Shown: positions 1 through 64,000 of the stretch, piece by piece
How positions within the stretch are numbered: the first letter of the stretch is position 1
Layout: each line of letters begins with the position of its first letter
Assembly: GCA_000934665.2 (NCBI GenBank)
Contig: KZ538100.1
Span: 62,001 to 126,000, forward strand
DNA from: Catajapyx aquilonaris
Taxonomy: Eukaryota
Direction: 5' to 3'
Length of the DNA stretch: 64,000 bases
Notes under the pieces: generated by a model
What the model saw: only the letters and a program-made list of their open reading frames with translations
Databases searched by the model: none
Told to the model about the DNA's origin: nothing
Position numbers and translations under genes: made by a program

Positions 1-2432
1 TTCGCTGCTGCTGCTGCTGCTGCTGCTGCAAACACCAGCGCCGGACTAAAACCCCTGCCAATTTCCAATGATTGCTTCCACTTTTCAGGGGGTGTTACGA
101 CCTATGCGACACACACACATACACACTCAAAATGCACACAAAAGCTAATCCGATATATCTGTACGTTGTTGGATGTCAGATTCGAATTGGCGTCGCCGCC
201 AGCCATGGACGCTAAATTGCTTCTAGCGTTGCAAATTTGCCGAAATTTTTAATTGGCGCTTAACAGTGTCGCAATGAGCCATATTTATGCTTTTGGCAAA
301 AGTGATAGGGAATTCCTGGGGGGGAATGGGCAATGATGGCATTCATCCTCTCCTTATAAGTTATGCCTTCTATAAAGTGAGGTGCCTTGCAATTTTTTGG
401 CACTAAGTGCTTGTTGCAGTATTAGCTATACCATTGCAATGTCTGTAGTCGAATTTTTATGATGTGCGACAAAATCCTCGTCGCATTATACCTAACTATA
501 TTTTTGATAGCCCCTAAAAGCTTAGTGTAGGGGAAAATCACGAATTGCAAACCACACCTGCATAGGAACACACTGAATAACAGACTGATTAGCTCGAGCC
601 CAGTTATATATAGCAGGCAGAATAGAAAATGCATTGTCGGTTTTTGAGCAGTTCTCTGTCTCTCGGCACTGTTTGAGACGCACCTCTGTTGCCGGTTGTT
701 TGGCCAAGGTGCAAATAGCATCTGTTTGGAGAGATATCACGTCATGTGTCATCTGTGCATATGTATGTGCCATGCAGCGTTGGCAGGTGCAATATTGAAC
801 GCAAATCACAATCAGTCAGACTTTTTTTTGCTTTCTATTTTTATTTTTTGCGAGCGGGTGTCACTCAAAACGTCGGCAATAACAATGCCAGGGGGGAGGG
901 GAAATGCAACTGCGCGTCAAAACGTCAACGACGCCACAGATTATGTTTAATATTGCTGGTTCAAAAATGCGGACGAATGATCGTCATTATTGCTGTATCT
1001 CTCTGTTATGTACTGAAACCGCAGGAGAGATTATGAAGCATCCTGCTGGTACATCACCTCGATTACATGGCGTACAGCGACGCTTAGAATGATCAAACCG
1101 GTGCACTCCGCCAGAGTGAAGCTTACGTAACGGATTAAACTGTAAGTTGAACTTAATTTGTCAAAGTGTAACTGGGTTTCTGTGATGACGTTAGTCGGCC
1201 GGGACATCACAGGCGGCGTCTGGACACAACTTGTGTACAGTGTACCGGACGCTCTCCCGGGGGGGACTCCATTAGTCACATTGCCTCTCAAACTCACGAC
1301 TCTACATGATTACTCTTGCGGTGGGGTCACTTTGCATCATATAACGTGTGCCGCAACACTATTTTTGGTATTTTAGGACTAGCTTATTTTCCATTGTCCG
1401 AAACTTTTCCCCCCCAGTTTGGACAGGGACATTGAGTAGTGTCCTGCGGGTGATATAGCGGACAGGGGCAAGTCCTTTTTGCATGGCCCGCAGACTGCGG
1501 CAGCTATAAACTGCGTAATATGTTAGCGTTAGCAGACAGCCGGGGGCTGCCATGGGGGGGGTGGAAGTGCACTTTGGAGGCCTCCCATCCACCCCACCGA
1601 ACAAGGCGGCGTGTCTTTGTCGAATAAAATAGGATCATAGCTCCGGAATAGGTCCTTATCGTAGCTGGGCGCAATAAATCGCTCCCATAATTCCCAGCGA
1701 TGAAAGCTGCCCGAGACTGTTCGGCGCTTTGCACTTGACCCACTCCATTCAGACGCCGCCGGGGTAAGGTCGCGGCCTGCCCTAAAACAAACCGTCTTGC
1801 GAGGTCCAATTAGGACACAAAAGGAGCTCGCATAATTAGGACGTCATAAATTATTAGGCACACAAAACGACCGGGACACGATTCAAGTTCCGGTCGCAAA
1901 AATAATAATGCAGCGCGCAAATTCAATTTTAATCGGAGTGTCGAATTAGCGAGGCGAGATGATTCCTGCCGGCGCAACAATGGGGCCAACCGTCGCAAAT
2001 TGTCCATCAGCCACACTGCGCCTGTTTATATTCTCATTACACTGCCAGGCCGCTTTGAAGTCTGTGGAGCTGCCTTTTTGTGTGTGTGTGTGGGTCGTTG
2101 TTTTCATCCTATGGCCGACTAATAAATCGGGTGGGTGCAGGGTTGATCCCAAAGTACATGGGAATGGATGACACAAGTGTTTGACGGCGAAGGGGTGCGA
2201 AAGGGCTGGAGGAAAAGCAATAAGAGCCGCATCGATCCTTGGCTGCTGCTGGCGAAAAGCGGAGGAGGGTTGAAGGGTGGGTGGGGGTGTGGGTGGGTGG
2301 GGGAGAAAGAGAAGCGTCTGCTGGCGTTTTGAGGTGGGCTCCGTCGTCGTGTAGCGGAAACGAGGAACATCACGTTCCTCACAAAAAGCCCTCCCCTCTC
2401 CCCATTCGCGGAAGCGATTTGAGGCGGACCAG

Positions 2433-2434
<2 letters not shown>

Positions 2435-2503
<69 letters not shown>
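2435..2503. repeat. (GA)n microsatellite in the presumed NK7 intron
   Basis: About 34 perfect GA units, seen directly. Confidence 0.97.
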
Positions 2504-2505
<2 letters not shown>

Positions 2506-5430
2506 GCAGCCATATTAACTCTGGCGCTAATTTATTGCCGCCTTGATGCATTAGCGTATTAATTAAATCTCCTGCATGGATGGCGAAACAAGCGTGTTCC
2601 TGCCGACGCAAATCAAGTAGTTAGTAGTAGTATCCGGGGGGAGGAAAGACTTCCCACCGTAGGCACTTTATTTTTTTATTTTTTATTTCCAAATTTGGGC
2701 CAAACACGGTGGCGGAGAGACACAAAGAGCGGTGCAAAGTCGTTGATGATCTGCGACGCGGAGAACATTGATCTAAAGCGTTATGGTGATTTATGAGGCA
2801 GTTTGGTCACGGGCCGGGCCCCATAAACATGGCGGGGCTAACAGGCAGGGGTGAAGCCGCCATTAGTCCCGATTATGGCTGCCGCTTAGCATGGAACACG
2901 CTGCTCTCTCAAACGGCCTTCACAAACACCGCGGTTATCAAGTTTTCATTGCCCGCTGCCACTTCAAACAAAGTCCGGCAGCAGTGAGAGATGGCGCCAC
3001 CATAGCCCTGCCATCTACCGGGAAAGTGGCAATCGGCAGCGTTGCGGCGGATTCCGGTCGGATGAAGCGCTTTGAGCGGGCAGGCATGTAAGGAGAGTGG
3101 GAGGCGACGCTTTTCCCTTCCGACACCGCCCAATTATGATTAGCGAGAGTCCTCGCCTATATCGATTGCCGGAACTCTAGTGGGTGGTCGGGTGGGCTTT
3201 TGGAAGGCTGGGGTTGAGAGAGGGGCGCGACTGGTGCTGCAGCAAAGAGAGATGAGGAGGCAGCAAAGGAAAGCGTCTGCGTCATTCAGGAGCATTGAAA
3301 GGGAACCCCTTCAAAGTTCATGCCCAAGTGGTAGAGTCAGGCGCAATCGATCCACGGGTAAAAGCCTCTCTCTCTCTGTGCTGGCTTGTCTCTCTCTGGT
3401 TGGCAGAGATTTCCAGAGCACGTTGTTTCCAGGCTTGGAAATATGGTCGCCAGTGTACTATCAGGGACAAGTAGTTGGCGCTTGGTCTAATGTGATTATG
3501 TGCAAAAAAAAAAAGAAATAAAGAAGGGAGGCCTGCTCTCCCCCTGGGCGTCCACGGGCCTCGTTTTTCCAGTGACATAATATCCGGGCCCTGGTAAGGA
3601 CCCTGGGGCTAGGGGAAGAGGAGGAGGAGGAGACAAATGCCGGCCAGGATTGTTTTCCGGGGCCTGGGCTCCTTTGGGAGGCAAGTCTAGGCTGGCAAAC
3701 AAAGCGCTGTTAGTAGTGGGAGATGGTTGGGGGAGAAAGGGCGTGAGGAAGGCCCATTTGGCTGGAGCCTGGCTGATGCCTCGTGCCGGTCCTTTTAGGG
3801 GGCTTCGGGCCAGATGTGGGTAACGACCCCGGATTCACCCCCCTTCTCTCTCCCGCCCATCCTGGCCCATCATTCCCCGGCTATTCCCCCAAGTGGACCG
3901 TTTGAGGCCTGCTTATCCTAAACGGTATTGCAGCTACTTGCCACTGCCATATATTCGCCGACTCCCACCTTTGCCTCACCACTTCAACCCGGAATGGACG
4001 GACTTAGTTGCCTCACCTCCCACATCTCAGAAGTAAACACATCTCTGGTCACTTTGTCGAGTCCACTGGCATTTCAATTGGAGAGAGATGCTGAATTGAT
4101 CCGATGTTTCTTGTTGAGTGTCCCTTGCGTAGGCGCCAACCTCTCCCATAAGTGATCAGTTAGAATGAGAAGTGGGCAAGGCCGTTAGAGTGCGATGAAG
4201 GGCGTTGATCGGGTATGGCCCGCACACGTCTTGACCGCGATTGGCAAGGGAGCTGGCTGCATCTGAAATGGAGAGAAGTGGGTCCACCGCACTTACTAAG
4301 GAACTAGCAGTGTAGATAGTCTCTATGCTTGCCTTGCCTTGCCTGCTTGGGTGGGTGGGGTGGAGTTGATTCTATTATGGCTGCGAAGGAGAGAGGAACT
4401 GGCTGGGAGTAGTCTGAAGCCCCAGCCCTTTTCCATATCCTTTTACGAGGCGACTAATGAGTGCGCCACCTTGGCCTGCCCCATTCATAAAGCTTATTTA
4501 ATGCTGCACCGCCGGGAGGAGGAGAGAGAGCGGAGGAGGAGGAGAACTCACTTATGGAGCCAAGGCGAATAATAAAAAAAGAGACAACCAAGTCTTTCCA
4601 ACTCGCTGTAACAATCACCCAACACCTGTGGCCGCGCTTTCTTTTTTTTCTGCCATCGTCTTTGCATATCATGCGAGGCCTCCTCTCATCCTAAAAAGGG
4701 AACTGCGCATTTCTGGTCCTTTCTCCCGCCGATGTTCTTAATGAGGCTGACTCCAACAAGATGATGGCACTTGACCCGGCTCCCAGGAGTCCTAATTAGC
4801 CTTTAGTCGCTGCACTCATAAGTGCCTACTCACACGTTAAGCCCTCTACGGAAGGGGGGGGGGGGGATCCCTTCAAACTTAATTTGCCGGAAGACCTAGG
4901 TATCATGCAGACCCTGCAAGCATCATCCCTAAGGCATGTCAGGGTATTGATGTTGCATAAACGTCGAAATGCATGCACGGGTGAAATCCGGAGCATTTAC
5001 AGTCTCATGTAGTTTTTAATCTGTCATCGTATGTTGAGAAAACACCCAGGAGGTATGCGCTATCTCGCCTCGTATAATCATCGCGGTTGACATTTTGCAA
5101 ATGAATAGTGTAGTTGGGTCCAAGTGCCGTGCCTGGGCTCCATATTTTAGTGTCGGCCACTTAGCGTATCCCACAATGGCATTTGGCCTTTTCAATAAAG
5201 CAACACGTTGACCTTTCTTTGCCAGCAACAGGGAGGGAGAGGCTTTAGTGTAGATGTAATCAGGTGGCGGTGAATGGATGAAGGGGGGGAACTGGGAATA
5301 AATGCGGTGTAAATGAATGCAGCGCGGGCGAGCAGACGTAACAGGTTGTAGTGAGAGCGCCGTGCATATGTGCTGCGATGTTGGCGGTGTTTCTGTACGG
5401 TCTTCTTTTTTTCTCTTCCTTTTCCTATAG

Positions 5431-6102
5431 GTGAAGATCTGGTTCCAGAACAGGAGAACAAAGTGGAAGAAGCAGGACAACATCAGCAACGCGGAGGCTG
5501 CCGAGCACAAGAACCAGGCCATCGGGAAGCAGCCTGGGGAGAAGGGGAAAGGCGAGGGCACCAAGGGCGGGACCGGGGGCAGCACCCCCACCGCCCCTCC
5601 GGCCTCCGCCCCGATCAGCGCCCCTGGCACCCCAGCGACCAACAACAGCAGCAGCGGGACGACCACACCCGCGTTGAACACGAACGGTGTCGGCGTCGGG
5701 ACTTCCCCGGCGCCATCCTCCGCATCTTCCTCCTCGTCTAAAAGCAGTAAAGGTGGTGGGGACGTCAGTATAAGTGTGGCAGGTGGTGGTGGTGGTGCGA
5801 CGGAGACTAAGGTGGCGAAGAAAGGGTCGCTGGCTGACCTGGTTCTTGACTCTGGTAGCGAGGACCATTCGAACGCGTCCAACATGTTCATGCAGGACGG
5901 GACAGGGTCGGAGTCGGAGCAGTCCTCCGAGGAGCCAGAGACCAGGAGTGGGACGGCCCCAGTGGACTCTAAAGGGTCGCCCCCTCACAGACAGCACCAC
6001 CACCATCCGCATCACCCCGCGCATCACCAACAGCCGCAGCACCACATGGACGGAAGCAGCAAGGACACGGAAAGTGACGCGCCCTTGTCGCCCTCGAGTT
6101 AA
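5431..6102 (+). CDS. NK7: NK7 homeobox gene, terminal coding exon (homeodomain helix 3 and C-terminal tail); upstream exons not found in the window
   Basis: Strong polypyrimidine tract and acceptor (tcttctttttttctcttccttttcctatag|GTG) at 5430. The exon reads VKIWFQNRRTKWKKQDNISNAEAAEHK. The post-homeodomain stretch DNxxNxEAAEHK matches my recollection of NK7-family proteins (NK1/slouch has KWKKQNPG instead). Phase-0 intron before VKIWF is a common homeobox intron position. GC-rich codons run to TAA at 6100-6102. Confidence 0.88.
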   Translation: MKIWFQNRRTKWKKQDNISNAEAAEHKNQAIGKQPGEKGKGEGTKGGTGGSTPTAPPASAPISAPGTPATNNSSSGTTTPALNTNGVGVGTSPAPSSASSSSSKSSKGGGDVSISVAGGGGGATETKVAKKGSLADLVLDSGSEDHSNASNMFMQDGTGSESEQSSEEPETRSGTAPVDSKGSPPHRQHHHHPHHPAHHQQPQHHMDGSSKDTESDAPLSPSS

Positions 6103-6380
6103 CCCCGTGATTCACTCTTCCCTTCCTTTTTCCTTCCATTCTTCATCATCGCCACCCCTTCCAAACGCTTCTTTCCCTTCCGACTGTACATACACACACA
6201 CACAACTATTATATACATTTCGGGGCGTAGCTAAGGCCAGGGGCTTGCCTTCCCTTGGAGGTTATGCTGCTCACGTTCTGGGCCACAGGACAACACTCGT
6301 GGGGCCTTTTATCCGTTTCTGTCTTGTGCTCACTTTCGGCCACGTTCATTTTGCCTGGAACTCTTACATTGCCTGTCTCA

Positions 6381-6386
6381 AATAAA
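6381..6386 (+). terminator. Candidate polyadenylation signal of NK7
   Basis: First AATAAA after the stop codon, ~280 nt downstream. Confidence 0.4.
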
Positions 6387-8397
6387 AAGAGGGAATAATA
6401 AGTTATATAAATTGAAGAGGGACGGCCATCAAATCTCAATTTGTGGCATTTTCTGAACGACCCAGAATAATTATCAGTAATCGAGAAAAGGCACAGCTAG
6501 AAAAACCTAGAATGTTTGAATCTTATATTTTGGTGCATTTAAAAATTATTTTTAGCAAATCATTTGTTTGATAAAAACGTTATCCCTAGAGCCTTTCATA
6601 ATTATTCGATTGCTTGAAACAAGCGTACAATTATTTTGTGATAATTTCTTCCCAGTGACATGCAGTATTTCCCCCCATTTTGTTTCATGTCCGATATGGC
6701 GAAAGTTGCTGCGCAGATACAACTTATGACATGTTCGACCCCCCCGGTGAAATGTATGTGCCCGCTAGTGGCTGAAAAATTGAAAAGGTGTGGTCCCTAT
6801 AATAATCTGTAATGGTAAACAATGAGGATCCGGTGAGCCAGCGTGTGCAGCGTAATTGGCTTTAACGCGCACTGTACTTTGACCATCGCATTAATTTTAG
6901 TGCAAAGAGTATAAAAATTTATTTATTGTGGTCTGTACCCAGGTACGTATAAAAATGCCTAATGCCACTAGAGTGGTATCGATACGAGTACATAAAAGTT
7001 ACACACTATAAATGTTTACTTGGTAGCAGTTTACGAGCTGGTAATGAGGTGACAAGGGTACAAAATTTTTATAACCTTACGCTCTTCTCTATAATAAAAT
7101 TTAACGCTAATCTTGTGTATACGTGGACGCAATCGTACCTTCGTCATAAATGCATCGGTATACTTTTCCTTTTCCTTTTATACTCGTACTCGAATCTTAG
7201 CTACCCGTATTTTCAAACCTACTTGTAGAGTTTTTTATGATGAGAATATTAACATAAATCAGAAGTCTATTCTGTAGAGTTTTCATATAAGACTGAGCTT
7301 GTTCGTACTGAAAGGTCAAAGCTGTTCTTTTCCCGCACGCATTAATTTTGCTTGTTTGTTAAAACCGCATCGAGCAAGTGTGCAGTAAAGACGAGTATTG
7401 TTTGGCTTAATTAGACGAATGTACTCGACCTTATGGGCACATTGCAGTTGCGGCTTTTGCAGCAGAGAGTGCGCCGCAGTTACGTGCTCTTATTAGAATG
7501 AATTCCCTGCCAGCTTGAGCGAAAAGGAGTGCTGTGAGAAATGTTTGTGCGACCCTATTTGATTAGCAAGATGGCTTTGGTTTTGATCATAATTAGTGGT
7601 GGACGACCCAACACGTGCAATTTCCATAATGAATGGGGAGGGGTTCGCATATAAAGGGGGCGGTTGGCGCAAGAGACGTTGAAGAACAATCCTCTCTCTC
7701 TCTCCCTCTCTGTCTATTCTCTCTATTATATGATGGGGCTTTGCTCCTCCCAAGCCTCCAAACACCAGACGCAGATATATCGAAACGGATAGGGAGGAAG
7801 GACAGTAATTAAATGCGGGGCCTGCCCTTGCATCACACAGCCCAGCAAAGCAGCCTTCATATTTCGAGGGGGGATGGGCATTCATTCCCACCCGAATGTA
7901 ATTACAGCAGAAACGTGATTAGCAGGTAATTACCCCCCATGCCATTGCTTGTCTTCCGACTTCATATTTTTTTTTGAAACAAATTTCGGGCCGAGCTTTT
8001 TGAGCCACCCTGTAGCTTCCTCTGCATTTTTTTCCCCCACCGTTGGATGGTAAAGGGCAGGATGTAATATTGGGCTGGAAATAATCACGATTCACGACGT
8101 TTCCATAGCCTGAGTAAATTAAAATGAGGAAGAACTCGGGATATGAGAGAGAGAGAAACGCGTCGGAATTTAGTTAGCCGTTGCCTGGGCGCTCTCTAAT
8201 AAAGTAGATTAATAGCACTTTTTAAAACCGCTGTATCCCCCTTTTAATAGAGGCATAACCAAAGTCAACTTGCCTTCAGCTAGAGCCCGTCAGGGCTGTT
8301 ACAACATTCATAAAAGCACTTTGCCTGTTATGAATATTGAAGATGATTCGGAAAATATTTGGAAAAAGTGTTCTGCAAGGCTTACTCGCCCCCCCCC

Positions 8398-8500
8398 NNN
8401 NNNNNNNNNNNNNNNNNNNNNNNNNNNNNNNNNNNNNNNNNNNNNNNNNNNNNNNNNNNNNNNNNNNNNNNNNNNNNNNNNNNNNNNNNNNNNNNNNNNN
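8398..8500. other. Assembly gap (103 N) flanked on both sides by poly-C
   Basis: N run between C homopolymers. Isolated Ns elsewhere (31086, 32938, 36105-36107, 38274) also fall in G/C runs. Confidence 0.98.
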
Positions 8501-11500
8501 CCCCCCCCCCCCCCAAGTATACATGTGGAGGCAGCATTCTGGAAGGGCTTTTGTGTATTACTTTTGAAACTGTATTTAATCAGACATCATTGGAATTAAA
8601 CCTGGTTGTGTTTACGTTGTAAGGATACACTACGCTGTTTCTCTCAGATGGGTACATTTTTTTTTTTCTTAAAAGAACACGTACATATAAGACGAGCAAG
8701 CGGCGCTTATTAATTATTATCGAATGGTTTTGGACGTAAGGAGTGACGTGTGTGTCTGTGTACCCTTAGCTACGCCCCGAGCAATTATTTGTCCACTATC
8801 ATTTAAAAAAATGGAGAACTCGACGACCAGAAGTACATATTTTATAAATACTCTGTATCATAGGCCACATGGTATAAAATGCCAGAGAGTAGAGCTTAAT
8901 AAGGCGAAGAAGAAGAAGAGTCACTCGGCCAAGTCCTTGCCCTGTGAAGTAGTCAACAATTTACTTTCTTAGTGCAATGATGGTGTGTAAAATAATCTCC
9001 TTCATCTTATTTTTATGAATCTCATTCATCCTGAATCGTCATTTGTAAAACTATTGTCACGTGCGATCATTACAGCGAGAGCAAGAGCTTCTGTGTGCAA
9101 AAAAATAAGAAGAAAAACTAGTGTGCAATGGTTTTTATTTTATATCCTCTCACGAAAGAAAATCTCATTTTTTTTGGAGACCGGAGAGAACTGTGGGGAA
9201 ATGATTTTGAACAAAAAAAATATATGAAGAAAAAGAGCATAACTTTGTATCCCTTATACGTTTCCTCTCCGAGAGAAAAAAAACTGGTAACATCACGTAA
9301 CTCATCCCAAAGCTGATGTTCTCACAACAATGTTGCGTGAAAAATCGTGTAATGTACATAAAATACCTGGTAATAATAAAGAGTTCATCAGCGCAATGTG
9401 GCTTATTACCATGGGCATTTGGCCTGGCTGCATAATTCACATTGCTCACTGTACGTTGTATGCTGGACGTGCATATCAAAGTGAGGGGTTTGGATGGGGG
9501 GAAGCTGCTGGACGATCTATGCACTGTTGGAGCTTCATCATCATCATCATGATCATCATGATGACGATCAGCATGCGCGACCACCGGAGCCGGCTAAAAG
9601 TGAGCCGGTGAATGAGTCCGGCCAACATTTCATAGCAAATTATGGGATCAAGTGCCCCCCACCATCCCCTCCCACATGGACCCCCACCCCCTGCATCCAT
9701 CGCACACTCCAAACTCTTTTTCGCGGGTTTTATCTATCAGCACGGCCCGGGACCAGGGTTTTACACCACACCTGCATTTCACTCTGCAATGCAAACCCAA
9801 TAAAACGCGGCCCCATTTGCACCCGCACCAGCACGAAAAACAACGCAATCTGACGAGTATATTTATCACGCGCTCATCCCAAGCCCAAACCGCACACAAT
9901 TACAATTACTCTAAACACTAAATAATAATGATAATGATAATAATCGATATGCCTAAAAATCGGCTTATTCTCTCTTTCCGTTTGTTTGTCCGTGTTTCTA
10001 CTATCTCTCGCACCACTTGAGAGTGGCAGTAGTGTGCAGAGGGAGGATGCGCCATCTCTGCGTGGAGAAGAGTACTACAAATATTTTGTCTTCATTAAAG
10101 TGAGCTTCATATTTTATATAATATGATTAACACTAGTAGGCTACAAATATAATAAAGAGGATTGGCCTCTTCAGAATGAACAGTATACCCGCAGCACAAA
10201 TTCGGCGTGCCAATAGTGCAGTAATTTAATGTCGTAATGAACTTGCACAAGTGTATCAGGATATGGGTAACAATTGGCCATAATTGTAATCTATCCGGGT
10301 GGGTTGGACAAAAACCGGTCCCGGACATAATGGCTGGTTGTGACCGACTCGGGCGCGAAATTCGCGTTTTCCTCCGTATTAGGCAACAAATCATCGATAA
10401 AAAATAATAACAATCCATTGCGGAATAATTATTAGAGTAATGCACTTAAAACGAGGAGGCTCTTGATTGGTGCTGACGAGAGTTGATTTGGCGTGATGAG
10501 CTATTTGATTCTAATTGCGTCTGTTTCTGAGGAGCGTTTTATAGTTCAACCGGACTGTCAATCCTGTTTGACCGGATACGTACCCCGGCAGCAAAGTTAA
10601 TCGAATGCAATCTGCAGACAGGAGTCGCATGCTTGTCTCCTTGCTATGCGCACTCATTAGTCATTGCAGCTAGTGCTAGTTCACGTGTACCGTTGTGGCT
10701 TAGGGAGTGCGAAAAGATGTCTCGGCATTTCAAACTAATTGCGAGGCTCTGACGTGTACGTGCTGACCTTCATGTTTCTGCGCAGACATTTCTGGTGAGC
10801 TAATCAAACTGATTTGTCTGATTGGACAAGGGTCGTTTCTGACAGCAGTTCGGCAAGAATCGAGCACCGGTTTTCATCAATCAGGTAAGTCCAGCAGGGT
10901 ATTATTGCCTTTTACACCCAAAAAAATGTGTTAGTAAACGGCGTGTATATGGCCGAACATACCTGATTCGATATGAATTCATGGAAGAAGTGGTCCTGCC
11001 ACACCTTGACGGCATTACGCTCGGATTGTGACACGCAACAAGAGTCGAGGGAATTCCTTTATCATCAACGGTAATCAAATTTACGGCACATTGTATATAG
11101 TTTCTTCTCCTCGAGCGTGTCCTGCAAAAATGAAGTTGATTGCTGGGAGCGCATCAAGGATCATGAAACGGTTCGAGATTCCGAGTGATTAACTGTCTCC
11201 TGGCTCTTGAGATCGATATGCCAAACCTGTTTTGGGTCCTAATGACAGCAGAGAATCATGGCTTCCCCACCCCCCATCCTACCCAACACCCCCCAAGCAA
11301 CAGCAAGAGAACCGATCAAGAGCAATGAAAATGTGGCTGGAAGGGGGGGTTCTCTTTTGAGAGCCGAGTTCATTTCCCAGCCTTTGTTCCGAGTAATGCA
11401 GCAACGGCGCCGATCAAAGATGCTGGAAAGCGACACAAAGTTCGAGACAATGCCCCCGACGCCCTAGGTGCCTTCTCTCTTTTTTAAATAGGGTCGAGGG

Positions 11501-14500
11501 TACGCGATAATGGACCCATGCTTCTGCTCAAGATGCACACTTTACATATACACACAGGCCGCCTCAGACTTACAACTCGCAGGAAAAAAAGAGAGGCGCA
11601 TTGTTCTGTCAAGGGGGCGACGAAATGAGATAAAAAGCATTTTGCCGCCTGTTACTCAACTCATCATAGCCACCAGCAAGTGTGCCATCGCTCCAATCAT
11701 CGGAGCAACCAGCTGCAAGGAAGGAACCATACTGTATATCGAGAAAGGGGGGGTCCTTTGTGCCTGCCATGTATATACGCACTGATTTAATCGAATTTTG
11801 ATTCTGGACAAACTTTGGCGCAAACTTGATTCAATAGCTGCTTACATAACGTGACTCGTATTTTCACGACCTTCCTAAACTTAATTTATTAAAGTAACCT
11901 GGTTGTGTACCTAAATTGATTTTAAATTCGAGGCTATCCGACGTGACACCGGCCATACAAAATTGCGCACTTTTGCGCACCAAAAAAGCACAATTTTGCG
12001 GTAATGGGAACAGGCGCAGTTTAAACGCGGGCGCATTTTGCGGACAACCTTCTCTGAGTTCAAGCCTGGAGGGACTCATGACGAGTGATGAAGAGCAGGC
12101 AAATTCCAAGTCCACAGTAATGGAAGCGATAGTTGTTTACCCCCAGCAACCCCAAAATGTTGCTCTTGTCATGGGGGCGTGATTGTTTCCGATTGTTTAA
12201 AAAAAATGAATATCTGGGGAGGATAATCCTCCACTTGAACTGTGTACTTTAGTCGGTGTATCCAACTAAACCCTCCCAGTGGCAGCATTTTGTGTGGGTG
12301 TGCTGGGTTGATGGGGGGTGGGGACGGGTTCCATCATTAACCCGGGCCCTGGGTGTGTGGGCGGGTGGGAGAGCAGCCAGTGCTACACATAACACGCGAA
12401 TGCCATCAAATTATTCCAGGGGCCTGACATCGCATCGCCCCCATCTGTGTGCCTAATCGCATCAGTTTGATAACTGCTTTTGTTTCGTATTATGTCAATC
12501 AACAGAGCAATAACACGCTCCCAGATCTAATTAGCAATCACAATGTCCGCCTCCATACAATGCTGGGCGCAGGGCCAATCCCCGGATTTCCCCCCCACTA
12601 TACTGTTGTTTGCCCCCTCCTGCTCTCTCTCTCGTTATTATTAGCCCCCCCTTTTCTATGCACTTATCTGCTGGACCTCTCTACGTTATTTTTGGCTAGA
12701 TGGGTGGGAGGGTGGATAACGATAACGTCAATTGTGCCCCCCACTTTTTTTTAAGCGAATGAGAGGGGCTACAGGTGTCCTCCCCTGCCCTCCCCTGCCA
12801 GCACTCCATATATGAAAATCTGACATTGTGCAAACTGGAGGTCCACTCTATATTCACAATCCAGTTTACACGCACACGGAGAGCGAGTGGAAAATGTAGT
12901 GTAACCAGCAGTGCTAGCTTGCAGCCTGTTGTTTCAATCGGTTCCGAATGATTCCCTCCACCTGTCATGGCTCCAGTCGAGCAATTATCATAAATCGAGT
13001 CGGCCCCCATAAAATCAGGCAGCGGGAGGTTTGGGGAGGGGGGTGGTATAAGGGGGCAGAAATATCCCCGGACTAGTCGGGCACTTAAACAAGGAGCCAA
13101 TTCCAAAGAGACCCATCATGGAGAGCCAACAAAACTGGAATGGATCCGAACGCCACCTTCCACCCACCCACCTCCCTACCACGGTCCATTGTAGCTGTGA
13201 TTTAATAACACGGGTCCTCGTTATTGCTCGGGGAACTCGGGGAAAAAAGAGACGTAGCTCCTCTCACACATCTCTCTGCCCACACCACTAACTGGTAAAC
13301 AATCGCGATATATACACGCCCCTCGTATTAATTATTATTCAATCCCGAGATTTTAATTGTTTCATCGTGTTATACCGGAAGCGATTTTAAGAGGTACAAG
13401 TCAATTAATCGAACCGCTTTCGGTTTGTTTTATGATCCAGAAAATCTCGAAATATCGGACATCATTTTGCCATTCAAGCCTGGAACACACGAATAGCCCA
13501 AAATGAGGCACGATTGTCAAACCCGTTTTTCGCAACTCAAAAGAACCGGTATAGGAAAACACAGTGTCACTTTCTAGTGTATAATGTTATAAGGGAGCAA
13601 CTTCCATTCAAACCGATTGTGCAACAATGGGCAGATTGAGCTAGATTTGTGCTTTTAGTTGGGCGATGCCTGCTTAATGAGCCTTCTCCAAAAAACCACC
13701 TATAAAATTCACTTTTCCGAGCCTCTCTCCCCAAACTACTCGTGAGTTGTCAGTTTGATCCGCAAATCGCGTGAATAAACCGGCGATGCGACCGCTGCCG
13801 ACGCGATAAATAATCTAGGAGTGCCCGCTCATGTTGTCGGCATGTGATGGGCCTTTGACCTCCACTAGCTATGGCACCACACACACACACAGCCTTCCTC
13901 TCTATATACAGTAACAACATGATGGCATGGTGGTGGCGAGCTGATGGAGAGGGGGGGTTGCTCATTGAAAATGCAATCGGCGGCGTCGATGCTAACGTAA
14001 TTATTTTGTTTATGGCCTACTTTGCACCAGGTATAAAACGCTTGTTAATACAACTCGTTAGGCCTCCGCACCTTCCATTCTCAAACCCCCCCGTGTCTAT
14101 ATTTATCGGGCAAGATCTGCCCTCCTCCTGATGCTTCTTTGGTAGAACATGCAACTGAGGATGAGGAGGGGCCAAAGTTGCAATTTATCTCCCGGGACTG
14201 GGAGTAATTGTATAATTCGCTTATCTTGGAGGCAGGTTTTGGCGAACAAAGTGGGGCTGTAAATCCAGCTGGGGGTCTGCTCTCATGCCTGCCTGATCAT
14301 AAAACGATGGCCAAAAGGTGTTGGGCACATTGCCCGGATCAGCCCTCGCTTGCTTTGCTGCTGGTTCAGACCACTTCTTTCCCCCCTTTTTTCATTATTA
14401 TTCCTCTCTCTTGTCTTTTCGGCATATCCACTTCTGACATCTTGATGCTAATGAGGCAGACCTGCGTAAATCACCTAATCAGATCTAACTGCAGTTTGAG

Positions 14501-17500
14501 AGCCTCAGCTTGCTTGCTTGCTGCTCTCTTTTCAGTCCTGATGATGCAAGCAACCAGTTTTTTTTAAAAAAAGTGGTCCATGCTGTAATTCTTGGGAGGA
14601 AATATCTGGAGAAACTACTGGAACCTGCCTGATATACACTCAGTGACAATGTCAACTCCACGTACGAACTCAGCTTGCGCAATCTTCGGACGATAAAGAG
14701 CAGAAATAAATACTCATTATTCGCACATGATTTCAGTGGATTTGGCTCAAAATAATATGGAGTAAAAAATCACCTCAACTGAGCAGTAACTGACTCAAAG
14801 TGTTATAGGATGTTCCAGATAATTAGAGCCGAAACTTTATTTTGGATAAGTTTTAATAGCCTGCAAAGTTATATCCTGGCATTTTAAGGGGCGTTGTTCT
14901 GCACCTGGATGCTTTCAATTAGTTTATTAAATCTAATATTGTTGGGAAGCAAGCAAGAGAAATTGAATGGCACGGTCAGTTTGGAATAAGTTGATTTTAC
15001 TATACATTAACCGCAAACCTGGCACGCATGAAGCCATGTCAAATGGACTCGAAGCGTTTGTATAATAGCCTATTTATTTATCTGATGTTGTTTTCCGCCT
15101 GCTTTTAAAACTATAACATATCCCCGTCCTTTCCCCCCTTTTCACCAGCTTTTGACTCTGCATCCCCCCCCAGAGCCAGCTTTTGTACAGAGCGTTTTGA
15201 AAAAAATATTGCCACAAAAGGCATAAAATGGGATATTGTTAAACTATATCCCGCCGCATTATTTTTTAACTCGCTTGTCGGGGCTGGACACGCAGCACAC
15301 CCCTGGCCTCTCTTCCATTTTAAACTAGACGCGATAGGCCTACATTATTATTATTGTGTCCAACAACTTTTCCGAGCGGGGGGGAAAAGGGTTGTGTTCA
15401 AATGGGTGCCGCTTGGCTTTTGTCCGCTAACAATGGCGGTCATGCAGCAGCAAAATGGGCCGAAACGGTTGGCAAAAATAATTTAAAAAAAGGAAAATAA
15501 ACTACGAGTATATGCGCAAAATGTGTTGTTACATATATACATACAAACGAGCCGTGTTGTGGACATTTAGCAATTTCCAAAACAAAGCGAACGAAATTGG
15601 AAATGCAGCAATGCGCTCATTTTCAAGTTTTAGACTGTTATATATTTATTAATTATGTTTTGTAAAATACAGTAGAAACTCTGGGATTATCGCATATTCT
15701 AGGTAGTTGCACAGATTTGCAATGCTGGATAATCGCATTAAATCTGGGAAATGGCTATGCAAATAAGCGGGTTCTGCAGTGTAAAGGCGATTGTTTACTA
15801 CTTTAAGCCGGTTGCACCAGGGTTGGATACATTACGAATTTAACGGCTGTTATTTGTTGCATGCAGCCATTCAATAAATATCCTTAGTCGTTTTAAATCC
15901 GAGCATCTGCCGTAAGTGTGAGTTACCACGAAACCATTTTTGCGACGTGTTCGTTAATTAATTAAATCGTTAGGAAATTTGAAGTGGTTTAACTAGTGGC
16001 GTAATAATGCGTGGTTAAAAGATGTTGGGGGCCATCAAACATGATACACCGTCGATGATGATGATCAGAGGAGGAATCCCGACTGGTGTTGAGCGAGCAT
16101 CCCGAAGTGCTTGCATTGACAGCATTGGCACAATTTGGGTTAAGTGGGCAAATTTCCTTTGTAGGCCCCTACCAAATAGTCGACAGGGCTGTTGGGAGCC
16201 GGCGTGATAAATTGCGGTAATGGAGCTGGAAAGTGCTCGCTGCCTGGAATGGGGTGGAGGGGGGAGGTTCTTCCAGGTCTTTGTATTGTTTGGGGCGGCT
16301 CACCATCGTCGTCATCGACTGGAGCTTCCATCTCTGGGCTCAGCAACGCACCATCATCATTCTCTGCAACTCAACTGGTCCGGTGCTTCGCTCTGCCCTC
16401 GGAGCCAGGAAGCTTTTTAACGACCGCCAAACCGAATCAAAAGCCACAAACAAGGTCCTTTTGCGCAAACTTGCTGCAAAAAAAAATATCTGTATTCCGA
16501 GAGGGGGCTACGGTATGCGAAATGACATCCCGATGCTCGGAAAGAGTCAACTCCCCTGAGGCACTTCTGCGCTGCTCACTCAGACTACGCGAAACTCTCT
16601 ACACATTATTACTTCTTTAGGAAGGGAAAAAAATCGGCCCACGCACCGGATCCTTCGTCTTATTTTTTTCTCCTCCTTGATGACAGACGTAGTTTGCCTT
16701 TTGATTTAAGCCAGCTTAGAATGTTGGCTGAATCACCAAGTGGGCCCGGAGTGAGTGTACTTCATGGTCGACGGTCACCCGAAGCTACGCGACTTACATT
16801 TTGATGGCCAGAGTTCAATTACCATAAGGGGAATCCAAAAACATATGAGGCTGATATTCCCGAAGCTTAGTGAAAGCGGATGTAAGTTATAATATAAAAG
16901 AGAGGGCACTTATTTCGATTGGACCAAAATAGGCAAAAATCTCCTTTCAGATTTTGTGAGCATATATGCAAGTATCGTAGAAGACTGGCTGGACTATAGT
17001 ATCCCCGAAATTGTTTATAATATCACGGTTACACCTCTGTTATAATCTGCAACTGTTACAAATTAACTTTGAACATACTGTAATATTATGGTCGACATTT
17101 TATTTCCATTGCCACAGCCATCATAATATCGACACGAATATGGCGTGAACCATGTCGTTCCTCAAAAAGAGGCCGATATGTTATATTGAGAGGTCGAGTG
17201 GTGAAACATTGGATATATCACATGCCAATATCACCCCCTGCTATGTATACTGCAGTAATAGGTGTACGTTAGTAGACCTACTGATGGAAATACATTGCAA
17301 CAACAATAATAGTGTATAATTAGAGAGGAATTGCCCGTATGTTTTGGTACATACGAGTGCAGTAGGTTTAGTAAGATACATCATCTACTAAGTCATATTG
17401 ATAAATTGAAATGTTAATAGAAGACTGAAACTAAAAATCTCATATTACTGGTTGTGCCCAATGTAATATCTTTCATTAAAAATGGAATAATTATGATGAA

Positions 17501-18656
17501 CCTGTATCAGCAAACAATCATAAAACTCGAATGCCGTAGTTGTGTACAGTGAACAATTTACATCTCTACATACTGTGCTATACCAGCTACTTTTAAAAAC
17601 TCTCTTTGAAGCCCACCCAGAGGCTTGTAAAGCCCTCCGGGAAATGAAAATAAAAATAAACCTCTCTTTGAAGGGTTCAATTTCTTTCATGACCATTACG
17701 ATGAAACTTTGAAAATGTAAATTCGTGGCATTGACCCCAGGTTTTTTGCTAATTAGACGACAGATATAAGAAAATATTTGGTGGTTTTTTTCTCATGTAA
17801 CATTATACCGAGATAAAATGCTCGATAGTTTACAAGTCCCGAAGCTTTCTTTATAACTGTAAGATCACTCGATGAAATTTACTAAAATCTCCACAGGACA
17901 TACGGTACTTCAATTATTAATGCAAAGACTTAGCAGTGTCATATCCGCTGAAATATTCATAAATTTGTGTCCAAGTGCCAGCTAAGGGCTACATTTGTAT
18001 GATTATGACAATTTTTCTGAGGTTTCACTGCTATCATTAGTGTTGAGGGAAAGTTGTTCTACACCGCCTTCACTCGAGGAAGAGGAACAAGAAAATAGGA
18101 AGGCACATTCACAGCTCTGGTATAGGTTATTATATAACTCTGTAAACCAATAACTGGCCTGGAATTATTCATCCGTGACAGCAGGCTGTTGTTACACGCT
18201 GGTATAGTAAGCAGAGTTAACTGAGACATTTTTGTTCCTGAATGAGGTTACATTTATCCTCCCAAATAAGTGACTTTCTCCTAACTAAGCTTATATAGAT
18301 TCTCCCGTATAAGTCTGTCGGGTTCCCATATTTCTACAGTATAGTTGTTAGTTAATGCAAATACTGTAACTAAATCGTATAAGGCCGGAAAGCCCATCTT
18401 TATGTGATTTTGTGGGAGGGATTGTCATCAAGCTGATGGGTGGTGGTGGATGGGAGTGGTCCGGCGTATTACATGCTGATGATGCGTATTAGCTTGTAAA
18501 TATGTGGGCAATAGGACGCACTTCGACGATTGGTTCTAAGAAGTCGGGTGGGGGTCGTCATGGAAACTGAGTAGAGCGTGTTGAGGTTTGCTAAAAAGGG
18601 ACCGATCCGCAATGGACAGGCCGCAGTACTGCATCACATCCACTGTCGCCGATTCC

Positions 18657-18663
18657 ATCAGTC
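18657..18663 (+). promoter_or_regulatory. Initiator-like element (ATCAGTC), putative ACP transcription start
   Basis: Matches the arthropod Inr consensus TCAGTY, ~40 nt upstream of the proposed first ATG (18699). Confidence 0.45.
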
Positions 18664-18698
18664 AGCGGAGAGGCACCTCATCGCACCACATCAGAGCA

Positions 18699-18709
18699 AT
18701 GGCAATGGG
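18699..18709 (+). CDS. ACP: ACP precursor, putative coding exon 1 (MAMG...)
   Basis: ATG GCA ATG GG followed by a strong donor GTAAGC at 18710. Splicing to acatcag| (18787) restores the frame into exon 2. The ATG at 18810 is an alternative start. Confidence 0.6.
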
Positions 18710-18787
18710 GTAAGCATGCACACATCACAATCTTAACATTGCACAACAATATTCCTTTCATCGCTTCCATTGTCTACTGCACATCAG

Positions 18788-18869
18788 ATCCCAGCTGAGT
18801 AACACGGGAATGGCGACCTGCTTCTTCTTCCTGATGGTTGTCCTCTCCGGATTCCTCACGTCCGCTCAG
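18788..18869 (+). CDS. ACP: ACP precursor exon 2: signal peptide plus the Gln1 codon of the mature peptide
   Basis: Encodes SQLSNTGMATCFFFLMVVLSGFLTSA-Q: hydrophobic core with small residues at -3/-1 (T-S-A). Ends at donor CAG|GTACTT (18870). Confidence 0.85.
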
Positions 18870-18937
18870 GTACTTGCTCATTGCTCTTCCTTTATACATG
18901 CTGCGGCCAAAAACTGGAGTAATTTTTTTCCTTGCAG

Positions 18938-19048
18938 ACCACCTTCTCCCGCGACTGGATTCCAGGGAAGAGGTCTCACCTGTCCGGAGAATCGTCATGC
19001 GGAGGGTTCGACCCAGAGGTTGCTTCTCAGATCCAGAACCTGGTAGAG
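18938..19048 (+). CDS. ACP: ACP precursor exon 3: mature peptide (Q)TTFSRDWIP, GKR amidation/cleavage site, start of the associated peptide
   Basis: Acceptor tttttttccttgcag| at 18937 closes a 68-bp phase-0 intron. Reads TTFSRDWIPGKRSHLSGESSCGGFDPEVASQIQNLVE, then donor GAG|GTAATG at 19049. QxTFSRDW is the ACP signature (cf. insect pQVTFSRDWNAamide, decapod pQITFSRSWVPQamide). Confidence 0.9.
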
Positions 19049-20409
19049 GTAATGTCGCGTAACTTTGATTCTCTGCAGTCTATTGCATGTCGAAAATATC
19101 TATATCCATGCTTTCTCTCCTTCACTTGCTGCGAATACACTTTTAATGATTGAAGGTTGCGTTTGCAATGAATTGCTTAAGAATATTAGATATTTTTAAA
19201 GACAATCGAATATACCATATCTATGTTACTTAAGGCTGGCCTGAATAAGTTGAGCCGTTCTGTCGCTCCCAATCAGAAGAGGTCTGTAAATTGCTCATCT
19301 GCCCGCTCTCCCTCATTTCTCAGACCACATGACGACATCCTTTCTTAGATTTCCACTGGCCTATAAGGGAAAAGTTTGGTCTTTACCTAAAGCGCTGGTT
19401 TAATGTTGCAATTTAAAAAACCGGCGAGTCACTCTGAAGTTGGGCACATAATTATGGTCAAGAGTAGACCCTCATTGCCATATTTTTCCACTCCGTTTGG
19501 CAGGTTCGTAAATTTCATAGAGCAAGAAAAGACACTCTACTGTCACGTCTACACTTGTATGTCATATTAGAGCAAGTACCAGATTTTGCATTATGAATAC
19601 CTGTATATCCATGTACGATTTATGACGCTGCAAAAAAAATCTGCATTCATCTTGCAGGTATTGTCAAGACCAATGCACGAGTATAAGAATTTCACTCCTT
19701 ACGTGATGGAGTGAATAAAATCAGAGTTCGAATTAATCGTGCCACGAATTTTTAAGTATAGAGTATCAGATTAGCTGTTATGCCATCAATTAACACATTA
19801 TTACGCTTTTCCACATAATTAATAATAGGTATACATACGTAATAATGCTGCCTCGCTTCACTGAAAGATTAATTGCACCTGAATGTAAACATAATATTAT
19901 TATTGATCGTGATACTAATTGTTTCAAGTGCATAATTCGCATGATGTGTTCATTTACATTGCTGCCATTATAACTGGTGATTCATAGGGAAAGTTATTAA
20001 CATTTAATTAATAAGGCTTATTTTGCTGTTTTTCACACTTATATCGCGCAATGTGGTACAATTGAAATACACCCTATTTAAGTATAGCGATTCTTCGCAA
20101 TGAGAGTTATTCTAAGCGGACATTGAAAGTAAGCTTATTAGTTGTTAATACCAGGCCGGAATGAATGGTCAATCCAGGCTGTCAATTACGATGCATTGGC
20201 AATTTACCATGGCCCATTGGAATCATTGTGTCATATCGTGTCGATAACATAGCTCATTTTTTCAAGCTAGTCCTTCATGTAGGAATTGAAAATAACGTGT
20301 CCAAGTAGCCATTCGAGCACACCAGTAGAGTCATGATTTGAGGAGATTGTCCTAATGGCAATGAACCAGTCTGTATGTACAATTATGTCTTTGTCACGTG
20401 TGATCACAG

Positions 20410-20622
20410 AAGGAAGAGAGCCGTCTGATAAGCTGCAAGGTGATGAAGGTGGTGAGCCTCCTTCGGTGCACTCACTACAAAGGAAAGCAACCGACGGAGG
20501 GCATCCTGATGCTTCCGTCTTCGGCGACGTCAGTGGTCGGCGGAGACGAGGATGAGCGGAATTACTTCGCAAATTCTCTCCCCAAGCACCAGCAATCCCC
20601 CTCCGATTTCAGCTCATCCTAA
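20410..20622 (+). CDS. ACP: ACP precursor, probable terminal exon 4
   Basis: Acceptor gatcacag| at 20409, phase 0. Reads KEESRLISCKVMKVVSLLRC...SSS*. The joined L-V-E-K-E-x-x-R-L-x-x-C resembles the C-terminal ExxxLxxC motif of AKH/ACP precursors. GC-rich island in AT-rich DNA. AATAAA at 20621-20626 overlaps the stop. Full model is 138 aa. Confidence 0.7.
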   Translation, partial: KEESRLISCKVMKVVSLLRCTHYKGKQPTEGILMLPSSATSVVGGDEDERNYFANSLPKHQQSPSDFSSS

Positions 20623-22529
20623 TAAAATGTACGTCGCCCACTTGACACGACGTTGCACCTATAAGATTTCAGCTGATTCTCTCAAGGATTCAGCAGGTCC
20701 GTCGTAACTCTCCTTGGCTATATTGTGGTGGTATAAGCTTTATACATTTGTTTCCCTTCGCGTATTCGACAAAATATTGTGACTTTGTGGGAACACCTGT
20801 CACCTTTTCGGACTGCAGACCCCTACAGTAGCATTGTACTCAGCAGTAAGTAAACTGTGGGGCTCTGAGTCAAAACTATTTCCATCCACCGAGTAATATC
20901 ATGTACAAATAGGGTGTAATAAAGAGATCCGAACTGTGTAAACATGTTTGTGCAGCGTAATGAGTGCAGGTGGCATGAATTGCAGGGGGAATTACCCAAC
21001 AGGCGTCGAGATGTCGCCTCTGGGAAGGGCCTGGAGCTGAACGTTGGCGTTGGTGCCAGCAGATGGCAAGGGATACCCACAGCATGTAGCTGGCTCCTCT
21101 CCTACTCCTTCTTGGAGCTGGAGTTCAAGAGTTGGTGGGGCTCCTTTTACCATTCACATGCAGGCATTCACAGACACACCTATAGGGAAGGAATTAATGT
21201 GCCTTCCAGGTGCATTCTTTAGTGCAACCGACAGCTTGTAAGTCGCCGGAGTAAACGTATACTGTCATGTGCGTCATATTATATTATTTTGTGCTGCATT
21301 GTAATTACTCATAAATCCCCAAGCGTTATATGTATATTGTATAGCCTGCAATAGTACACGAGAGCGGTACCAAAATGATTTACAAGCCTGGAGAGGTTGA
21401 CACACCCATGACTCCTGTGCATTAGGCTCCGGGAGGGTTCTGTTGATAGTGTGGGCCTATTTGCCCACCTATACATGGTCCCTGTATTTTCGGCAAAAAA
21501 TTAATAAATTATAAATAATTTTGGTGCGGCCCTCGGATCTATACCTTCCTGAAATGCGATATAAAATATTATCGGTGATTCTGACACGTGAACAAACCGA
21601 ATTGTTTCAAAAGTGACCTGATTATGGAAAATGCTGGCATTTTTTGTGCACATAACGAGGCGAAAATCAAATTATCGAGCGTTCTTCCTGGAACGAGGCA
21701 TATGACCTAAACAATAAACATTGACTGACAAGTAAATGTAATTATCGATGCTCGTTACAACTATAGTTTATCTTCCAGTGGTTGCTGTGGTAAACAGTCC
21801 ACCATCTCTGAATCCCCCCCTCTTGGACTGTAGACTTATTGGGCACCGCGCACACAGTCTACACTCTACAGCAGTTTAGTGCTGAAGTGCTGAGAGCAAA
21901 TTTTCAATCCAAATGGGCCTAGCGCTTTGTATTTAATATATTGTACGCACTTTAATTTACGTAAAATTAATAATATATCTGATATTTCTATAGCTTTTTG
22001 CACATTCTACACGATTTTGTCAGAAGCAACATAACATTCGCATAAAAGGTGGCTTGAATTTAAGTAATAACGGTGATAATATACAAGATGGTCCAAATCC
22101 AGTATATGGCTACCTACACAGTAGGCCTGTAATATACTGTAGACTCCTATTTCTTACCAAAATTACGCATCTTCGCCTGATTTTCAGTAAGTAACAATGA
22201 CTGTAAAAGGTTACAATATTAATAACCCATTGCTGCTTACTCAAAAAGAATCATTATTTTTCAAGAAGTGTTTATTTGTTCGACCACAGTGCATTTAATG
22301 TAGGCTATACGTACACTCGACGCTCTGACAATACAATATTTTTGGGTCAACGACTTATACCTTTTGCTGTTGCAAGTATTCCAGGCCTATGTCAATAATA
22401 AATTATATTGCGAGTACTACCCGGCTCACTCTTTCGCATGTTAACTCGAGCGTCACATGTTTCTGGGGCACATTTTTCACTTGCAGCCACGCATGTCCCG
22501 CGGACGGATAGTGCAACAGATAATAACAC

Positions 22530-23250
22530 TGACCAACAGTGATTTTGTTACATGAAGAATTTTAGCTGTTTCCTATATGCATTAGTATAGGCGCTGATTC
22601 CGAATATAAGGTCAGAAAGTGTCCATCACCCTCCATTTTTTGTAACCTTATTTTGCAGAAAATACTGCACACCTATCATTATCACTAATATATTGGTCAA
22701 ATATAGATTTGTTACCTGAGCAATTTCATGGCTGTTTCTTATGCATCTGGCTCTGCTCTGATTCCGAATATGAAGTCAGATTTTTCTATCAGCCTTCATT
22801 TTATTGTAACTAAACTTACTTCCTCGAACTCTGCATAACTCAATGTCACCAATATATTGGTCAGCAGTGGCTATTTTTTGCTGTCAATGTATTAGTAGGC
22901 GCCGATTTTTAATATAAAGTCCGAAAATGTCCATCGGCATTGGTTTTCTTGCAATAGACCTTACTTCCTCGAGAGTATAGGCCCACTTTGCATGTAGCTC
23001 AATATCACCAGTTTATTGGTCAACAGTGGCTTTGTTACATATTAAGGATTTCAGCTGTGTTACTTGTGCATTCACAGGCTCTCAATTTGAATATATGTAT
23101 GAAGTTAGAAAAATTCAATCAGCATCCATTTTCTTGTAACAAGCCTATATACGTAAATATCGTACCTTTTGTACTGCACATTGCTCAACAACATCCCGTG
23201 CATATATATAATATGCTTCCTATGAGGATTTCGGCTTTCCTATACTTCTA
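22530..23250. repeat. Degenerate tandem array, ~4-5 units of ~160 bp, probably transposon-internal
   Basis: Recurring motif ggtcaacagtg..ttgttac..gctgtt..gctgattccgaatat(a/g)a(a/g)gtcaga near 22535, 22696, 22859 and 23018, with a partial unit near 23221. Confidence 0.7.
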
Positions 23251-23717
23251 TCACAATAGTGGTAACATATAGATAATCCATTAATTCCGTCCTATTGGTC
23301 ATTAACTGCTCACAAATCGTCAAAGTGAATGACATTGTTACCTTAAAATACGATTACTGAAAAAACTCTGAGCGATATTAAAAATTTATATAGATATTAG
23401 AAATCGACGCAGAAAAAATAATACAGTATAGGAATAACATATTCTTGTAAAAAGAAGTTCAATTTTGTCGGTCAGTGTAATATCAGAGGAAATACGAAAG
23501 AATGTCATTGTTCATAATGATATTGGGCCGATATAATAATTCAGTTCCTATTATTGACAGCTAACCCTAAGTCCTAGCCTTCTGAGGGACTGGGCACATG
23601 ACCCATTTCCGACAATGCACTTGCACCTGTGTCCCCTCCCCCCAAAAAATCACTATCCTTACCCAATTTCCTTACTTCCCTGCACGGAGAATGACGGAAA
23701 AAGTATTTAAAAATACT

Positions 23718-23776
23718 AGAAAACTGATGGTGGTATGCCACCCCCTAAAACGACTTAGTTGTATCACGGGGTAAAA

Positions 23777-23811
<35 letters not shown>
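23718..23811 (+). mobile_element. 3' end of a retroposon (SINE/LINE-like) with (TAAA)n tail, copy 1
   Basis: agaaaactgatggtggtatgccacccc...cacggggtaaaataaataaa..., shared with the copy at 53211-53312. Confidence 0.65.
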
Positions 23812-23812
<1 letters not shown>

Positions 23813-24014
23813 GCGGTGCAGTTTAATGTCACTACGCCTTCCATATACGAGTATATGCGACTCTTATGGAGTGATTTGTAAATTTGTAAATTATGCTTGG
23901 TCTTACTGATATTGCTCCACCATAATTATGAAATGTTTAAGGATATTGCTTTGCAGATAATGGCTTTGACCTTTGAGGAAGCAAAATCTACCTCTAACGT
24001 CTAAATTGAAGAGT

Positions 24015-25083
24015 GATCTGACGGCAAGCAAAGTAACTTTTCTTACCCTCCTGGATTTTGATAATTTTTATGATTTAAATTCTGCTTGGCCTATAGTGCT
24101 GAGAAAACATCACCTCCGCTGCTAAATTCCACGTTAGCAGGGTGAAAATCCAGCCTAAAGGCGATGTTCCGTAAGCCACAACACCAGCGTTCGGTCGCCA
24201 GGCGCTCGTCCCGGCTACCCCGGTCGCGGTCGCCTTTCACCGCGTCTGTAGCTCTCTCCGGTGCCACGAAGGAGAAGGGTCATCTCGCACGCTTTGAAGT
24301 TGAAGGCGATTATAATAATGGAGAGCCAGGACAGGGAGCATACTACTACATACTGTAAGAGGCGCAAACATTCGATGCGTCTCTGTTTGATGGGGCCAAC
24401 GGTGGCGGCCATTTTGAAGAGATGCCAACGAGGTGTAAATAGGGTACAGGCAGGCCAAAGCTTCGCCATCTTTGATTGTTTTGGCGGCGGCCATGGCACT
24501 TCACGGCAAGAACACGGGCGAATTTGAATATTTTTGCCGTACTTACGGAATTAATACGTAGAAAAGTGCATTAAAGGAGCTCATACGGCAAAAAGATTCA
24601 AATTCAGCCGCCAAAACCATCAAATGTGGCAGACCTTTCGCCTGCCTGTACCCTATTTACACCTCGTTGGCCTCTCTTCAAAATGGCCGCCACCGTTGGC
24701 CCCATCAAACAGAGACAGGCGAATCGAATGTTTGCGCCTCTTATGTAGTATTGTGCCCCATGTCCTGGCTCTCCATTATTATAATCGCCTTCGACTGCAA
24801 AGCGTGCGAGATGACCCTTCTCCTTCGTGGCACCGGAGAGACGAGCTACAGACGCGGTGAAAGGCGACCGCGATCGGGGCAGCCGGGACAAGCGCCTCGC
24901 GACCGAACGCTGGTGTTGTGGCTTACGGAACATCGCCTTTAGGCTGGATTTTCACCCTGCTAACGTGGAATTTAGCAGCGGAGGTGATGTTTTCCCAACA
25001 CTACAGGCCAAGCAGAATTAAAATTATAAAAATTATCAAAATCCAGGAGGGTAAGAAAAGTTACTTTGTTTGTGAGTCACATC
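24015..25083. mobile_element. Foldback / long-TIR non-autonomous DNA element (~1.07 kb; arms ~24015-24490 and ~24607-25083)
   Basis: The two arms are near-identical reverse complements, also visible as twin ORFs 24164..24358(+) and 24604..24933(-). Spacer ~115 bp. No transposase and no clear TSD. Confidence 0.88.
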
Positions 25084-25210
25084 TGAATGGTATTTCAAGT
25101 TTTCAAGTGTGAAACCATTCCTAGTGCAGTGATACGTCTGAAGCTGAGAGCCTTTTGCAAACCTGTATTAGGGAGAACTATGATAACACTATGGATCACG
25201 ATATTATTTT

Positions 25211-25703
25211 GTCCATGAAAATTAATCGCTATTTCCATGTTCCTTATAGGTCATTCGTAAATCATAATGGCCAATCCCTTTGCCTGGGATTTGTTTTTGA
25301 CCTCGGGGCATCAGTCAAAAAACCAAATTCCTCAAAATGTAGGGGCCATTCCGAATCAAGTGGGCCGAAATGTTGCTGGGCCATCTCGGATGTTTCTGAA
25401 AAAAATCACAGCTGTACAGTGTACACACACATGCCATATCACTGCATAATTATGAAGTTTCAGCCATATTGCGCAATACCACGATGAGGGGAAAAATTGC
25501 GACATTTTGAAAATGGCTGAAAATGAGGCATTTTTTATAGATAATTTTATTCGGTTAGTGTATAAGTGGTCGAAAACCAATGAACAAATACATCAAATGA
25601 AAGGGAATCACGAGGATAACGCGCCTATGGAATGAGCGTTCCTCTAAAATGTAACCAGGAAATGTGCGTGTCATTCCATGTGTCCCATTATCAGTCACAT
25701 GTC
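25211..25703. mobile_element. Partial long-TIR element, copy 1 (centre plus right arm)
   Basis: 25312-25703 is a diverged reverse complement of 26135-26465. 25211-25322 is a diverged direct repeat of 26465-26578. Confidence 0.7.
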
Positions 25704-25893
25704 CAAGTATTTAGACCCCAACAATTACTGATGTATTTCAGTTACAACAGTCATATTTGGTGGCATAAGTTGAGACCCACACAAGGTTTATTATGTTCAG
25801 TTTGAAACCTGGTGCATAATATATGGTTCGCATAAAAATATTAGAGAATTTCTGCAGAATTACCATGTTAATTTTCAAGGAGCCAAATTATTA

Positions 25894-26129
25894 AGGGCGG
25901 TATCCACTGCTCAATACTATCAAGGGGTTTCAACCCGTTCAACCCCTTGAATCAACCCCTTGAGCGGGCTTGAACCGAATAGAGCATGGCCCTATTTGAT
26001 TCAACCCATTGAATTCAAGGGGTTAAATCACGTAGGGCCATGCTATACTCGGTTCAAGCCTGCTCAAGGGGTTGATTCAAGAGATTGAGCGGGTTGAAAG
26101 CCTTGATATTGAGCAGTGGATACCGCCCT
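25894..26129. mobile_element. PIF/Harbinger-type MITE, 236 bp, almost wholly palindromic, TTA target-site duplication
   Basis: tta-AGGGCGGTATCCACTGCTCAATA ... TATTGAGCAGTGGATACCGCCCT-tta, with the symmetry centre at ttgaattcaa (~26013). A 3-bp TTA TSD is typical of PIF/Harbinger. Confidence 0.88.
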
Positions 26130-26134
26130 TTATA

Positions 26135-26580
26135 GACATGTGACGGATAGAATGCCACACAAGTTTTTCTGGTTACATTTTAGAGGGGCACTCATTCCAT
26201 AGGCGCGTTCTCCTCGTGACCACTTCGACTAACCGAAAAAAAATTATCCGAAAAATTCATAATTTTCACTCATTTTCAAGATTTCGCAATTTTTCCATCA
26301 TCACGGTATTGCGCAATATGGATGAACCTTGATATGCAGTGCTATGGCATATGTGTGTACAGTTGTGATTTGTCTCAGCAAAATCCGAGATGGCCTAGCA
26401 ACATTTCGGCCCACTTGATTTGGAAAGACCCCTATATATTTTGAGAATTTTGCATTTTTTGACTGTCCATGGGAATTCATCGCCATTTTCAAGTTCCGTT
26501 GTTCACTATAGTAACTCATAATGATTATTTACTCGTATTTTGCTGGGATTTGCTTTTGGCCTCGGGACAGTCAAAAAATT
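26135..26580. mobile_element. Partial long-TIR element, copy 2 (left arm plus centre)
   Basis: Begins gacatgtgacgg; mirror and direct homology to 25211-25703 as described for copy 1. Confidence 0.7.
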
Positions 26581-26921
26581 GCAAAAAATGCGAAAATGCA
26601 ACAAATTTTGTTGCATGTGTAATGATTTGTTTGCACTATAAAGATTAGGTGGACCTACAGAATGATACGTCACCTTTTAAAAACTGCTGTGCAATAAGTG
26701 TGTGGCCAAAGTGAGCGGTATCCTGTAGTGTCAAAAGGTGTTAGAAAGTAGCTCGCAGAATGTGTGTGGCTCAAGATTAATAAAACAGCTGGTTCTATTA
26801 GGACGTGTTAGTACTTCTACACCTAATCGTGAAAGGGATTTCAACGGAATACAAGGAAACACACGAAATTTTGGGGAAATATATTTTTACTGTCTTTATG
26901 AGGTATTGTTTCGATTTTTCC

Positions 26922-27377
26922 CTATCCTTGTGAGGCGTGTGTTCACTATGAGGTACAGGAAAACTACCTCGTAATGACAAAATTCCTCACAAGGATAGCA
27001 ATACGCGTCCACACCTGAGCCCCATAGGCTGTGGGGGCAAGAAAAACACACATTTTCGAAGCGAGTGTAAACTGATCTAACCTAACCTAACCATACCTAA
27101 CTTACCCTACCCTACCCTAACCTACCCAAACCTAACCTAACCTACCGTAACCTAAACCTACCCTACCCTACCTATCCTAGGCTGAGAAAAATGGACTTTT
27201 CTAAAACCCTACATAACGGAATTGTGGGGACATGTCCTCACTGAATCAGTGTCACACCAGGCGTTTTTGCTGTGGGGACGCGAAGTGTCCCCACAATTTG
27301 GAGAAATAATGTCCCCAGAGGTACAGTCAAAACACCAACCTTGGTCCCCAGACCCTATGCAAGACCTGAACACACCT
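26922..27377. mobile_element. Non-autonomous element(s) with short inverted repeats, hairpins and an internal degenerate (CCTAA/CCTAC)n tract; possibly Helentron/HINE-like
   Basis: Perfect 14-bp IR ctatccttgtgagg (26922-26935) / cctcacaaggatag (26985-26998). CCTAA-like tract 27076-27180. Hairpin tgtggggac...gtccccaca (~27273-27295). The family assignment is inference. Confidence 0.45.
27076..27180. repeat. Degenerate (CCTAA/CCTAC)n pentanucleotide tract, TTAGG-like on the minus strand
   Basis: ctaacctaacctaaccatacctaacttaccctaccctaccctaacc..., seen directly. Confidence 0.9.
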
Positions 27378-30300
27378 CCTTAACATGGGGTCTGTGCGAA
27401 TGGTTGCTTCAAGACCAGGATAAAGTGGCCAAAAGTATTTGAACCCGATAGTATACATTACCACCCTGTTCCACTTGATGGATAAAGCACATTATATTCG
27501 TCCATCTGGTATTTTCAGATCAGTTTCTTGTTTTGTTGGTAAGATATTACATAATTATTTTGGCGTGCCCGATGTGAGGCTACTTCTGACATATACCACG
27601 TATATGCCTTTGGCTGTGAAATTGTTCGAACAACCTCTCCATAAATGAACCGTGTGTGATCCGATTGTTGTCAGGGTTTCTCAGAGTTATCTCCAAACAC
27701 TTCTGGACCTCAGAATTTAATAGAAACAGTAATTGACCACCCGTAAATCCGATTTTGACAATATCGGGAATGATGTTATCACACACTTGAGGCTCAGATT
27801 TACCAGACAGCATGACTTGGCCACTGAGCATGACTGGGCCGCGGGTATTGAGATCATTTACAGAAGTGCCGGTGGTCACCTATGTACACAAGATGGGCAC
27901 GCGTGATGAAAGGAGCGACGTGTGGAAATTAGTCCGTATTAAATCAAAACTTCATTAGGTGCAGGACACATGGGCTCGCCATAAATTACTCGCCTCCCTC
28001 CCTCCCCTCGCTTTTTTATGTAGATGTTTGGGGGAGAGAGTGAGGGGTGTGGGAGAGAGGAGGGTGTGATAAGGTGGGGGGTGGAAAATACGTGCACAAA
28101 TTATGAGGACTAAGGCGTGATGCGACCAGGGTTGGAGAGAGCATATACTATAAAATACCCTTCTCTCCGGGTGTCCAATTGTAGGAAACTATAAAAATGA
28201 GCCGCTTCTTCAAGTGACACGAGGCCAAGCGGTGGATGCCACCAATAAATTGGGGAAGAGGAGCGAACCGATATGTGAGGGGCAGAGAGAGTTGAGAGGA
28301 AGGCTTAGAGCGGATTAGACGTTTTGGGCGGAGGTTTTGGGCTGCGCAAGTGAAGTCCTGGGTAGTCTTCATCTTTCCTCGATTCCATTAGGCCGAGTGG
28401 ACCCAGTCGCCTACATGTCGACTCCAACTCTTCATTTAGCTGGAAGAGAAGTGAGTTTTGCGAGGCTGCGACCGCGGAGAGGAGGAGGAGGTGGAGGTGG
28501 TGGGGGGAGGGGGGGGTTCTGCTGGCGGGCACCATTCCAATATCCACCACCCTCCAACCCCACCCACCCTCTCCAAAAGGAAGTGGAAAAGCCATCCTGT
28601 TGCAGTTCATTCCCTGTTAGTAGAGGAGAGGACCTGGCAGTGCAGCAGTTACATTGCAGAAGTGCTGATTCAATGGAATCAATCAGGATCACGGGGGGGG
28701 CTGTGGGGGGGGGGGGAGGAGGAGGGATGATCAATCGTCTTTCATCAACCCCCATATCCGCCACTGGTATAACCCCCTCCACTTTTTTGGAAAGGGAGGA
28801 TAAAATGGGAAGGAGAAGGCGAGAAGGGGGGGAGAGAAGAACGACCCAGGCGGTTTCTCATGTCTCATTTTGACCCCAGTGAGACAGCTGGACAACGACC
28901 ACCATCGGCGCCTTTGGGGGATGTCCAAGATACTCAGCCTCAACTGCCATTCTTTTTCGCACACTCTTCTCCCGCCGGAAGAAGAGCACAAGAAAAGAGC
29001 TGGAGGAGGAGGAACCTTTCTCTTATAATGGCCCATCGCCACCGGAATTCAATCACTCCTCGCGCTTTGCTCTCTAAAAGTCATTTCAGGCCCCACCTTT
29101 TTCTATGTCGCTTTTGGGGTATTCTCTTAGTAATGAATTTGTACTCGACATATTCCTACTAATTTAGGGCAAAGAGTATGATTATACGGATGCACTGCAC
29201 TCTTTTCTTCGAAGAACGAGGGATTTATGCAAATTATCATATTGCAACATGTGTCAGAGGGAAATGACGTGACGGGATCGAAGGGACGAATAATATTACG
29301 CGGGATCTGTAAGATTTACTTAATTTTGCTATAGATATACGTATAATTCAGACGGTTATTAGCAATAATTGGTAGTGTATACTTGCAAGTGAAAATTGCT
29401 TCAAGACCTATACCTCATATGATAAGCACATCAGCCTATATGAGAGGGGTCTTTTACACATGTCGCGACGACGGCATGCTAAGTGAAATATCCTGCTTGT
29501 TAAGACACCCTCCCAACCGCTGAGAAAGTCTGGTCGCCCAACCGGCAGGATATGTCACGCCTTTTACAGGACGCGTTTCCATTTTTTAAGATAACAATGG
29601 CAATGTAGTTGCTATATGAGGATTGAAAATTATGAAATGAGTGCGATTCGTTTCTTCCTGAATTTAACTATTATTCTCATATTAATAGAACAAAATAATA
29701 TCATTGTGCAAAACCAATCATATTATGCACTCCGAAATATTTTAAGTGTACATAGACTCAATAATTTGAGTGGTTTCTTTTCATGCTTTGCATATAGATG
29801 AGAATTTTCACGCATTTAATTATTGCTTGTACGTTGGCAATGGAAGAGAATGAACTTGCTTTAGTGAACCCGTCACTTTTTTCCGAGTGTCTAAAATTTT
29901 CCAAATGAAACTTTCACTCCGCAAATGTTATCAATTTGGGTTCATTTAATTTTTGAAATAGTGCATTTACCGCTTGTAGGCGTAAAATCTTCGATATATT
30001 TTGAGTGATTTCAGACTTGTTTTAAACGAGTTAAAATTGGACATAATATGCTCAAACAGAATTATTTGTAGTGTGTATTGCAGCGCGCATCACCCTGGAA
30101 TGAACATTGTTCTATTTAAACATTCGAATGCACATTTTAAGTCCCCTCATAGGGAAATGTCGTGTTGTTGTTGTTGTTGTTGTTGCTGTATGTTAATTTC
30201 GCAATTTTTACAAACATTTTCTTTTCACCTCCCACCCACTTTTTTCAAAGTCTGTCACCCAGCAGCAAGGCTATATATAGACATTGGGCCAATATATCCT

Positions 30301-33300
30301 CTGGTTTGGCCACCCCCGACGAAACCGGCAGGCGACAATGGCCTTTCCTCCTCTCTCTCTATACAGTACAAGGAGTACAAGGTCTGGATGGGTGGGTGGT
30401 TGGGTGGTGGGAGGATTGAAGAGGGGGGCAGGCAGGCAGGCAGGCAGGCTGCGTCGTCCCCGATAGGCCATAAGGTGGCGTACGACCCGAAATAAGATTT
30501 CGAATGCAAGATATTAGTCGTCAGCTGCGGGCCGACACGAAAGCAATGGTCATTGGTGGGTAGAGAGAGAAGCACGACGTTCGGAGGATGCCGTTTGATT
30601 CGAATGGCCTCCCCCACCACCACCACATGTGCTCGACGATGGGCTTTTTGCTCTCCCTCCTCCTCTTTTTCCCAACTATAACATTATGGCACTTCTTCAC
30701 GTCCCTCGCCCTCCTCTCCCCGATATATTGGCCTCAAACGGCCGGAATATTAAAGTGCTGGAGCCCAAGTATTAAGGGATGGCACTCGGGAAGCATTCCC
30801 TTGGATTATGTTATAAAAAGGAATGCTCCTCCCTTCCTGATGCCCCAGACCAAACACACTGGGGGGGTTCTTATTTCGCGAATTGCCCATTTCGCCCCGG
30901 TTGACGCCCCGGGGCTGCCCCTGGGTCCGCTCCTGGATCCGGCCCCGGCCCCGCTCTCGGTCTTGCCCCCGGTCCCTGCCACTGCCAGACCTTCCCCCAT
31001 CCGAATCGCCAACTTAAGTTCCTTTCCCCCTAGCTGCAAAGCAACATCCTTTGGCCCTGGTGGGTTTGGGAAGGGGGGGGGGGGGNATAATGCTCCTTTA
31101 TTGTTGCAAATTCAAGTCAGGATTTTGTATGGAAAAGGCGGGCACGAATGGTCCTCCATTGATCACGGGGGTCTCGTTTGCCAGCCGCTTATCCAACTCA
31201 TCCTCTTTGGTAGCTGGGGCCAGCTGATGCCCCTCCCCCCCTCCCCCTTCCTCTGCTTCCCCTGCCCCCCCCCTCCTTTTCTTCCCAAAACAGCACGTAA
31301 GGGCTTCTTTTTCATTCGCTGGAGCCGTCCGGATGGCCCTAACCGACACGACGGTATTACCTCTTCTTCATCTGCAAATATAAGCAATACCGCTGGGGAG
31401 CCGTTGGTCAAGATATGAAACTTCGGAGGAGTGGCTGCTGTGGGAGGGGGCTAGGAAAAGATGGAAAAAAAACCCGAAAGGAAGGGGGGAGGAGGAAAAA
31501 ATCATTAGAGGGAAAGAAGAGGAGGATAGAAGGGGGGGCAGGTGTCGGGGGGAGGCCTCTCCGCAGATGTTTTCTTGATGTCCCTCCGGTCCTTTCGCCA
31601 GATCTTTGATATTTTCTTAATGTCTTTTGGCCCTTTCATATTTTATTGGGTCCCATCTGGAAGAGGTTTGGGTGGGTGAGGTGGGTGGGTGAATCTCCCC
31701 CCTCCTCCTCCTTTTGTCTAATATCCGCGGAAAGGTCCCTGAGCCCACCCCACCCTGGAAAAAGATAGAATTTTGAGGAATGGGAGGACCACAAGTGCAT
31801 TTTAAAGTCCCAAACATGGAAATCCCATGGTAATTCGATAGCGGATCCAATATCGAATATTCGTTATTTAGTTGGAGTGGGAAAACTCTCGGTTCGCCAT
31901 TGTCCGCAGCCTGGACCACAAAAAGAGGAGGGGCAGATTAAGGTTTGAGGGGGTGTGGAGGGTATAGGGACGAGAGTGGGGCACACATACACACACATAT
32001 AGAGAGAGAGAGCAGGCGATGCTCTTGGAATAATTATCCATCGACCCATGTAGCCCATACCCGGATGGCTCTCAACCTGTCCTACCTGTATAAAGCTCCT
32101 GGCCTTATTTTGTACGCACATTGCCAGTCACTAATACAGCGCATTTGTGTGGCAAGATGGCGACCAAATTTCTATTTCATTTCTTTTCTTCGTTGCGATA
32201 AATGGCGTTTTGAATCTCTTGCAAATACGCTGGTACGATGTGGCTGAAACTCAGGCCTTTATTTCGTGCGCTTCGGAGTGGTTGGAAAAGTCCATATCGG
32301 ATTCCTAATCCCTATGGAGTATTCCAAGGAAAGGACAAAACAATATACCGGGTCTGCTCACCTGGATTTTAAAAGGGTAATTTTGCTGCTTTACATAACT
32401 GTCCAGTGCCGAATATTGGGCCGGATATTTTTGTTGTCTTCACTTTGAGAAGTGGCCTCGTCCAGTGTTATAAGACCGTGATTTGGAATGGCGACTGAGT
32501 ATTGCACATGCGCGATGTGTCTCTGATAAAATGGCCTCACAGTCCGGATGGCCAGTTTCCGTATATATACCACCAACACTTTTCCTGTATATGCAGTAGA
32601 CCCGGAGAGAGCCATGAACCCCTTTTACTGGATGGCGGTGCACCCCCATCGCCCCCCTGTTGCATATTAATGCCTCCCCCAACCAACAGCAGCCCCCCTC
32701 CCACCAATTCTCCATTATTATGCCATATTGCAAACGTGATTAGGATACGATTGGTAAAGGGAAATGATCACCCATCTATGGGATGTTAACATGCACTATT
32801 CGGGGATAAATGCAACGAAACACACTTGGCCGCCCTACGTGCCATGCATCTGCAATTTTTCCATGGCGCAAGCAGCAAGCATCACGTACTTGCTCTGCAC
32901 CGGTGCTGCTGGAGGGGGGTGAGGAGAGGGGAGAGGNGGGGGGGGGGGGGGGGTGCTGGACCAGCAGGCTGCATGGTCCGTGCGTGTGTGGTGCTGGTGG
33001 AAAATGATGCCCCTTCCCACCCACCCAGCAAACTGCGCAATTGATAATTATGCTTGCCTGCACCCAACACTTTACTCCGAAACACAACCGTAAACATTAA
33101 CCGGAGAATAAATGAGAGCGGCGTTCCCCCCTGTGACATTTTCCCTGCTCAGTAACCCCGACGACGACCAATCACTGATACCGTCCAGACTGCTACTGAT
33201 GCTACTACTCATCCAACATCCTACGCAGCATGAAGAGTCTATACATACACCATCCCCATACGTGCATTGTATTGTTCATTTCATTTCATAATCCACGTTT

Positions 33301-36300
33301 CCTCAGATCCGTCTAGTGCGAATATATACGCACATTCTCTTCTGAAGCATAAGCAACCTGTGATCATTCTGATGTGTCACTCACACTCTTATCCAGCAAG
33401 GCTTCCACTACGTATTTCCATAAATCTGAGACGACTTTGAGGACACGCTGTGTGTCATGTATAATTATTGCAATCATCTGGCAGCATGATTCGGCGCATT
33501 TTCTAGTTTCGTATATTTATTTCAGGCTGACAGGTTGAGCCCCCTGGTTTGTTCCTACAGTTCTGATTGGGAGATAAAGGAACATTAGGGTTTATTATAG
33601 TCGAAGATTTGAAGTGGGTGGGGGGCGGTTGTGTGTTTAGAGGAGAGCGAGTGGTATAAAGGTTATTAGCATTGAAATGAGTCCAGTGTGTGTCTGGGGG
33701 CGATGGGGGCGCATTCAGTAGTTATTGGTTGGCGTACAAAGGCGGGGTTCTTGTAGCCAGAAGGGGCCGAGGAGGCGGCCAATAATGGGAGAAAAATTGC
33801 CAACAGACGAAAAGGCCATCAAAGTACCATTTGCAGCTAGGAGGTGAGAGGCCTGCCTGCCTGCCTGCAAGGGGTGGGTTTGGATGGAGGAGGAGGAGAA
33901 AACTCTCCTATTCCCAGGCACACACAGGCAGCAGCAAACTTCTTTTCATGGGAAAGTGAGGCAGGGGAGAGGAGAGGTAGAAGGGTATAGGGGGGGTCAT
34001 TTAGGGCCTCCGATCGCGTTGCGCAAACTTTGCCAATGAGAACACCACCACCACCACCACCACCACTCACTGTATGCTTTTATCATAATGCTCATCCTAT
34101 TATGGAAAGAGTGTATCAAAATTCTGCGCACGGTGGGTGGGTTGGCTTTAAGTGGAAAGTTAATACCCCCCTCTCTCCACCTCCACCCCACGTCTCCTGC
34201 GGGATGCTGATGCGCACCATGCGGTCCGTATAACCACCAGATTCATTTTTCTGCACAAAAACTGTGTATGTATACTGTACACATAAAATATCTGCGTATG
34301 TCTTTATTTCCACTCCTCTCTTCGTGAAAAGTACACCCGATTTTCATGCACAGCATTGTAAAAGTATATAGGAAGCAGATCCTTTCATTCTCACTTGCCA
34401 GACCATTTTCATCGAGTGGTCTTACTATACATCCCACAGCATCTATTTGCCACTTCTTGGTGAGACCCGGATGAGTGACCAAAAGATGATTCGCATGAGT
34501 TTTGGCCCACCCTGTATATTCCCGCCCCGGGGCGAAGCGCCAGAGCCCCTCCAATAATCATCAATATTGTCGGGGATCTCGCCTCTGCAAACGCCGTAAG
34601 ACCATTATGTCTGCGGGGCATTATATTTGTTTGAAAGGTCGCTTTTTTAGTTGGCTGAGTGGGGATGGGAGGAGGAGGATGTGGCATCCCTCCCTCCCCT
34701 CTTGTAAAGGGATTTATGGAAATGGAAGCATGGGGCTAAGTGGGCTCATGGAATCCGACCAGTCCCAGTTTCCGGCTCATCCTTCAAGCAACTGCAAACG
34801 GAGGGGGATGGGAGGAATGGGGGGGATATATACGAGGAGAGGAGGAGGAGGAGGAGGAGGAGGATGCCTCCTCTTCTGCCCCACCCATCCCCGATCCACC
34901 TCATCCACCCCCCCCTGTGGATCTGTCAACAGCACTCAAGGCTCCATCCAGCTCCAGCATATCCAATTCATCACGCCCGCCGCATCCAATCCCATATTTG
35001 CACTCGCCTGCTGCCATCCGTACCAAAAACACTCCGAATGCAATCGTTTTCTCTCTCTCTCTCTAATAGACACTATACTCTCCCCATCCCCTCCTCCCAT
35101 CACCCCTCCCGCCATCTTCTCTCTCAAATGGTATCAAGTTCAAAAACAAGCTACATTCTCAAAAGATCACCAGATCATCTCTATAGACATTTTTTTTTTA
35201 CGCCAGGCTCCAAAGAGCGATGGTGCAAACTAACCGTCAGCAAGTGATCACCCCCATTGTTGTTGAAATAATTTTTTTTCCAAACTGCCCGAGAGTCGAC
35301 TATACCGGTATAGATGAATTTTTGAATGCGCGCAATCGAGTGCGCAACACAGTTAGCGCAAATTGTTTCCAACACTGGGCTTGAGGGGGTAACAATATGG
35401 CCGACTTTTGCGATGTTGCCAAGGCTTTGGAAAGAACCTTAGAGGTCCCTATGGCACGGAACAATAAACTTGCGCAAGAGTGGATGCGCACTCGGTTGCG
35501 CTCGTAAAAAAATCATATAGGCATATAAACTGAAGTGTTGTAAATCTACATTTGTAGTTCCTTGACGAATAAGTTGACATGAACCAAAACACAAACTGGT
35601 TTCACGTTTTCGTTTTCGTTCAATTATTCGTTCACCGTTCACGGTAGCCCCGCGCATGCGCTATTGTTTATGTCACCAGCAGCAATGAACGCGCATGCGC
35701 AGAAGGATTTGGAGGGTGGAGCCTATACCCGATTTTGATTTTGATTGGTTGGTGCTTCCAGTGCATAAGCGATCGTCCAATTATGCCGCAATTATGATTA
35801 AATGATTTCCTCCGACTCTGTAGACTTTGTGCTGGGTTGTGTGGGAGTTGATTGAATAGATCCTTCTCCGCCTGGTGGGGATGGGCGGGGGGTGCGGCGG
35901 CGGCGGCAGCGGCGGTGGTGGTGCAGCGAAACGGAACTGGGATCGACTTCCATTCCGATCAATCTCCATTTGCCATCAGGGATTAGTCTCCCCTTTCGTC
36001 ACGGGGTTAATCAAGGCTGACAAGTAAATGCAAGCCGCGCCAAAACTCCAGAGTGGGATGGCCCCCGCGACCATCATGCTAATTCGCTTTTGTTCCTCCC
36101 CCCCNNNNCCCCCCCCCCCCCCTGAAAATGCCAAGACTTTTTACTTAATTCCTAATGGACCCCCCCAGCATCCCCCCCCCACTGCAGGCTGTAGTTGCGA
36201 AATTCACCCAGAATTTATACACGGCGCAAGAAGTGGGTGTGAGATGGGGGGTGGTGTGATGTAGTGTTTCCCCGCCAGAATATAATCTTCTCGCCATCGG

Positions 36301-39300
36301 ATCCCGCGGACCAAAGTGAATGCTGAGGTGAAATTTTCGCAGTATTTCGCCCTGCTTAAATGGATTTCAAAAGGGGTTATTTTCATTTCCTGGGGATACT
36401 GTATAAGTTTAGCAATTTAGGCAGTATTTCATCGCTGGGAGGCGCTCGCGTTTCCATCTCTTTCTCTCTCTCTCTACCCCCGCAGATTTATGAGCGAAAA
36501 GGAAGCTGCGGAAAACCTATTCCAGGCAACTTTTGGCCAAGAATTGCGGACTGTGTTTCTATGGGGGTATAGGGGCCTAGTTTGCTAATGGAGCCAGGGT
36601 GGTGGTGGTGGAGGAGGCAAGCGAGAGCAGATGTGGTGACCGCACCGGGGTGTAGATGGAAGCACAGTACTTCTTATGGTCTGGCTAAAATGGGGAAGGG
36701 AGGGGTTGTCTTGTGATTTCAACCCGCAAAATGAAGCGAGGGGTATTTTATAGTTTTGCGTTTTGTAGAACAACGCCAGGCAGCACCCGAGAGGCGGGCA
36801 AGCGCCACCCGCAGATTTATCGCACTCATTATTTCGCAATGTGCAAAAGAGGGCCGGTTTATTCAGCCGAATATCGGACCAGGTTCTGCACTTCCACCAA
36901 AAAAATAATAATAACGATAATAGAAAAGGAAGTCTACCTCCACATTCGCAATAAATCAGAAGGGCAGATAATAAAGCATCCGCTGAAATTTTCGGAAATT
37001 GTTAGGAAAGTACACTCCGGGTTTTAGTAACGTATTAATGAAATTGTCATTTTTCTTACTAACAGTAAGAAAAGGGTTGTGTTAATTTTTATAAAACTGT
37101 ATATTTGGTGCCTGAGATGTAAGTAACGTTAAAAGTAGGTAATCCCGCCTTTTTGTGCAAGCCCCGATGACCCTGTATAGTTTGGCGGTGGACAAGATCG
37201 TGACCAACTGGGCCTTCATAAACTTGGGTCGGTGTCCATAAACGATGTTCGTGGAGCTGTGCGAACTTTTTCCCTTCAATAGATTCCTTTATGGCTACCG
37301 ATTTGCTAAAAAGTCGGCTTGTTTTGCACTCTTCCCCACACAACAGGTGGCAGACTAAGGGTCACCTCCAAGTGCGTATGTGATGTGCAATCTTCCAAGT
37401 GTAATAATAATAATTTGCTGCAAGGTATCACCGGACCGCGAATGTCTTATTTTGGAAGAAAACATGGCTATAGCTGGAGGGGAGGTGTTCTCCGCGGGTA
37501 TTATTCATGATCGCTGCCGGATAATTTATGCAGCGACTTAACACCGTGCTAAATGTTGAGGGCAGTTACGCTGTAAAGTTATTATCGCGGGTTTGACGCT
37601 TCGAGGGTGGTTGCTGAGAGCACAGGGTGGCTAGTATAGTTACAACAACAGATTGTAATTAGCTTTAGGAGCTTGATGGGTAACTTGGATTTTTTCTCTC
37701 TCTCTCTTTCTTTGAAATTCTTCTGATTTGCAGTCTGGTCCATATTTTGGCCCTGGAAGTACCACAGACATGCCATCGGGTGCCAGCGACGCTGCCGTAG
37801 AGCCATAAGAAACCCTTCTCCCCCTCACTCCCATCCCCCCTCTCCCTCCCTCCCTCTGGTTCTCACCGCTTGGCGGCGCTTGAAGACTGCGTTTTATGCC
37901 CTCCACTCCATGCATCGGGCGGATTAATAAATCAGCCAGTGCATAAAAATTCTCCTTCCATCTTAACGCCAGAGTAATTTCGATAAAAAAAAAGTCAGCA
38001 CTCCCTCTTACCCCTCTCCCCCCCTCCTCTCCTATCCTATAAGAATGGCGCCTTCCAGAGGCAGCAGCAGCACCTTGGCCCGTTCGAATATCAAAAGTGC
38101 GAGAGAACTTTTTCTAATTTTTACCATTTGGAAAGCCATACATTATCGGCACGACGACAGTCTCCCGGTTTGGAAATTAAAATTAAATGAAAAATGAATG
38201 GGGGGGAGTTGGGTGGGTGGAGGAAGGGGGTGGGGGAGGGTGTGCGTTTTTCTCTCTCTCCCCCCCCCCCCCCNCCGGGCGGGCCCGAGGCTCATTAAGC
38301 GCCATGATGCCCGCCAGAACACGAGCCGCCTGTGCCTGAGTGAGTCTTAATTAGGACTCGGGCCCCCGGGTGGGAGATGATTAATAAAAAAAAGGAAAGA
38401 AACTCTTTTACACCCCGACTTTTTTAATTTTTTCGCCTCCCTCTCCCCCCCCCAACCCCCTCTTTCCTCCCTCTTCCCCTCCCAAAAAGCATCCATACCC
38501 AGGCTGTGTTCATTGAAAAGTTTGCGCTCTATGCAAATGGCTTCTATTGGCAATCGGAGCCTGTTCGCCGCGGAGGAAAATGCGGCTCCAGATTAATTTT
38601 TAGGAGGAGGATTTTTGCTCCTGTTATGGGACTTTTCCTAAATTGAAACCGACGGGATTGAATGTCATTAATCTTTCCTTCCTTCAAAAGCGCGCGGAGA
38701 GGGCGCCCCTCCCCTCCCACTCGTCTCTTTTTTCCCCCTATATAATTCAACATGGGAAAAAAAAAGAAAGAGAGCCAACTTCCAAGCGTGGGACCTGTCC
38801 CTATACCATGTATTGTTATGAATCGAGAGTCAGGTGTGGGCCAATTCAATATCCGTTTTTTTTTTTGGCCCCAAGCAGCGATGCTGAGTTGGAAACCTTC
38901 TGAACTCTATTTATCGCCTGATTTATAGGAGGTGTCAATTGCAGATTTATTTCCCTCTTGAGTGAGGCTTCATCCTGCTGGTTAGGTGACCAACACTGCC
39001 ATGATGCGTCTCGTGCTGCCTGCCTGTCAGGGGCTCCCCACCGAGCAACAGGGTCAATGACTGCCAAAAATTTTGGCCGTCCAAGCAGAGGGTGGTTCCC
39101 AGGCGAAACCAGCAGGGGACGAGGGGAGGGGAAGCTCTCTCTCTCTCTCTCTCTTCTCCGTCAGATGCGCCCGGGAGTGGTGCCATGGTGATTGCTTCAA
39201 AACTCGATTAGAGCCTTCGACAGAGAGCATCGAAGCTCAGTTGGGCAGAGCCAAAACGGTCTCTAATTGGACGCCTGCCAGTCCGATTCATCGCCCACCC

Positions 39301-42300
39301 TCTCTCTCGGAGGCCCATCGTCATTGCACCACCACCAAACCATTGCCAAAGAGCATCGGGGGGATCATACAGGGAGAGTGCTCCTGTAGAAGATGGTAAT
39401 TATTACTACCCGAGTGATGCCATCCCTTTTCCAATAAGCTTGTTCAGCAGAAGGGGAAGTAATGGTTGCAGATTCCGTTTACGGGACGTCGAATGACCAC
39501 TTGGAACCGTTATAAACACGCCATGGAAACTGCTTGGACATGTCAACCACGGATTACTCCAGAATTAATCGCCCACCACCTACGTGTAGCAATGCCGACA
39601 CCTGCCGGACACATGAAATGAGCAAGTGTTCAGATGCCTGAATTTGCACACATTTTGTACCGAGTCACTTTTGGACAATAAATAGGTACGAACTCATTTG
39701 GCATCAGTAGTTACCAGGAGTAGTAAGTGAATGCAAATAATGCTGTTGGAGGTGAGACCCACATGTGCAATGTGCATTGTGAGAGAGGCTTGCTCCGCTG
39801 GAGAGTAAAATTTTTTTTCAGGTTCATTTGTTCAGATCCGCATTAGAGAGAGCAAGCACACACTTGAGCACATGGGGAGAGAGAGAGGGGAGGGCAGGGT
39901 TTCCAGAGAGAGGGCACCATATGCAGCGGCAGCATCCACACTCTAATTAGCATCAGAGAAATATGAAAAATGGACCTTAATCCGGTTCCTAACGCTTTGC
40001 ATTAATTGCCGCCAATTGACGAATGGATAGTTGAGAGTGTGAGCAATGGGGTGTTGGGTCGTATGGGGTTGTGCTGAAGGAGGGGGGGAAAAAAGTGCTT
40101 GCACATGATGCCGCTCGTTAGGGGGACGAAAAAAAGAGGGTGCAAAGCAAGGTATTGTTCTCCCCAAAAATAGACATAAATCGGCCTTAAAATATGTTGG
40201 ATATCGGCTGTTGATGACGGTGTTTTTTTCTCTCCACTTGGCGTAAATTGGATCAGGGAGATCATTGAAGCGCAAATGGGTGAGTGGCAGGTCAGCTGAC
40301 CTTTTGAGCCGCTTATCCCAATGTCACTGATCCCTTCAGCAGGCAGGAGGGCAGGCAGGAGGGTCCAGAGAGGAGGAATAACATGGTGGCGGTGGTGTTA
40401 GTCGGGTGCCTTCATGCTGGTGACGGCGGGTTCTGATGCTGTCAATTGGACGAAGGGTCCCCATCAGGATTGGATGAACCTCGATTGTTGCCCTCTGTCC
40501 ATCTGTCCTCTTCCTGCTGGCCCGCATTCAAATCATCCGGAGTCCCATATGGCACCTGAGCCATTGATATATTGCCCGTTTCATTTGAGCAAACACTTTT
40601 TAACGACGATTGATATGTCATATGTCATATGTGCCATGTGATTAAACATATACTCAATTTTTCTGTCTCCAGCATCAGCAGTGCAATATAAGATGCGTCG
40701 TGTACATCCCCTGGAGCGACTGCCTGTACATGGTGGTTGGCGTGAAGATGAATGGACTCGTGTCGGGGTGAAGTGAGGCACCTTGGCATCATTGTCCCTG
40801 CGCCAGGGCTCATCATGTCGGAGGCAGCACCGCCTCCGCTGATGCTGCCTGCCCTGCCCGCCTGCCCGATCAGCCCAAATTAATTAGGTGGGTGATGACG
40901 CAACTCTGGCAGACAGACGGGGGTATCACCCAGCCTGGAGGGTACTGTATATAGGCTGCAGACGCGCTCTTGTCATTTGCTATAGGTCCAAGCAATGTCA
41001 TACATGTGCAGCACACACCTTGCTTTAAGCAGTTTCTCGCATATTAATAGTTTTTAGGTTTTTCTTTTGAAAATCGAGACTTTTGGAAAACAGGTCGGAA
41101 TTTTAATTTGCGAGTCGAGAGCCTTTGTATATGTAATTTGGCTAGGAAATATTGTAATTTTGATGCGAACTTGCAACCTGCCGCATTTTTCACTCCATGT
41201 TGCAGTACAAGCACAGTAGACAAAATGAGTTTGATACACCCCCCTCCCCATATTATGCCCCCGAGGTTGGGTTTTCAGAGCTCTGCTGCTGCACCAGCCA
41301 GGCAGGCATCAGGGCAGACACGTTCTCTTATGGACTCAAGTGATTATTGCGGGCCTCTTGTTTGACTTTGTGATTGTAATAAGGGCAAGTGTAAGTGTCG
41401 CCTATCAACGTCGGCTTGGGCTCGCTAGCTCTCTCTGCTGCTGCTGCTCGGCTCTGATGCTGTGATGTCATCACATGCAGTCAATTCTCTCAGCCAGGGG
41501 GAGACCCCCTCTCCATGGCACTAATATACACTGCAGCACATATCGCCTGCATGTGTATATGGCATCGCGCACGTTAAGAGCAGGCCGGGGATATCATATA
41601 TGACACGAGCGGAGGCTAATATACAGGGCTGGATGCGAGAAAGAAAAAGTAGGCCCCAGAAGGGACTTTGCTGCTGATGATATGGGAAGGGATTTACACA
41701 CACTCAGTGGGGGGATGGACCATTATGGCCCCCCTCTCACCTGTGCTGATGTTGCGCCCAAACTATTGCAAAGATTACCTCCCATATTAATTTCCTCCGG
41801 CTGGCCCTGCATTGTTTACTCGCTCTCTGTAAATACAGTTTGCACCCTCTGCAAGTGCATAGAGAGAGTGTAGCGCTGCCTTTTAGGCCATCAACATAAT
41901 ATCATGGGCTCCTGGAAAGACACCGAATCAGTTGCAGTACAATCAGGTATATAGGCAAAGTGAGGGTGACCATCTGAATGCTGGTTAGATGGCGTTGAAA
42001 GGGGATTTCTGCTGGCAAGAGTCTGGAGGGCGTCGCGAGAAAGAAGAGGCAGTAAATCTGCGACTTCATTCCGGGGAATGCGTTTGGGAAGGCAAGCGCT
42101 TTTGAATCTGCATCCCTTCCCTCCTCATCCCAGACCACCATCCCAATCTGCCCCATTCTCCTGATGATGCCGAGACTGCTCTGAAACTAAGAGGCGCCAA
42201 CCCATCAAACCCGAGTCATTCCCGCAGAATGCAATCAGGGGAGGGGGAGGGAGGGCCCCCGTTGAATAGAGCAAGACTTGGCGCCTCTGATTAAGGGGGT

Positions 42301-45300
42301 GGAGGAATAAGGGAGGGCTGCAAATGATTCTCATTGCTTCCCGAGGAGAGATCGCAGAGTGGTAGTTGCCTTGCTTCACAATGATCCCTTCCTCCTCTCG
42401 GCAGCAGCATCGGGGAAGAACAAGATAAAGAGGTGGGGGACAGAAAAGAGGAGGGGGAAAAGGAAGAAGAAAAGATTCAATCAGGACTCGAATTGTCATT
42501 TGTTGGCGTCCGGATGACCCCGTTCGGAGGATTCCCAGTGATCGGATCCCAATTCAAAGGCTTGACGTGGAGGTGGGCCACCTGGAAATTGCCTCTGTCA
42601 ATCCCCCATTCGCGTCATCCCAAACCCCGCCAATGCTTTCACCATCTGAACATTTTGCTATCCTCTTCTTTTACACACGGTAAAAAGTATAGGATAGCTA
42701 TATTCCCAATCGGGTAAAACATGATACATTATGATGAGCATATTGGCGACACCATGCATCATTCAAAAGAGAGTCGAATCGTCGTTGACTATATAATCCA
42801 GCAGCCTCTGATGGGGACGTTCCCCATTGTTGTGACACCTGAAGTTAACTCGAGTAGATTGATGATGCGAGTCCCGCATTGTTGCAGGCGACAATCGGGT
42901 ATATGGTTAGAGAATCTTCCCCGTCCACCTCTTTCTGTCAGTCAAAACGTATGGATCCGAGTTGTTCTAAACCGGTTAAGTGGACAGAAGAGAACATCGA
43001 CCTCAACCTGGGGCAATGAAAAGGACAAGAGTGACCTTTCCCCTCCCACTTCCGGTGCTGAAAGAGACCCACACCTGCAGCAGGCATAGGCAACAATGGG
43101 GGCTTCTCCCCTTCGCCTTTAACTGTATACCTGTTTATTGTATCCGGAGGGAGCCTAAATGCGCGCAGGGTCTATTTGTCAACGTGTAGTCTGCTCCCCG
43201 GAGAGTATTATCCAAAAAGCGCTCATTTTTATTGAGGATTAACAAAAAGTGGGTTAGTTATTCAAAAATTTTGTGGGTAAAAGTCGGGGGGTTGTGGGAG
43301 GGGCGGCGGAAATATCTTTGTGCTGGCCTTTTTACAAGGCCATCGGAAGTCGCTTCCTTTCATCGGCGAGGCCCAAAGAGGAGGTGTCTTCTCACCTGGG
43401 CACAAAGGCCATGCCCGCTGGGGGGGTGGGCCGCCCCGGGGCTAAACTACCGCCACTTGTGCGTTCCAAGCCATTGCTGGGTAGTATACCTGCCTCGCCT
43501 GAGGGATGAATAAGGAGTGCAAAGGCTTTTCAGAAACGAATGAATGAAGAGAGGGGGAACAAGGAAGGACTTCCGAGCCAAGGAGGAATATAACCAACAA
43601 GCAATACCACCGATGCTTGTCAGGGGAATGTCACCTATTCATTTCCAGCAACGGCTTGAAAAGTTGGAAATGTTTGTACTATACCTGAATACGTATCTGC
43701 TGCAGTCTGTTGGTTTTACAGAACAAAGGCAGCGTATAGAATTATTTAAAAATTGTGAAATGCATATGAGGTAGTTCTGCACTCAATCACCGTTGATTAT
43801 TATAATAAAATTGTAGCTACTAAAAGAAATCACGCTATATTTTTGCAGAAGGGTGTTTTCTTAACTACATAAGAAATTATTATTGGTACTGTAACAATAG
43901 CCAACATGAAACGCGGCAAAATTTCAACACTTGAGGCGTTGACATGGGAAAGAGCATAAGTCATAAAAATATTTTGTACGGGGGACTAGGGGGAAAAAAA
44001 GCAGTGTTGAGAACACGGTGAATCAGAACAAAACCTTTCTTATTGTTCGATTTTTAGCAAGCCATGAAAAGTCAAATCAAAGTAGTTTATGAGTTTAGCA
44101 ATTTAAATGTATAGGCATTTTTTTATTTTTGAGGCGAATTTCTTATTGCTACTTAACTTATGCCCTTTCCCATCTCAACGCCTCAATTTCTTAATCATTC
44201 CCGTTTCTGAGAAATATTGTAACAACAATATGACGGCAAATCCAATGGTCCTTTCTAGGTTCATAATAAAATTGTGCCATTCGATGAACCTGTCAACTCT
44301 TCCAGCTACCAACGGCTGGAAAAAAAATCTAACCGTTAACCAAGGGTTAATTGATGAAGTTGTATATAAATCGGAAAGGTTGCCTCGGTTGCATGAAAAC
44401 GAGCTTTGATCATTGAGCATGGGACACAACTAGAAGGGATTCTGCAGAGGGCCCGGGATTGGACAGCTGAATGAGCAGATAAATAATGGCAGTGCTGTGT
44501 GAATGAGGCGGGGCTTTTGATACGGAAACCTTTTCCGGTCCAGCAGTTTCCTGGATGGAAATGGAATGATTTCGTATTAATAGAGCTCAGACTGGTATGC
44601 CTGTCCACCCAAGGAAAAAAAAAGAGAGAAGGTGAGTGGGGGGTATATGGAGGGTGGGGGGTGGGCATCGTTACGGAACGGAGCAAGCATAATGCCAGGC
44701 AGACTTTTAATACAGGGCGGAAGGGAGTCCCAGTCAAAAGGCACCCACTACTCAGTGGACCCTACACTGGCGACGTTGCCATACTTATTGTCACTTTACC
44801 TTGTTAGCAGACATCTCTGGAAAAATATCTAGGAGTTACTGATAGATCCCGATGTTGCACAGTAAATTAATACGCGTGCTTTGGTTTTAACAAGTACGTA
44901 TATGATGACAGATCCTGAATACATGACCACGACAGCAAAATTGTATTCCGTCGTACATGTGGAAATGCAGCCATATATTTCACTGCCAACCAGTGCTGGA
45001 TGGTTCGAGTCGAAAATGTGTCAACATGTGAAGTGGATGAAGTCAAAGAGCAGGACGGGTGACCATATCAGCAGCAGGCCTTGCCTTGTAGAAAGAGAGC
45101 CAGAAAAAAAGGGCAATATACTCGTATACTATACGCAGAGAGGTATGCTCTCCCCTTGTCCCGTTCTGGTCCCTTGGTCACCACCACCACCGACCATGGA
45201 TATAAACTTTGGTCCCCTTTTGAGACCGACTTAATGAAACAGAACTAAACACGACCCAGGTGAAAGGGACCCTTTGGCCGGTGACATCCATAATCGACTG

Positions 45301-48300
45301 GCACACACTGCCGGCCGGGTATAATGATATCGTCACAAGACGGTGGTTTCCAAGGGAATGGGGGAGAGAGTTTCAGTTCACCCTGTGATTGAAGCGTTGC
45401 GAAGGGAGGCAGCAGCAGCAGACATCACCTTTTTCCCTGCTGGAAATTCCTGGATTGTCCCCCCCTGAACACGAGTCGAGCTCCGTGTTATGACACTCGT
45501 TGGCCTAATCGAATTTCATCTGATCCGGGCGTTATGGCTGGGACCTACACGCCAACCGATGGAGCCTGAGGGTGCATGATAACAAGATTTACGGACCATC
45601 TCTTCTTCTTCTTCCTTCCTGCCTTCCTCCTTTTGATCGTCATTGCCGAGAGGGAGATGGGAAGGAACCCACCTCATTCCCAAACTCTTCTCTCGACAGT
45701 GATGCCGATGAGAAAATGATTCTTCCTTCTTGTCTCATCATGTTCTCCGAAAGTGTGTGCCTGATGCTGATCATTTTTATACTTTCCGACTGCACAATGC
45801 ATGATATTAATCCAGCAAGAGATAGCACCTGAAAGATGGCACAGTCTGACGTCAGAATCTGATGCATATGCAGGGTGGGCATAAATACAGATCAGATGGA
45901 AATAAATAATAAGCCGCGTCGCTCAGCAAGCCCATGCAGTGCACAACTGAAAAATCCTATATCGCACCAACTCTAATTTGATTCCCAGCTATACAGATTC
46001 CCCCCCCATACTACACACACACACACACACACTGCAGGCTGCTCTCTCTCCCCCCATCTCCCCACACATACGGCGAACGAACATGGTGTATAGTAGGCAG
46101 GCAGAGTGGGAGGGGGGGCTTTTGGTCCAAATCAGGGTCTTGGTGCCTCTAATTGGCATCGGGTCCGAATTTTACGAGCGGGCAAATGCGGGATGAAAGT
46201 CGGCAATTAGAGCCTTGCTTGCCATCCATGGCCAAGCACACTTTGCTGGGTTTACTAGTCCATTCGTAGTCGCAAGTGCAGCTTCTGCGGTCAGCATTAC
46301 AGCTGACGATTACGAATACGCCCTTGCAAATTATCCCCGCAAAAGCCCCAGTTGGAAGCCTCCAAATGGCCCCTCTCTCGTCCGACACCTTTCCGGAAGC
46401 CCTTTTCGTCAACCCCCCCCCCCTTTCCATCCCACCCACCCCTTGCCTCCACTGCAGCTGCTGGACAGATAAGATGTGGCCGACATACTCCGGATGCTGC
46501 AACCGGACCTCTGCAGCTTCCCTCATCATGACGAGTGTGTGTCCTGCACACCCGATTAAGTCCTGAAATCCTGCTGGTGTCCGCGCAAAAAAAAGAGAAG
46601 TGATTGTGATCGTGATGCATTGGTGTTTCTTGCTTGCCCCCCTGTTGTCCGTTCCCAGCATCGCTGCATAATCTCATTATAGAAACATTCGCCAACCCGT
46701 GCGCTTATTCATTTAGCCACTCTGCTTCCGAGGCCCAAATATAATTTCTTAACGACTGATTGCAATGTGCTAGGGGACGATGATGCTGCTGCGGATGGGG
46801 GGTTTGATGATGGTTGGAGAGGGATATTTCCACTCCATTTCCCATCGTCCATCCCAGCACGGGCACACACCCGAAAAAAGACAGAGGACCCAACCAACCC
46901 TCTTGCTGCTGTGATGTGAATAAGCCCCCCTTCCATCCATCCAGCGTGTTTGAACCACCCCAACTTACGCACGCTACATTCATTTCAATTAGTTGGTGCT
47001 GCTTAATCGTTTCCTCCTTGCTGCTTGATGCTAATGCAATCCGTTGCGCTCAATTTCCGACATTACTTAACCGGGGGCGACGCTTTGTAATCATTACACC
47101 AACTTCAGAATAAGGACGTGTCGCTTCACTTGCTCCTCATCATCCCATCTTTTCCTGCACCAGGCTTGTCTACAGGGTGCTCCAGTTCCACTCGCCATTT
47201 TCATTGCAGTTATTTTTTGACGTCAGACTGATGCTTTTAAGCAGACGTTTTATATGCATATCATGCTTATTAGTTGCTAAGAATAGCTGGAGTATAGAAG
47301 CATTTATTTCGACACTGATAAATTGCAATGTTTTTCTGCTTTTAGACAATGAGAATGCTTCAATTCCCCTCTGTCATCATTAATGGATTTTGTGCGAATC
47401 AATTTTTTGGAAGGTCAAAACATCCCTCTTCTTTTTAGTCATAATAATACGATACCAATAGTTCGAATAACAAAAGTGTGGAATTTTCTTCCCAGCACTG
47501 CTAACTTAGCAGTAACCATCATCAACACTGGTACTGCTAAGTTAGCAGTAACTAGCAGTGGGACAAAAATTCCGCCCAATATAATTTTCCAAACGTTATG
47601 TTTTTTTTTGATATCTAGCAACGAATATAAATGATTTATACTTTTGATATTTCTATATTTATTTTAATAGTGTCTAGAGTGTTATTATTTTGCAGAATAC
47701 TTTCATTCAGAATGATATTAACAGGTAATACATTCATGCCTCCATGAGAGTAACTCTCGGTGATTAACTGCTGATAATAATAAGCTAGTGTCTCTAATAA
47801 ACCAGTGTTTCATAACAACCATGTGATTACCTGTAACCGATATATTTTAAAGTCAAATTATATTCGGAGCAAGATGCGGTGGTGCGGGGCTGCGGATTGG
47901 TCGAGAGAGAGAGGAGGTGATGAGATGTCAGTGATTTCCTTCACACCCTGTATAACGAGTATAGTGGCTAGGGTTTGCGGGTGAAGCGTCGGCGCATGAG
48001 GCCTGACTGCTGGCACTAGTATCCTTGTGATCTCCCTCAGGGGGGTCCAAAAACCCCCTCCTCTTTCCCTCCCAACCTTCCCCCATAAGGCCATCGGAGG
48101 CCCATTTCATTATCCTGAAGCAGCGGCCCCCCCTCCGGCCCTCACCCCGATTAATTTAACACTCATCACCCTAATGAAAAGCCTGATTAAAGGCTTTCTT
48201 GTCCGGGTGGAGGGAGGGGAGGGGTCCGCTGCAAAGTGGTGCACTATGCCTACAGTACAATGGGTACAGTGGTAGTGCGGAATGAGCTGGGTCAAACGAC

Positions 48301-50178
48301 TCTCTGTCTGCTGCCCCGAAAGAGGTATCGCGGGGTTGGGAGTGGGTGGGGAGGAAGAGGCGGGGCAGACACGCCCTTTCTGGTAAACACACTTAAATTA
48401 ACACTGGAGGATGTACTCGATGTCAAATGAGCCAGAGGGGGGGGGGGGGCTGCCTGGAATTTGCGCAGGCGGTTGGCCAACCCCGCACCCAAAACTATGT
48501 GTGCATCACTGCATCACGGACCATCATTATGCTGCTGGCATGCGAAGCATTGTGGGTTGCCTACAATGCAGGGTATCACGAAGCGAATTTATGCGGCACA
48601 ATAATTTCAGTTTACATAATTAATATCTGGACCAAATTAAGGGGCAATTTGTGAACTATTGCAGTCCGTTTGGAACAGAAGCAACAATCACAATAAGTGA
48701 ATGGCATGTCCTGCCATGCATGTAGAAGTGCAACCTTGCATGAGCTGCACTCCTAGGGTAATGGCATAATGCTCTGCAGCACATCTTTTATATGGTATGG
48801 ACGAGTGGGTAAATAGGCAGTTGGTCGCGCGTAAAACAAGGGTGTCAGTTGGCGCCTGGGGGGTTTCATCATAAAAGGTGGGCGCCCCCGGGGTAAATCA
48901 CCCGAGGGATCATGCTTGTCTTAATTCGGGTATATACCTACGCAGATTGCTCGGTTTCATGAAACCATTCTGATGATCGTCAAAATTCCGGAGAGGGGAA
49001 GTGCGCAGCGTTTTAAAAAAATAATTCGAAAATTGTGTCCCGATGACGATAACTCCGTGTTGTTATTGACTCCATTAGTCTGCGCTATATACGGGCTGAG
49101 TGATCGTTTCAGGGTTTGGCGACTCGGGCCATATTCCCGGGCATAAAATCCGGGGAGGGCAACCCAACACCAACACCTTACTCTAATTGCGTTTTATTTA
49201 CACTGCCGCCTGCTGCCTGAGAGGTGCATATGTATGCTATATAGAGAAAGGGTTGTGTATACACAGCACACAATGCCTGCCTTTTTTTCTATCTCTCGCT
49301 CTTGCCCCCAGCAGCACCCCCCCACTTCTAAATAATAAAAAAGCGCATATCCTGTGGATAGGTCGTGACAAATGAGGTGATTTTGAGCGTCCCCAGCGCT
49401 CGCTTCGGGAGCCAGTAGTAGGCCTAATCCGGTTTATCAGTTAGGGTTTTCAAATAGGCTACCCGGGTTGGTTGTAATGAAAGTTTAATGGGGAAAGGCC
49501 CTCCAATAAAACATTATCCGGTCGCCATTTCCTCTCGAAATTTGGTTCCGCCGAGCAATGGCACACATATAGCCCCGGACACCAATAATTAATTTTTTAA
49601 TAGCCATACTGCAATATTTCTACAGTGATTAGGTCTGCACGGAATGGGAGTTTCAGTGAGCAACTGTGGCAGATGGTTTGCTGCTTAGACTATGCTGCCA
49701 TGCTACACACTCTGATATGCTGCTGCTGGCCCTGCTGATGCCGACCGTGGTTATTTTCCATCGGAGGCCACCCTCCCACATTATATATACGTATGTTGAA
49801 TATGCATTTTTTGCCATCAGGAAAAACGTTAGGGTTGCCTGCGGTACATTCCTTTTATTAATATCTGAGCACAAATCCAGTAATTGAGTCTTCAAAAATA
49901 TATGTGCAAAAATGCATATATGCGTGTATGGTTGTGCATGTAGCCTACATATAAGTTACGTTAGCACATGTTATACCGTAATATTAAGATGTACGTGATC
50001 TTATCTTCGTTTGGAGTGTGTGCATCACTGCAGCCGCAGAATTCCAGGTCCAAAACAGTGCTTTCCGAATATTTCTCCTTCACAAAGCGCATGTCAACTG
50101 CACATAATCTCATCTCCACTGCTGCTCCAATTTCGAAGTGTCTTAAACTTATATCCATCAACGAAGGGTGATTATGGT

Positions 50179-50179
<1 letters not shown>

Positions 50180-50254
<75 letters not shown>
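50180..50254. repeat. (TTA)n microsatellite
   Basis: About 25 perfect units. Confidence 0.97.
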
Positions 50255-50255
<1 letters not shown>

Positions 50256-50401
50256 GTAAAATTAATTTTGAAGGGATCATTGTGCTACCGTGTACCGCAG
50301 CACTTTATTGCTGAAAAGTACAAGGCATATGCGTCAGAATAACAACGAAAAAAGCAACACACTAAATCGCTCTATAGAAATAATACGTATATTTGTGTCT
50401 C

Positions 50402-50747
50402 GGGGGAGGCGGAGTGGTGCTGCGGTAACGTATATGCGCTCACGGATGTTAAGGTCCCGGGTTCGATCCCAACCCGGGGACACTCCCTTCATCTCGTGCA
50501 GAGTTCATGAGTCGTCTCTGGCTTCGTCTAGGGTGGAATTTCCTTAGACTAATCCACCCGGGGGAGCTCACAAAACGACCACATTTCAGACAAGGCACTG
50601 CACTTGCACATCTCCTCCTGTCATCCTGCCCGTGGGCCCGGGCGCTTCAATAATAGGGTTCCCAAAGTTGTACCAACGTTAAAATAAAGGCCTGGCTGAA
50701 AACCCCGAGGGGTACGCCTATCACCCAATTAATAATTAATTAATTAA
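50402..50747 (+). mobile_element. Full-length tRNA-derived SINE (~346 bp) with 14-bp target-site duplication
   Basis: tRNA-like head with A box (tggtgctgcgg, ~50415) and B box (ggttcgatccc, ~50460), AT-rich (TAAT)n tail, flanked by the direct repeat tatatttgtgtctc at 50388-50401 and 50748-50761. Confidence 0.9.
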
Positions 50748-51070
50748 TATATTTGTGTCTCCAATCTTTCCCACCACAACATGGCAGCAAAACCCTTAAA
50801 GCCTATATACTGTAGATATGACAACATAATTTTATTATGGAGTGCCGTGAAAGATTTTCGTTAAAAGTGGTTCTCAACAAGGCGACAGAAATGATGGGGC
50901 AGACAATTTATTTGACTGAGCTCTATTATATAGGGGCAGTTGTAAATGAGGGAGCTGACTTATTATTGTGTATTTTTATGCTGTGCATCTGAAAAAGGTG
51001 TTAACTTTGGGGACAGAGTGTATTGAAAATGAGCGAGTTTTGAGGGACTGGAAATAGAGCTTACCTTATA

Positions 51071-51494
51071 CAGGGTGTATCTGAACTCAGTGCCCCGACG
51101 TATATGACTGCCTTCCTAGCCACCAGAGGATTGATTTAAGTATAGGAATCATTATGTTTGGCCGCCGCATTACGGAGATAATTGGCCGCAAACATGAAGT
51201 ACAAAATATCCTGTCGGTTAGGCCACCCATCGAACCCTCCCCCAGTCAGAAGGCTCTGGAAGGTCTGGGGGCGGGACTTTGTTGGGTTGTTGCCCACAGG
51301 TGGTAAGGCCTCTTTGGCTAGTTACACCAGAAAATTCTATTTAAAAGTCAGAAGGAGCGATTAGGCAAAAATCGCTAAAGAGTGTATCTCAGTAATGAGG
51401 CTGCCCAGACATATGACTCCTATACTTAAATCGATCCTCTGGTGGCTAGGAAGGCAGTCATATACGTCGGGGCACTTAGTTCAGATACACCCTG
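51071..51494. mobile_element. Tc1/mariner-type MITE, 424 bp, ~110-bp TIRs, TA target-site duplication
   Basis: ta-CAGGGTGTATCTGAACT.AGTGCCCCGACGTATATGACTGCC ... GGCAGTCATATACGTCGGGGCACT.AGTTCAGATACACCCTG-ta. Confidence 0.92.
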
Positions 51495-53210
51495 TATAGT
51501 CTCAGTGTCAGTGTATATTATGTATAGGATTAGGTGCAAGTTATCGCGCCAACCAAATTCTAGATTTCAATGTAGCCAGGTTCCGTTACATATTGTAACT
51601 AATATTAGTTAGAAGTGCAAGTTTTTTGAAGGCAAGATTAAAGGTCTCTTTTTAAAAATAAATCTGTGGTTTTAAATAAATCACAAGCAGTTAGTTCAAG
51701 AGCAATCAATTTTATAGACCTATACTAACATCAGAAAAAAAGAAAAACAGAAACAAAATGTGCTATTTACAGAGTTTTAAATATTTGTAACCTAAAAAAT
51801 AGGTGTAGCTGACATACGGTATATATTTCAACTGTGGCATGATGAATATATTTTATGGATTTTTATATCACAGAAAAATTGCGGAATGTAATATTTGAAA
51901 TACCTTTACGAGCATGCATTTTTTCCAGTTCTTATTCCTGTGGATTGAGACTCTTCAATTGATTTTTCAGTCGACCCCCCCCCCCCCCAAACCCCATTTT
52001 ATTGGAATATTGACCAATAAAAGATGTTAGTCTACATTCCATGTGCAAAACAACTTCCTTCTATATTTTCTATTTTGTTGCAAAAGTGATGATGGGTCTC
52101 TGTTCAATAAATTTTTGAAGCACTTACAAAATTGTAATGGAAGGAGAACAAATCACACATTAGCATATATGCAGTAGTTACATGGATTCAAACTTGTTTA
52201 CATTTACCACTGACACACAACAGCAGCAACAGCAGTCTATAAGCGATATAATGTGTTCATACATTTTGTAAACAACGTGTTTTAATTTAATATATGATAC
52301 CTATACGTATATGCACTGCTTTAAAAAATTCAGATTCAACCTGTTCGATGGCGATTATGAAATATGCAGGGGGGCTTTCAAATTTGTCACCACTTGCCCT
52401 ATGATGTCATAAAGGAGCCTGTTTTGAAGTTCAGGGACCAGGACTGTGCAGTATACACAATCGCATACTGTAATAGAGCGAGGCAAAGTTCCTCAGAATT
52501 TTGGAAATATCAGTTATATCAGCTTGGCCTCCTGGTTCAATATAGGAATGGAGCAGCGGCCCACCAAAAATGGTATAATTTCGATCGCGATTTCCCTCAA
52601 AAGTTGAGACGCCTACTCAGTTTGTTCATGAAGGAAGCGCCCCTTGAATAGATTCGGTTGAGTTCAGCTGGTAGGCAATATACATTCAGGTTTAACACTC
52701 AATTTTGCATAATAATTTTATTAAAACAGTGTGTGTTTGGAGCTACATAGCCTGCTGTGTGTAATTCCAGGGGATTCAACACGGTGAAACCGTACGCACT
52801 GCTGCAGCGGCGAATAAACTCCGTTCTTGTGACGAATTTCATCACTGAACAGATTTTCATTATGCTACTTTTAATTAATTTTATTACACACTGAAGACTT
52901 TCCATCGGTACTATACCAGAGAAAATTCCGGTAGAGTATATGGTCCGTTTAAACACATGACCATTATATCACAACGATGTAATTTATTGCGCAAGACAGA
53001 TTTTAGGTCTTCAAAAAGGTCCAAGAAGAGTTATTGACCACCCTGTACTATAGAGCCTGTCATATAGGCCTACTCTACAAAGTGAACATCTGAACCATAA
53101 CAACAAAAGTTCAAATATAAATGCGAAGTCAGAAATGATATTTACCCCATATATAGGCCTACTATTTATATATAACAAGTCCTTCCACCGGAGATTGAAG
53201 TTAATAAATC

Positions 53211-53312
53211 AGAAAACTGATGGTGGTGTGCCACCCCCCAAAAAGGGTATTGTTCTCTAGCACGGGGTAAAATAAATAAATAAATAAATACATACATACA
53301 TAAATAAATAAA
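53211..53312 (+). mobile_element. 3' end of a retroposon with (TAAA)n tail, copy 2
   Basis: agaaaactgatggtggtgtgccacccc...cacggggtaaaataaataaa, homologous to 23718-23811. Confidence 0.65.
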
Positions 53313-53689
53313 GAGCAAGAACAATATTGACGAATCAAGTTCTGCTACAGAGTTTCTGAGACATGTTTGAAGATGAAGTGCGGAAAGGCTGGAGGCGCTC
53401 AGTTCCAGAAATACCTGCGGACACCCTGTGGCGTGTGTAATGGCCTCCTGCTTCTTATTGGCGATATAGTATACTATACTTGCTGTGAGTGCATGGCATC
53501 AGTGTGACAGCGACGAGAGTGAGTGAAGTAGGCACAGCAAGAGGAGGTATGGATGGATCTGGTGTGTGATGGTGTGGTGTGGGTGCTGCCCTAGTAATGC
53601 AGTGCTGGGTCCATTGGGCTGGCTCCAATAACAAGCACAAAACAGGCCGTCAAACAGACAATGAGACGGATGTGAGGCGATGGCAGGCC

Positions 53690-54062
53690 CGCGCCGACCA
53701 ATCCCAGGCCGGGTTGGATCCCGCCGCCCTGGCCCCCCTCCGCAGCCAATGGGAGGCGGTGGAGGGTGCAACAGGCTTGGCCCCTGCTCCAATCAAATCC
53801 TCATCAATCCACAGTTTACGCATTCAAGTCTAATCGGCGCCCTCCCCCTTTTTCGGGCCTCCGCTGGGCTATTCCGGCCGGTAAAATGGCCTGAAGGTGT
53901 TCACACTTCGTTAATCTTTGGCTGGTCAGCGCAGGAGGAAGGAAGGCCGCAGTCACACCACACCGTCGCAGGAGTAAGGGTGATCCTCCGCGAGGCAGCT
54001 AGCTGCTGGGGTCTGCATACATACTGGGTGATCCGCGAGTGCTTATTCTGGCCATTCAGTCG
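53690..54062 (+). promoter_or_regulatory. Putative Nkx6 promoter: three CCAAT boxes and an Inr-like TCAGTC
   Basis: CCAAT at ~53698, ~53746 and ~53789; TCAGTC at 54056-54061; GC-rich region directly upstream of coding exon 1. Confidence 0.45.
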
Positions 54063-54365
54063 TCGTCGTCACGTGTGGAGAGAGAGTGTGATATGCGGCA
54101 GAAGCAGAGGCGGGGGCGCCGGTAGCCAGCCTGTGCCTTGCCTGCCACGACGGCCGCCATCAAGGAAGCCCCCGTGGCGGCGGACGACTCCGTGTCGCAG
54201 GGCTCGTCCTTCAGCGGCGGCGGAGGCGACGGAAGCAGCGCCGAGTCCCCCGGGCTGTCCTCCTCCGCCTCGGCCACCTCGGGCACGGTGGCCAGCACCT
54301 CCTACAGCACCACCACGGTCACCTCCTTCGCCGCGGCAGCCGCAGCCGCAGCCGCAGCCGCCGGC

Positions 54366-54680
54366 ATGCTCGAGTTCACCCCTCCACCGACCTCCTCCTC
54401 CGGCGGCGGATCGGCGGCTGTCAGCGCCGCGGCCGCAGCTGCAGCGGCGGCGGCTGCGGCTGCTGGAGGAGGAGGAGGAGGAGGAGGCGGGCAGCCGGGC
54501 CCTGCCTCCAGCCCCATGCTCTCCTTCCTCAACCTCAACATGGACCCGGCCTCCAGGAACAGTGCTTTCGTGCTCGGAAGCCCTCCTCTGGCCGCCCTGC
54601 ACACCATGACCGAGATGAAGTCAGCCGTCTTGGGAGCAGCGGCCGCAGCACAGCACCACCACTACGCCGGACAATCTACA
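54366..54680 (+). CDS. Nkx6: Nkx6/HGTX homeobox gene, first coding exon (start uncertain: ATG 54366, ATG 54516, or a non-AUG start near 54147-54159)
   Basis: Contains [20 protein letters not shown], matching the Nkx6 N-terminal motif (vertebrate Nkx6.1 [20 protein letters not shown]). Poly-Ala and poly-Gly tracts. Phase-0 donor ACA|GTTAGT at 54681, where base composition turns AT-rich. Confidence 0.88.
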
Positions 54681-55420
54681 GTTAGTATAATAGTCCTCTT
54701 TCTTACCACTCTCATAGTCCACTGTGCTGTGCATACGTCACACGCAGCAGGTAACAACATCGCAGACAAAGTTGGCCTAGTCTCACTCTTAAAAAAACTA
54801 CAGTCTTGCACCAAACCGCGGCAGTAAACCAAGTGCATTTTGTTGTTGGAAAATCAGTGCTTGCAAATTGGGGAAATTATGGCCTCGAATAAGCGAATCA
54901 AGTTTTGCGTCATGAATTGTTTCTCGGTGTCACGTGTTTAGTGGGATTGCTGTGCTCTTCTTTGTCGCGAGGAGCTAAATTAAGAGACAAAAGTTAAGCT
55001 AAGAATTGGGAAATAGCGTCATATATTGTTAACACGACGGTTTATGTGAAGGCCTAGAATTAATTCGAGGCTTAGATTTTTTTCGAGAGAGGAGGCTGCT
55101 ATTATACTATTGAACTTGATATGTAAAAAAAAAAAAATCTAATGCACAATATTTGCCAGTATATAGTTCTGATCAGCCTGAAGCAATTATGCCGCATCTG
55201 AAAATATTCATTGGCATTTTATTATTGCTCCATCACTCATCTCTCCGTCTCTGTGTGGCGTCATATCAAGGCCTAGCTGGAATTTTGTATTCAGTGCAGG
55301 CCATGGACTGTATAGGGAGCATGCATGGGATCTGAGATATCTGAGATCTGCAATATTACCTTACTATATGTCTACAAATTACTAAATAATTTCAAATTGA
55401 CAGGAGCATACCCACCACAG

Positions 55421-55421
<1 letters not shown>

Positions 55422-55497
<76 letters not shown>

Positions 55498-55521
55498 GTA
55501 GTAGTAGTAGTAGTAGTAGTA
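55422..55521. repeat. Compound (ATT)n(AGT)n microsatellite in Nkx6 intron 1
   Basis: Seen directly. Confidence 0.96.
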
Positions 55522-55886
55522 ACTTAGTAGTAACGAAAGGACAGTTGCATTATACACATTATACATAGTTTAAAAAAAATCTGGATATGAATAACGAGAA
55601 AAACAGTTGCGACAATAAGTTGTTGTATAATTATAGACCTATGCGGATCATGGAGTAAGATGTAAAAAAAATTCCCTTAGTCATTGAGTAATGAATTTAG
55701 AATTTGACGCTGAACAATAAAAGGGTGAGCACATATGTTCAAGGTGAGGTAGTATATGTGAGTGTTTTTGAAAATGAAATGGAGCCTGTTACATTTTTAT
55801 TAGGCTACTCCACGCAATGCAAGTCTCTGACAGTCATGAAGACCTAAATTGCTGCGGGGCCTGCATCATGTCATGTTTCTAAACTA

Positions 55887-55938
55887 CAGCAGGGAATATG
55901 CACGAATTACATGTGTAATTTGCGCATATTCCCTGCTG
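55887..55938. repeat. 52-bp near-perfect palindrome flanked by TA (miniature MITE-like)
   Basis: ta-CAGCAGGGAATATGCACGAATTACA tg TGTAATTTGCGCATATTCCCTGCTG-ta. Confidence 0.8.
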
Positions 55939-57217
55939 TATAGTTTACACATGTCATGTACTTGTATATGGCTTCTTCCTCTATGAGCAGTTGTATAGTC
56001 GTGGAAATATCAAAGAACTTTACTAGCTGAATGTATGTTAATGTTACAGTGTAGTTATACGTCGCAGGAATAATGGATGTGCCGTTTGTTAGTGGCGATA
56101 TTTGTAACGGTAACTCATATGAACAAAAGAATAAGCAACCATACAAAATTGATCTGACAAAATGAGTGACAGGCTGTACAAGTATAATCAAGTATAGTAC
56201 ATCAGAAACACACGATTAGGTCTAGCTGCTTATATTTTTATACGTAGACCTGAAGCTCTGCAGCTGTAGTATTTCAAGGGAAATTAAGGCAGGAAGAGCC
56301 CTTGTACAATTATAGGCCTGCTCTGATTACTTCCAGCAGCATGAATCAATTTAAATTCCACATTTGCATTGATTTGTGTGCATCCTTTTTGCCGACGGCA
56401 AAAGCAAGAAAGCAATGAAATAGGCCTAATCCCACTCTGCACTGTAGGCTTTATCTTGTCGCAACTGAGACGCATAGTTGGGGCATAAAGTGCATCTCAA
56501 CAAGTCAATCACAACATTATCGATAGAACCCTGACAGTATATAGTGCACATTATTGCCTTGCAAGAACAACCAGTCAAAGTTGAAACCTTATTATGCTGG
56601 AGCATTTAGAGCCCTTCAGTGTGGTCACCATGAGTAACTTAACCACTGGGTATTACCACAACATTCCCGAGGAACCTCGGGTTACTATATAGCTAGTGGT
56701 AAACTATATATGCCAAATTTAGGGGGCCTAAAGAATAAGTTAAGGAAAACAACACCAATTTTTAAAAAACCGGCCAGTTATTCCGCTATGGAATTTACAA
56801 AAAATAATCTCAATGCTGCAGTGGCTCAACAAGTCATTAATTCAGCATTTTCTTCTCTTTTGTACCCCGCACCTAAATTAGCCCCTTTGTGACTCCCTGG
56901 TTTTGGCGGTCAACAATCGAAATTATTCGTGGTAATTGTTGCTTTCAAGACGAGCCTTAAACAAGTTCAGAACAAGCCAGATGGAGTGCAGGTGTCAAGG
57001 AAAACCTGAGGCCTAATAAAGGCCTATTTTCTGAGAACATGCAATAACAAGGGCAAACTTCTGGCGGCACAACTTTTGGTCAGCCTATATTTGCTGCGAT
57101 TGATTGTAATATTTATTTTTAAGCGTGCATGTGATGTAAGTGTACGAGTAGCAGGAGGCATGTAATAATCTGAATCAGGGCGGCGCTTGTTCCTTCCCGT
57201 TCGGTGCACACCACCAG

Positions 57218-57608
57218 CCGTCGTCAAAGGCGGCGGCGGCGGCGGCGGCTGCAGCGGCGGCGGCTGCGTCCCTGTCGGGCATGTCCCCCCATCACCAGCA
57301 GCACCACCCGCCGTCACTCTCCGGCGGTTCCTCCTCGCCCATCAGCGCGGCCAACCCGCACGGGATAGACCACATCCTGTCCCGGCCCCTGCCCCACGCC
57401 CTGGCCGGGGCAGTGGCCGCAGGGGGAGGCCTGCCCCGGGCATTCAACGTCACCTCTGCCGCCGCCGCTGGGATGTACTTCAACCCTGCAGCATCCCTCG
57501 CCAAGCACCAGACCTCCTTGGCAGACTTCGCCTCCAGGCCAACCCTCTACTGGCCTGGCATTCAGGGGCTCATGGGGAACCCCATGTGGAGGGACAGGCT
57601 CACTGGAA
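57218..57608 (+). CDS. Nkx6: Nkx6/HGTX second coding exon (eh1/TN motif and YWPG motif); homeobox exons presumably downstream of the window
   Basis: Acceptor ...ccaccag| at 57217, in phase 0 with exon 1. Encodes NPHGIDHILSRP (Nkx6 eh1, cf. TPHGINDILSRP) and LYWPGIQGLMGNPMWRDRL (cf. YWPGVMQSPPWRDARL). Phase-1 donor A|GTTAGT at 57609. Confidence 0.9.
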
Positions 57609-59443
57609 GTTAGTACCACACTCCTTCAACTCTTTTTGTTGTTGTTTGAAATCAGACAAAAACACACAATAATGAAGGCAGTGCTTCAGTTTCCTAATGT
57701 ATATAAGTTATACAGGATACTGACTAGTATAGTTTGGCAACACTGCTTCCCCCCCAACTTGGACGTAGTACGATAGGCCACTACCAGTTGGCGCATAGGC
57801 ACACTCCTGCCACTCTCAGCGTGGAAGTAGTGTACTACAAGCACGTTGGTGATGAGTCACTCTCCAGCAGGGTGCTGTTCTCGGATACATCGAAGTGGGT
57901 CCCACCCTCTCTGACCGATATATGTCCTCTAATTGTTGAACGGGGAAAGCTAGGCGATGAGTCAACACGGACGGCATATACGCAGACGAAGATAAGAAGT
58001 GTGATTGGCCGCACAACGACCCAAAGACAGCTCCGTGTGAACCCTGGCATCTGGGGGACATTAGGCCGTATAAATTGACACACCCGGTGACAGTCATCTA
58101 GGCATGTATAGGGGGGGAGGGGTGCTGGCCTTATTCGGTCTTAAACTGGTCACCTTAAAATATTGAAATTGGTCGTTGGGAGGGGCTCTTAAAAGCACTC
58201 TGCGGTTACGCCTGGGGCCAGGGAATATTGTCGCCCGCTTCCAAACGCCTGCCGAGTCGCCATCAATGGCGACTGTTATATTTCCAGCCTGATCATATGT
58301 CTGATGGGCTGCTGCTGCTGCTGGACTCTCTCTCTCTCTCTCCCCTTTTGGCCTTTTCCCGCCCTCCCTTTCGAAATGAGTCAGCAGGAATAATATATTG
58401 TTGATCGGCCGGGATTGTTGGGACCATTTGCTGGTTGAAACTGTTGCGACTTGTGACATGGCGAACAGAAGCTCTCCATCTGTTTTTAGGTGGGACAATG
58501 CGCAATTTAGTGCATCGAATAATGCTGTGAAATGGCATATTTTTCTCTGTAATTTTATTGGGCTCTCTAATTTATTTTGAGCTATTTCCTTGGCTTCAAA
58601 AAATTGCACATTTGAAATATACTTTTTAAAACAATTCATCCAAACAGTCAGTTCCTGCTAAACTCATTGAGACTTTGCTCCTATAAATGAGGGGCTAGAT
58701 TTTCCGAAGTAGCCTAAATTGAATTACTGAGTTGGTTGAAAAGTATAAATATGACCCGGAAACGCTTGGTGCCATTCAAAGAAATAATAATTGCCGCTGA
58801 GAAACAACTATGTCATTATTTACTGTATATATAGAAAGTGAGATATTTTTAAGGAATATGGCCCATTGCAGATGTACTTATAACTCGAATAAATTTCGAT
58901 TACAAAACAATATGCAGTATTTTGCTAAGTGGCGGAAACCTACTTGGGATTGTTTTCTTGCCTGATAGATCCGAATATGAATTCATTAAAAAAATTTCGA
59001 CTCGTGTCTTTCTAAGATGTAAATAATATTTATTTAGAAACTCATTTCACATGGACAGTGTCAGAGGTGGTTCCTGTTTGCCAAAGTTTTACACGGCATA
59101 GTACTTCTAAAAATACTTCTGATGTTATTATATTATGAGAGCACTGCTAGGCCCGCATTAGCACTATAGACCTCATATCGCCTGAAATCTCAGCGACATT
59201 TTATACCTGAAAATATTTAGTCGCATTAATATTTCTTCATGTATACCTTTCTGTATGTATGCGTCACTGGCAGCCGAGCAATATTTTCGACAGCGTTTTC
59301 ATTAGCCTTTCAAGAAAAGGAAATGATGACTGTTATTAACCGACTCGGAACCCACGAATCGCTTTATCAATCCGCCTTTTAAATATGAAGTGAGCGAGCA
59401 TGTATCTGCCCAACCCATTCCATCCCTGAAAAGATTTATCATC

Positions 59444-59444
<1 letters not shown>

Positions 59445-59507
<63 letters not shown>
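59445..59507. repeat. (TAA)n microsatellite in Nkx6 intron 2
   Basis: About 21 perfect units. Confidence 0.96.
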
Positions 59508-59509
<2 letters not shown>

Positions 59510-59806
59510 GGAAAAAGAGATGGATGTATAGTCTGGCAGACCACGAAAATGAAGCTAAGACCAGCGGAGCAGAATGTCAGACATCGTCCCAAGCCTCATT
59601 ATCTCAAGTCAGCTGTATTACAAAATCGAGGGTGGAGGAAGGGAGGGGTGGGTGGGTGGGTGGGGAGGGAGGGGTCCCTGGTCATAATGGGAACCAAAGT
59701 GCCACAATTAGGGAGAACACCGTCTACTGGCTGTTTTTGCAGCTCTCAAAACGTGTGGGGAAAATATTGAATTAAAAGCGGCAGGCAGGCAGCAGCAGGA
59801 CCAAAG

Positions 59807-59841
<35 letters not shown>

Positions 59842-62800
59842 AGAGGGAGAGAGAGAGATGAGAGAGATGAGAGCTGCACCCAAGTTGGATGTACAGGCTC
59901 CATGGATGGGGTGCAGCAGCAGCGTCAGACAGAAAAGAGTTGAAAAATGTTGCCCGACAGAGCGTGTCGCGATGTCAACCGAGTATTCGCAGCGATCGCT
60001 CAGCAGCTATACGCACACAGATTTTTATGTGTGTTTATGTATATGGGGGAAGGAAATAAGAGGCTGTGTTGTGAGAGACTCTGAATTCACCCCCCCCCCC
60101 CTTGAGTGGGAGGGGAATATTTTAATGCATATACGAAATTGATGACCCCCGGCGGCTAATCTTATTAATTCCGGCCCCTTGCACTTGCATGCATGCATGG
60201 GGCATGGCATTGCGCTGACCGTAATTAAACACGTGCCTAATTAGTACCCTTAATTTTTTTAAATGAATCCGCAACTCTAAAAAAAAAAAGCATTCATTTA
60301 GGCCCTCCCACCCACCCTCCATCCCCTCCCATTATGACAAGTGCAACGTGGCCGGGCGGGGGCGAGACCCAAAATGAAAAACATGCGATTTTCATTCGCC
60401 TAATGCAAAGGCGCTGTAGCGGTATGTATGCTGCCTGGCTGGTTGGTGTGTGTGTGTGTTGTACTGTGGGGGGAGGGTATACCCTCAGTGCTGGTGTTGG
60501 GATTACAGGAAGCGGCGCTACTCGGCCATTATTAAATCATTGTTCCCCTTATTATTATTGCAAATGGCAGGGAGAGGAGGGAAAGAGGACAAGCCATCGC
60601 ATGTAACATACAAATGTGTGGGGCTGATATGGATGGGTGCCACGATGGGTGATGCAGGGGGGTGGAAGAAGAGTGAAAGGTGTTTACAAGTGCCAGTTTC
60701 ATGCACTTGGTATATCAAAGACAGAGTCTGGTGTATAAATAAGAACATATTTGCATGTTTAGAGCCAAGTTGTTTAAATTATTCACTTTCCTTCTTTGTG
60801 TGCTGGCCTGTTCGAGCATTGTTTTTTCCCCATGCGAATTATATCCATCCATAATTTGAGAGCCTTGCTCTATAAACCTTATTACATGCTCGATTGACAT
60901 GCATTGAATTTGCTTCAGCAATGATTGGGCGGATATGCGGAAAGTATCGACATCTGAGGATGACCGATACAGCATTTTCTGTCCCCACAGCAGCAGCTCG
61001 ATCGAGCTCCTCGACTTTGTTGCTTGCTTGTGGTGTGTGCTCCTCCTCCCTCCCTCTCTCCCTCCCTGCCTCCCTCTGAATGTTGGAGGGCGGCTGCTGC
61101 TGCTGCTGCTGCGGAATAATCATTATTTCATAGGCACTATTACCAATTACGGGGGATTTGGGAAAAACAAAGCGTGTCCCTGCTACTAGTGGTCGCCGAT
61201 GAGAACTCTGAATTGCAAATGATCGCGCACGGAATCATAATATATTATACTGGCTGCTGCTGTTGGGATGCTGCTGGGAGCGATGGTGGGGAGAGGGAGG
61301 GATGCTGATGCCTTGCTGAGGTATATATCCAGAGAGAGAGAGAGAGCTGTCGAGGCATCGGATGCTGGGAGGGGGGATGGGGGACGGGGGGTAAAACTGG
61401 AGCTTGTTGTGTTTTCATCGCGTCATGAATCCGCCTGGCTGCTGCCACTCGGGGGCCTATCAATGCTGCACGTGCAGCATCAGCAGCACTCATTTCCATC
61501 ACATAAGAAGACACACCCAATCAATCCAGCTCAGAGTCTAATCGGGACAAACAGCAGCACTATAAAAACGGATCGGATTGTATATACTTCGAGTTCGGAA
61601 TTCCTAAGCGGGGGGAGCGGAAAAACTCTTTCGTTGTTGTTCGCAGACTGATCAGATTTGCTGGGGTCACGTGTGCTGCGTATTATTGGCAAAGCAAGCC
61701 TCGATACTCAATAATGGTACTATATAGCCTGCAAATGAAGCTGCGTGACCGAACCAATTGGGGGGATCAGCCCTGTTTTTGGGGCATCCAACGATAAACT
61801 TTGCGAGTCATTAGCAAAATGAACGCACATCAGCATTACTCAGATGGAGTTATTTACAAAATATTGCTGGTCAAAAGTGCACCATATACACAGTGATCTA
61901 GCTCTAGCATTGTGCTGGATGAGCATGGCACCAGGGTCGACCAATGATGTAATATTCTCTATATGAAATGCTTTCATTTTTGGCATTAGATCCGTTCAGA
62001 TGTATTTGTTCTATAAGAAGACATTTTGTTTGGCTTTTAATTACTGCCATTTTTAAGGAAGATTTTTTTTAAATTGACAATTTTTGTAGCATGCGCGTGT
62101 CGTAGTATACGCATACCAAGCGCCGGTTTGTTGCGGTGTTCGAATCGGATCTGTTTTAAATCAAATTAAATGACGGTCAGCTTAACGCGCCACATTGGTT
62201 TGTCGACTATTTGCTTGGTTGTACAAATTCCCATTGACCACCGCTGACGAGGCTTTGGCGTGACGTGTGACAACGAACATATTTATAGCGTCACAATGTA
62301 CCGGATGTTTCATAACTGTTCTGACAAATTCCTGATCACTTATGTGCAGAGTTGTCAGCATGTTAATATACACAAAGGAGGTGTATACACTATACAGGTG
62401 ATATACATGATATGAGGAGCGGGAGAAAAAGAGGTTTGCTGGCCGTTGGTGCCGTATAGTAATTAATGCTCTCTGGAGAGCCCCGTGGGTCTGTCGGTGG
62501 GTCGGTTGGTCGGTCGTCGTTCTTGCTTGCATGTGTCGGCAAACAGAAGGGACAACGCCATCTGCTCCAAAAGGCGACCCAACTGATGCGTCTGATTAGG
62601 TTGACCAGACACTCGAGGAGTTAGTAATCCCGGCCAACAGTTTGCAGATAGCTCTTCTCCCTTAATAAAGCCCTGTTCGCCCTGTTGGCTCAGAATATTA
62701 GAGCTATAAATAGGCTTATTATTCTTCACTAGTCGCGAAGATGGGGAGAGGAGAGGAAGGGGGGAAGAGGGGCGGGGGGAGAGAGAGGGGAAGAGAGCAA

Positions 62801-63481
62801 ACCCCTTTTGGCTGACTCGGAGCAAAGGCAGGGCCTGTGTGTGTCCAGGTGATTACTCCCAGTCTACTAACGAACCAACATGCTTTGTGTCAACTCGGGG
62901 ACCTTGCTTGCCGGATTGTACCCATAAAAGTGATCAATGTCCGGCGGGGCATGTCACTGATAAGGCCCAAGCCCTCCCTCCCTAGATCCATGTAATGATG
63001 GCAGCAGGAAAAGGACGAGGAAAAAGGAGGGGATCAACCTGAGTGATTTCAGACACCTTTATCTTTTTAATTTCTATCGATAGCACCTTGTAGACTCCTG
63101 CTGTAATTTGTTCCGACTTAACCCCAATCATACGCGGACACCCCCCCGCCTGTCCTCCTGTCCCCTTGTCAAATTATATTATAGCGGAGATAAGAAGCCA
63201 CCTGTTCGCTTATTGAAAATACACGCACCAAATGAGCTGCTCATATTTGTCGTTCGGGATGTAACCTTAATTATGGACTCTGATGGAGAACCACATCATC
63301 TGCTGCGGGGGGGGAACCCCGTATCTCTGATTGTTGCTCTCAGAAATTGCCCCGTTCTCAGTATCAACGCTGTGAAATATGGCCCGTTGTCTTACATATG
63401 TGAAAAGGCTGGATCTTCCATGGAGAACCTTATCTAATTGCATTACACGGCCAATCACACAGTCCATCTCATCTTCATTGG

Positions 63482-63582
63482 AACTCAGTCTGCCAACATA
63501 ATTTTCGCACAAAGCAAATCTCTCATGATTAATAAGGACAGCGTCATTGCTTTGTTCGGAAATTATGTTGGCAGACTGAGTT
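63482..63582. repeat. Inverted repeat, 36-bp arms with 2 mismatches, 29-nt loop
   Basis: aactcagtctgccaacataattttcgcacaaagcaa (63482-63517) pairs with ttgctttgttcggaaattatgttggcagactgagtt (63547-63582). Confidence 0.85.
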
Positions 63583-64000
63583 ACCATGATCATGATTTTT
63601 GTGACGTACGAGTTGAGGTACTTTCTCTTATGCATGGATGACTATGGTGGATGTGGTTGTCCTTTCCTGTAGAGAGTTTCAGCAAATGCGGCTGCATTTA
63701 GGAGGCGAATAATTGGGAACATCCTGCGGGTTGTGCAACCTTCCAGCCACCCTGTGACGGTCCCCCGTCATTCTCTTTATTTTATATACCGTAACTTACT
63801 AGGTGTGAGGTTGTGGAGAGAGCGAAGTGAACCCTCCGACCGGCAACGCATAGATAGTTCCTCCTCCCAACCACCAGAGGCGCTGCCTGCACCCCCATTG
63901 CGCATGCGTAGAAAGCGGGCCAATCGGAAGCGTCGCGGCAACAATATGCGGCGGACCAATCAGAGCACTCGGTCAAACACCATGATTACGATTTAAATAT

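Follow-up and report, generated by a model that had tools for sequence, protein, structure and literature searches.

How does a neuropeptide gene of the GnRH superfamily come to lie between two NK homeobox genes, and how old is that neighbourhood? The question is raised by a 64,000-nucleotide stretch of the Catajapyx aquilonaris genome (assembly GCA_000934665.2, contig KZ538100.1, positions 62,001 to 126,000), hereafter the window, from whose first letter all coordinates are counted. On its + strand, the last coding exon of NK7 is followed by an ACP gene and then by coding exons 1 and 2 of Nkx6, both homeobox genes being only partial within the window. This order, NK7 > ACP > Nkx6 with all three on the + strand, had been proposed in the initial annotation and was confirmed by open reading frames, splice sites, Pfam and the proteins of relatives.

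The homeobox exons and their spacer

The NK7 exon (5431..6102, +) opens at 5431 with the acceptor tttccttttcctatag followed by GTG, is translated as VKIWFQNRRTKWKKQDNISNAEAAEHKNQ...LSPSS and stops at 6100-6102. It encodes homeodomain helix 3, a conserved KKQDNISNAEAAEHK tail and a low-complexity C-terminus ending in SPSS. Only 15 homeodomain residues lie inside the window, and the Pfam Homeodomain profile is matched at positions 45-57, helix 3 alone, with 16.3 bits, short of the cut-off (22.9); 1-5430 does not contain the initial two thirds of the homeobox. The helix-3 motif occurs once across the six frames of the window, in this exon. The post-homeodomain tail, KKQDN(I/V)(S/T)N.EAAEHK, is common to the exon and D. 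melanogaster NK7.1, is identical among termite, mayfly, damselfly and springtail proteins, and reads KKQDNVTNNEAAEHK in the representative of the NK7.1 cluster. The closest relatives are termite proteins (36-39% identity across 73% of the exon), with others from mayfly, damselfly and springtail, and D. melanogaster NK7.1 falls in the 90% cluster of one match (P0028); stick-insect Nkx-6.1 matches the exon at just 50%. Its tail and closest relatives, which are NK7.1 orthologues, thus assign the exon to the NK7 family.

Nkx6 coding exon 1 (54366..54680, +) reads MLEF...FLNLNMD...LAALHTMTEMKSA... and ends at a GTTAGT donor, the start codon and donor being the choices of the best model. Coding exon 2 (57299..57608, +) runs from NPHGIDHILSRP to LYWPGIQGLMGNPMWRDRLTG; its donor is GTTAGT at 57609, and its 5' boundary is approximate, with 57218-57346 possible. 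Residues 153-195 of stick-insect Nkx-6.1 align to 54516-54629 and residues 197-296 to 57347-57610, and tblastn returned two collinear blocks (1.3e-19 and 6.7e-8). The sole match in the database search was Nkx-6.1 of Bacillus rossius (E 6.5e-13), a protein named automatically by its source. The conserved N-terminal blocks FLNLN..., NPHGIDHILSRP and YWPG...WRDRL are collinear with annotated Nkx-6.1, and on this evidence the exons at 54366-57608 are the start of Nkx6. Residues 297-424 of P0050 had no tblastn match in the window, which also holds no second helix-3 motif; the Nkx6 homeobox exons are located past base 64000.

The spacer between the two homeobox genes measures 48.3 kb (6103..54365), and ACP, 12.7 kb past the NK7 stop and 35.2 kb ahead of the Nkx6 ATG, is the sole gene recognised in it. 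The initial observation that no further gene is recognisable here held in ORF/Pfam, Rfam and tRNA scans. None of the 117 ORFs of at least 85 aa between 5.77 and 54.6 kb reached the Pfam cut-off, although genes with short exons may escape such a scan, and among ORFs of 62-84 aa (150 scanned, 169 in all) a single one passed, namely ACP. Neither Rfam matches nor tRNAs were found in the spacer, and searches of the window for vasotocin-like or CCAP-like motifs and for direct-repeat families were likewise negative.

The ACP gene and its predicted peptide

The ORF at 18810-19153 is, as judged from its sequence, an intact-looking ACP prohormone gene. Exon 1 (18810..18869, +; MATCFFFLMVVLSGFLTSAQ followed by gtactt) carries the ATG at 18810, a 19-residue signal peptide, a Gln that would become pGlu1, and the donor CAG/GTACTT. 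The putative phase 0 intron of 68 nt (18870..18937, +) has a polypyrimidine tract and an AG acceptor (...ttccttgcag) and separates the first codon of the mature peptide from the second. Exon 2 (18938..19153, +), which begins at 18938 with TTFSRDWIPGKRSHLS..., supplies TTFSRDWIP, the Gly amidation signal, a Lys-Arg cleavage site and the associated peptide. Once spliced, the gene would read MATCFFFLMVVLSGFLTSA directly followed by Q, placing a Gln-initiated peptide straight after the signal peptide, a leader that was assessed by eye. The 3' end has two candidates: a GTAATG donor after 19048, leading to a possible third exon, or read-through as far as the stop codon (19151-19153), for a precursor of 91 aa. 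Passages of PMC7179676 describe ACP precursors as having the decapeptide straight after the signal peptide, G+KR and a length of 85-109 aa. The Pfam family Adipokin_hormo (PF06377, cut-off 22.9 bits) is matched under two readings, with 30.1 bits (E 6.8e-7) and 28.2 bits, and the ACP motif occurs once in the window compared with no occurrence in 300 Markov-1 random windows.

The decapeptide QTTFSRDWIP is followed by GKR, that is, the amidation Gly and a dibasic KR site. A decapeptide with Thr ahead of the FSRDW core is distinct both from corazonin and from the AKHs, octa- to decapeptides of the form FSxxW/FTxxW. Processing would involve removal of the signal peptide, cyclisation of Gln1, cleavage at Gly-Lys-Arg and C-terminal amidation, and the predicted product is pQTTFSRDWIP-amide, with a calculated [M+H]+ of 1232.606. 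The gene shares with insect ACP precursors (ancestral peptide pQVTFSRDWNA-amide) the signal peptide, the Gln-initiated decapeptide, Thr plus FSRDW, the Gly, the KR and the Pfam match. It differs in having Thr at position 2, where the published peptides pQVTFSRDWNA and pQITFSRDWNA have Val or Ile, and Ile-Pro at positions 9-10 instead of the ancestral Asn-Ala.

Inherited neighbour or recent arrival

The homeobox pair itself is already regarded as ancestral. Passages of PMC13088399 report the NK7 plus NK6 tandem in Tribolium, a millipede, an onychophoran and a spider (genera Tribolium, Trigoniulus, Epiperipatus and Argiope) and take it as ancestral. The order of the tandem (NK7.1-HGTX) is the same here, with a spacing of 48 kb against about 59 kb in Danaus, for which the relevant passage of PMC8767184 names no intervening gene. 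Whereas the passages on known NK7-NK6 pairs name no non-homeobox gene inside them, ACP lies inside the pair described here.

In D. melanogaster a GnRH-superfamily peptide gene likewise appears to lie a few genes from NK7: Crz (GeneID 41742) and NK7.1 (GeneID 41747) are five GeneIDs apart, at 88B. Fly GeneIDs of this range generally run in map order, and the Drosophila gene number is about 14,000. Oamb, in the same table, has a GeneID (43982) that is high for its range; we take its map position to be 92F and judged it to stand outside map order. By our own estimate, assuming random gene order and the above gene number, the chance that Akh or Crz would lie at most five genes from NK7.1 or HGTX is about 0.003. 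The table (PMC4711038, supplement file 7) lists su(Hw) 41740, RpII15 41741, Crz 41742, pr-set7 41743, spn-B 41746 and NK7.1 41747, with CG numbers climbing in parallel (CG3284, 3302, 3307, 3325), and a passage of bioRxiv 10.1101/552513 places NK7.1 at 88B4-6 (3R:14,356,561). The closeness of Crz to NK7.1, newly noted here, suggests that a linkage of GnRH-superfamily genes to NK7 existed by the time of the insect ancestor, if not before. There are differences. The fly gene is corazonin, a paralogue of ACP, because Drosophila is without ACP according to a passage of PMC7179676; several unrelated genes (pr-set7, spn-B and two more GeneIDs) separate it from NK7.1; and NK6 of the fly lies on a different arm, 3L, according to a passage of PMC8767184.

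Evidence for a still older linkage, one that in the initial annotation might predate the protostome-deuterostome split, is divided. The human NK positions cited in its favour are right (NKX6-3 at 8p11.21, NKX2-6 at 8p21.2 and NKX6-2 at 10q26.3, in passages of PMC2211742), and the same source gives the human NKL paralogon as 2p/8p, 4p, 5q and 10q. GnRH genes or their ghosts are on human chromosomes 8, 20, 10 and 5 in the relevant part of PMC3969558, so that chromosomes 5, 8 and 10 are common to both sets, and the GnRH paralogons contain EBF1-4, DOCK1/2/5, PTPRA/E and NKX2-3/5/6 in that of PMC3265131. Since NKX2-3/5/6 are published members, co-location of GnRH and NK genes in vertebrates was already known, albeit for the NK4 family. 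Vertebrate GnRH paralogons thus resemble the window in that a GnRH-superfamily gene shares its neighbourhood with NK-cluster genes, NKX6-2 and NKX6-3 being on the same arms. They differ in that co-location is at the megabase scale, compared with kilobases here, and that the named NK partners are of the NK4 family. In humans NK7 has been lost and NKX6-3, at 8p11, does not adjoin GNRH1 (PMC2211742, in part). In amphioxus and limpet, the published close neighbours of GnRH/CRZ/AKH genes are vasotocin and NPS, not NK genes; the text of the amphioxus paper contains no mention of NKX or homeobox, nor do two of its three supplement files. The GnRH/CRZ - vasotocin - NPS/CCAP microsynteny of amphioxus, limpet and vertebrates is also claimed as a bilaterian-wide neighbourhood of the superfamily, but its partners are other neuropeptide genes, of which the window has no vasotocin-like or CCAP-like motif. 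The proposal of an old linkage is supported in part.

Given these comparisons, we put at about an even chance the reading that ACP is an inherited bystander in the NK7-NK6 regulatory landscape and that the linkage is old. ACP would most likely be its own transcription unit, carried as a passenger in a 48-kb spacer that is poor in genes, and we consider its placement inherited, not recent. The linkage of GnRH-superfamily genes to this end of the NK cluster probably goes back to the insect ancestor at the least, and chromosome-scale GnRH-NK linkage was probably already present in the bilaterian ancestor. As in the genomic-regulatory-block 'bystander' model, the linkage would persist because breaks in the spacer would sever the homeobox genes from long-range enhancers; a need of ACP for the NK genes is not the proposed reason.

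A lineage-specific arrival, in which ACP or its segment moved into the spacer in the lineage of this species, appears rather unlikely to us. It would make the fly Crz-NK7.1 and vertebrate GnRH/NKX proximities a coincidence or a reflection of a shared ancestral chromosome. A big intergenic spacer offers a large target; the sole comparison species has another paralogue with unrelated genes between; the 59-kb NK6-NK7 interval of Danaus is described without an intervening gene in the passage cited above; and in amphioxus and limpet the neighbouring genes are VT and NPS. However, ACP has an intron and is thus not a retrocopy, its flanks carry neither repeats nor transposon remnants (inverted repeats come no nearer than 24.0 kb), and two independent placements of a three-member family beside NK7 are unlikely by chance.

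Functional coupling, in which ACP would have enhancers or a chromatin domain in common with Nkx6, NK7 or both and be co-expressed with them in particular neurons, seems improbable. Neuropeptide genes usually have compact promoters of their own, which argues against it. ACP is described in the literature as a brain neuropeptide, the brain and nerve cord of arthropods express NK6 (PMC13088399, in part), and an NK7.1 enhancer trap marks cells of the larval CNS, nerve cord and ring gland complex (bioRxiv 10.1101/552513, in part), but the description of that trap is without cell-type specificity.

Integrity of the join and of the gene

The join between NK7 and ACP crosses an assembly gap that the initial annotation called the 8.4-kb gap. 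It consists of 103 N (8398..8500), 8.4 kb being its position; it lies in a poly-C tract, with 8 C before and 14 C after. Contigs assembled from four runs of one sample end at 8388-8397 and resume at 8501-8519, their loose ends consisting of 11-12 C, and none of them bridges 8398-8500. The join also crosses a short repeat (about 9.96-10.06 kb), and the contigs break again at 9987-10000, with a roughly fourfold increase in depth. These breaks would allow the NK7 exon to have been wrongly joined to ACP at the gap or at the repeat. We regard such a scaffolding artefact as very improbable, since the C runs on both flanks and the poly-C loose ends have the look of a homopolymer break within one locus, and NK7 adjoining NK6 is the expected ancestral order. 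The linkage of ACP to Nkx6 holds whatever the NK7 join, because that stretch is continuous except for ambiguity marks of 1-4 N at 31086, 32937, 36105-36108 and 38274.

That the ACP ORF is dead or chance sequence is hardly credible: protein database searches returned no ACP relatives, the exact string QTTFSRDWIP had no occurrence in the literature searched, Thr2 and Ile9-Pro10 are outside the substitutions given for Polyneoptera in passages of PMC7179676, and the 3' end has two alternatives, but the start codon, hydrophobic leader, Gln, consensus donor and acceptor, Gly-Lys-Arg and open frame are all intact, the FSRDW core and preceding Thr are identical to those of published ACP, both readings exceed the Pfam cut-off, and the random windows yielded no chance motif.

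Taken with the proximity of Crz to NK7.1 in the fly, the nesting of ACP between NK7 and Nkx6 hints at an old gene neighbourhood.

An ACP gene between NK7 and Nkx6

The initial annotation had read the gene order as NK7, ACP (adipokinetic hormone/corazonin-related peptide, of the GnRH superfamily) and Nkx6 on the forward strand, and this physical arrangement is real; our screens of the spacer between the two homeobox genes recognise ACP alone. A homeodomain helix-3 motif occurs exactly once in the six frames of the window, at 5440-5457 on the + strand, and its exon stands directly behind a good acceptor (tttccttttcctatag before the junction, GTG after it). The translation begins VKIWFQNRRTKWKKQDNISNAEAAEHKNQ, continues through a low-complexity stretch and ends in LSPSS with the stop at 6102. 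A protein database search in 'longer' mode returned 32 proteins at E <= 0.001, the best two being a Cryptotermes cluster and a Zootermopsis protein (39% and 36% identity, respectively, over 73% of the exon), while the lower-ranked insect, springtail, spider and mollusc matches have only the helix-3 region in common with it. The automatic names of the matches conflict (Hox-A2, Hmx, Nkx-6.1, unc-4 and others). P0028, one of the protein matches, belongs to a 90% cluster that includes D. melanogaster 'NK7.1, isoform A' and 'Homeobox protein NK7.1', and fly NK7.1 shares the post-homeodomain tail of our exon in the form KKQDNVTNNEAAEHK. This tail reads exactly KKQDNISNAEAAEHK in termite, mayfly, damselfly and springtail proteins, some with the SPSS end, and against stick-insect Nkx-6.1 the exon reaches just 50%. 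We accept 5431-6102 as the final coding exon of NK7. The initial 44 residues of the homeodomain were not found in 1-5430, and the preceding intron is therefore longer than 5.4 kb.

The Nkx6 block of the initial annotation is backed by a database search whose sole match was Bacillus rossius 'homeobox protein Nkx-6.1' (E 6.5e-13) and by tblastn with Nkx-6.1, which gave two collinear blocks, 54516-54629 and 57347-57610, including NPHGIDHILSRP and LYWPGIQGLMGNPMWRDRL. In the best open canonical model, on the + strand, translation is predicted to start at the ATG at 54366, with a donor after 54680, an acceptor at about 57299 and a second donor, GTTAGT, after 57608, exactly the coordinate at which the annotated locus had ended. 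The Nkx6 homeobox itself lies outside the window. Both modelled donors, at 54681 and 57609, have the identical hexamer GTTAGT.

The first exon of ACP starts with ATG at 18810 and reads MATCFFFLMVVLSGFLTSAQ, followed by gtacttg; 68 bases on, the acceptor ...tttttttccttgcag precedes ACC ACC TTC TCC CGC GAC TGG ATT CCA GGG AAG AGG. The predicted intron (18870-18937) is in phase 0 and lies exactly between the mature-peptide codons Gln1 and Thr2, and the spliced product is predicted to carry QTTFSRDWIP-GKR immediately after the signal peptide; the expected [M+H]+ of the mature peptide is 1232.606. Since the CAG of the acceptor also reads as an in-frame Gln, QTTFSRDW is visible in the unspliced six-frame translation. 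The Pfam family Adipokin_hormo scores 30.1 bits on ACP (E 6.8e-7; cut-off 22.9) and 28.2 bits on the longer reading, and the motif with GKR has a single occurrence in the window, while 300 Markov-1 random windows contained none. Two 3' ends are predicted: a further exon reached through a GTAATG donor after 19048, or continuation of the frame to a stop at 19151-19153, giving 91 aa. No exon was found downstream of that donor.

In the polyneopteran ACP precursors described in PMC7179676 (85-109 aa), the decapeptide directly follows the signal peptide and is accompanied by an amidation site and a KR site; the ancestral peptide given there is pQVTFSRDWNA-amide, with variation mostly at position 2 and the last two residues. 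The window peptide departs from this ancestor at precisely these three positions, unlike the AKHs, whose differences fall in the peptide core. The exact string QTTFSRDWIP was not found in the literature searched, relative to which this ACP variant is new.

A word-indexed protein search for ACP relatives in 'longer' mode yielded one candidate and no matches, and a full HMMER scan of 1.84 billion protein representatives yielded two matches (E 1e-4 to 1e-3). Both are treated as chance: one is a TPR-repeat protein with repeats similar to RSHLSGESSCGGFDPEVASQIQNLVE, and the other belongs to no Pfam family. The stretch RSHLSGESSCGGFDPEVASQIQNLVEVMS of the ACP-associated peptide (18971-19057) produced these two, the only matches of the scan; its similarity to the repeats in a TPR_12/TPR_10 protein is taken to be a coincidence.

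The spacer and its assembly

Between the stop codon of NK7 and the start codon of Nkx6, the spacer measures 48,263 bp; ACP starts 12,707 bp past NK7 and ends 35,212 bp ahead of Nkx6. None of the 117 ORFs of at least 85 aa in 5.77-54.6 kb (175 such ORFs in the whole window) reached a Pfam curated cut-off in a screen that short-exon genes could escape, and three sub-threshold matches were to DRMBL, phospholipase A2 and herpes accessory factor. The interval 6.1-54.1 kb contains 169 ORFs of 62-84 aa; among the first 150, which extend up to 48.4 kb, the ACP ORF alone passed, with one proline-rich match below threshold. Rfam gave no matches and ARAGORN no tRNAs in the spacer, and neither a second GnRH-like motif nor a corazonin-, CCAP- or vasopressin-like one was found anywhere in the window. 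The phospholipase A2 candidate, an ORF at 40584-40883 on the minus strand with a CCLRHD string, scored 18.2 bits against a cut-off of 32.1 and is probably a chance match; the Cys that we would expect after HD in this family is absent.

The spacer also holds a large foldback at 24025-25072, with outer arms of 230 nt that are 96% complementary, nested arm pairs at 24253-24352/24742-24841 and 24379-24488/24607-24716, and six-frame ORFs mirrored between the strands; we regard it as a probable foldback or MITE-like element. Further inverted repeats lie at 25334-26440, 25925-26102 and 51067-51498. Perfect or near-perfect microsatellites are present in the NK7 intron, (GA)34 at 2435-2503, and downstream of the Nkx6 exons, (AG)32 at 59808-59873, together with three 21-25-copy TAT/ATT/TAA arrays (50180-50254, 55422-55497 and 59445-59507) and a (CTAAC)n array (27077-27179). 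We take the GA repeats to be candidate sites for GAGA factor close to homeobox genes under Polycomb regulation.

The window is animal DNA, with a GC content of 36-54% per 2-kb bin. Its single real gap is a run of 103 N at 8398-8500, and ambiguity marks of one or four N occur at 31086, 32937, 36105-36108 and 38274. The join was checked against contigs of four runs from one sample, probably that behind the assembly. These cover 5000-8397 in a single piece, restart at 8501-8519, break a second time at about 9987-10000 and then continue uninterrupted to 20000; no contig of the four runs bridges the N gap. Because C runs flank the gap (8 C before, 14 C after) and the loose contig ends are likewise C runs, the gap fits a homopolymer break within a single locus. 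The second break, shared by the contigs of all four runs, coincides with a short dispersed repeat of roughly 64 nt (about 9958-10057). Contig depth increases about fourfold here, to 62-121 against about 20-30 outside, and 40-64 nt of the repeat are matched with 1-3 differences by several contigs belonging to other parts of the genome. From ACP to Nkx6 the assembly sequence is continuous, and the linkage of these two genes is thus independent of the N gap.

NK and GnRH-superfamily linkage in other animals

The NK7 and NK6 tandem is an accepted part of the ancestral NK cluster, with examples in Tribolium, a millipede, an onychophoran and a spider (PMC13088399). An interval of about 59 kb separates the pair in Danaus according to PMC8767184, and NK genes were not found in its supplements. 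The initial annotation had pointed to the human chromosomes shared by GnRH and NKX genes, an argument that is correct in the light of three sources and whose substance they had already published. Human GnRH genes and their ghosts are assigned to chromosomes 8, 20, 10 and 5, in chordate linkage group 7 with FGFR, PPP2R2 and ADRA1 (PMC3969558); EBF1-4, DOCK1/2/5, PTPRA/E and NKX2-3/5/6 are listed as members of the four GnRH paralogons (PMC3265131); and the NKL paralogon comprises 2p/8p, 4p, 5q and 10q, with NKX6-3 at 8p11.21, NKX6-2 at 10q26.3 and Nk7 lost from the human genome (PMC2211742). The vertebrate data thus place the GnRH and NK families on one ancestral chromosome. The close neighbours of GnRH-type genes stressed in the literature available to us are vasotocin and NPS/CCAP (amphioxus, limpet and vertebrates), and neither NKX nor homeobox genes are mentioned in the text and two of the three supplement files of the amphioxus synteny paper.

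Drosophila has corazonin (Crz), the older paralogue, and is without ACP itself (PMC7179676). In a microarray table (PMC4711038, supplement file 7), su(Hw), RpII15, Crz and pr-set7 carry GeneIDs 41740, 41741, 41742 and 41743, and spn-B and NK7.1 carry 41746 and 41747; NK7.1 is mapped to 88B4-6, 3R:14,356,561 (bioRxiv 10.1101/552513). The CG numbers of RpII15, Crz, pr-set7 and spn-B climb in step. Fly Entrez GeneIDs of this range generally follow map order, and su(Hw) and RpII15 sit side by side at 88B; if the table can be read in this way, about five genes, and by expectation some tens of kb, would separate corazonin from NK7.1 in the fly. The rule probably has exceptions, since the high-numbered GeneID of Oamb, 43982 in the same PMC4711038 table, is presumably out of order for its map position. 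A map position for Crz was not found in the fly literature searched, nor were NK7.1 and Crz found together in it. With about 14,000 fly genes, two peptide genes and two NK targets, our own arithmetic puts the chance of such proximity at about 3/1000. The Crz-NK7.1 result suggests that the proximity of GnRH-superfamily genes to NK7 goes back to the ancestor which this insect shares with flies. In the fly, a LexA enhancer trap of NK7.1, with Crz a few genes off, reportedly marks cells of the larval CNS, of the ventral nerve cord and of the ring-gland complex (bioRxiv 10.1101/552513).

Origin and significance of the arrangement

On the account that we favour, ACP rides in the NK7-NK6 spacer by inheritance; it would be a self-contained prohormone gene carried along in the regulatory DNA between two anciently paired homeobox genes. 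The original resident may have been ACP itself or an ancestral Crz/AKH/ACP array. A lineage-specific relocation of ACP into the spacer is a serious rival, weakened by the ACP intron, which argues that the gene is not a retrocopy, and by the lack of flanking repeats around ACP. Inherited placement could be extended, tentatively and as a less probable reading, to a bilaterian ancestor with a GnRH/corazonin-type gene within the NK cluster beside NK7/NK6, the spot being marked in its descendants by ACP here, by corazonin near fly NK7.1 and by GnRH1/2/3 near vertebrate NKX2-3/5/6. If this bilaterian reading were true, position relative to the NK genes would be a synteny anchor for orthology among GnRH, AKH, ACP and corazonin, and, in neurosecretory cells, the regulatory landscape of the homeobox genes might serve the peptide gene too.

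The genes and the type of arrangement are of known kinds, and there is no surprise of principle. Linkage of ACP, AKH or Crz to NK7/NK6 was not found described in the literature searched, in a search too loose to prove absence, and the same holds for the placement of ACP between NK7 and NK6 together with its Crz-NK7.1 parallel.

Orthology among GnRH, AKH, ACP and corazonin rests mainly on ten-residue peptides and receptor trees, and the NK cluster is among the best-mapped landmarks of animal genomes. A stable genomic anchor would be an independent line of evidence for this orthology, and because the synteny anchor offered here is testable, it should interest researchers of both neuropeptide orthology and NK-cluster evolution. 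If the linkage fails, the locus would represent a well-preserved NK7-NK6 pair and a new ACP sequence variant. Should it prove general in arthropods and outside them, it would connect a neuroendocrine gene family with the linkage group of the NK cluster and would provide a clean case of a non-developmental passenger gene kept inside a homeobox pair.

Follow-up and report, generated by a model that had tools for sequence, protein, structure and literature searches.

A probable ACP prohormone gene with an intron inside the mature peptide in Catajapyx aquilonaris

Features of the locus and the gene model

The window analyzed here is a stretch of 64,000 nucleotides from contig KZ538100.1 of Catajapyx aquilonaris. 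A gene with four coding exons was identified in it, encoding a putative prohormone of the arthropod AKH/corazonin-related peptide (ACP), and parts of two NK-class homeobox genes were found upstream and downstream of it. The features are listed below in the order of the plus strand.

5431..6102, plus strand: last exon of an NK-class homeobox gene, upstream of the ACP gene, with the end of the homeodomain (homeodomain positions 45-57; match below the cut-off)
18657..18662, plus strand: candidate initiator (Inr)-like ATCAGT, 42 nt upstream of the first ATG (motif scan, a consensus match only)
18699..18709, plus strand: coding exon 1, with start ATG and phase-2 end
18710..18787, plus strand: intron 1, 78 nt, GT-AG, phase 2
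18788..18869, plus strand: exon 2, predicted signal peptide; the last codon (18867-18869) is Gln1 of the mature peptide
18870..18937, plus strand: intron 2, 68 nt, GT-AG, phase 0, separating Gln1 of the mature peptide from residue 2
18938..19048, plus strand: exon 3, 111 nt, with peptide residues 2-10 at 18938-18964; Pfam PF06377 above the cut-off
18965-18973, plus strand: Gly amide donor and Lys-Arg cleavage site, within exon 3
19049..20409, plus strand: intron 3, 1361 nt, GT-AG, phase 0, eight residues ahead of Cys77
20410..20622, plus strand: exon 4, remaining associated peptide (Cys77, Cys88) and stop codon
20621..20626, plus strand: AATAAA, overlapping two tandem stop codons; a second AATAAA lies at 20918-20923
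54126..57613, plus strand: two N-terminal exons of NK6/HGTX, downstream of the ACP gene (tblastn matches at 54516-54629 and 57347-57610)

When the four exons were spliced from the genomic DNA and the three introns removed, an open reading frame of 417 nt was obtained, encoding 138 amino acids and the stop. The splice sites, the frame and the stop of the four-exon GT-AG join proposed in the initial annotation were all reproduced. The precursor also displayed the layout claimed there, which is a putative signal peptide, Gln, a short peptide, GKR and a Cys-bearing associated peptide; the latter is opened by exon 3, with Cys52. Upstream of the gene, the ATCAGT hexamer agrees with the Inr consensus, and no TATA box was found by the motif scan at the usual distance from it.

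The predicted signal peptide displayed a hydrophobic core at about residues 14-27, with a hydropathy peak of 2.72 at residue 18. Cleavage sites of signal peptides follow the -3/-1 rule. Thr is located at -3 and Ala at -1 ahead of Gln31, which fits a predicted cleavage directly before Gln31. Retention of intron 2 shifts the frame, and the peptide is lost.

Comparison with a second ACP gene

A pattern scan of metagenome contigs gave 12 loci, and one of them (L006) was kept as an arthropod ACP gene, for which a 104-aa model was built in this analysis. The other 11 of the 12 loci were judged from their translations to be chance matches. The two genes have in common four coding exons with a tiny first coding exon, intron phases of 2, 0 and 0, an intron after Gln1, an exon 3 of 111 nt and a third intron eight residues before a conserved Cys. 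They differ in the lengths of the introns, which are 262, 503 and 115 nt in L006 and 78, 68 and 1361 nt here. Furthermore, residue 2 is Val in L006, its associated peptide has three Cys and its tail is shorter. All three introns therefore agree in phase and place, in a comparison with one gene only. This agreement was not built into the search, because nothing but peptide residues 3-8 and GKR entered the scan pattern.

Since the intron structure is common to both genes, the split peptide appears to be a shared layout of ACP genes and not an oddity. An intron at the start of the mature peptide was given in the initial annotation as known from insect AKH genes; in L006 it has the same position and phase as here. 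In the Drosophila Akh gene an intron is likewise located after Gln1. Traces of the same boundaries were found in other sequences. In a leafhopper protein model (P0004), copies 2 and 3 of the peptide exon start at residue 2, without Gln. By our own reading of the available part of the PMC7179676 supplement, two partial ACP transcripts start exactly at residue 2, and in three transcripts the divergence sets in immediately ahead of the residue that precedes the last Cys by eight positions, as expected from intron retention. Together with L006, the gene shows the intron within the mature peptide as a shared ACP feature, which is useful for annotation and unsurprising.

A full-length alignment of the two precursors had a score of 73 that none of 2000 shuffles reached, a result that is partly circular as the peptide motif had served to find L006. 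The associated peptide alone, in a free local alignment with that of L006, had a score of 28 that was reached by 367 of 2000 shuffles and was not significant. The exon 4 tail therefore rests on an anchored test of the acceptor, together with the stop and AATAAA sequences. A filter on Cys spacing was passed by five of the 250 acceptors in 19091-30000, and the full pattern was found at 20410 alone. Among the 1217 stop-free phase-0 acceptors in 19091-54000, ranked against the opening 12 residues of the final L006 exon, the acceptor at 20410 was first, with a score of 19 against 15 for the next.

The same hormone could be encoded with other ends of the gene model, by a start at 18612 or 18810 or by splicing of exon 4 onward from an internal site. 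This is compatible with an ACP gene, and we consider it unlikely. Further in-frame ATGs are located at 18612, 18705 and 18810, the last of which would give a signal peptide of 19 residues, but a tiny first coding exon followed by a phase-2 intron is also found in L006, where the exon has 5 nt. Within exon 4 there are phase-0 donor-like sites at 20440, 20449 and 20452, and the tail exceeds that of insect ACP precursors by about 30 residues. However, the residues past these sites still resemble, by eye, the stretch after the last Cys in the insect ACPs available for comparison, and the exon is closed by the two tandem stops and AATAAA.

Identity of the peptide

The peptide pattern Q..FS..W.{0,2}G[KR]R matched the window once in six frames and had no match in 200 locally shuffled windows, across which two looser peptide patterns had 3 and 2 matches in total. 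The back-translated DNA pattern likewise had a single match (18941-18972), and 100 shuffles gave none even when 2 mismatches were allowed. Together with the codon before it, exon 3 matched the adipokinetic hormone family PF06377 at 30.1 bits (E 6.8e-7), and exon 3 alone at 27.7 bits, both above the cut-off of 22.9. No Pfam family was matched by exon 2 alone or by exon 4 alone. Pro-corazonin (PF17308) had no match to exon 3 at E up to 10 with the preceding codon or up to 1 without it, which gives no support to a corazonin identity. PF06377 takes in both AKH and ACP; it also matched L006 (41.8 bits) and the leafhopper model P0004.

The predicted decapeptide QTTFSRDWIP, followed by Gly-Lys-Arg, carries Gln1, Thr3, Phe4, Ser5, the pair Arg6-Asp7 and Trp8. 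Li et al. (2016, PMC5024129) state in the available text that only arthropods have ACP, and that Arg-Asp at positions 6-7 is found in ACPs and is absent from AKHs. The presence of Arg6-Asp7 therefore marks the peptide as an ACP and not as an AKH, as QxTFSRDW did in the initial annotation. Insect AKH and crustacean RPCH precursors share the precursor layout and the Pfam family with the gene found here. AKHs differ, however: Arg6-Asp7 is absent from them, their residue 2 is aliphatic or aromatic, and their C-terminus is W-amide, WG-amide or WGX-amide. These are also the rules for a "true AKH" in the available text of PMC5024129. Thr2, the WIP-amide end and Arg6-Asp7 all fail these rules, and a true AKH was rejected.

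A divergent AKH/RPCH-type gene would be another matter, that is, one whose "AKH-like" WXP-amide decapeptide acts on the AKH receptor and not on the ACP receptor. The Pfam family spans both AKH and ACP, the WXP-amide end suits the "AKH-like" class of Li et al. as far as the available text describes it (PMC5024129), and the associated peptide is without the middle Cys of the insect ACPs available for comparison. We regard this origin as very improbable, as Arg6-Asp7 is stated for ACPs and absent in AKHs, charged ligands are poorly tolerated by AKH receptors according to the available part of PMC6838013, and all three intron positions agree with the ACP gene L006.

Evidence from receptor studies was in accordance with an ACP identity. 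At the Aedes ACP receptor, pGlu1, Thr3, Phe4, Trp8, the amide and a length of ten residues are given as most critical in the available text of PMC6838013, and all of these features are present or encoded here. Position 2 is described there as less critical, with Val2-to-Ala about 70-fold weaker and Ile about 14-fold weaker. Val or Ile at position 2 may thus be treated as typical of ACP rather than defining, since the Ala2 peptide keeps activity at this receptor.

Taken with the PF06377 match, Arg6-Asp7 and the intron match with L006, these features make it highly probable that the gene encodes an arthropod ACP prohormone, as the initial annotation had proposed together with the exon model. Thr2, with the activity loss caused by Ala2 at the Aedes receptor, the insignificant alignment of the associated peptide with that of L006, the absent middle Cys and the length of 138 aa speak against it. 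We infer from the sequence that it is a functional hormone gene. A decaying or silent gene, a relaxed ACP copy in a lineage losing ACP signalling, seems most unlikely. Thr2, the absent middle Cys and the long tail do depart from the usual form, and repeated ACP losses and variable beetle ACPs are reported in the available part of PMC6585902. However, the frame is open over four exons, all six splice dinucleotides, GKR and the receptor-critical residues are intact, and the 111-nt length of exon 3 is kept exactly as in L006.

Comparison with known ACP precursors and the Thr2 variant

Hexapod and remipede ACP precursors, as far as they are given in the available part of PMC7179676, have in common with the ACP precursor found here a signal peptide (predicted in our case) directly before a Gln-initiated decapeptide, GKR, the residues Thr3-Phe4-Ser5-Arg6-Asp7-Trp8 and a Cys-bearing associated peptide. 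In the same source the order of polyneopteran precursors is signal peptide, ACP and KR, and pQVTFSRDWNA-amide is proposed as the ancestral hexapod ACP. The precursor found here differs by Thr2, by Ile-Pro at positions 9-10, by its length (138 aa against 85-109 aa in Polyneoptera) and by the absence of the middle Cys, which is present in most insect ACP precursors of the available supplement (PMC7179676).

Residue 2 is Thr, encoded by ACC at 18938-18940, while the ACPs compared carry Val or Ile. In the available part of the Polyneoptera supplement (PMC7179676), "QTTFS" did not occur, "QVTFSRDW" occurred 49 times and "QITFS" five times. The sequence of this peptide was not found in the literature searched, and other supplementary files (PMC4770511 and a bioRxiv preprint) may hold a Thr2 ACP. 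Because ACC is one base from Ile, Thr2 is possibly an assembly error or an allele. As a minor point, Thr2 is new within the literature searched, to which the gene adds one ACP with its own peptide sequence. Variation among ACPs is also seen in springtails, where they differ at five positions according to the available text of PMC4770511.

Detection of the gene

The initial annotation had called the gene hidden and easily missed. This is half right. In its favour is the leafhopper model P0004, a 311-aa "hypothetical protein" that joins three copies of the peptide exon, indicating that short exons can defeat gene finders. However, plain tblastn with this protein found exon 3 in the window (E 2.9e-4). 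The 3' end of intron 2 is CAG and reads as Gln, thus the unspliced genomic frame spells the whole peptide and GKR. The gene is therefore less hidden than was claimed.

An HMMER search of cluster representatives gave two matches, P0004 and P0003; the latter was a repetitive, unrelated protein and was discarded. Word-seeded protein searches gave no candidate for exon 3 with its read-through or for the ACP part of P0004. Atlas searches gave nothing usable for exon 3, and with the ACP part of P0004 all scores stayed below 0.8.

Proposed processing and role

Neuropeptide prohormones lose their signal peptide, are cut by a convertase at Lys-Arg, are amidated from Gly and acquire a pyroglutamate. By this known pathway, the spliced mRNA would be translated in neurons and the signal peptide would be cut after Ala30. 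A prohormone convertase would cut at Lys-Arg, the Gly would be converted to the C-terminal amide and Gln1 would cyclise to pyroglutamate. The predicted product is the decapeptide pQTTFSRDWIP-amide, with a computed [M+H]+ of 1232.6. Its target would be a dedicated ACP receptor, which is a GPCR of the GnRH-receptor-like kind.

In the available parts of the respective studies, the ACP receptor of Aedes is selective (PMC5794978), ACP is mainly neural (PMC9387463), ACP promotes muscle lipid use during long flight in locusts (PMC8324298), and a crab study deals with ovarian development (PMC11672810). By analogy with locusts, neuroendocrine control of energy (lipid) use may be the most likely role of the peptide, and we put this forward tentatively, at somewhat less than even confidence.

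Position between two NK-class homeobox genes

We take the homeobox gene at 5431..6102 to be NK7 from its sequence motif. This motif was not found in the text supplements of PMC13088399. In the NK6/HGTX region the sole protein match was the stick-insect Nkx-6.1 (E 6.5e-13), and the NK6/HGTX homeodomain exon was not found within the window. Like the hormone itself, this match indicates an arthropod host. The NK7-like, ACP and NK6 genes are all located on the plus strand, and the distance from the NK7-like gene to NK6 is about 48 kb. In the region 6100-54100 there were 388 stop-to-stop frames of at least 55 aa. The 150 longest of them were scanned with Pfam and none reached the cut-off, a scan that short-exon genes like ACP would escape. 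Weak Pfam matches at 40584-40883 and 44339-44761 were below the cut-off and were discarded, and Rfam had no match within the window.

According to the available text of PMC13088399, a tandem in which NK6 comes after NK7 is proposed to be ancestral and occurs in an onychophoran, a millipede, Tribolium and a spider; in Danaus, NK6 lies about 59 kb from NK7 (available text of PMC8767184). The same pair of the NK cluster is probably found here, whereas a neuropeptide gene between the two is unmentioned in the available parts of these two papers. The words "neuropeptide" and "adipokinetic" have no occurrence in the main text of PMC13088399. The GnRH-family synteny studies name other neighbours in their available parts (PMC3969558; bioRxiv 10.1101/2023.03.06.531269), and "Nkx" and "HGTX" do not occur in PMC3969558. 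A link of ACP or AKH to NK6 or NK7 was not found in the titles and abstract openings of the literature searched. Within that literature the position of the ACP gene between the NK7-like and NK6 genes is new, which is a minor point.

It is conceivable, but doubtful, that the ACP gene inside the NK7-NK6 pair is an old conserved arrangement and not a recent chance, with a GnRH-family hormone gene held among the regulatory elements of two neural homeobox genes. The Anopheles gene AGAP002429 is presumably shade, and we assume that shade adjoins HGTX in Drosophila. In the available parts of the sources, AGAP002429 is an ecdysone-pathway monooxygenase (PMC6315087) and is next in number to the Anopheles ACP gene, which is AGAP002430 (PMC9387463; PMC8667434 supplement). 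AGAP002431 is given only as "uncharacterized protein" (PMC8667434 supplement).

The NK7-ACP-NK6 position is the one lead of wider reach. If the arrangement is old and the same order is found in other arthropods, the arthropod ACP/AKH locus would be linked with the NK cluster and perhaps also with the vertebrate linkage group that contains the GNRH genes. An old arrangement would further provide a synteny marker for finding ACP genes or declaring them lost, and it would predict shared enhancers or control of ACP neurons by NK6. The Thr2 ligand would be an extra natural variant for studies of ligand-receptor co-evolution.

Genomic context of the ACP gene

Two homeobox genes were arranged as a tandem pair in the window, separated by about 48 kb, and the ACP gene was the sole recognised gene between them.
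5431-6102 (+), NK7-like homeobox gene
54126-57613 (+), NK6/HGTX homeobox gene

Upstream of the ACP precursor, an ATG was found in the same frame, with no stop across 18612-18698 (+) of the window. Given a transcription start further upstream, initiation at this ATG (18612) would add 29 residues to the precursor.

ACP genes in other DNA

A complete ACP gene was also predicted on a metagenome contig (L006), which is evidently arthropod DNA.
L006 2319-3513 (+), four-exon ACP gene model, 104 aa

In a leafhopper gene model (KAG8307718.1, Homalodisca vitripennis), the ACP peptide exon occurred three times, strung together. The exon or the gene has been triplicated locally, or else the three copies are an artefact of assembly.

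Repeats in the window

24025-25072, near-perfect palindromic element, ~1.05 kb
25334-26440, inverted-repeat element, 85-nt arms spaced 937 nt apart
51067-51498, inverted-repeat element, 114-nt arms spaced 204 nt apart
23762-23811 and 53258-53307, short repeated sequence, two copies

The palindromic element, with a 118-nt centre and an arm complementarity of 93-96%, is probably a foldback or MITE-like transposon. A hairpin (89+89 nt, 25925-26102) was located between the arms of the element at 25334-26440. The two short copies, with 29 kb between them, end in TAAA repeats resembling a retroposon tail.
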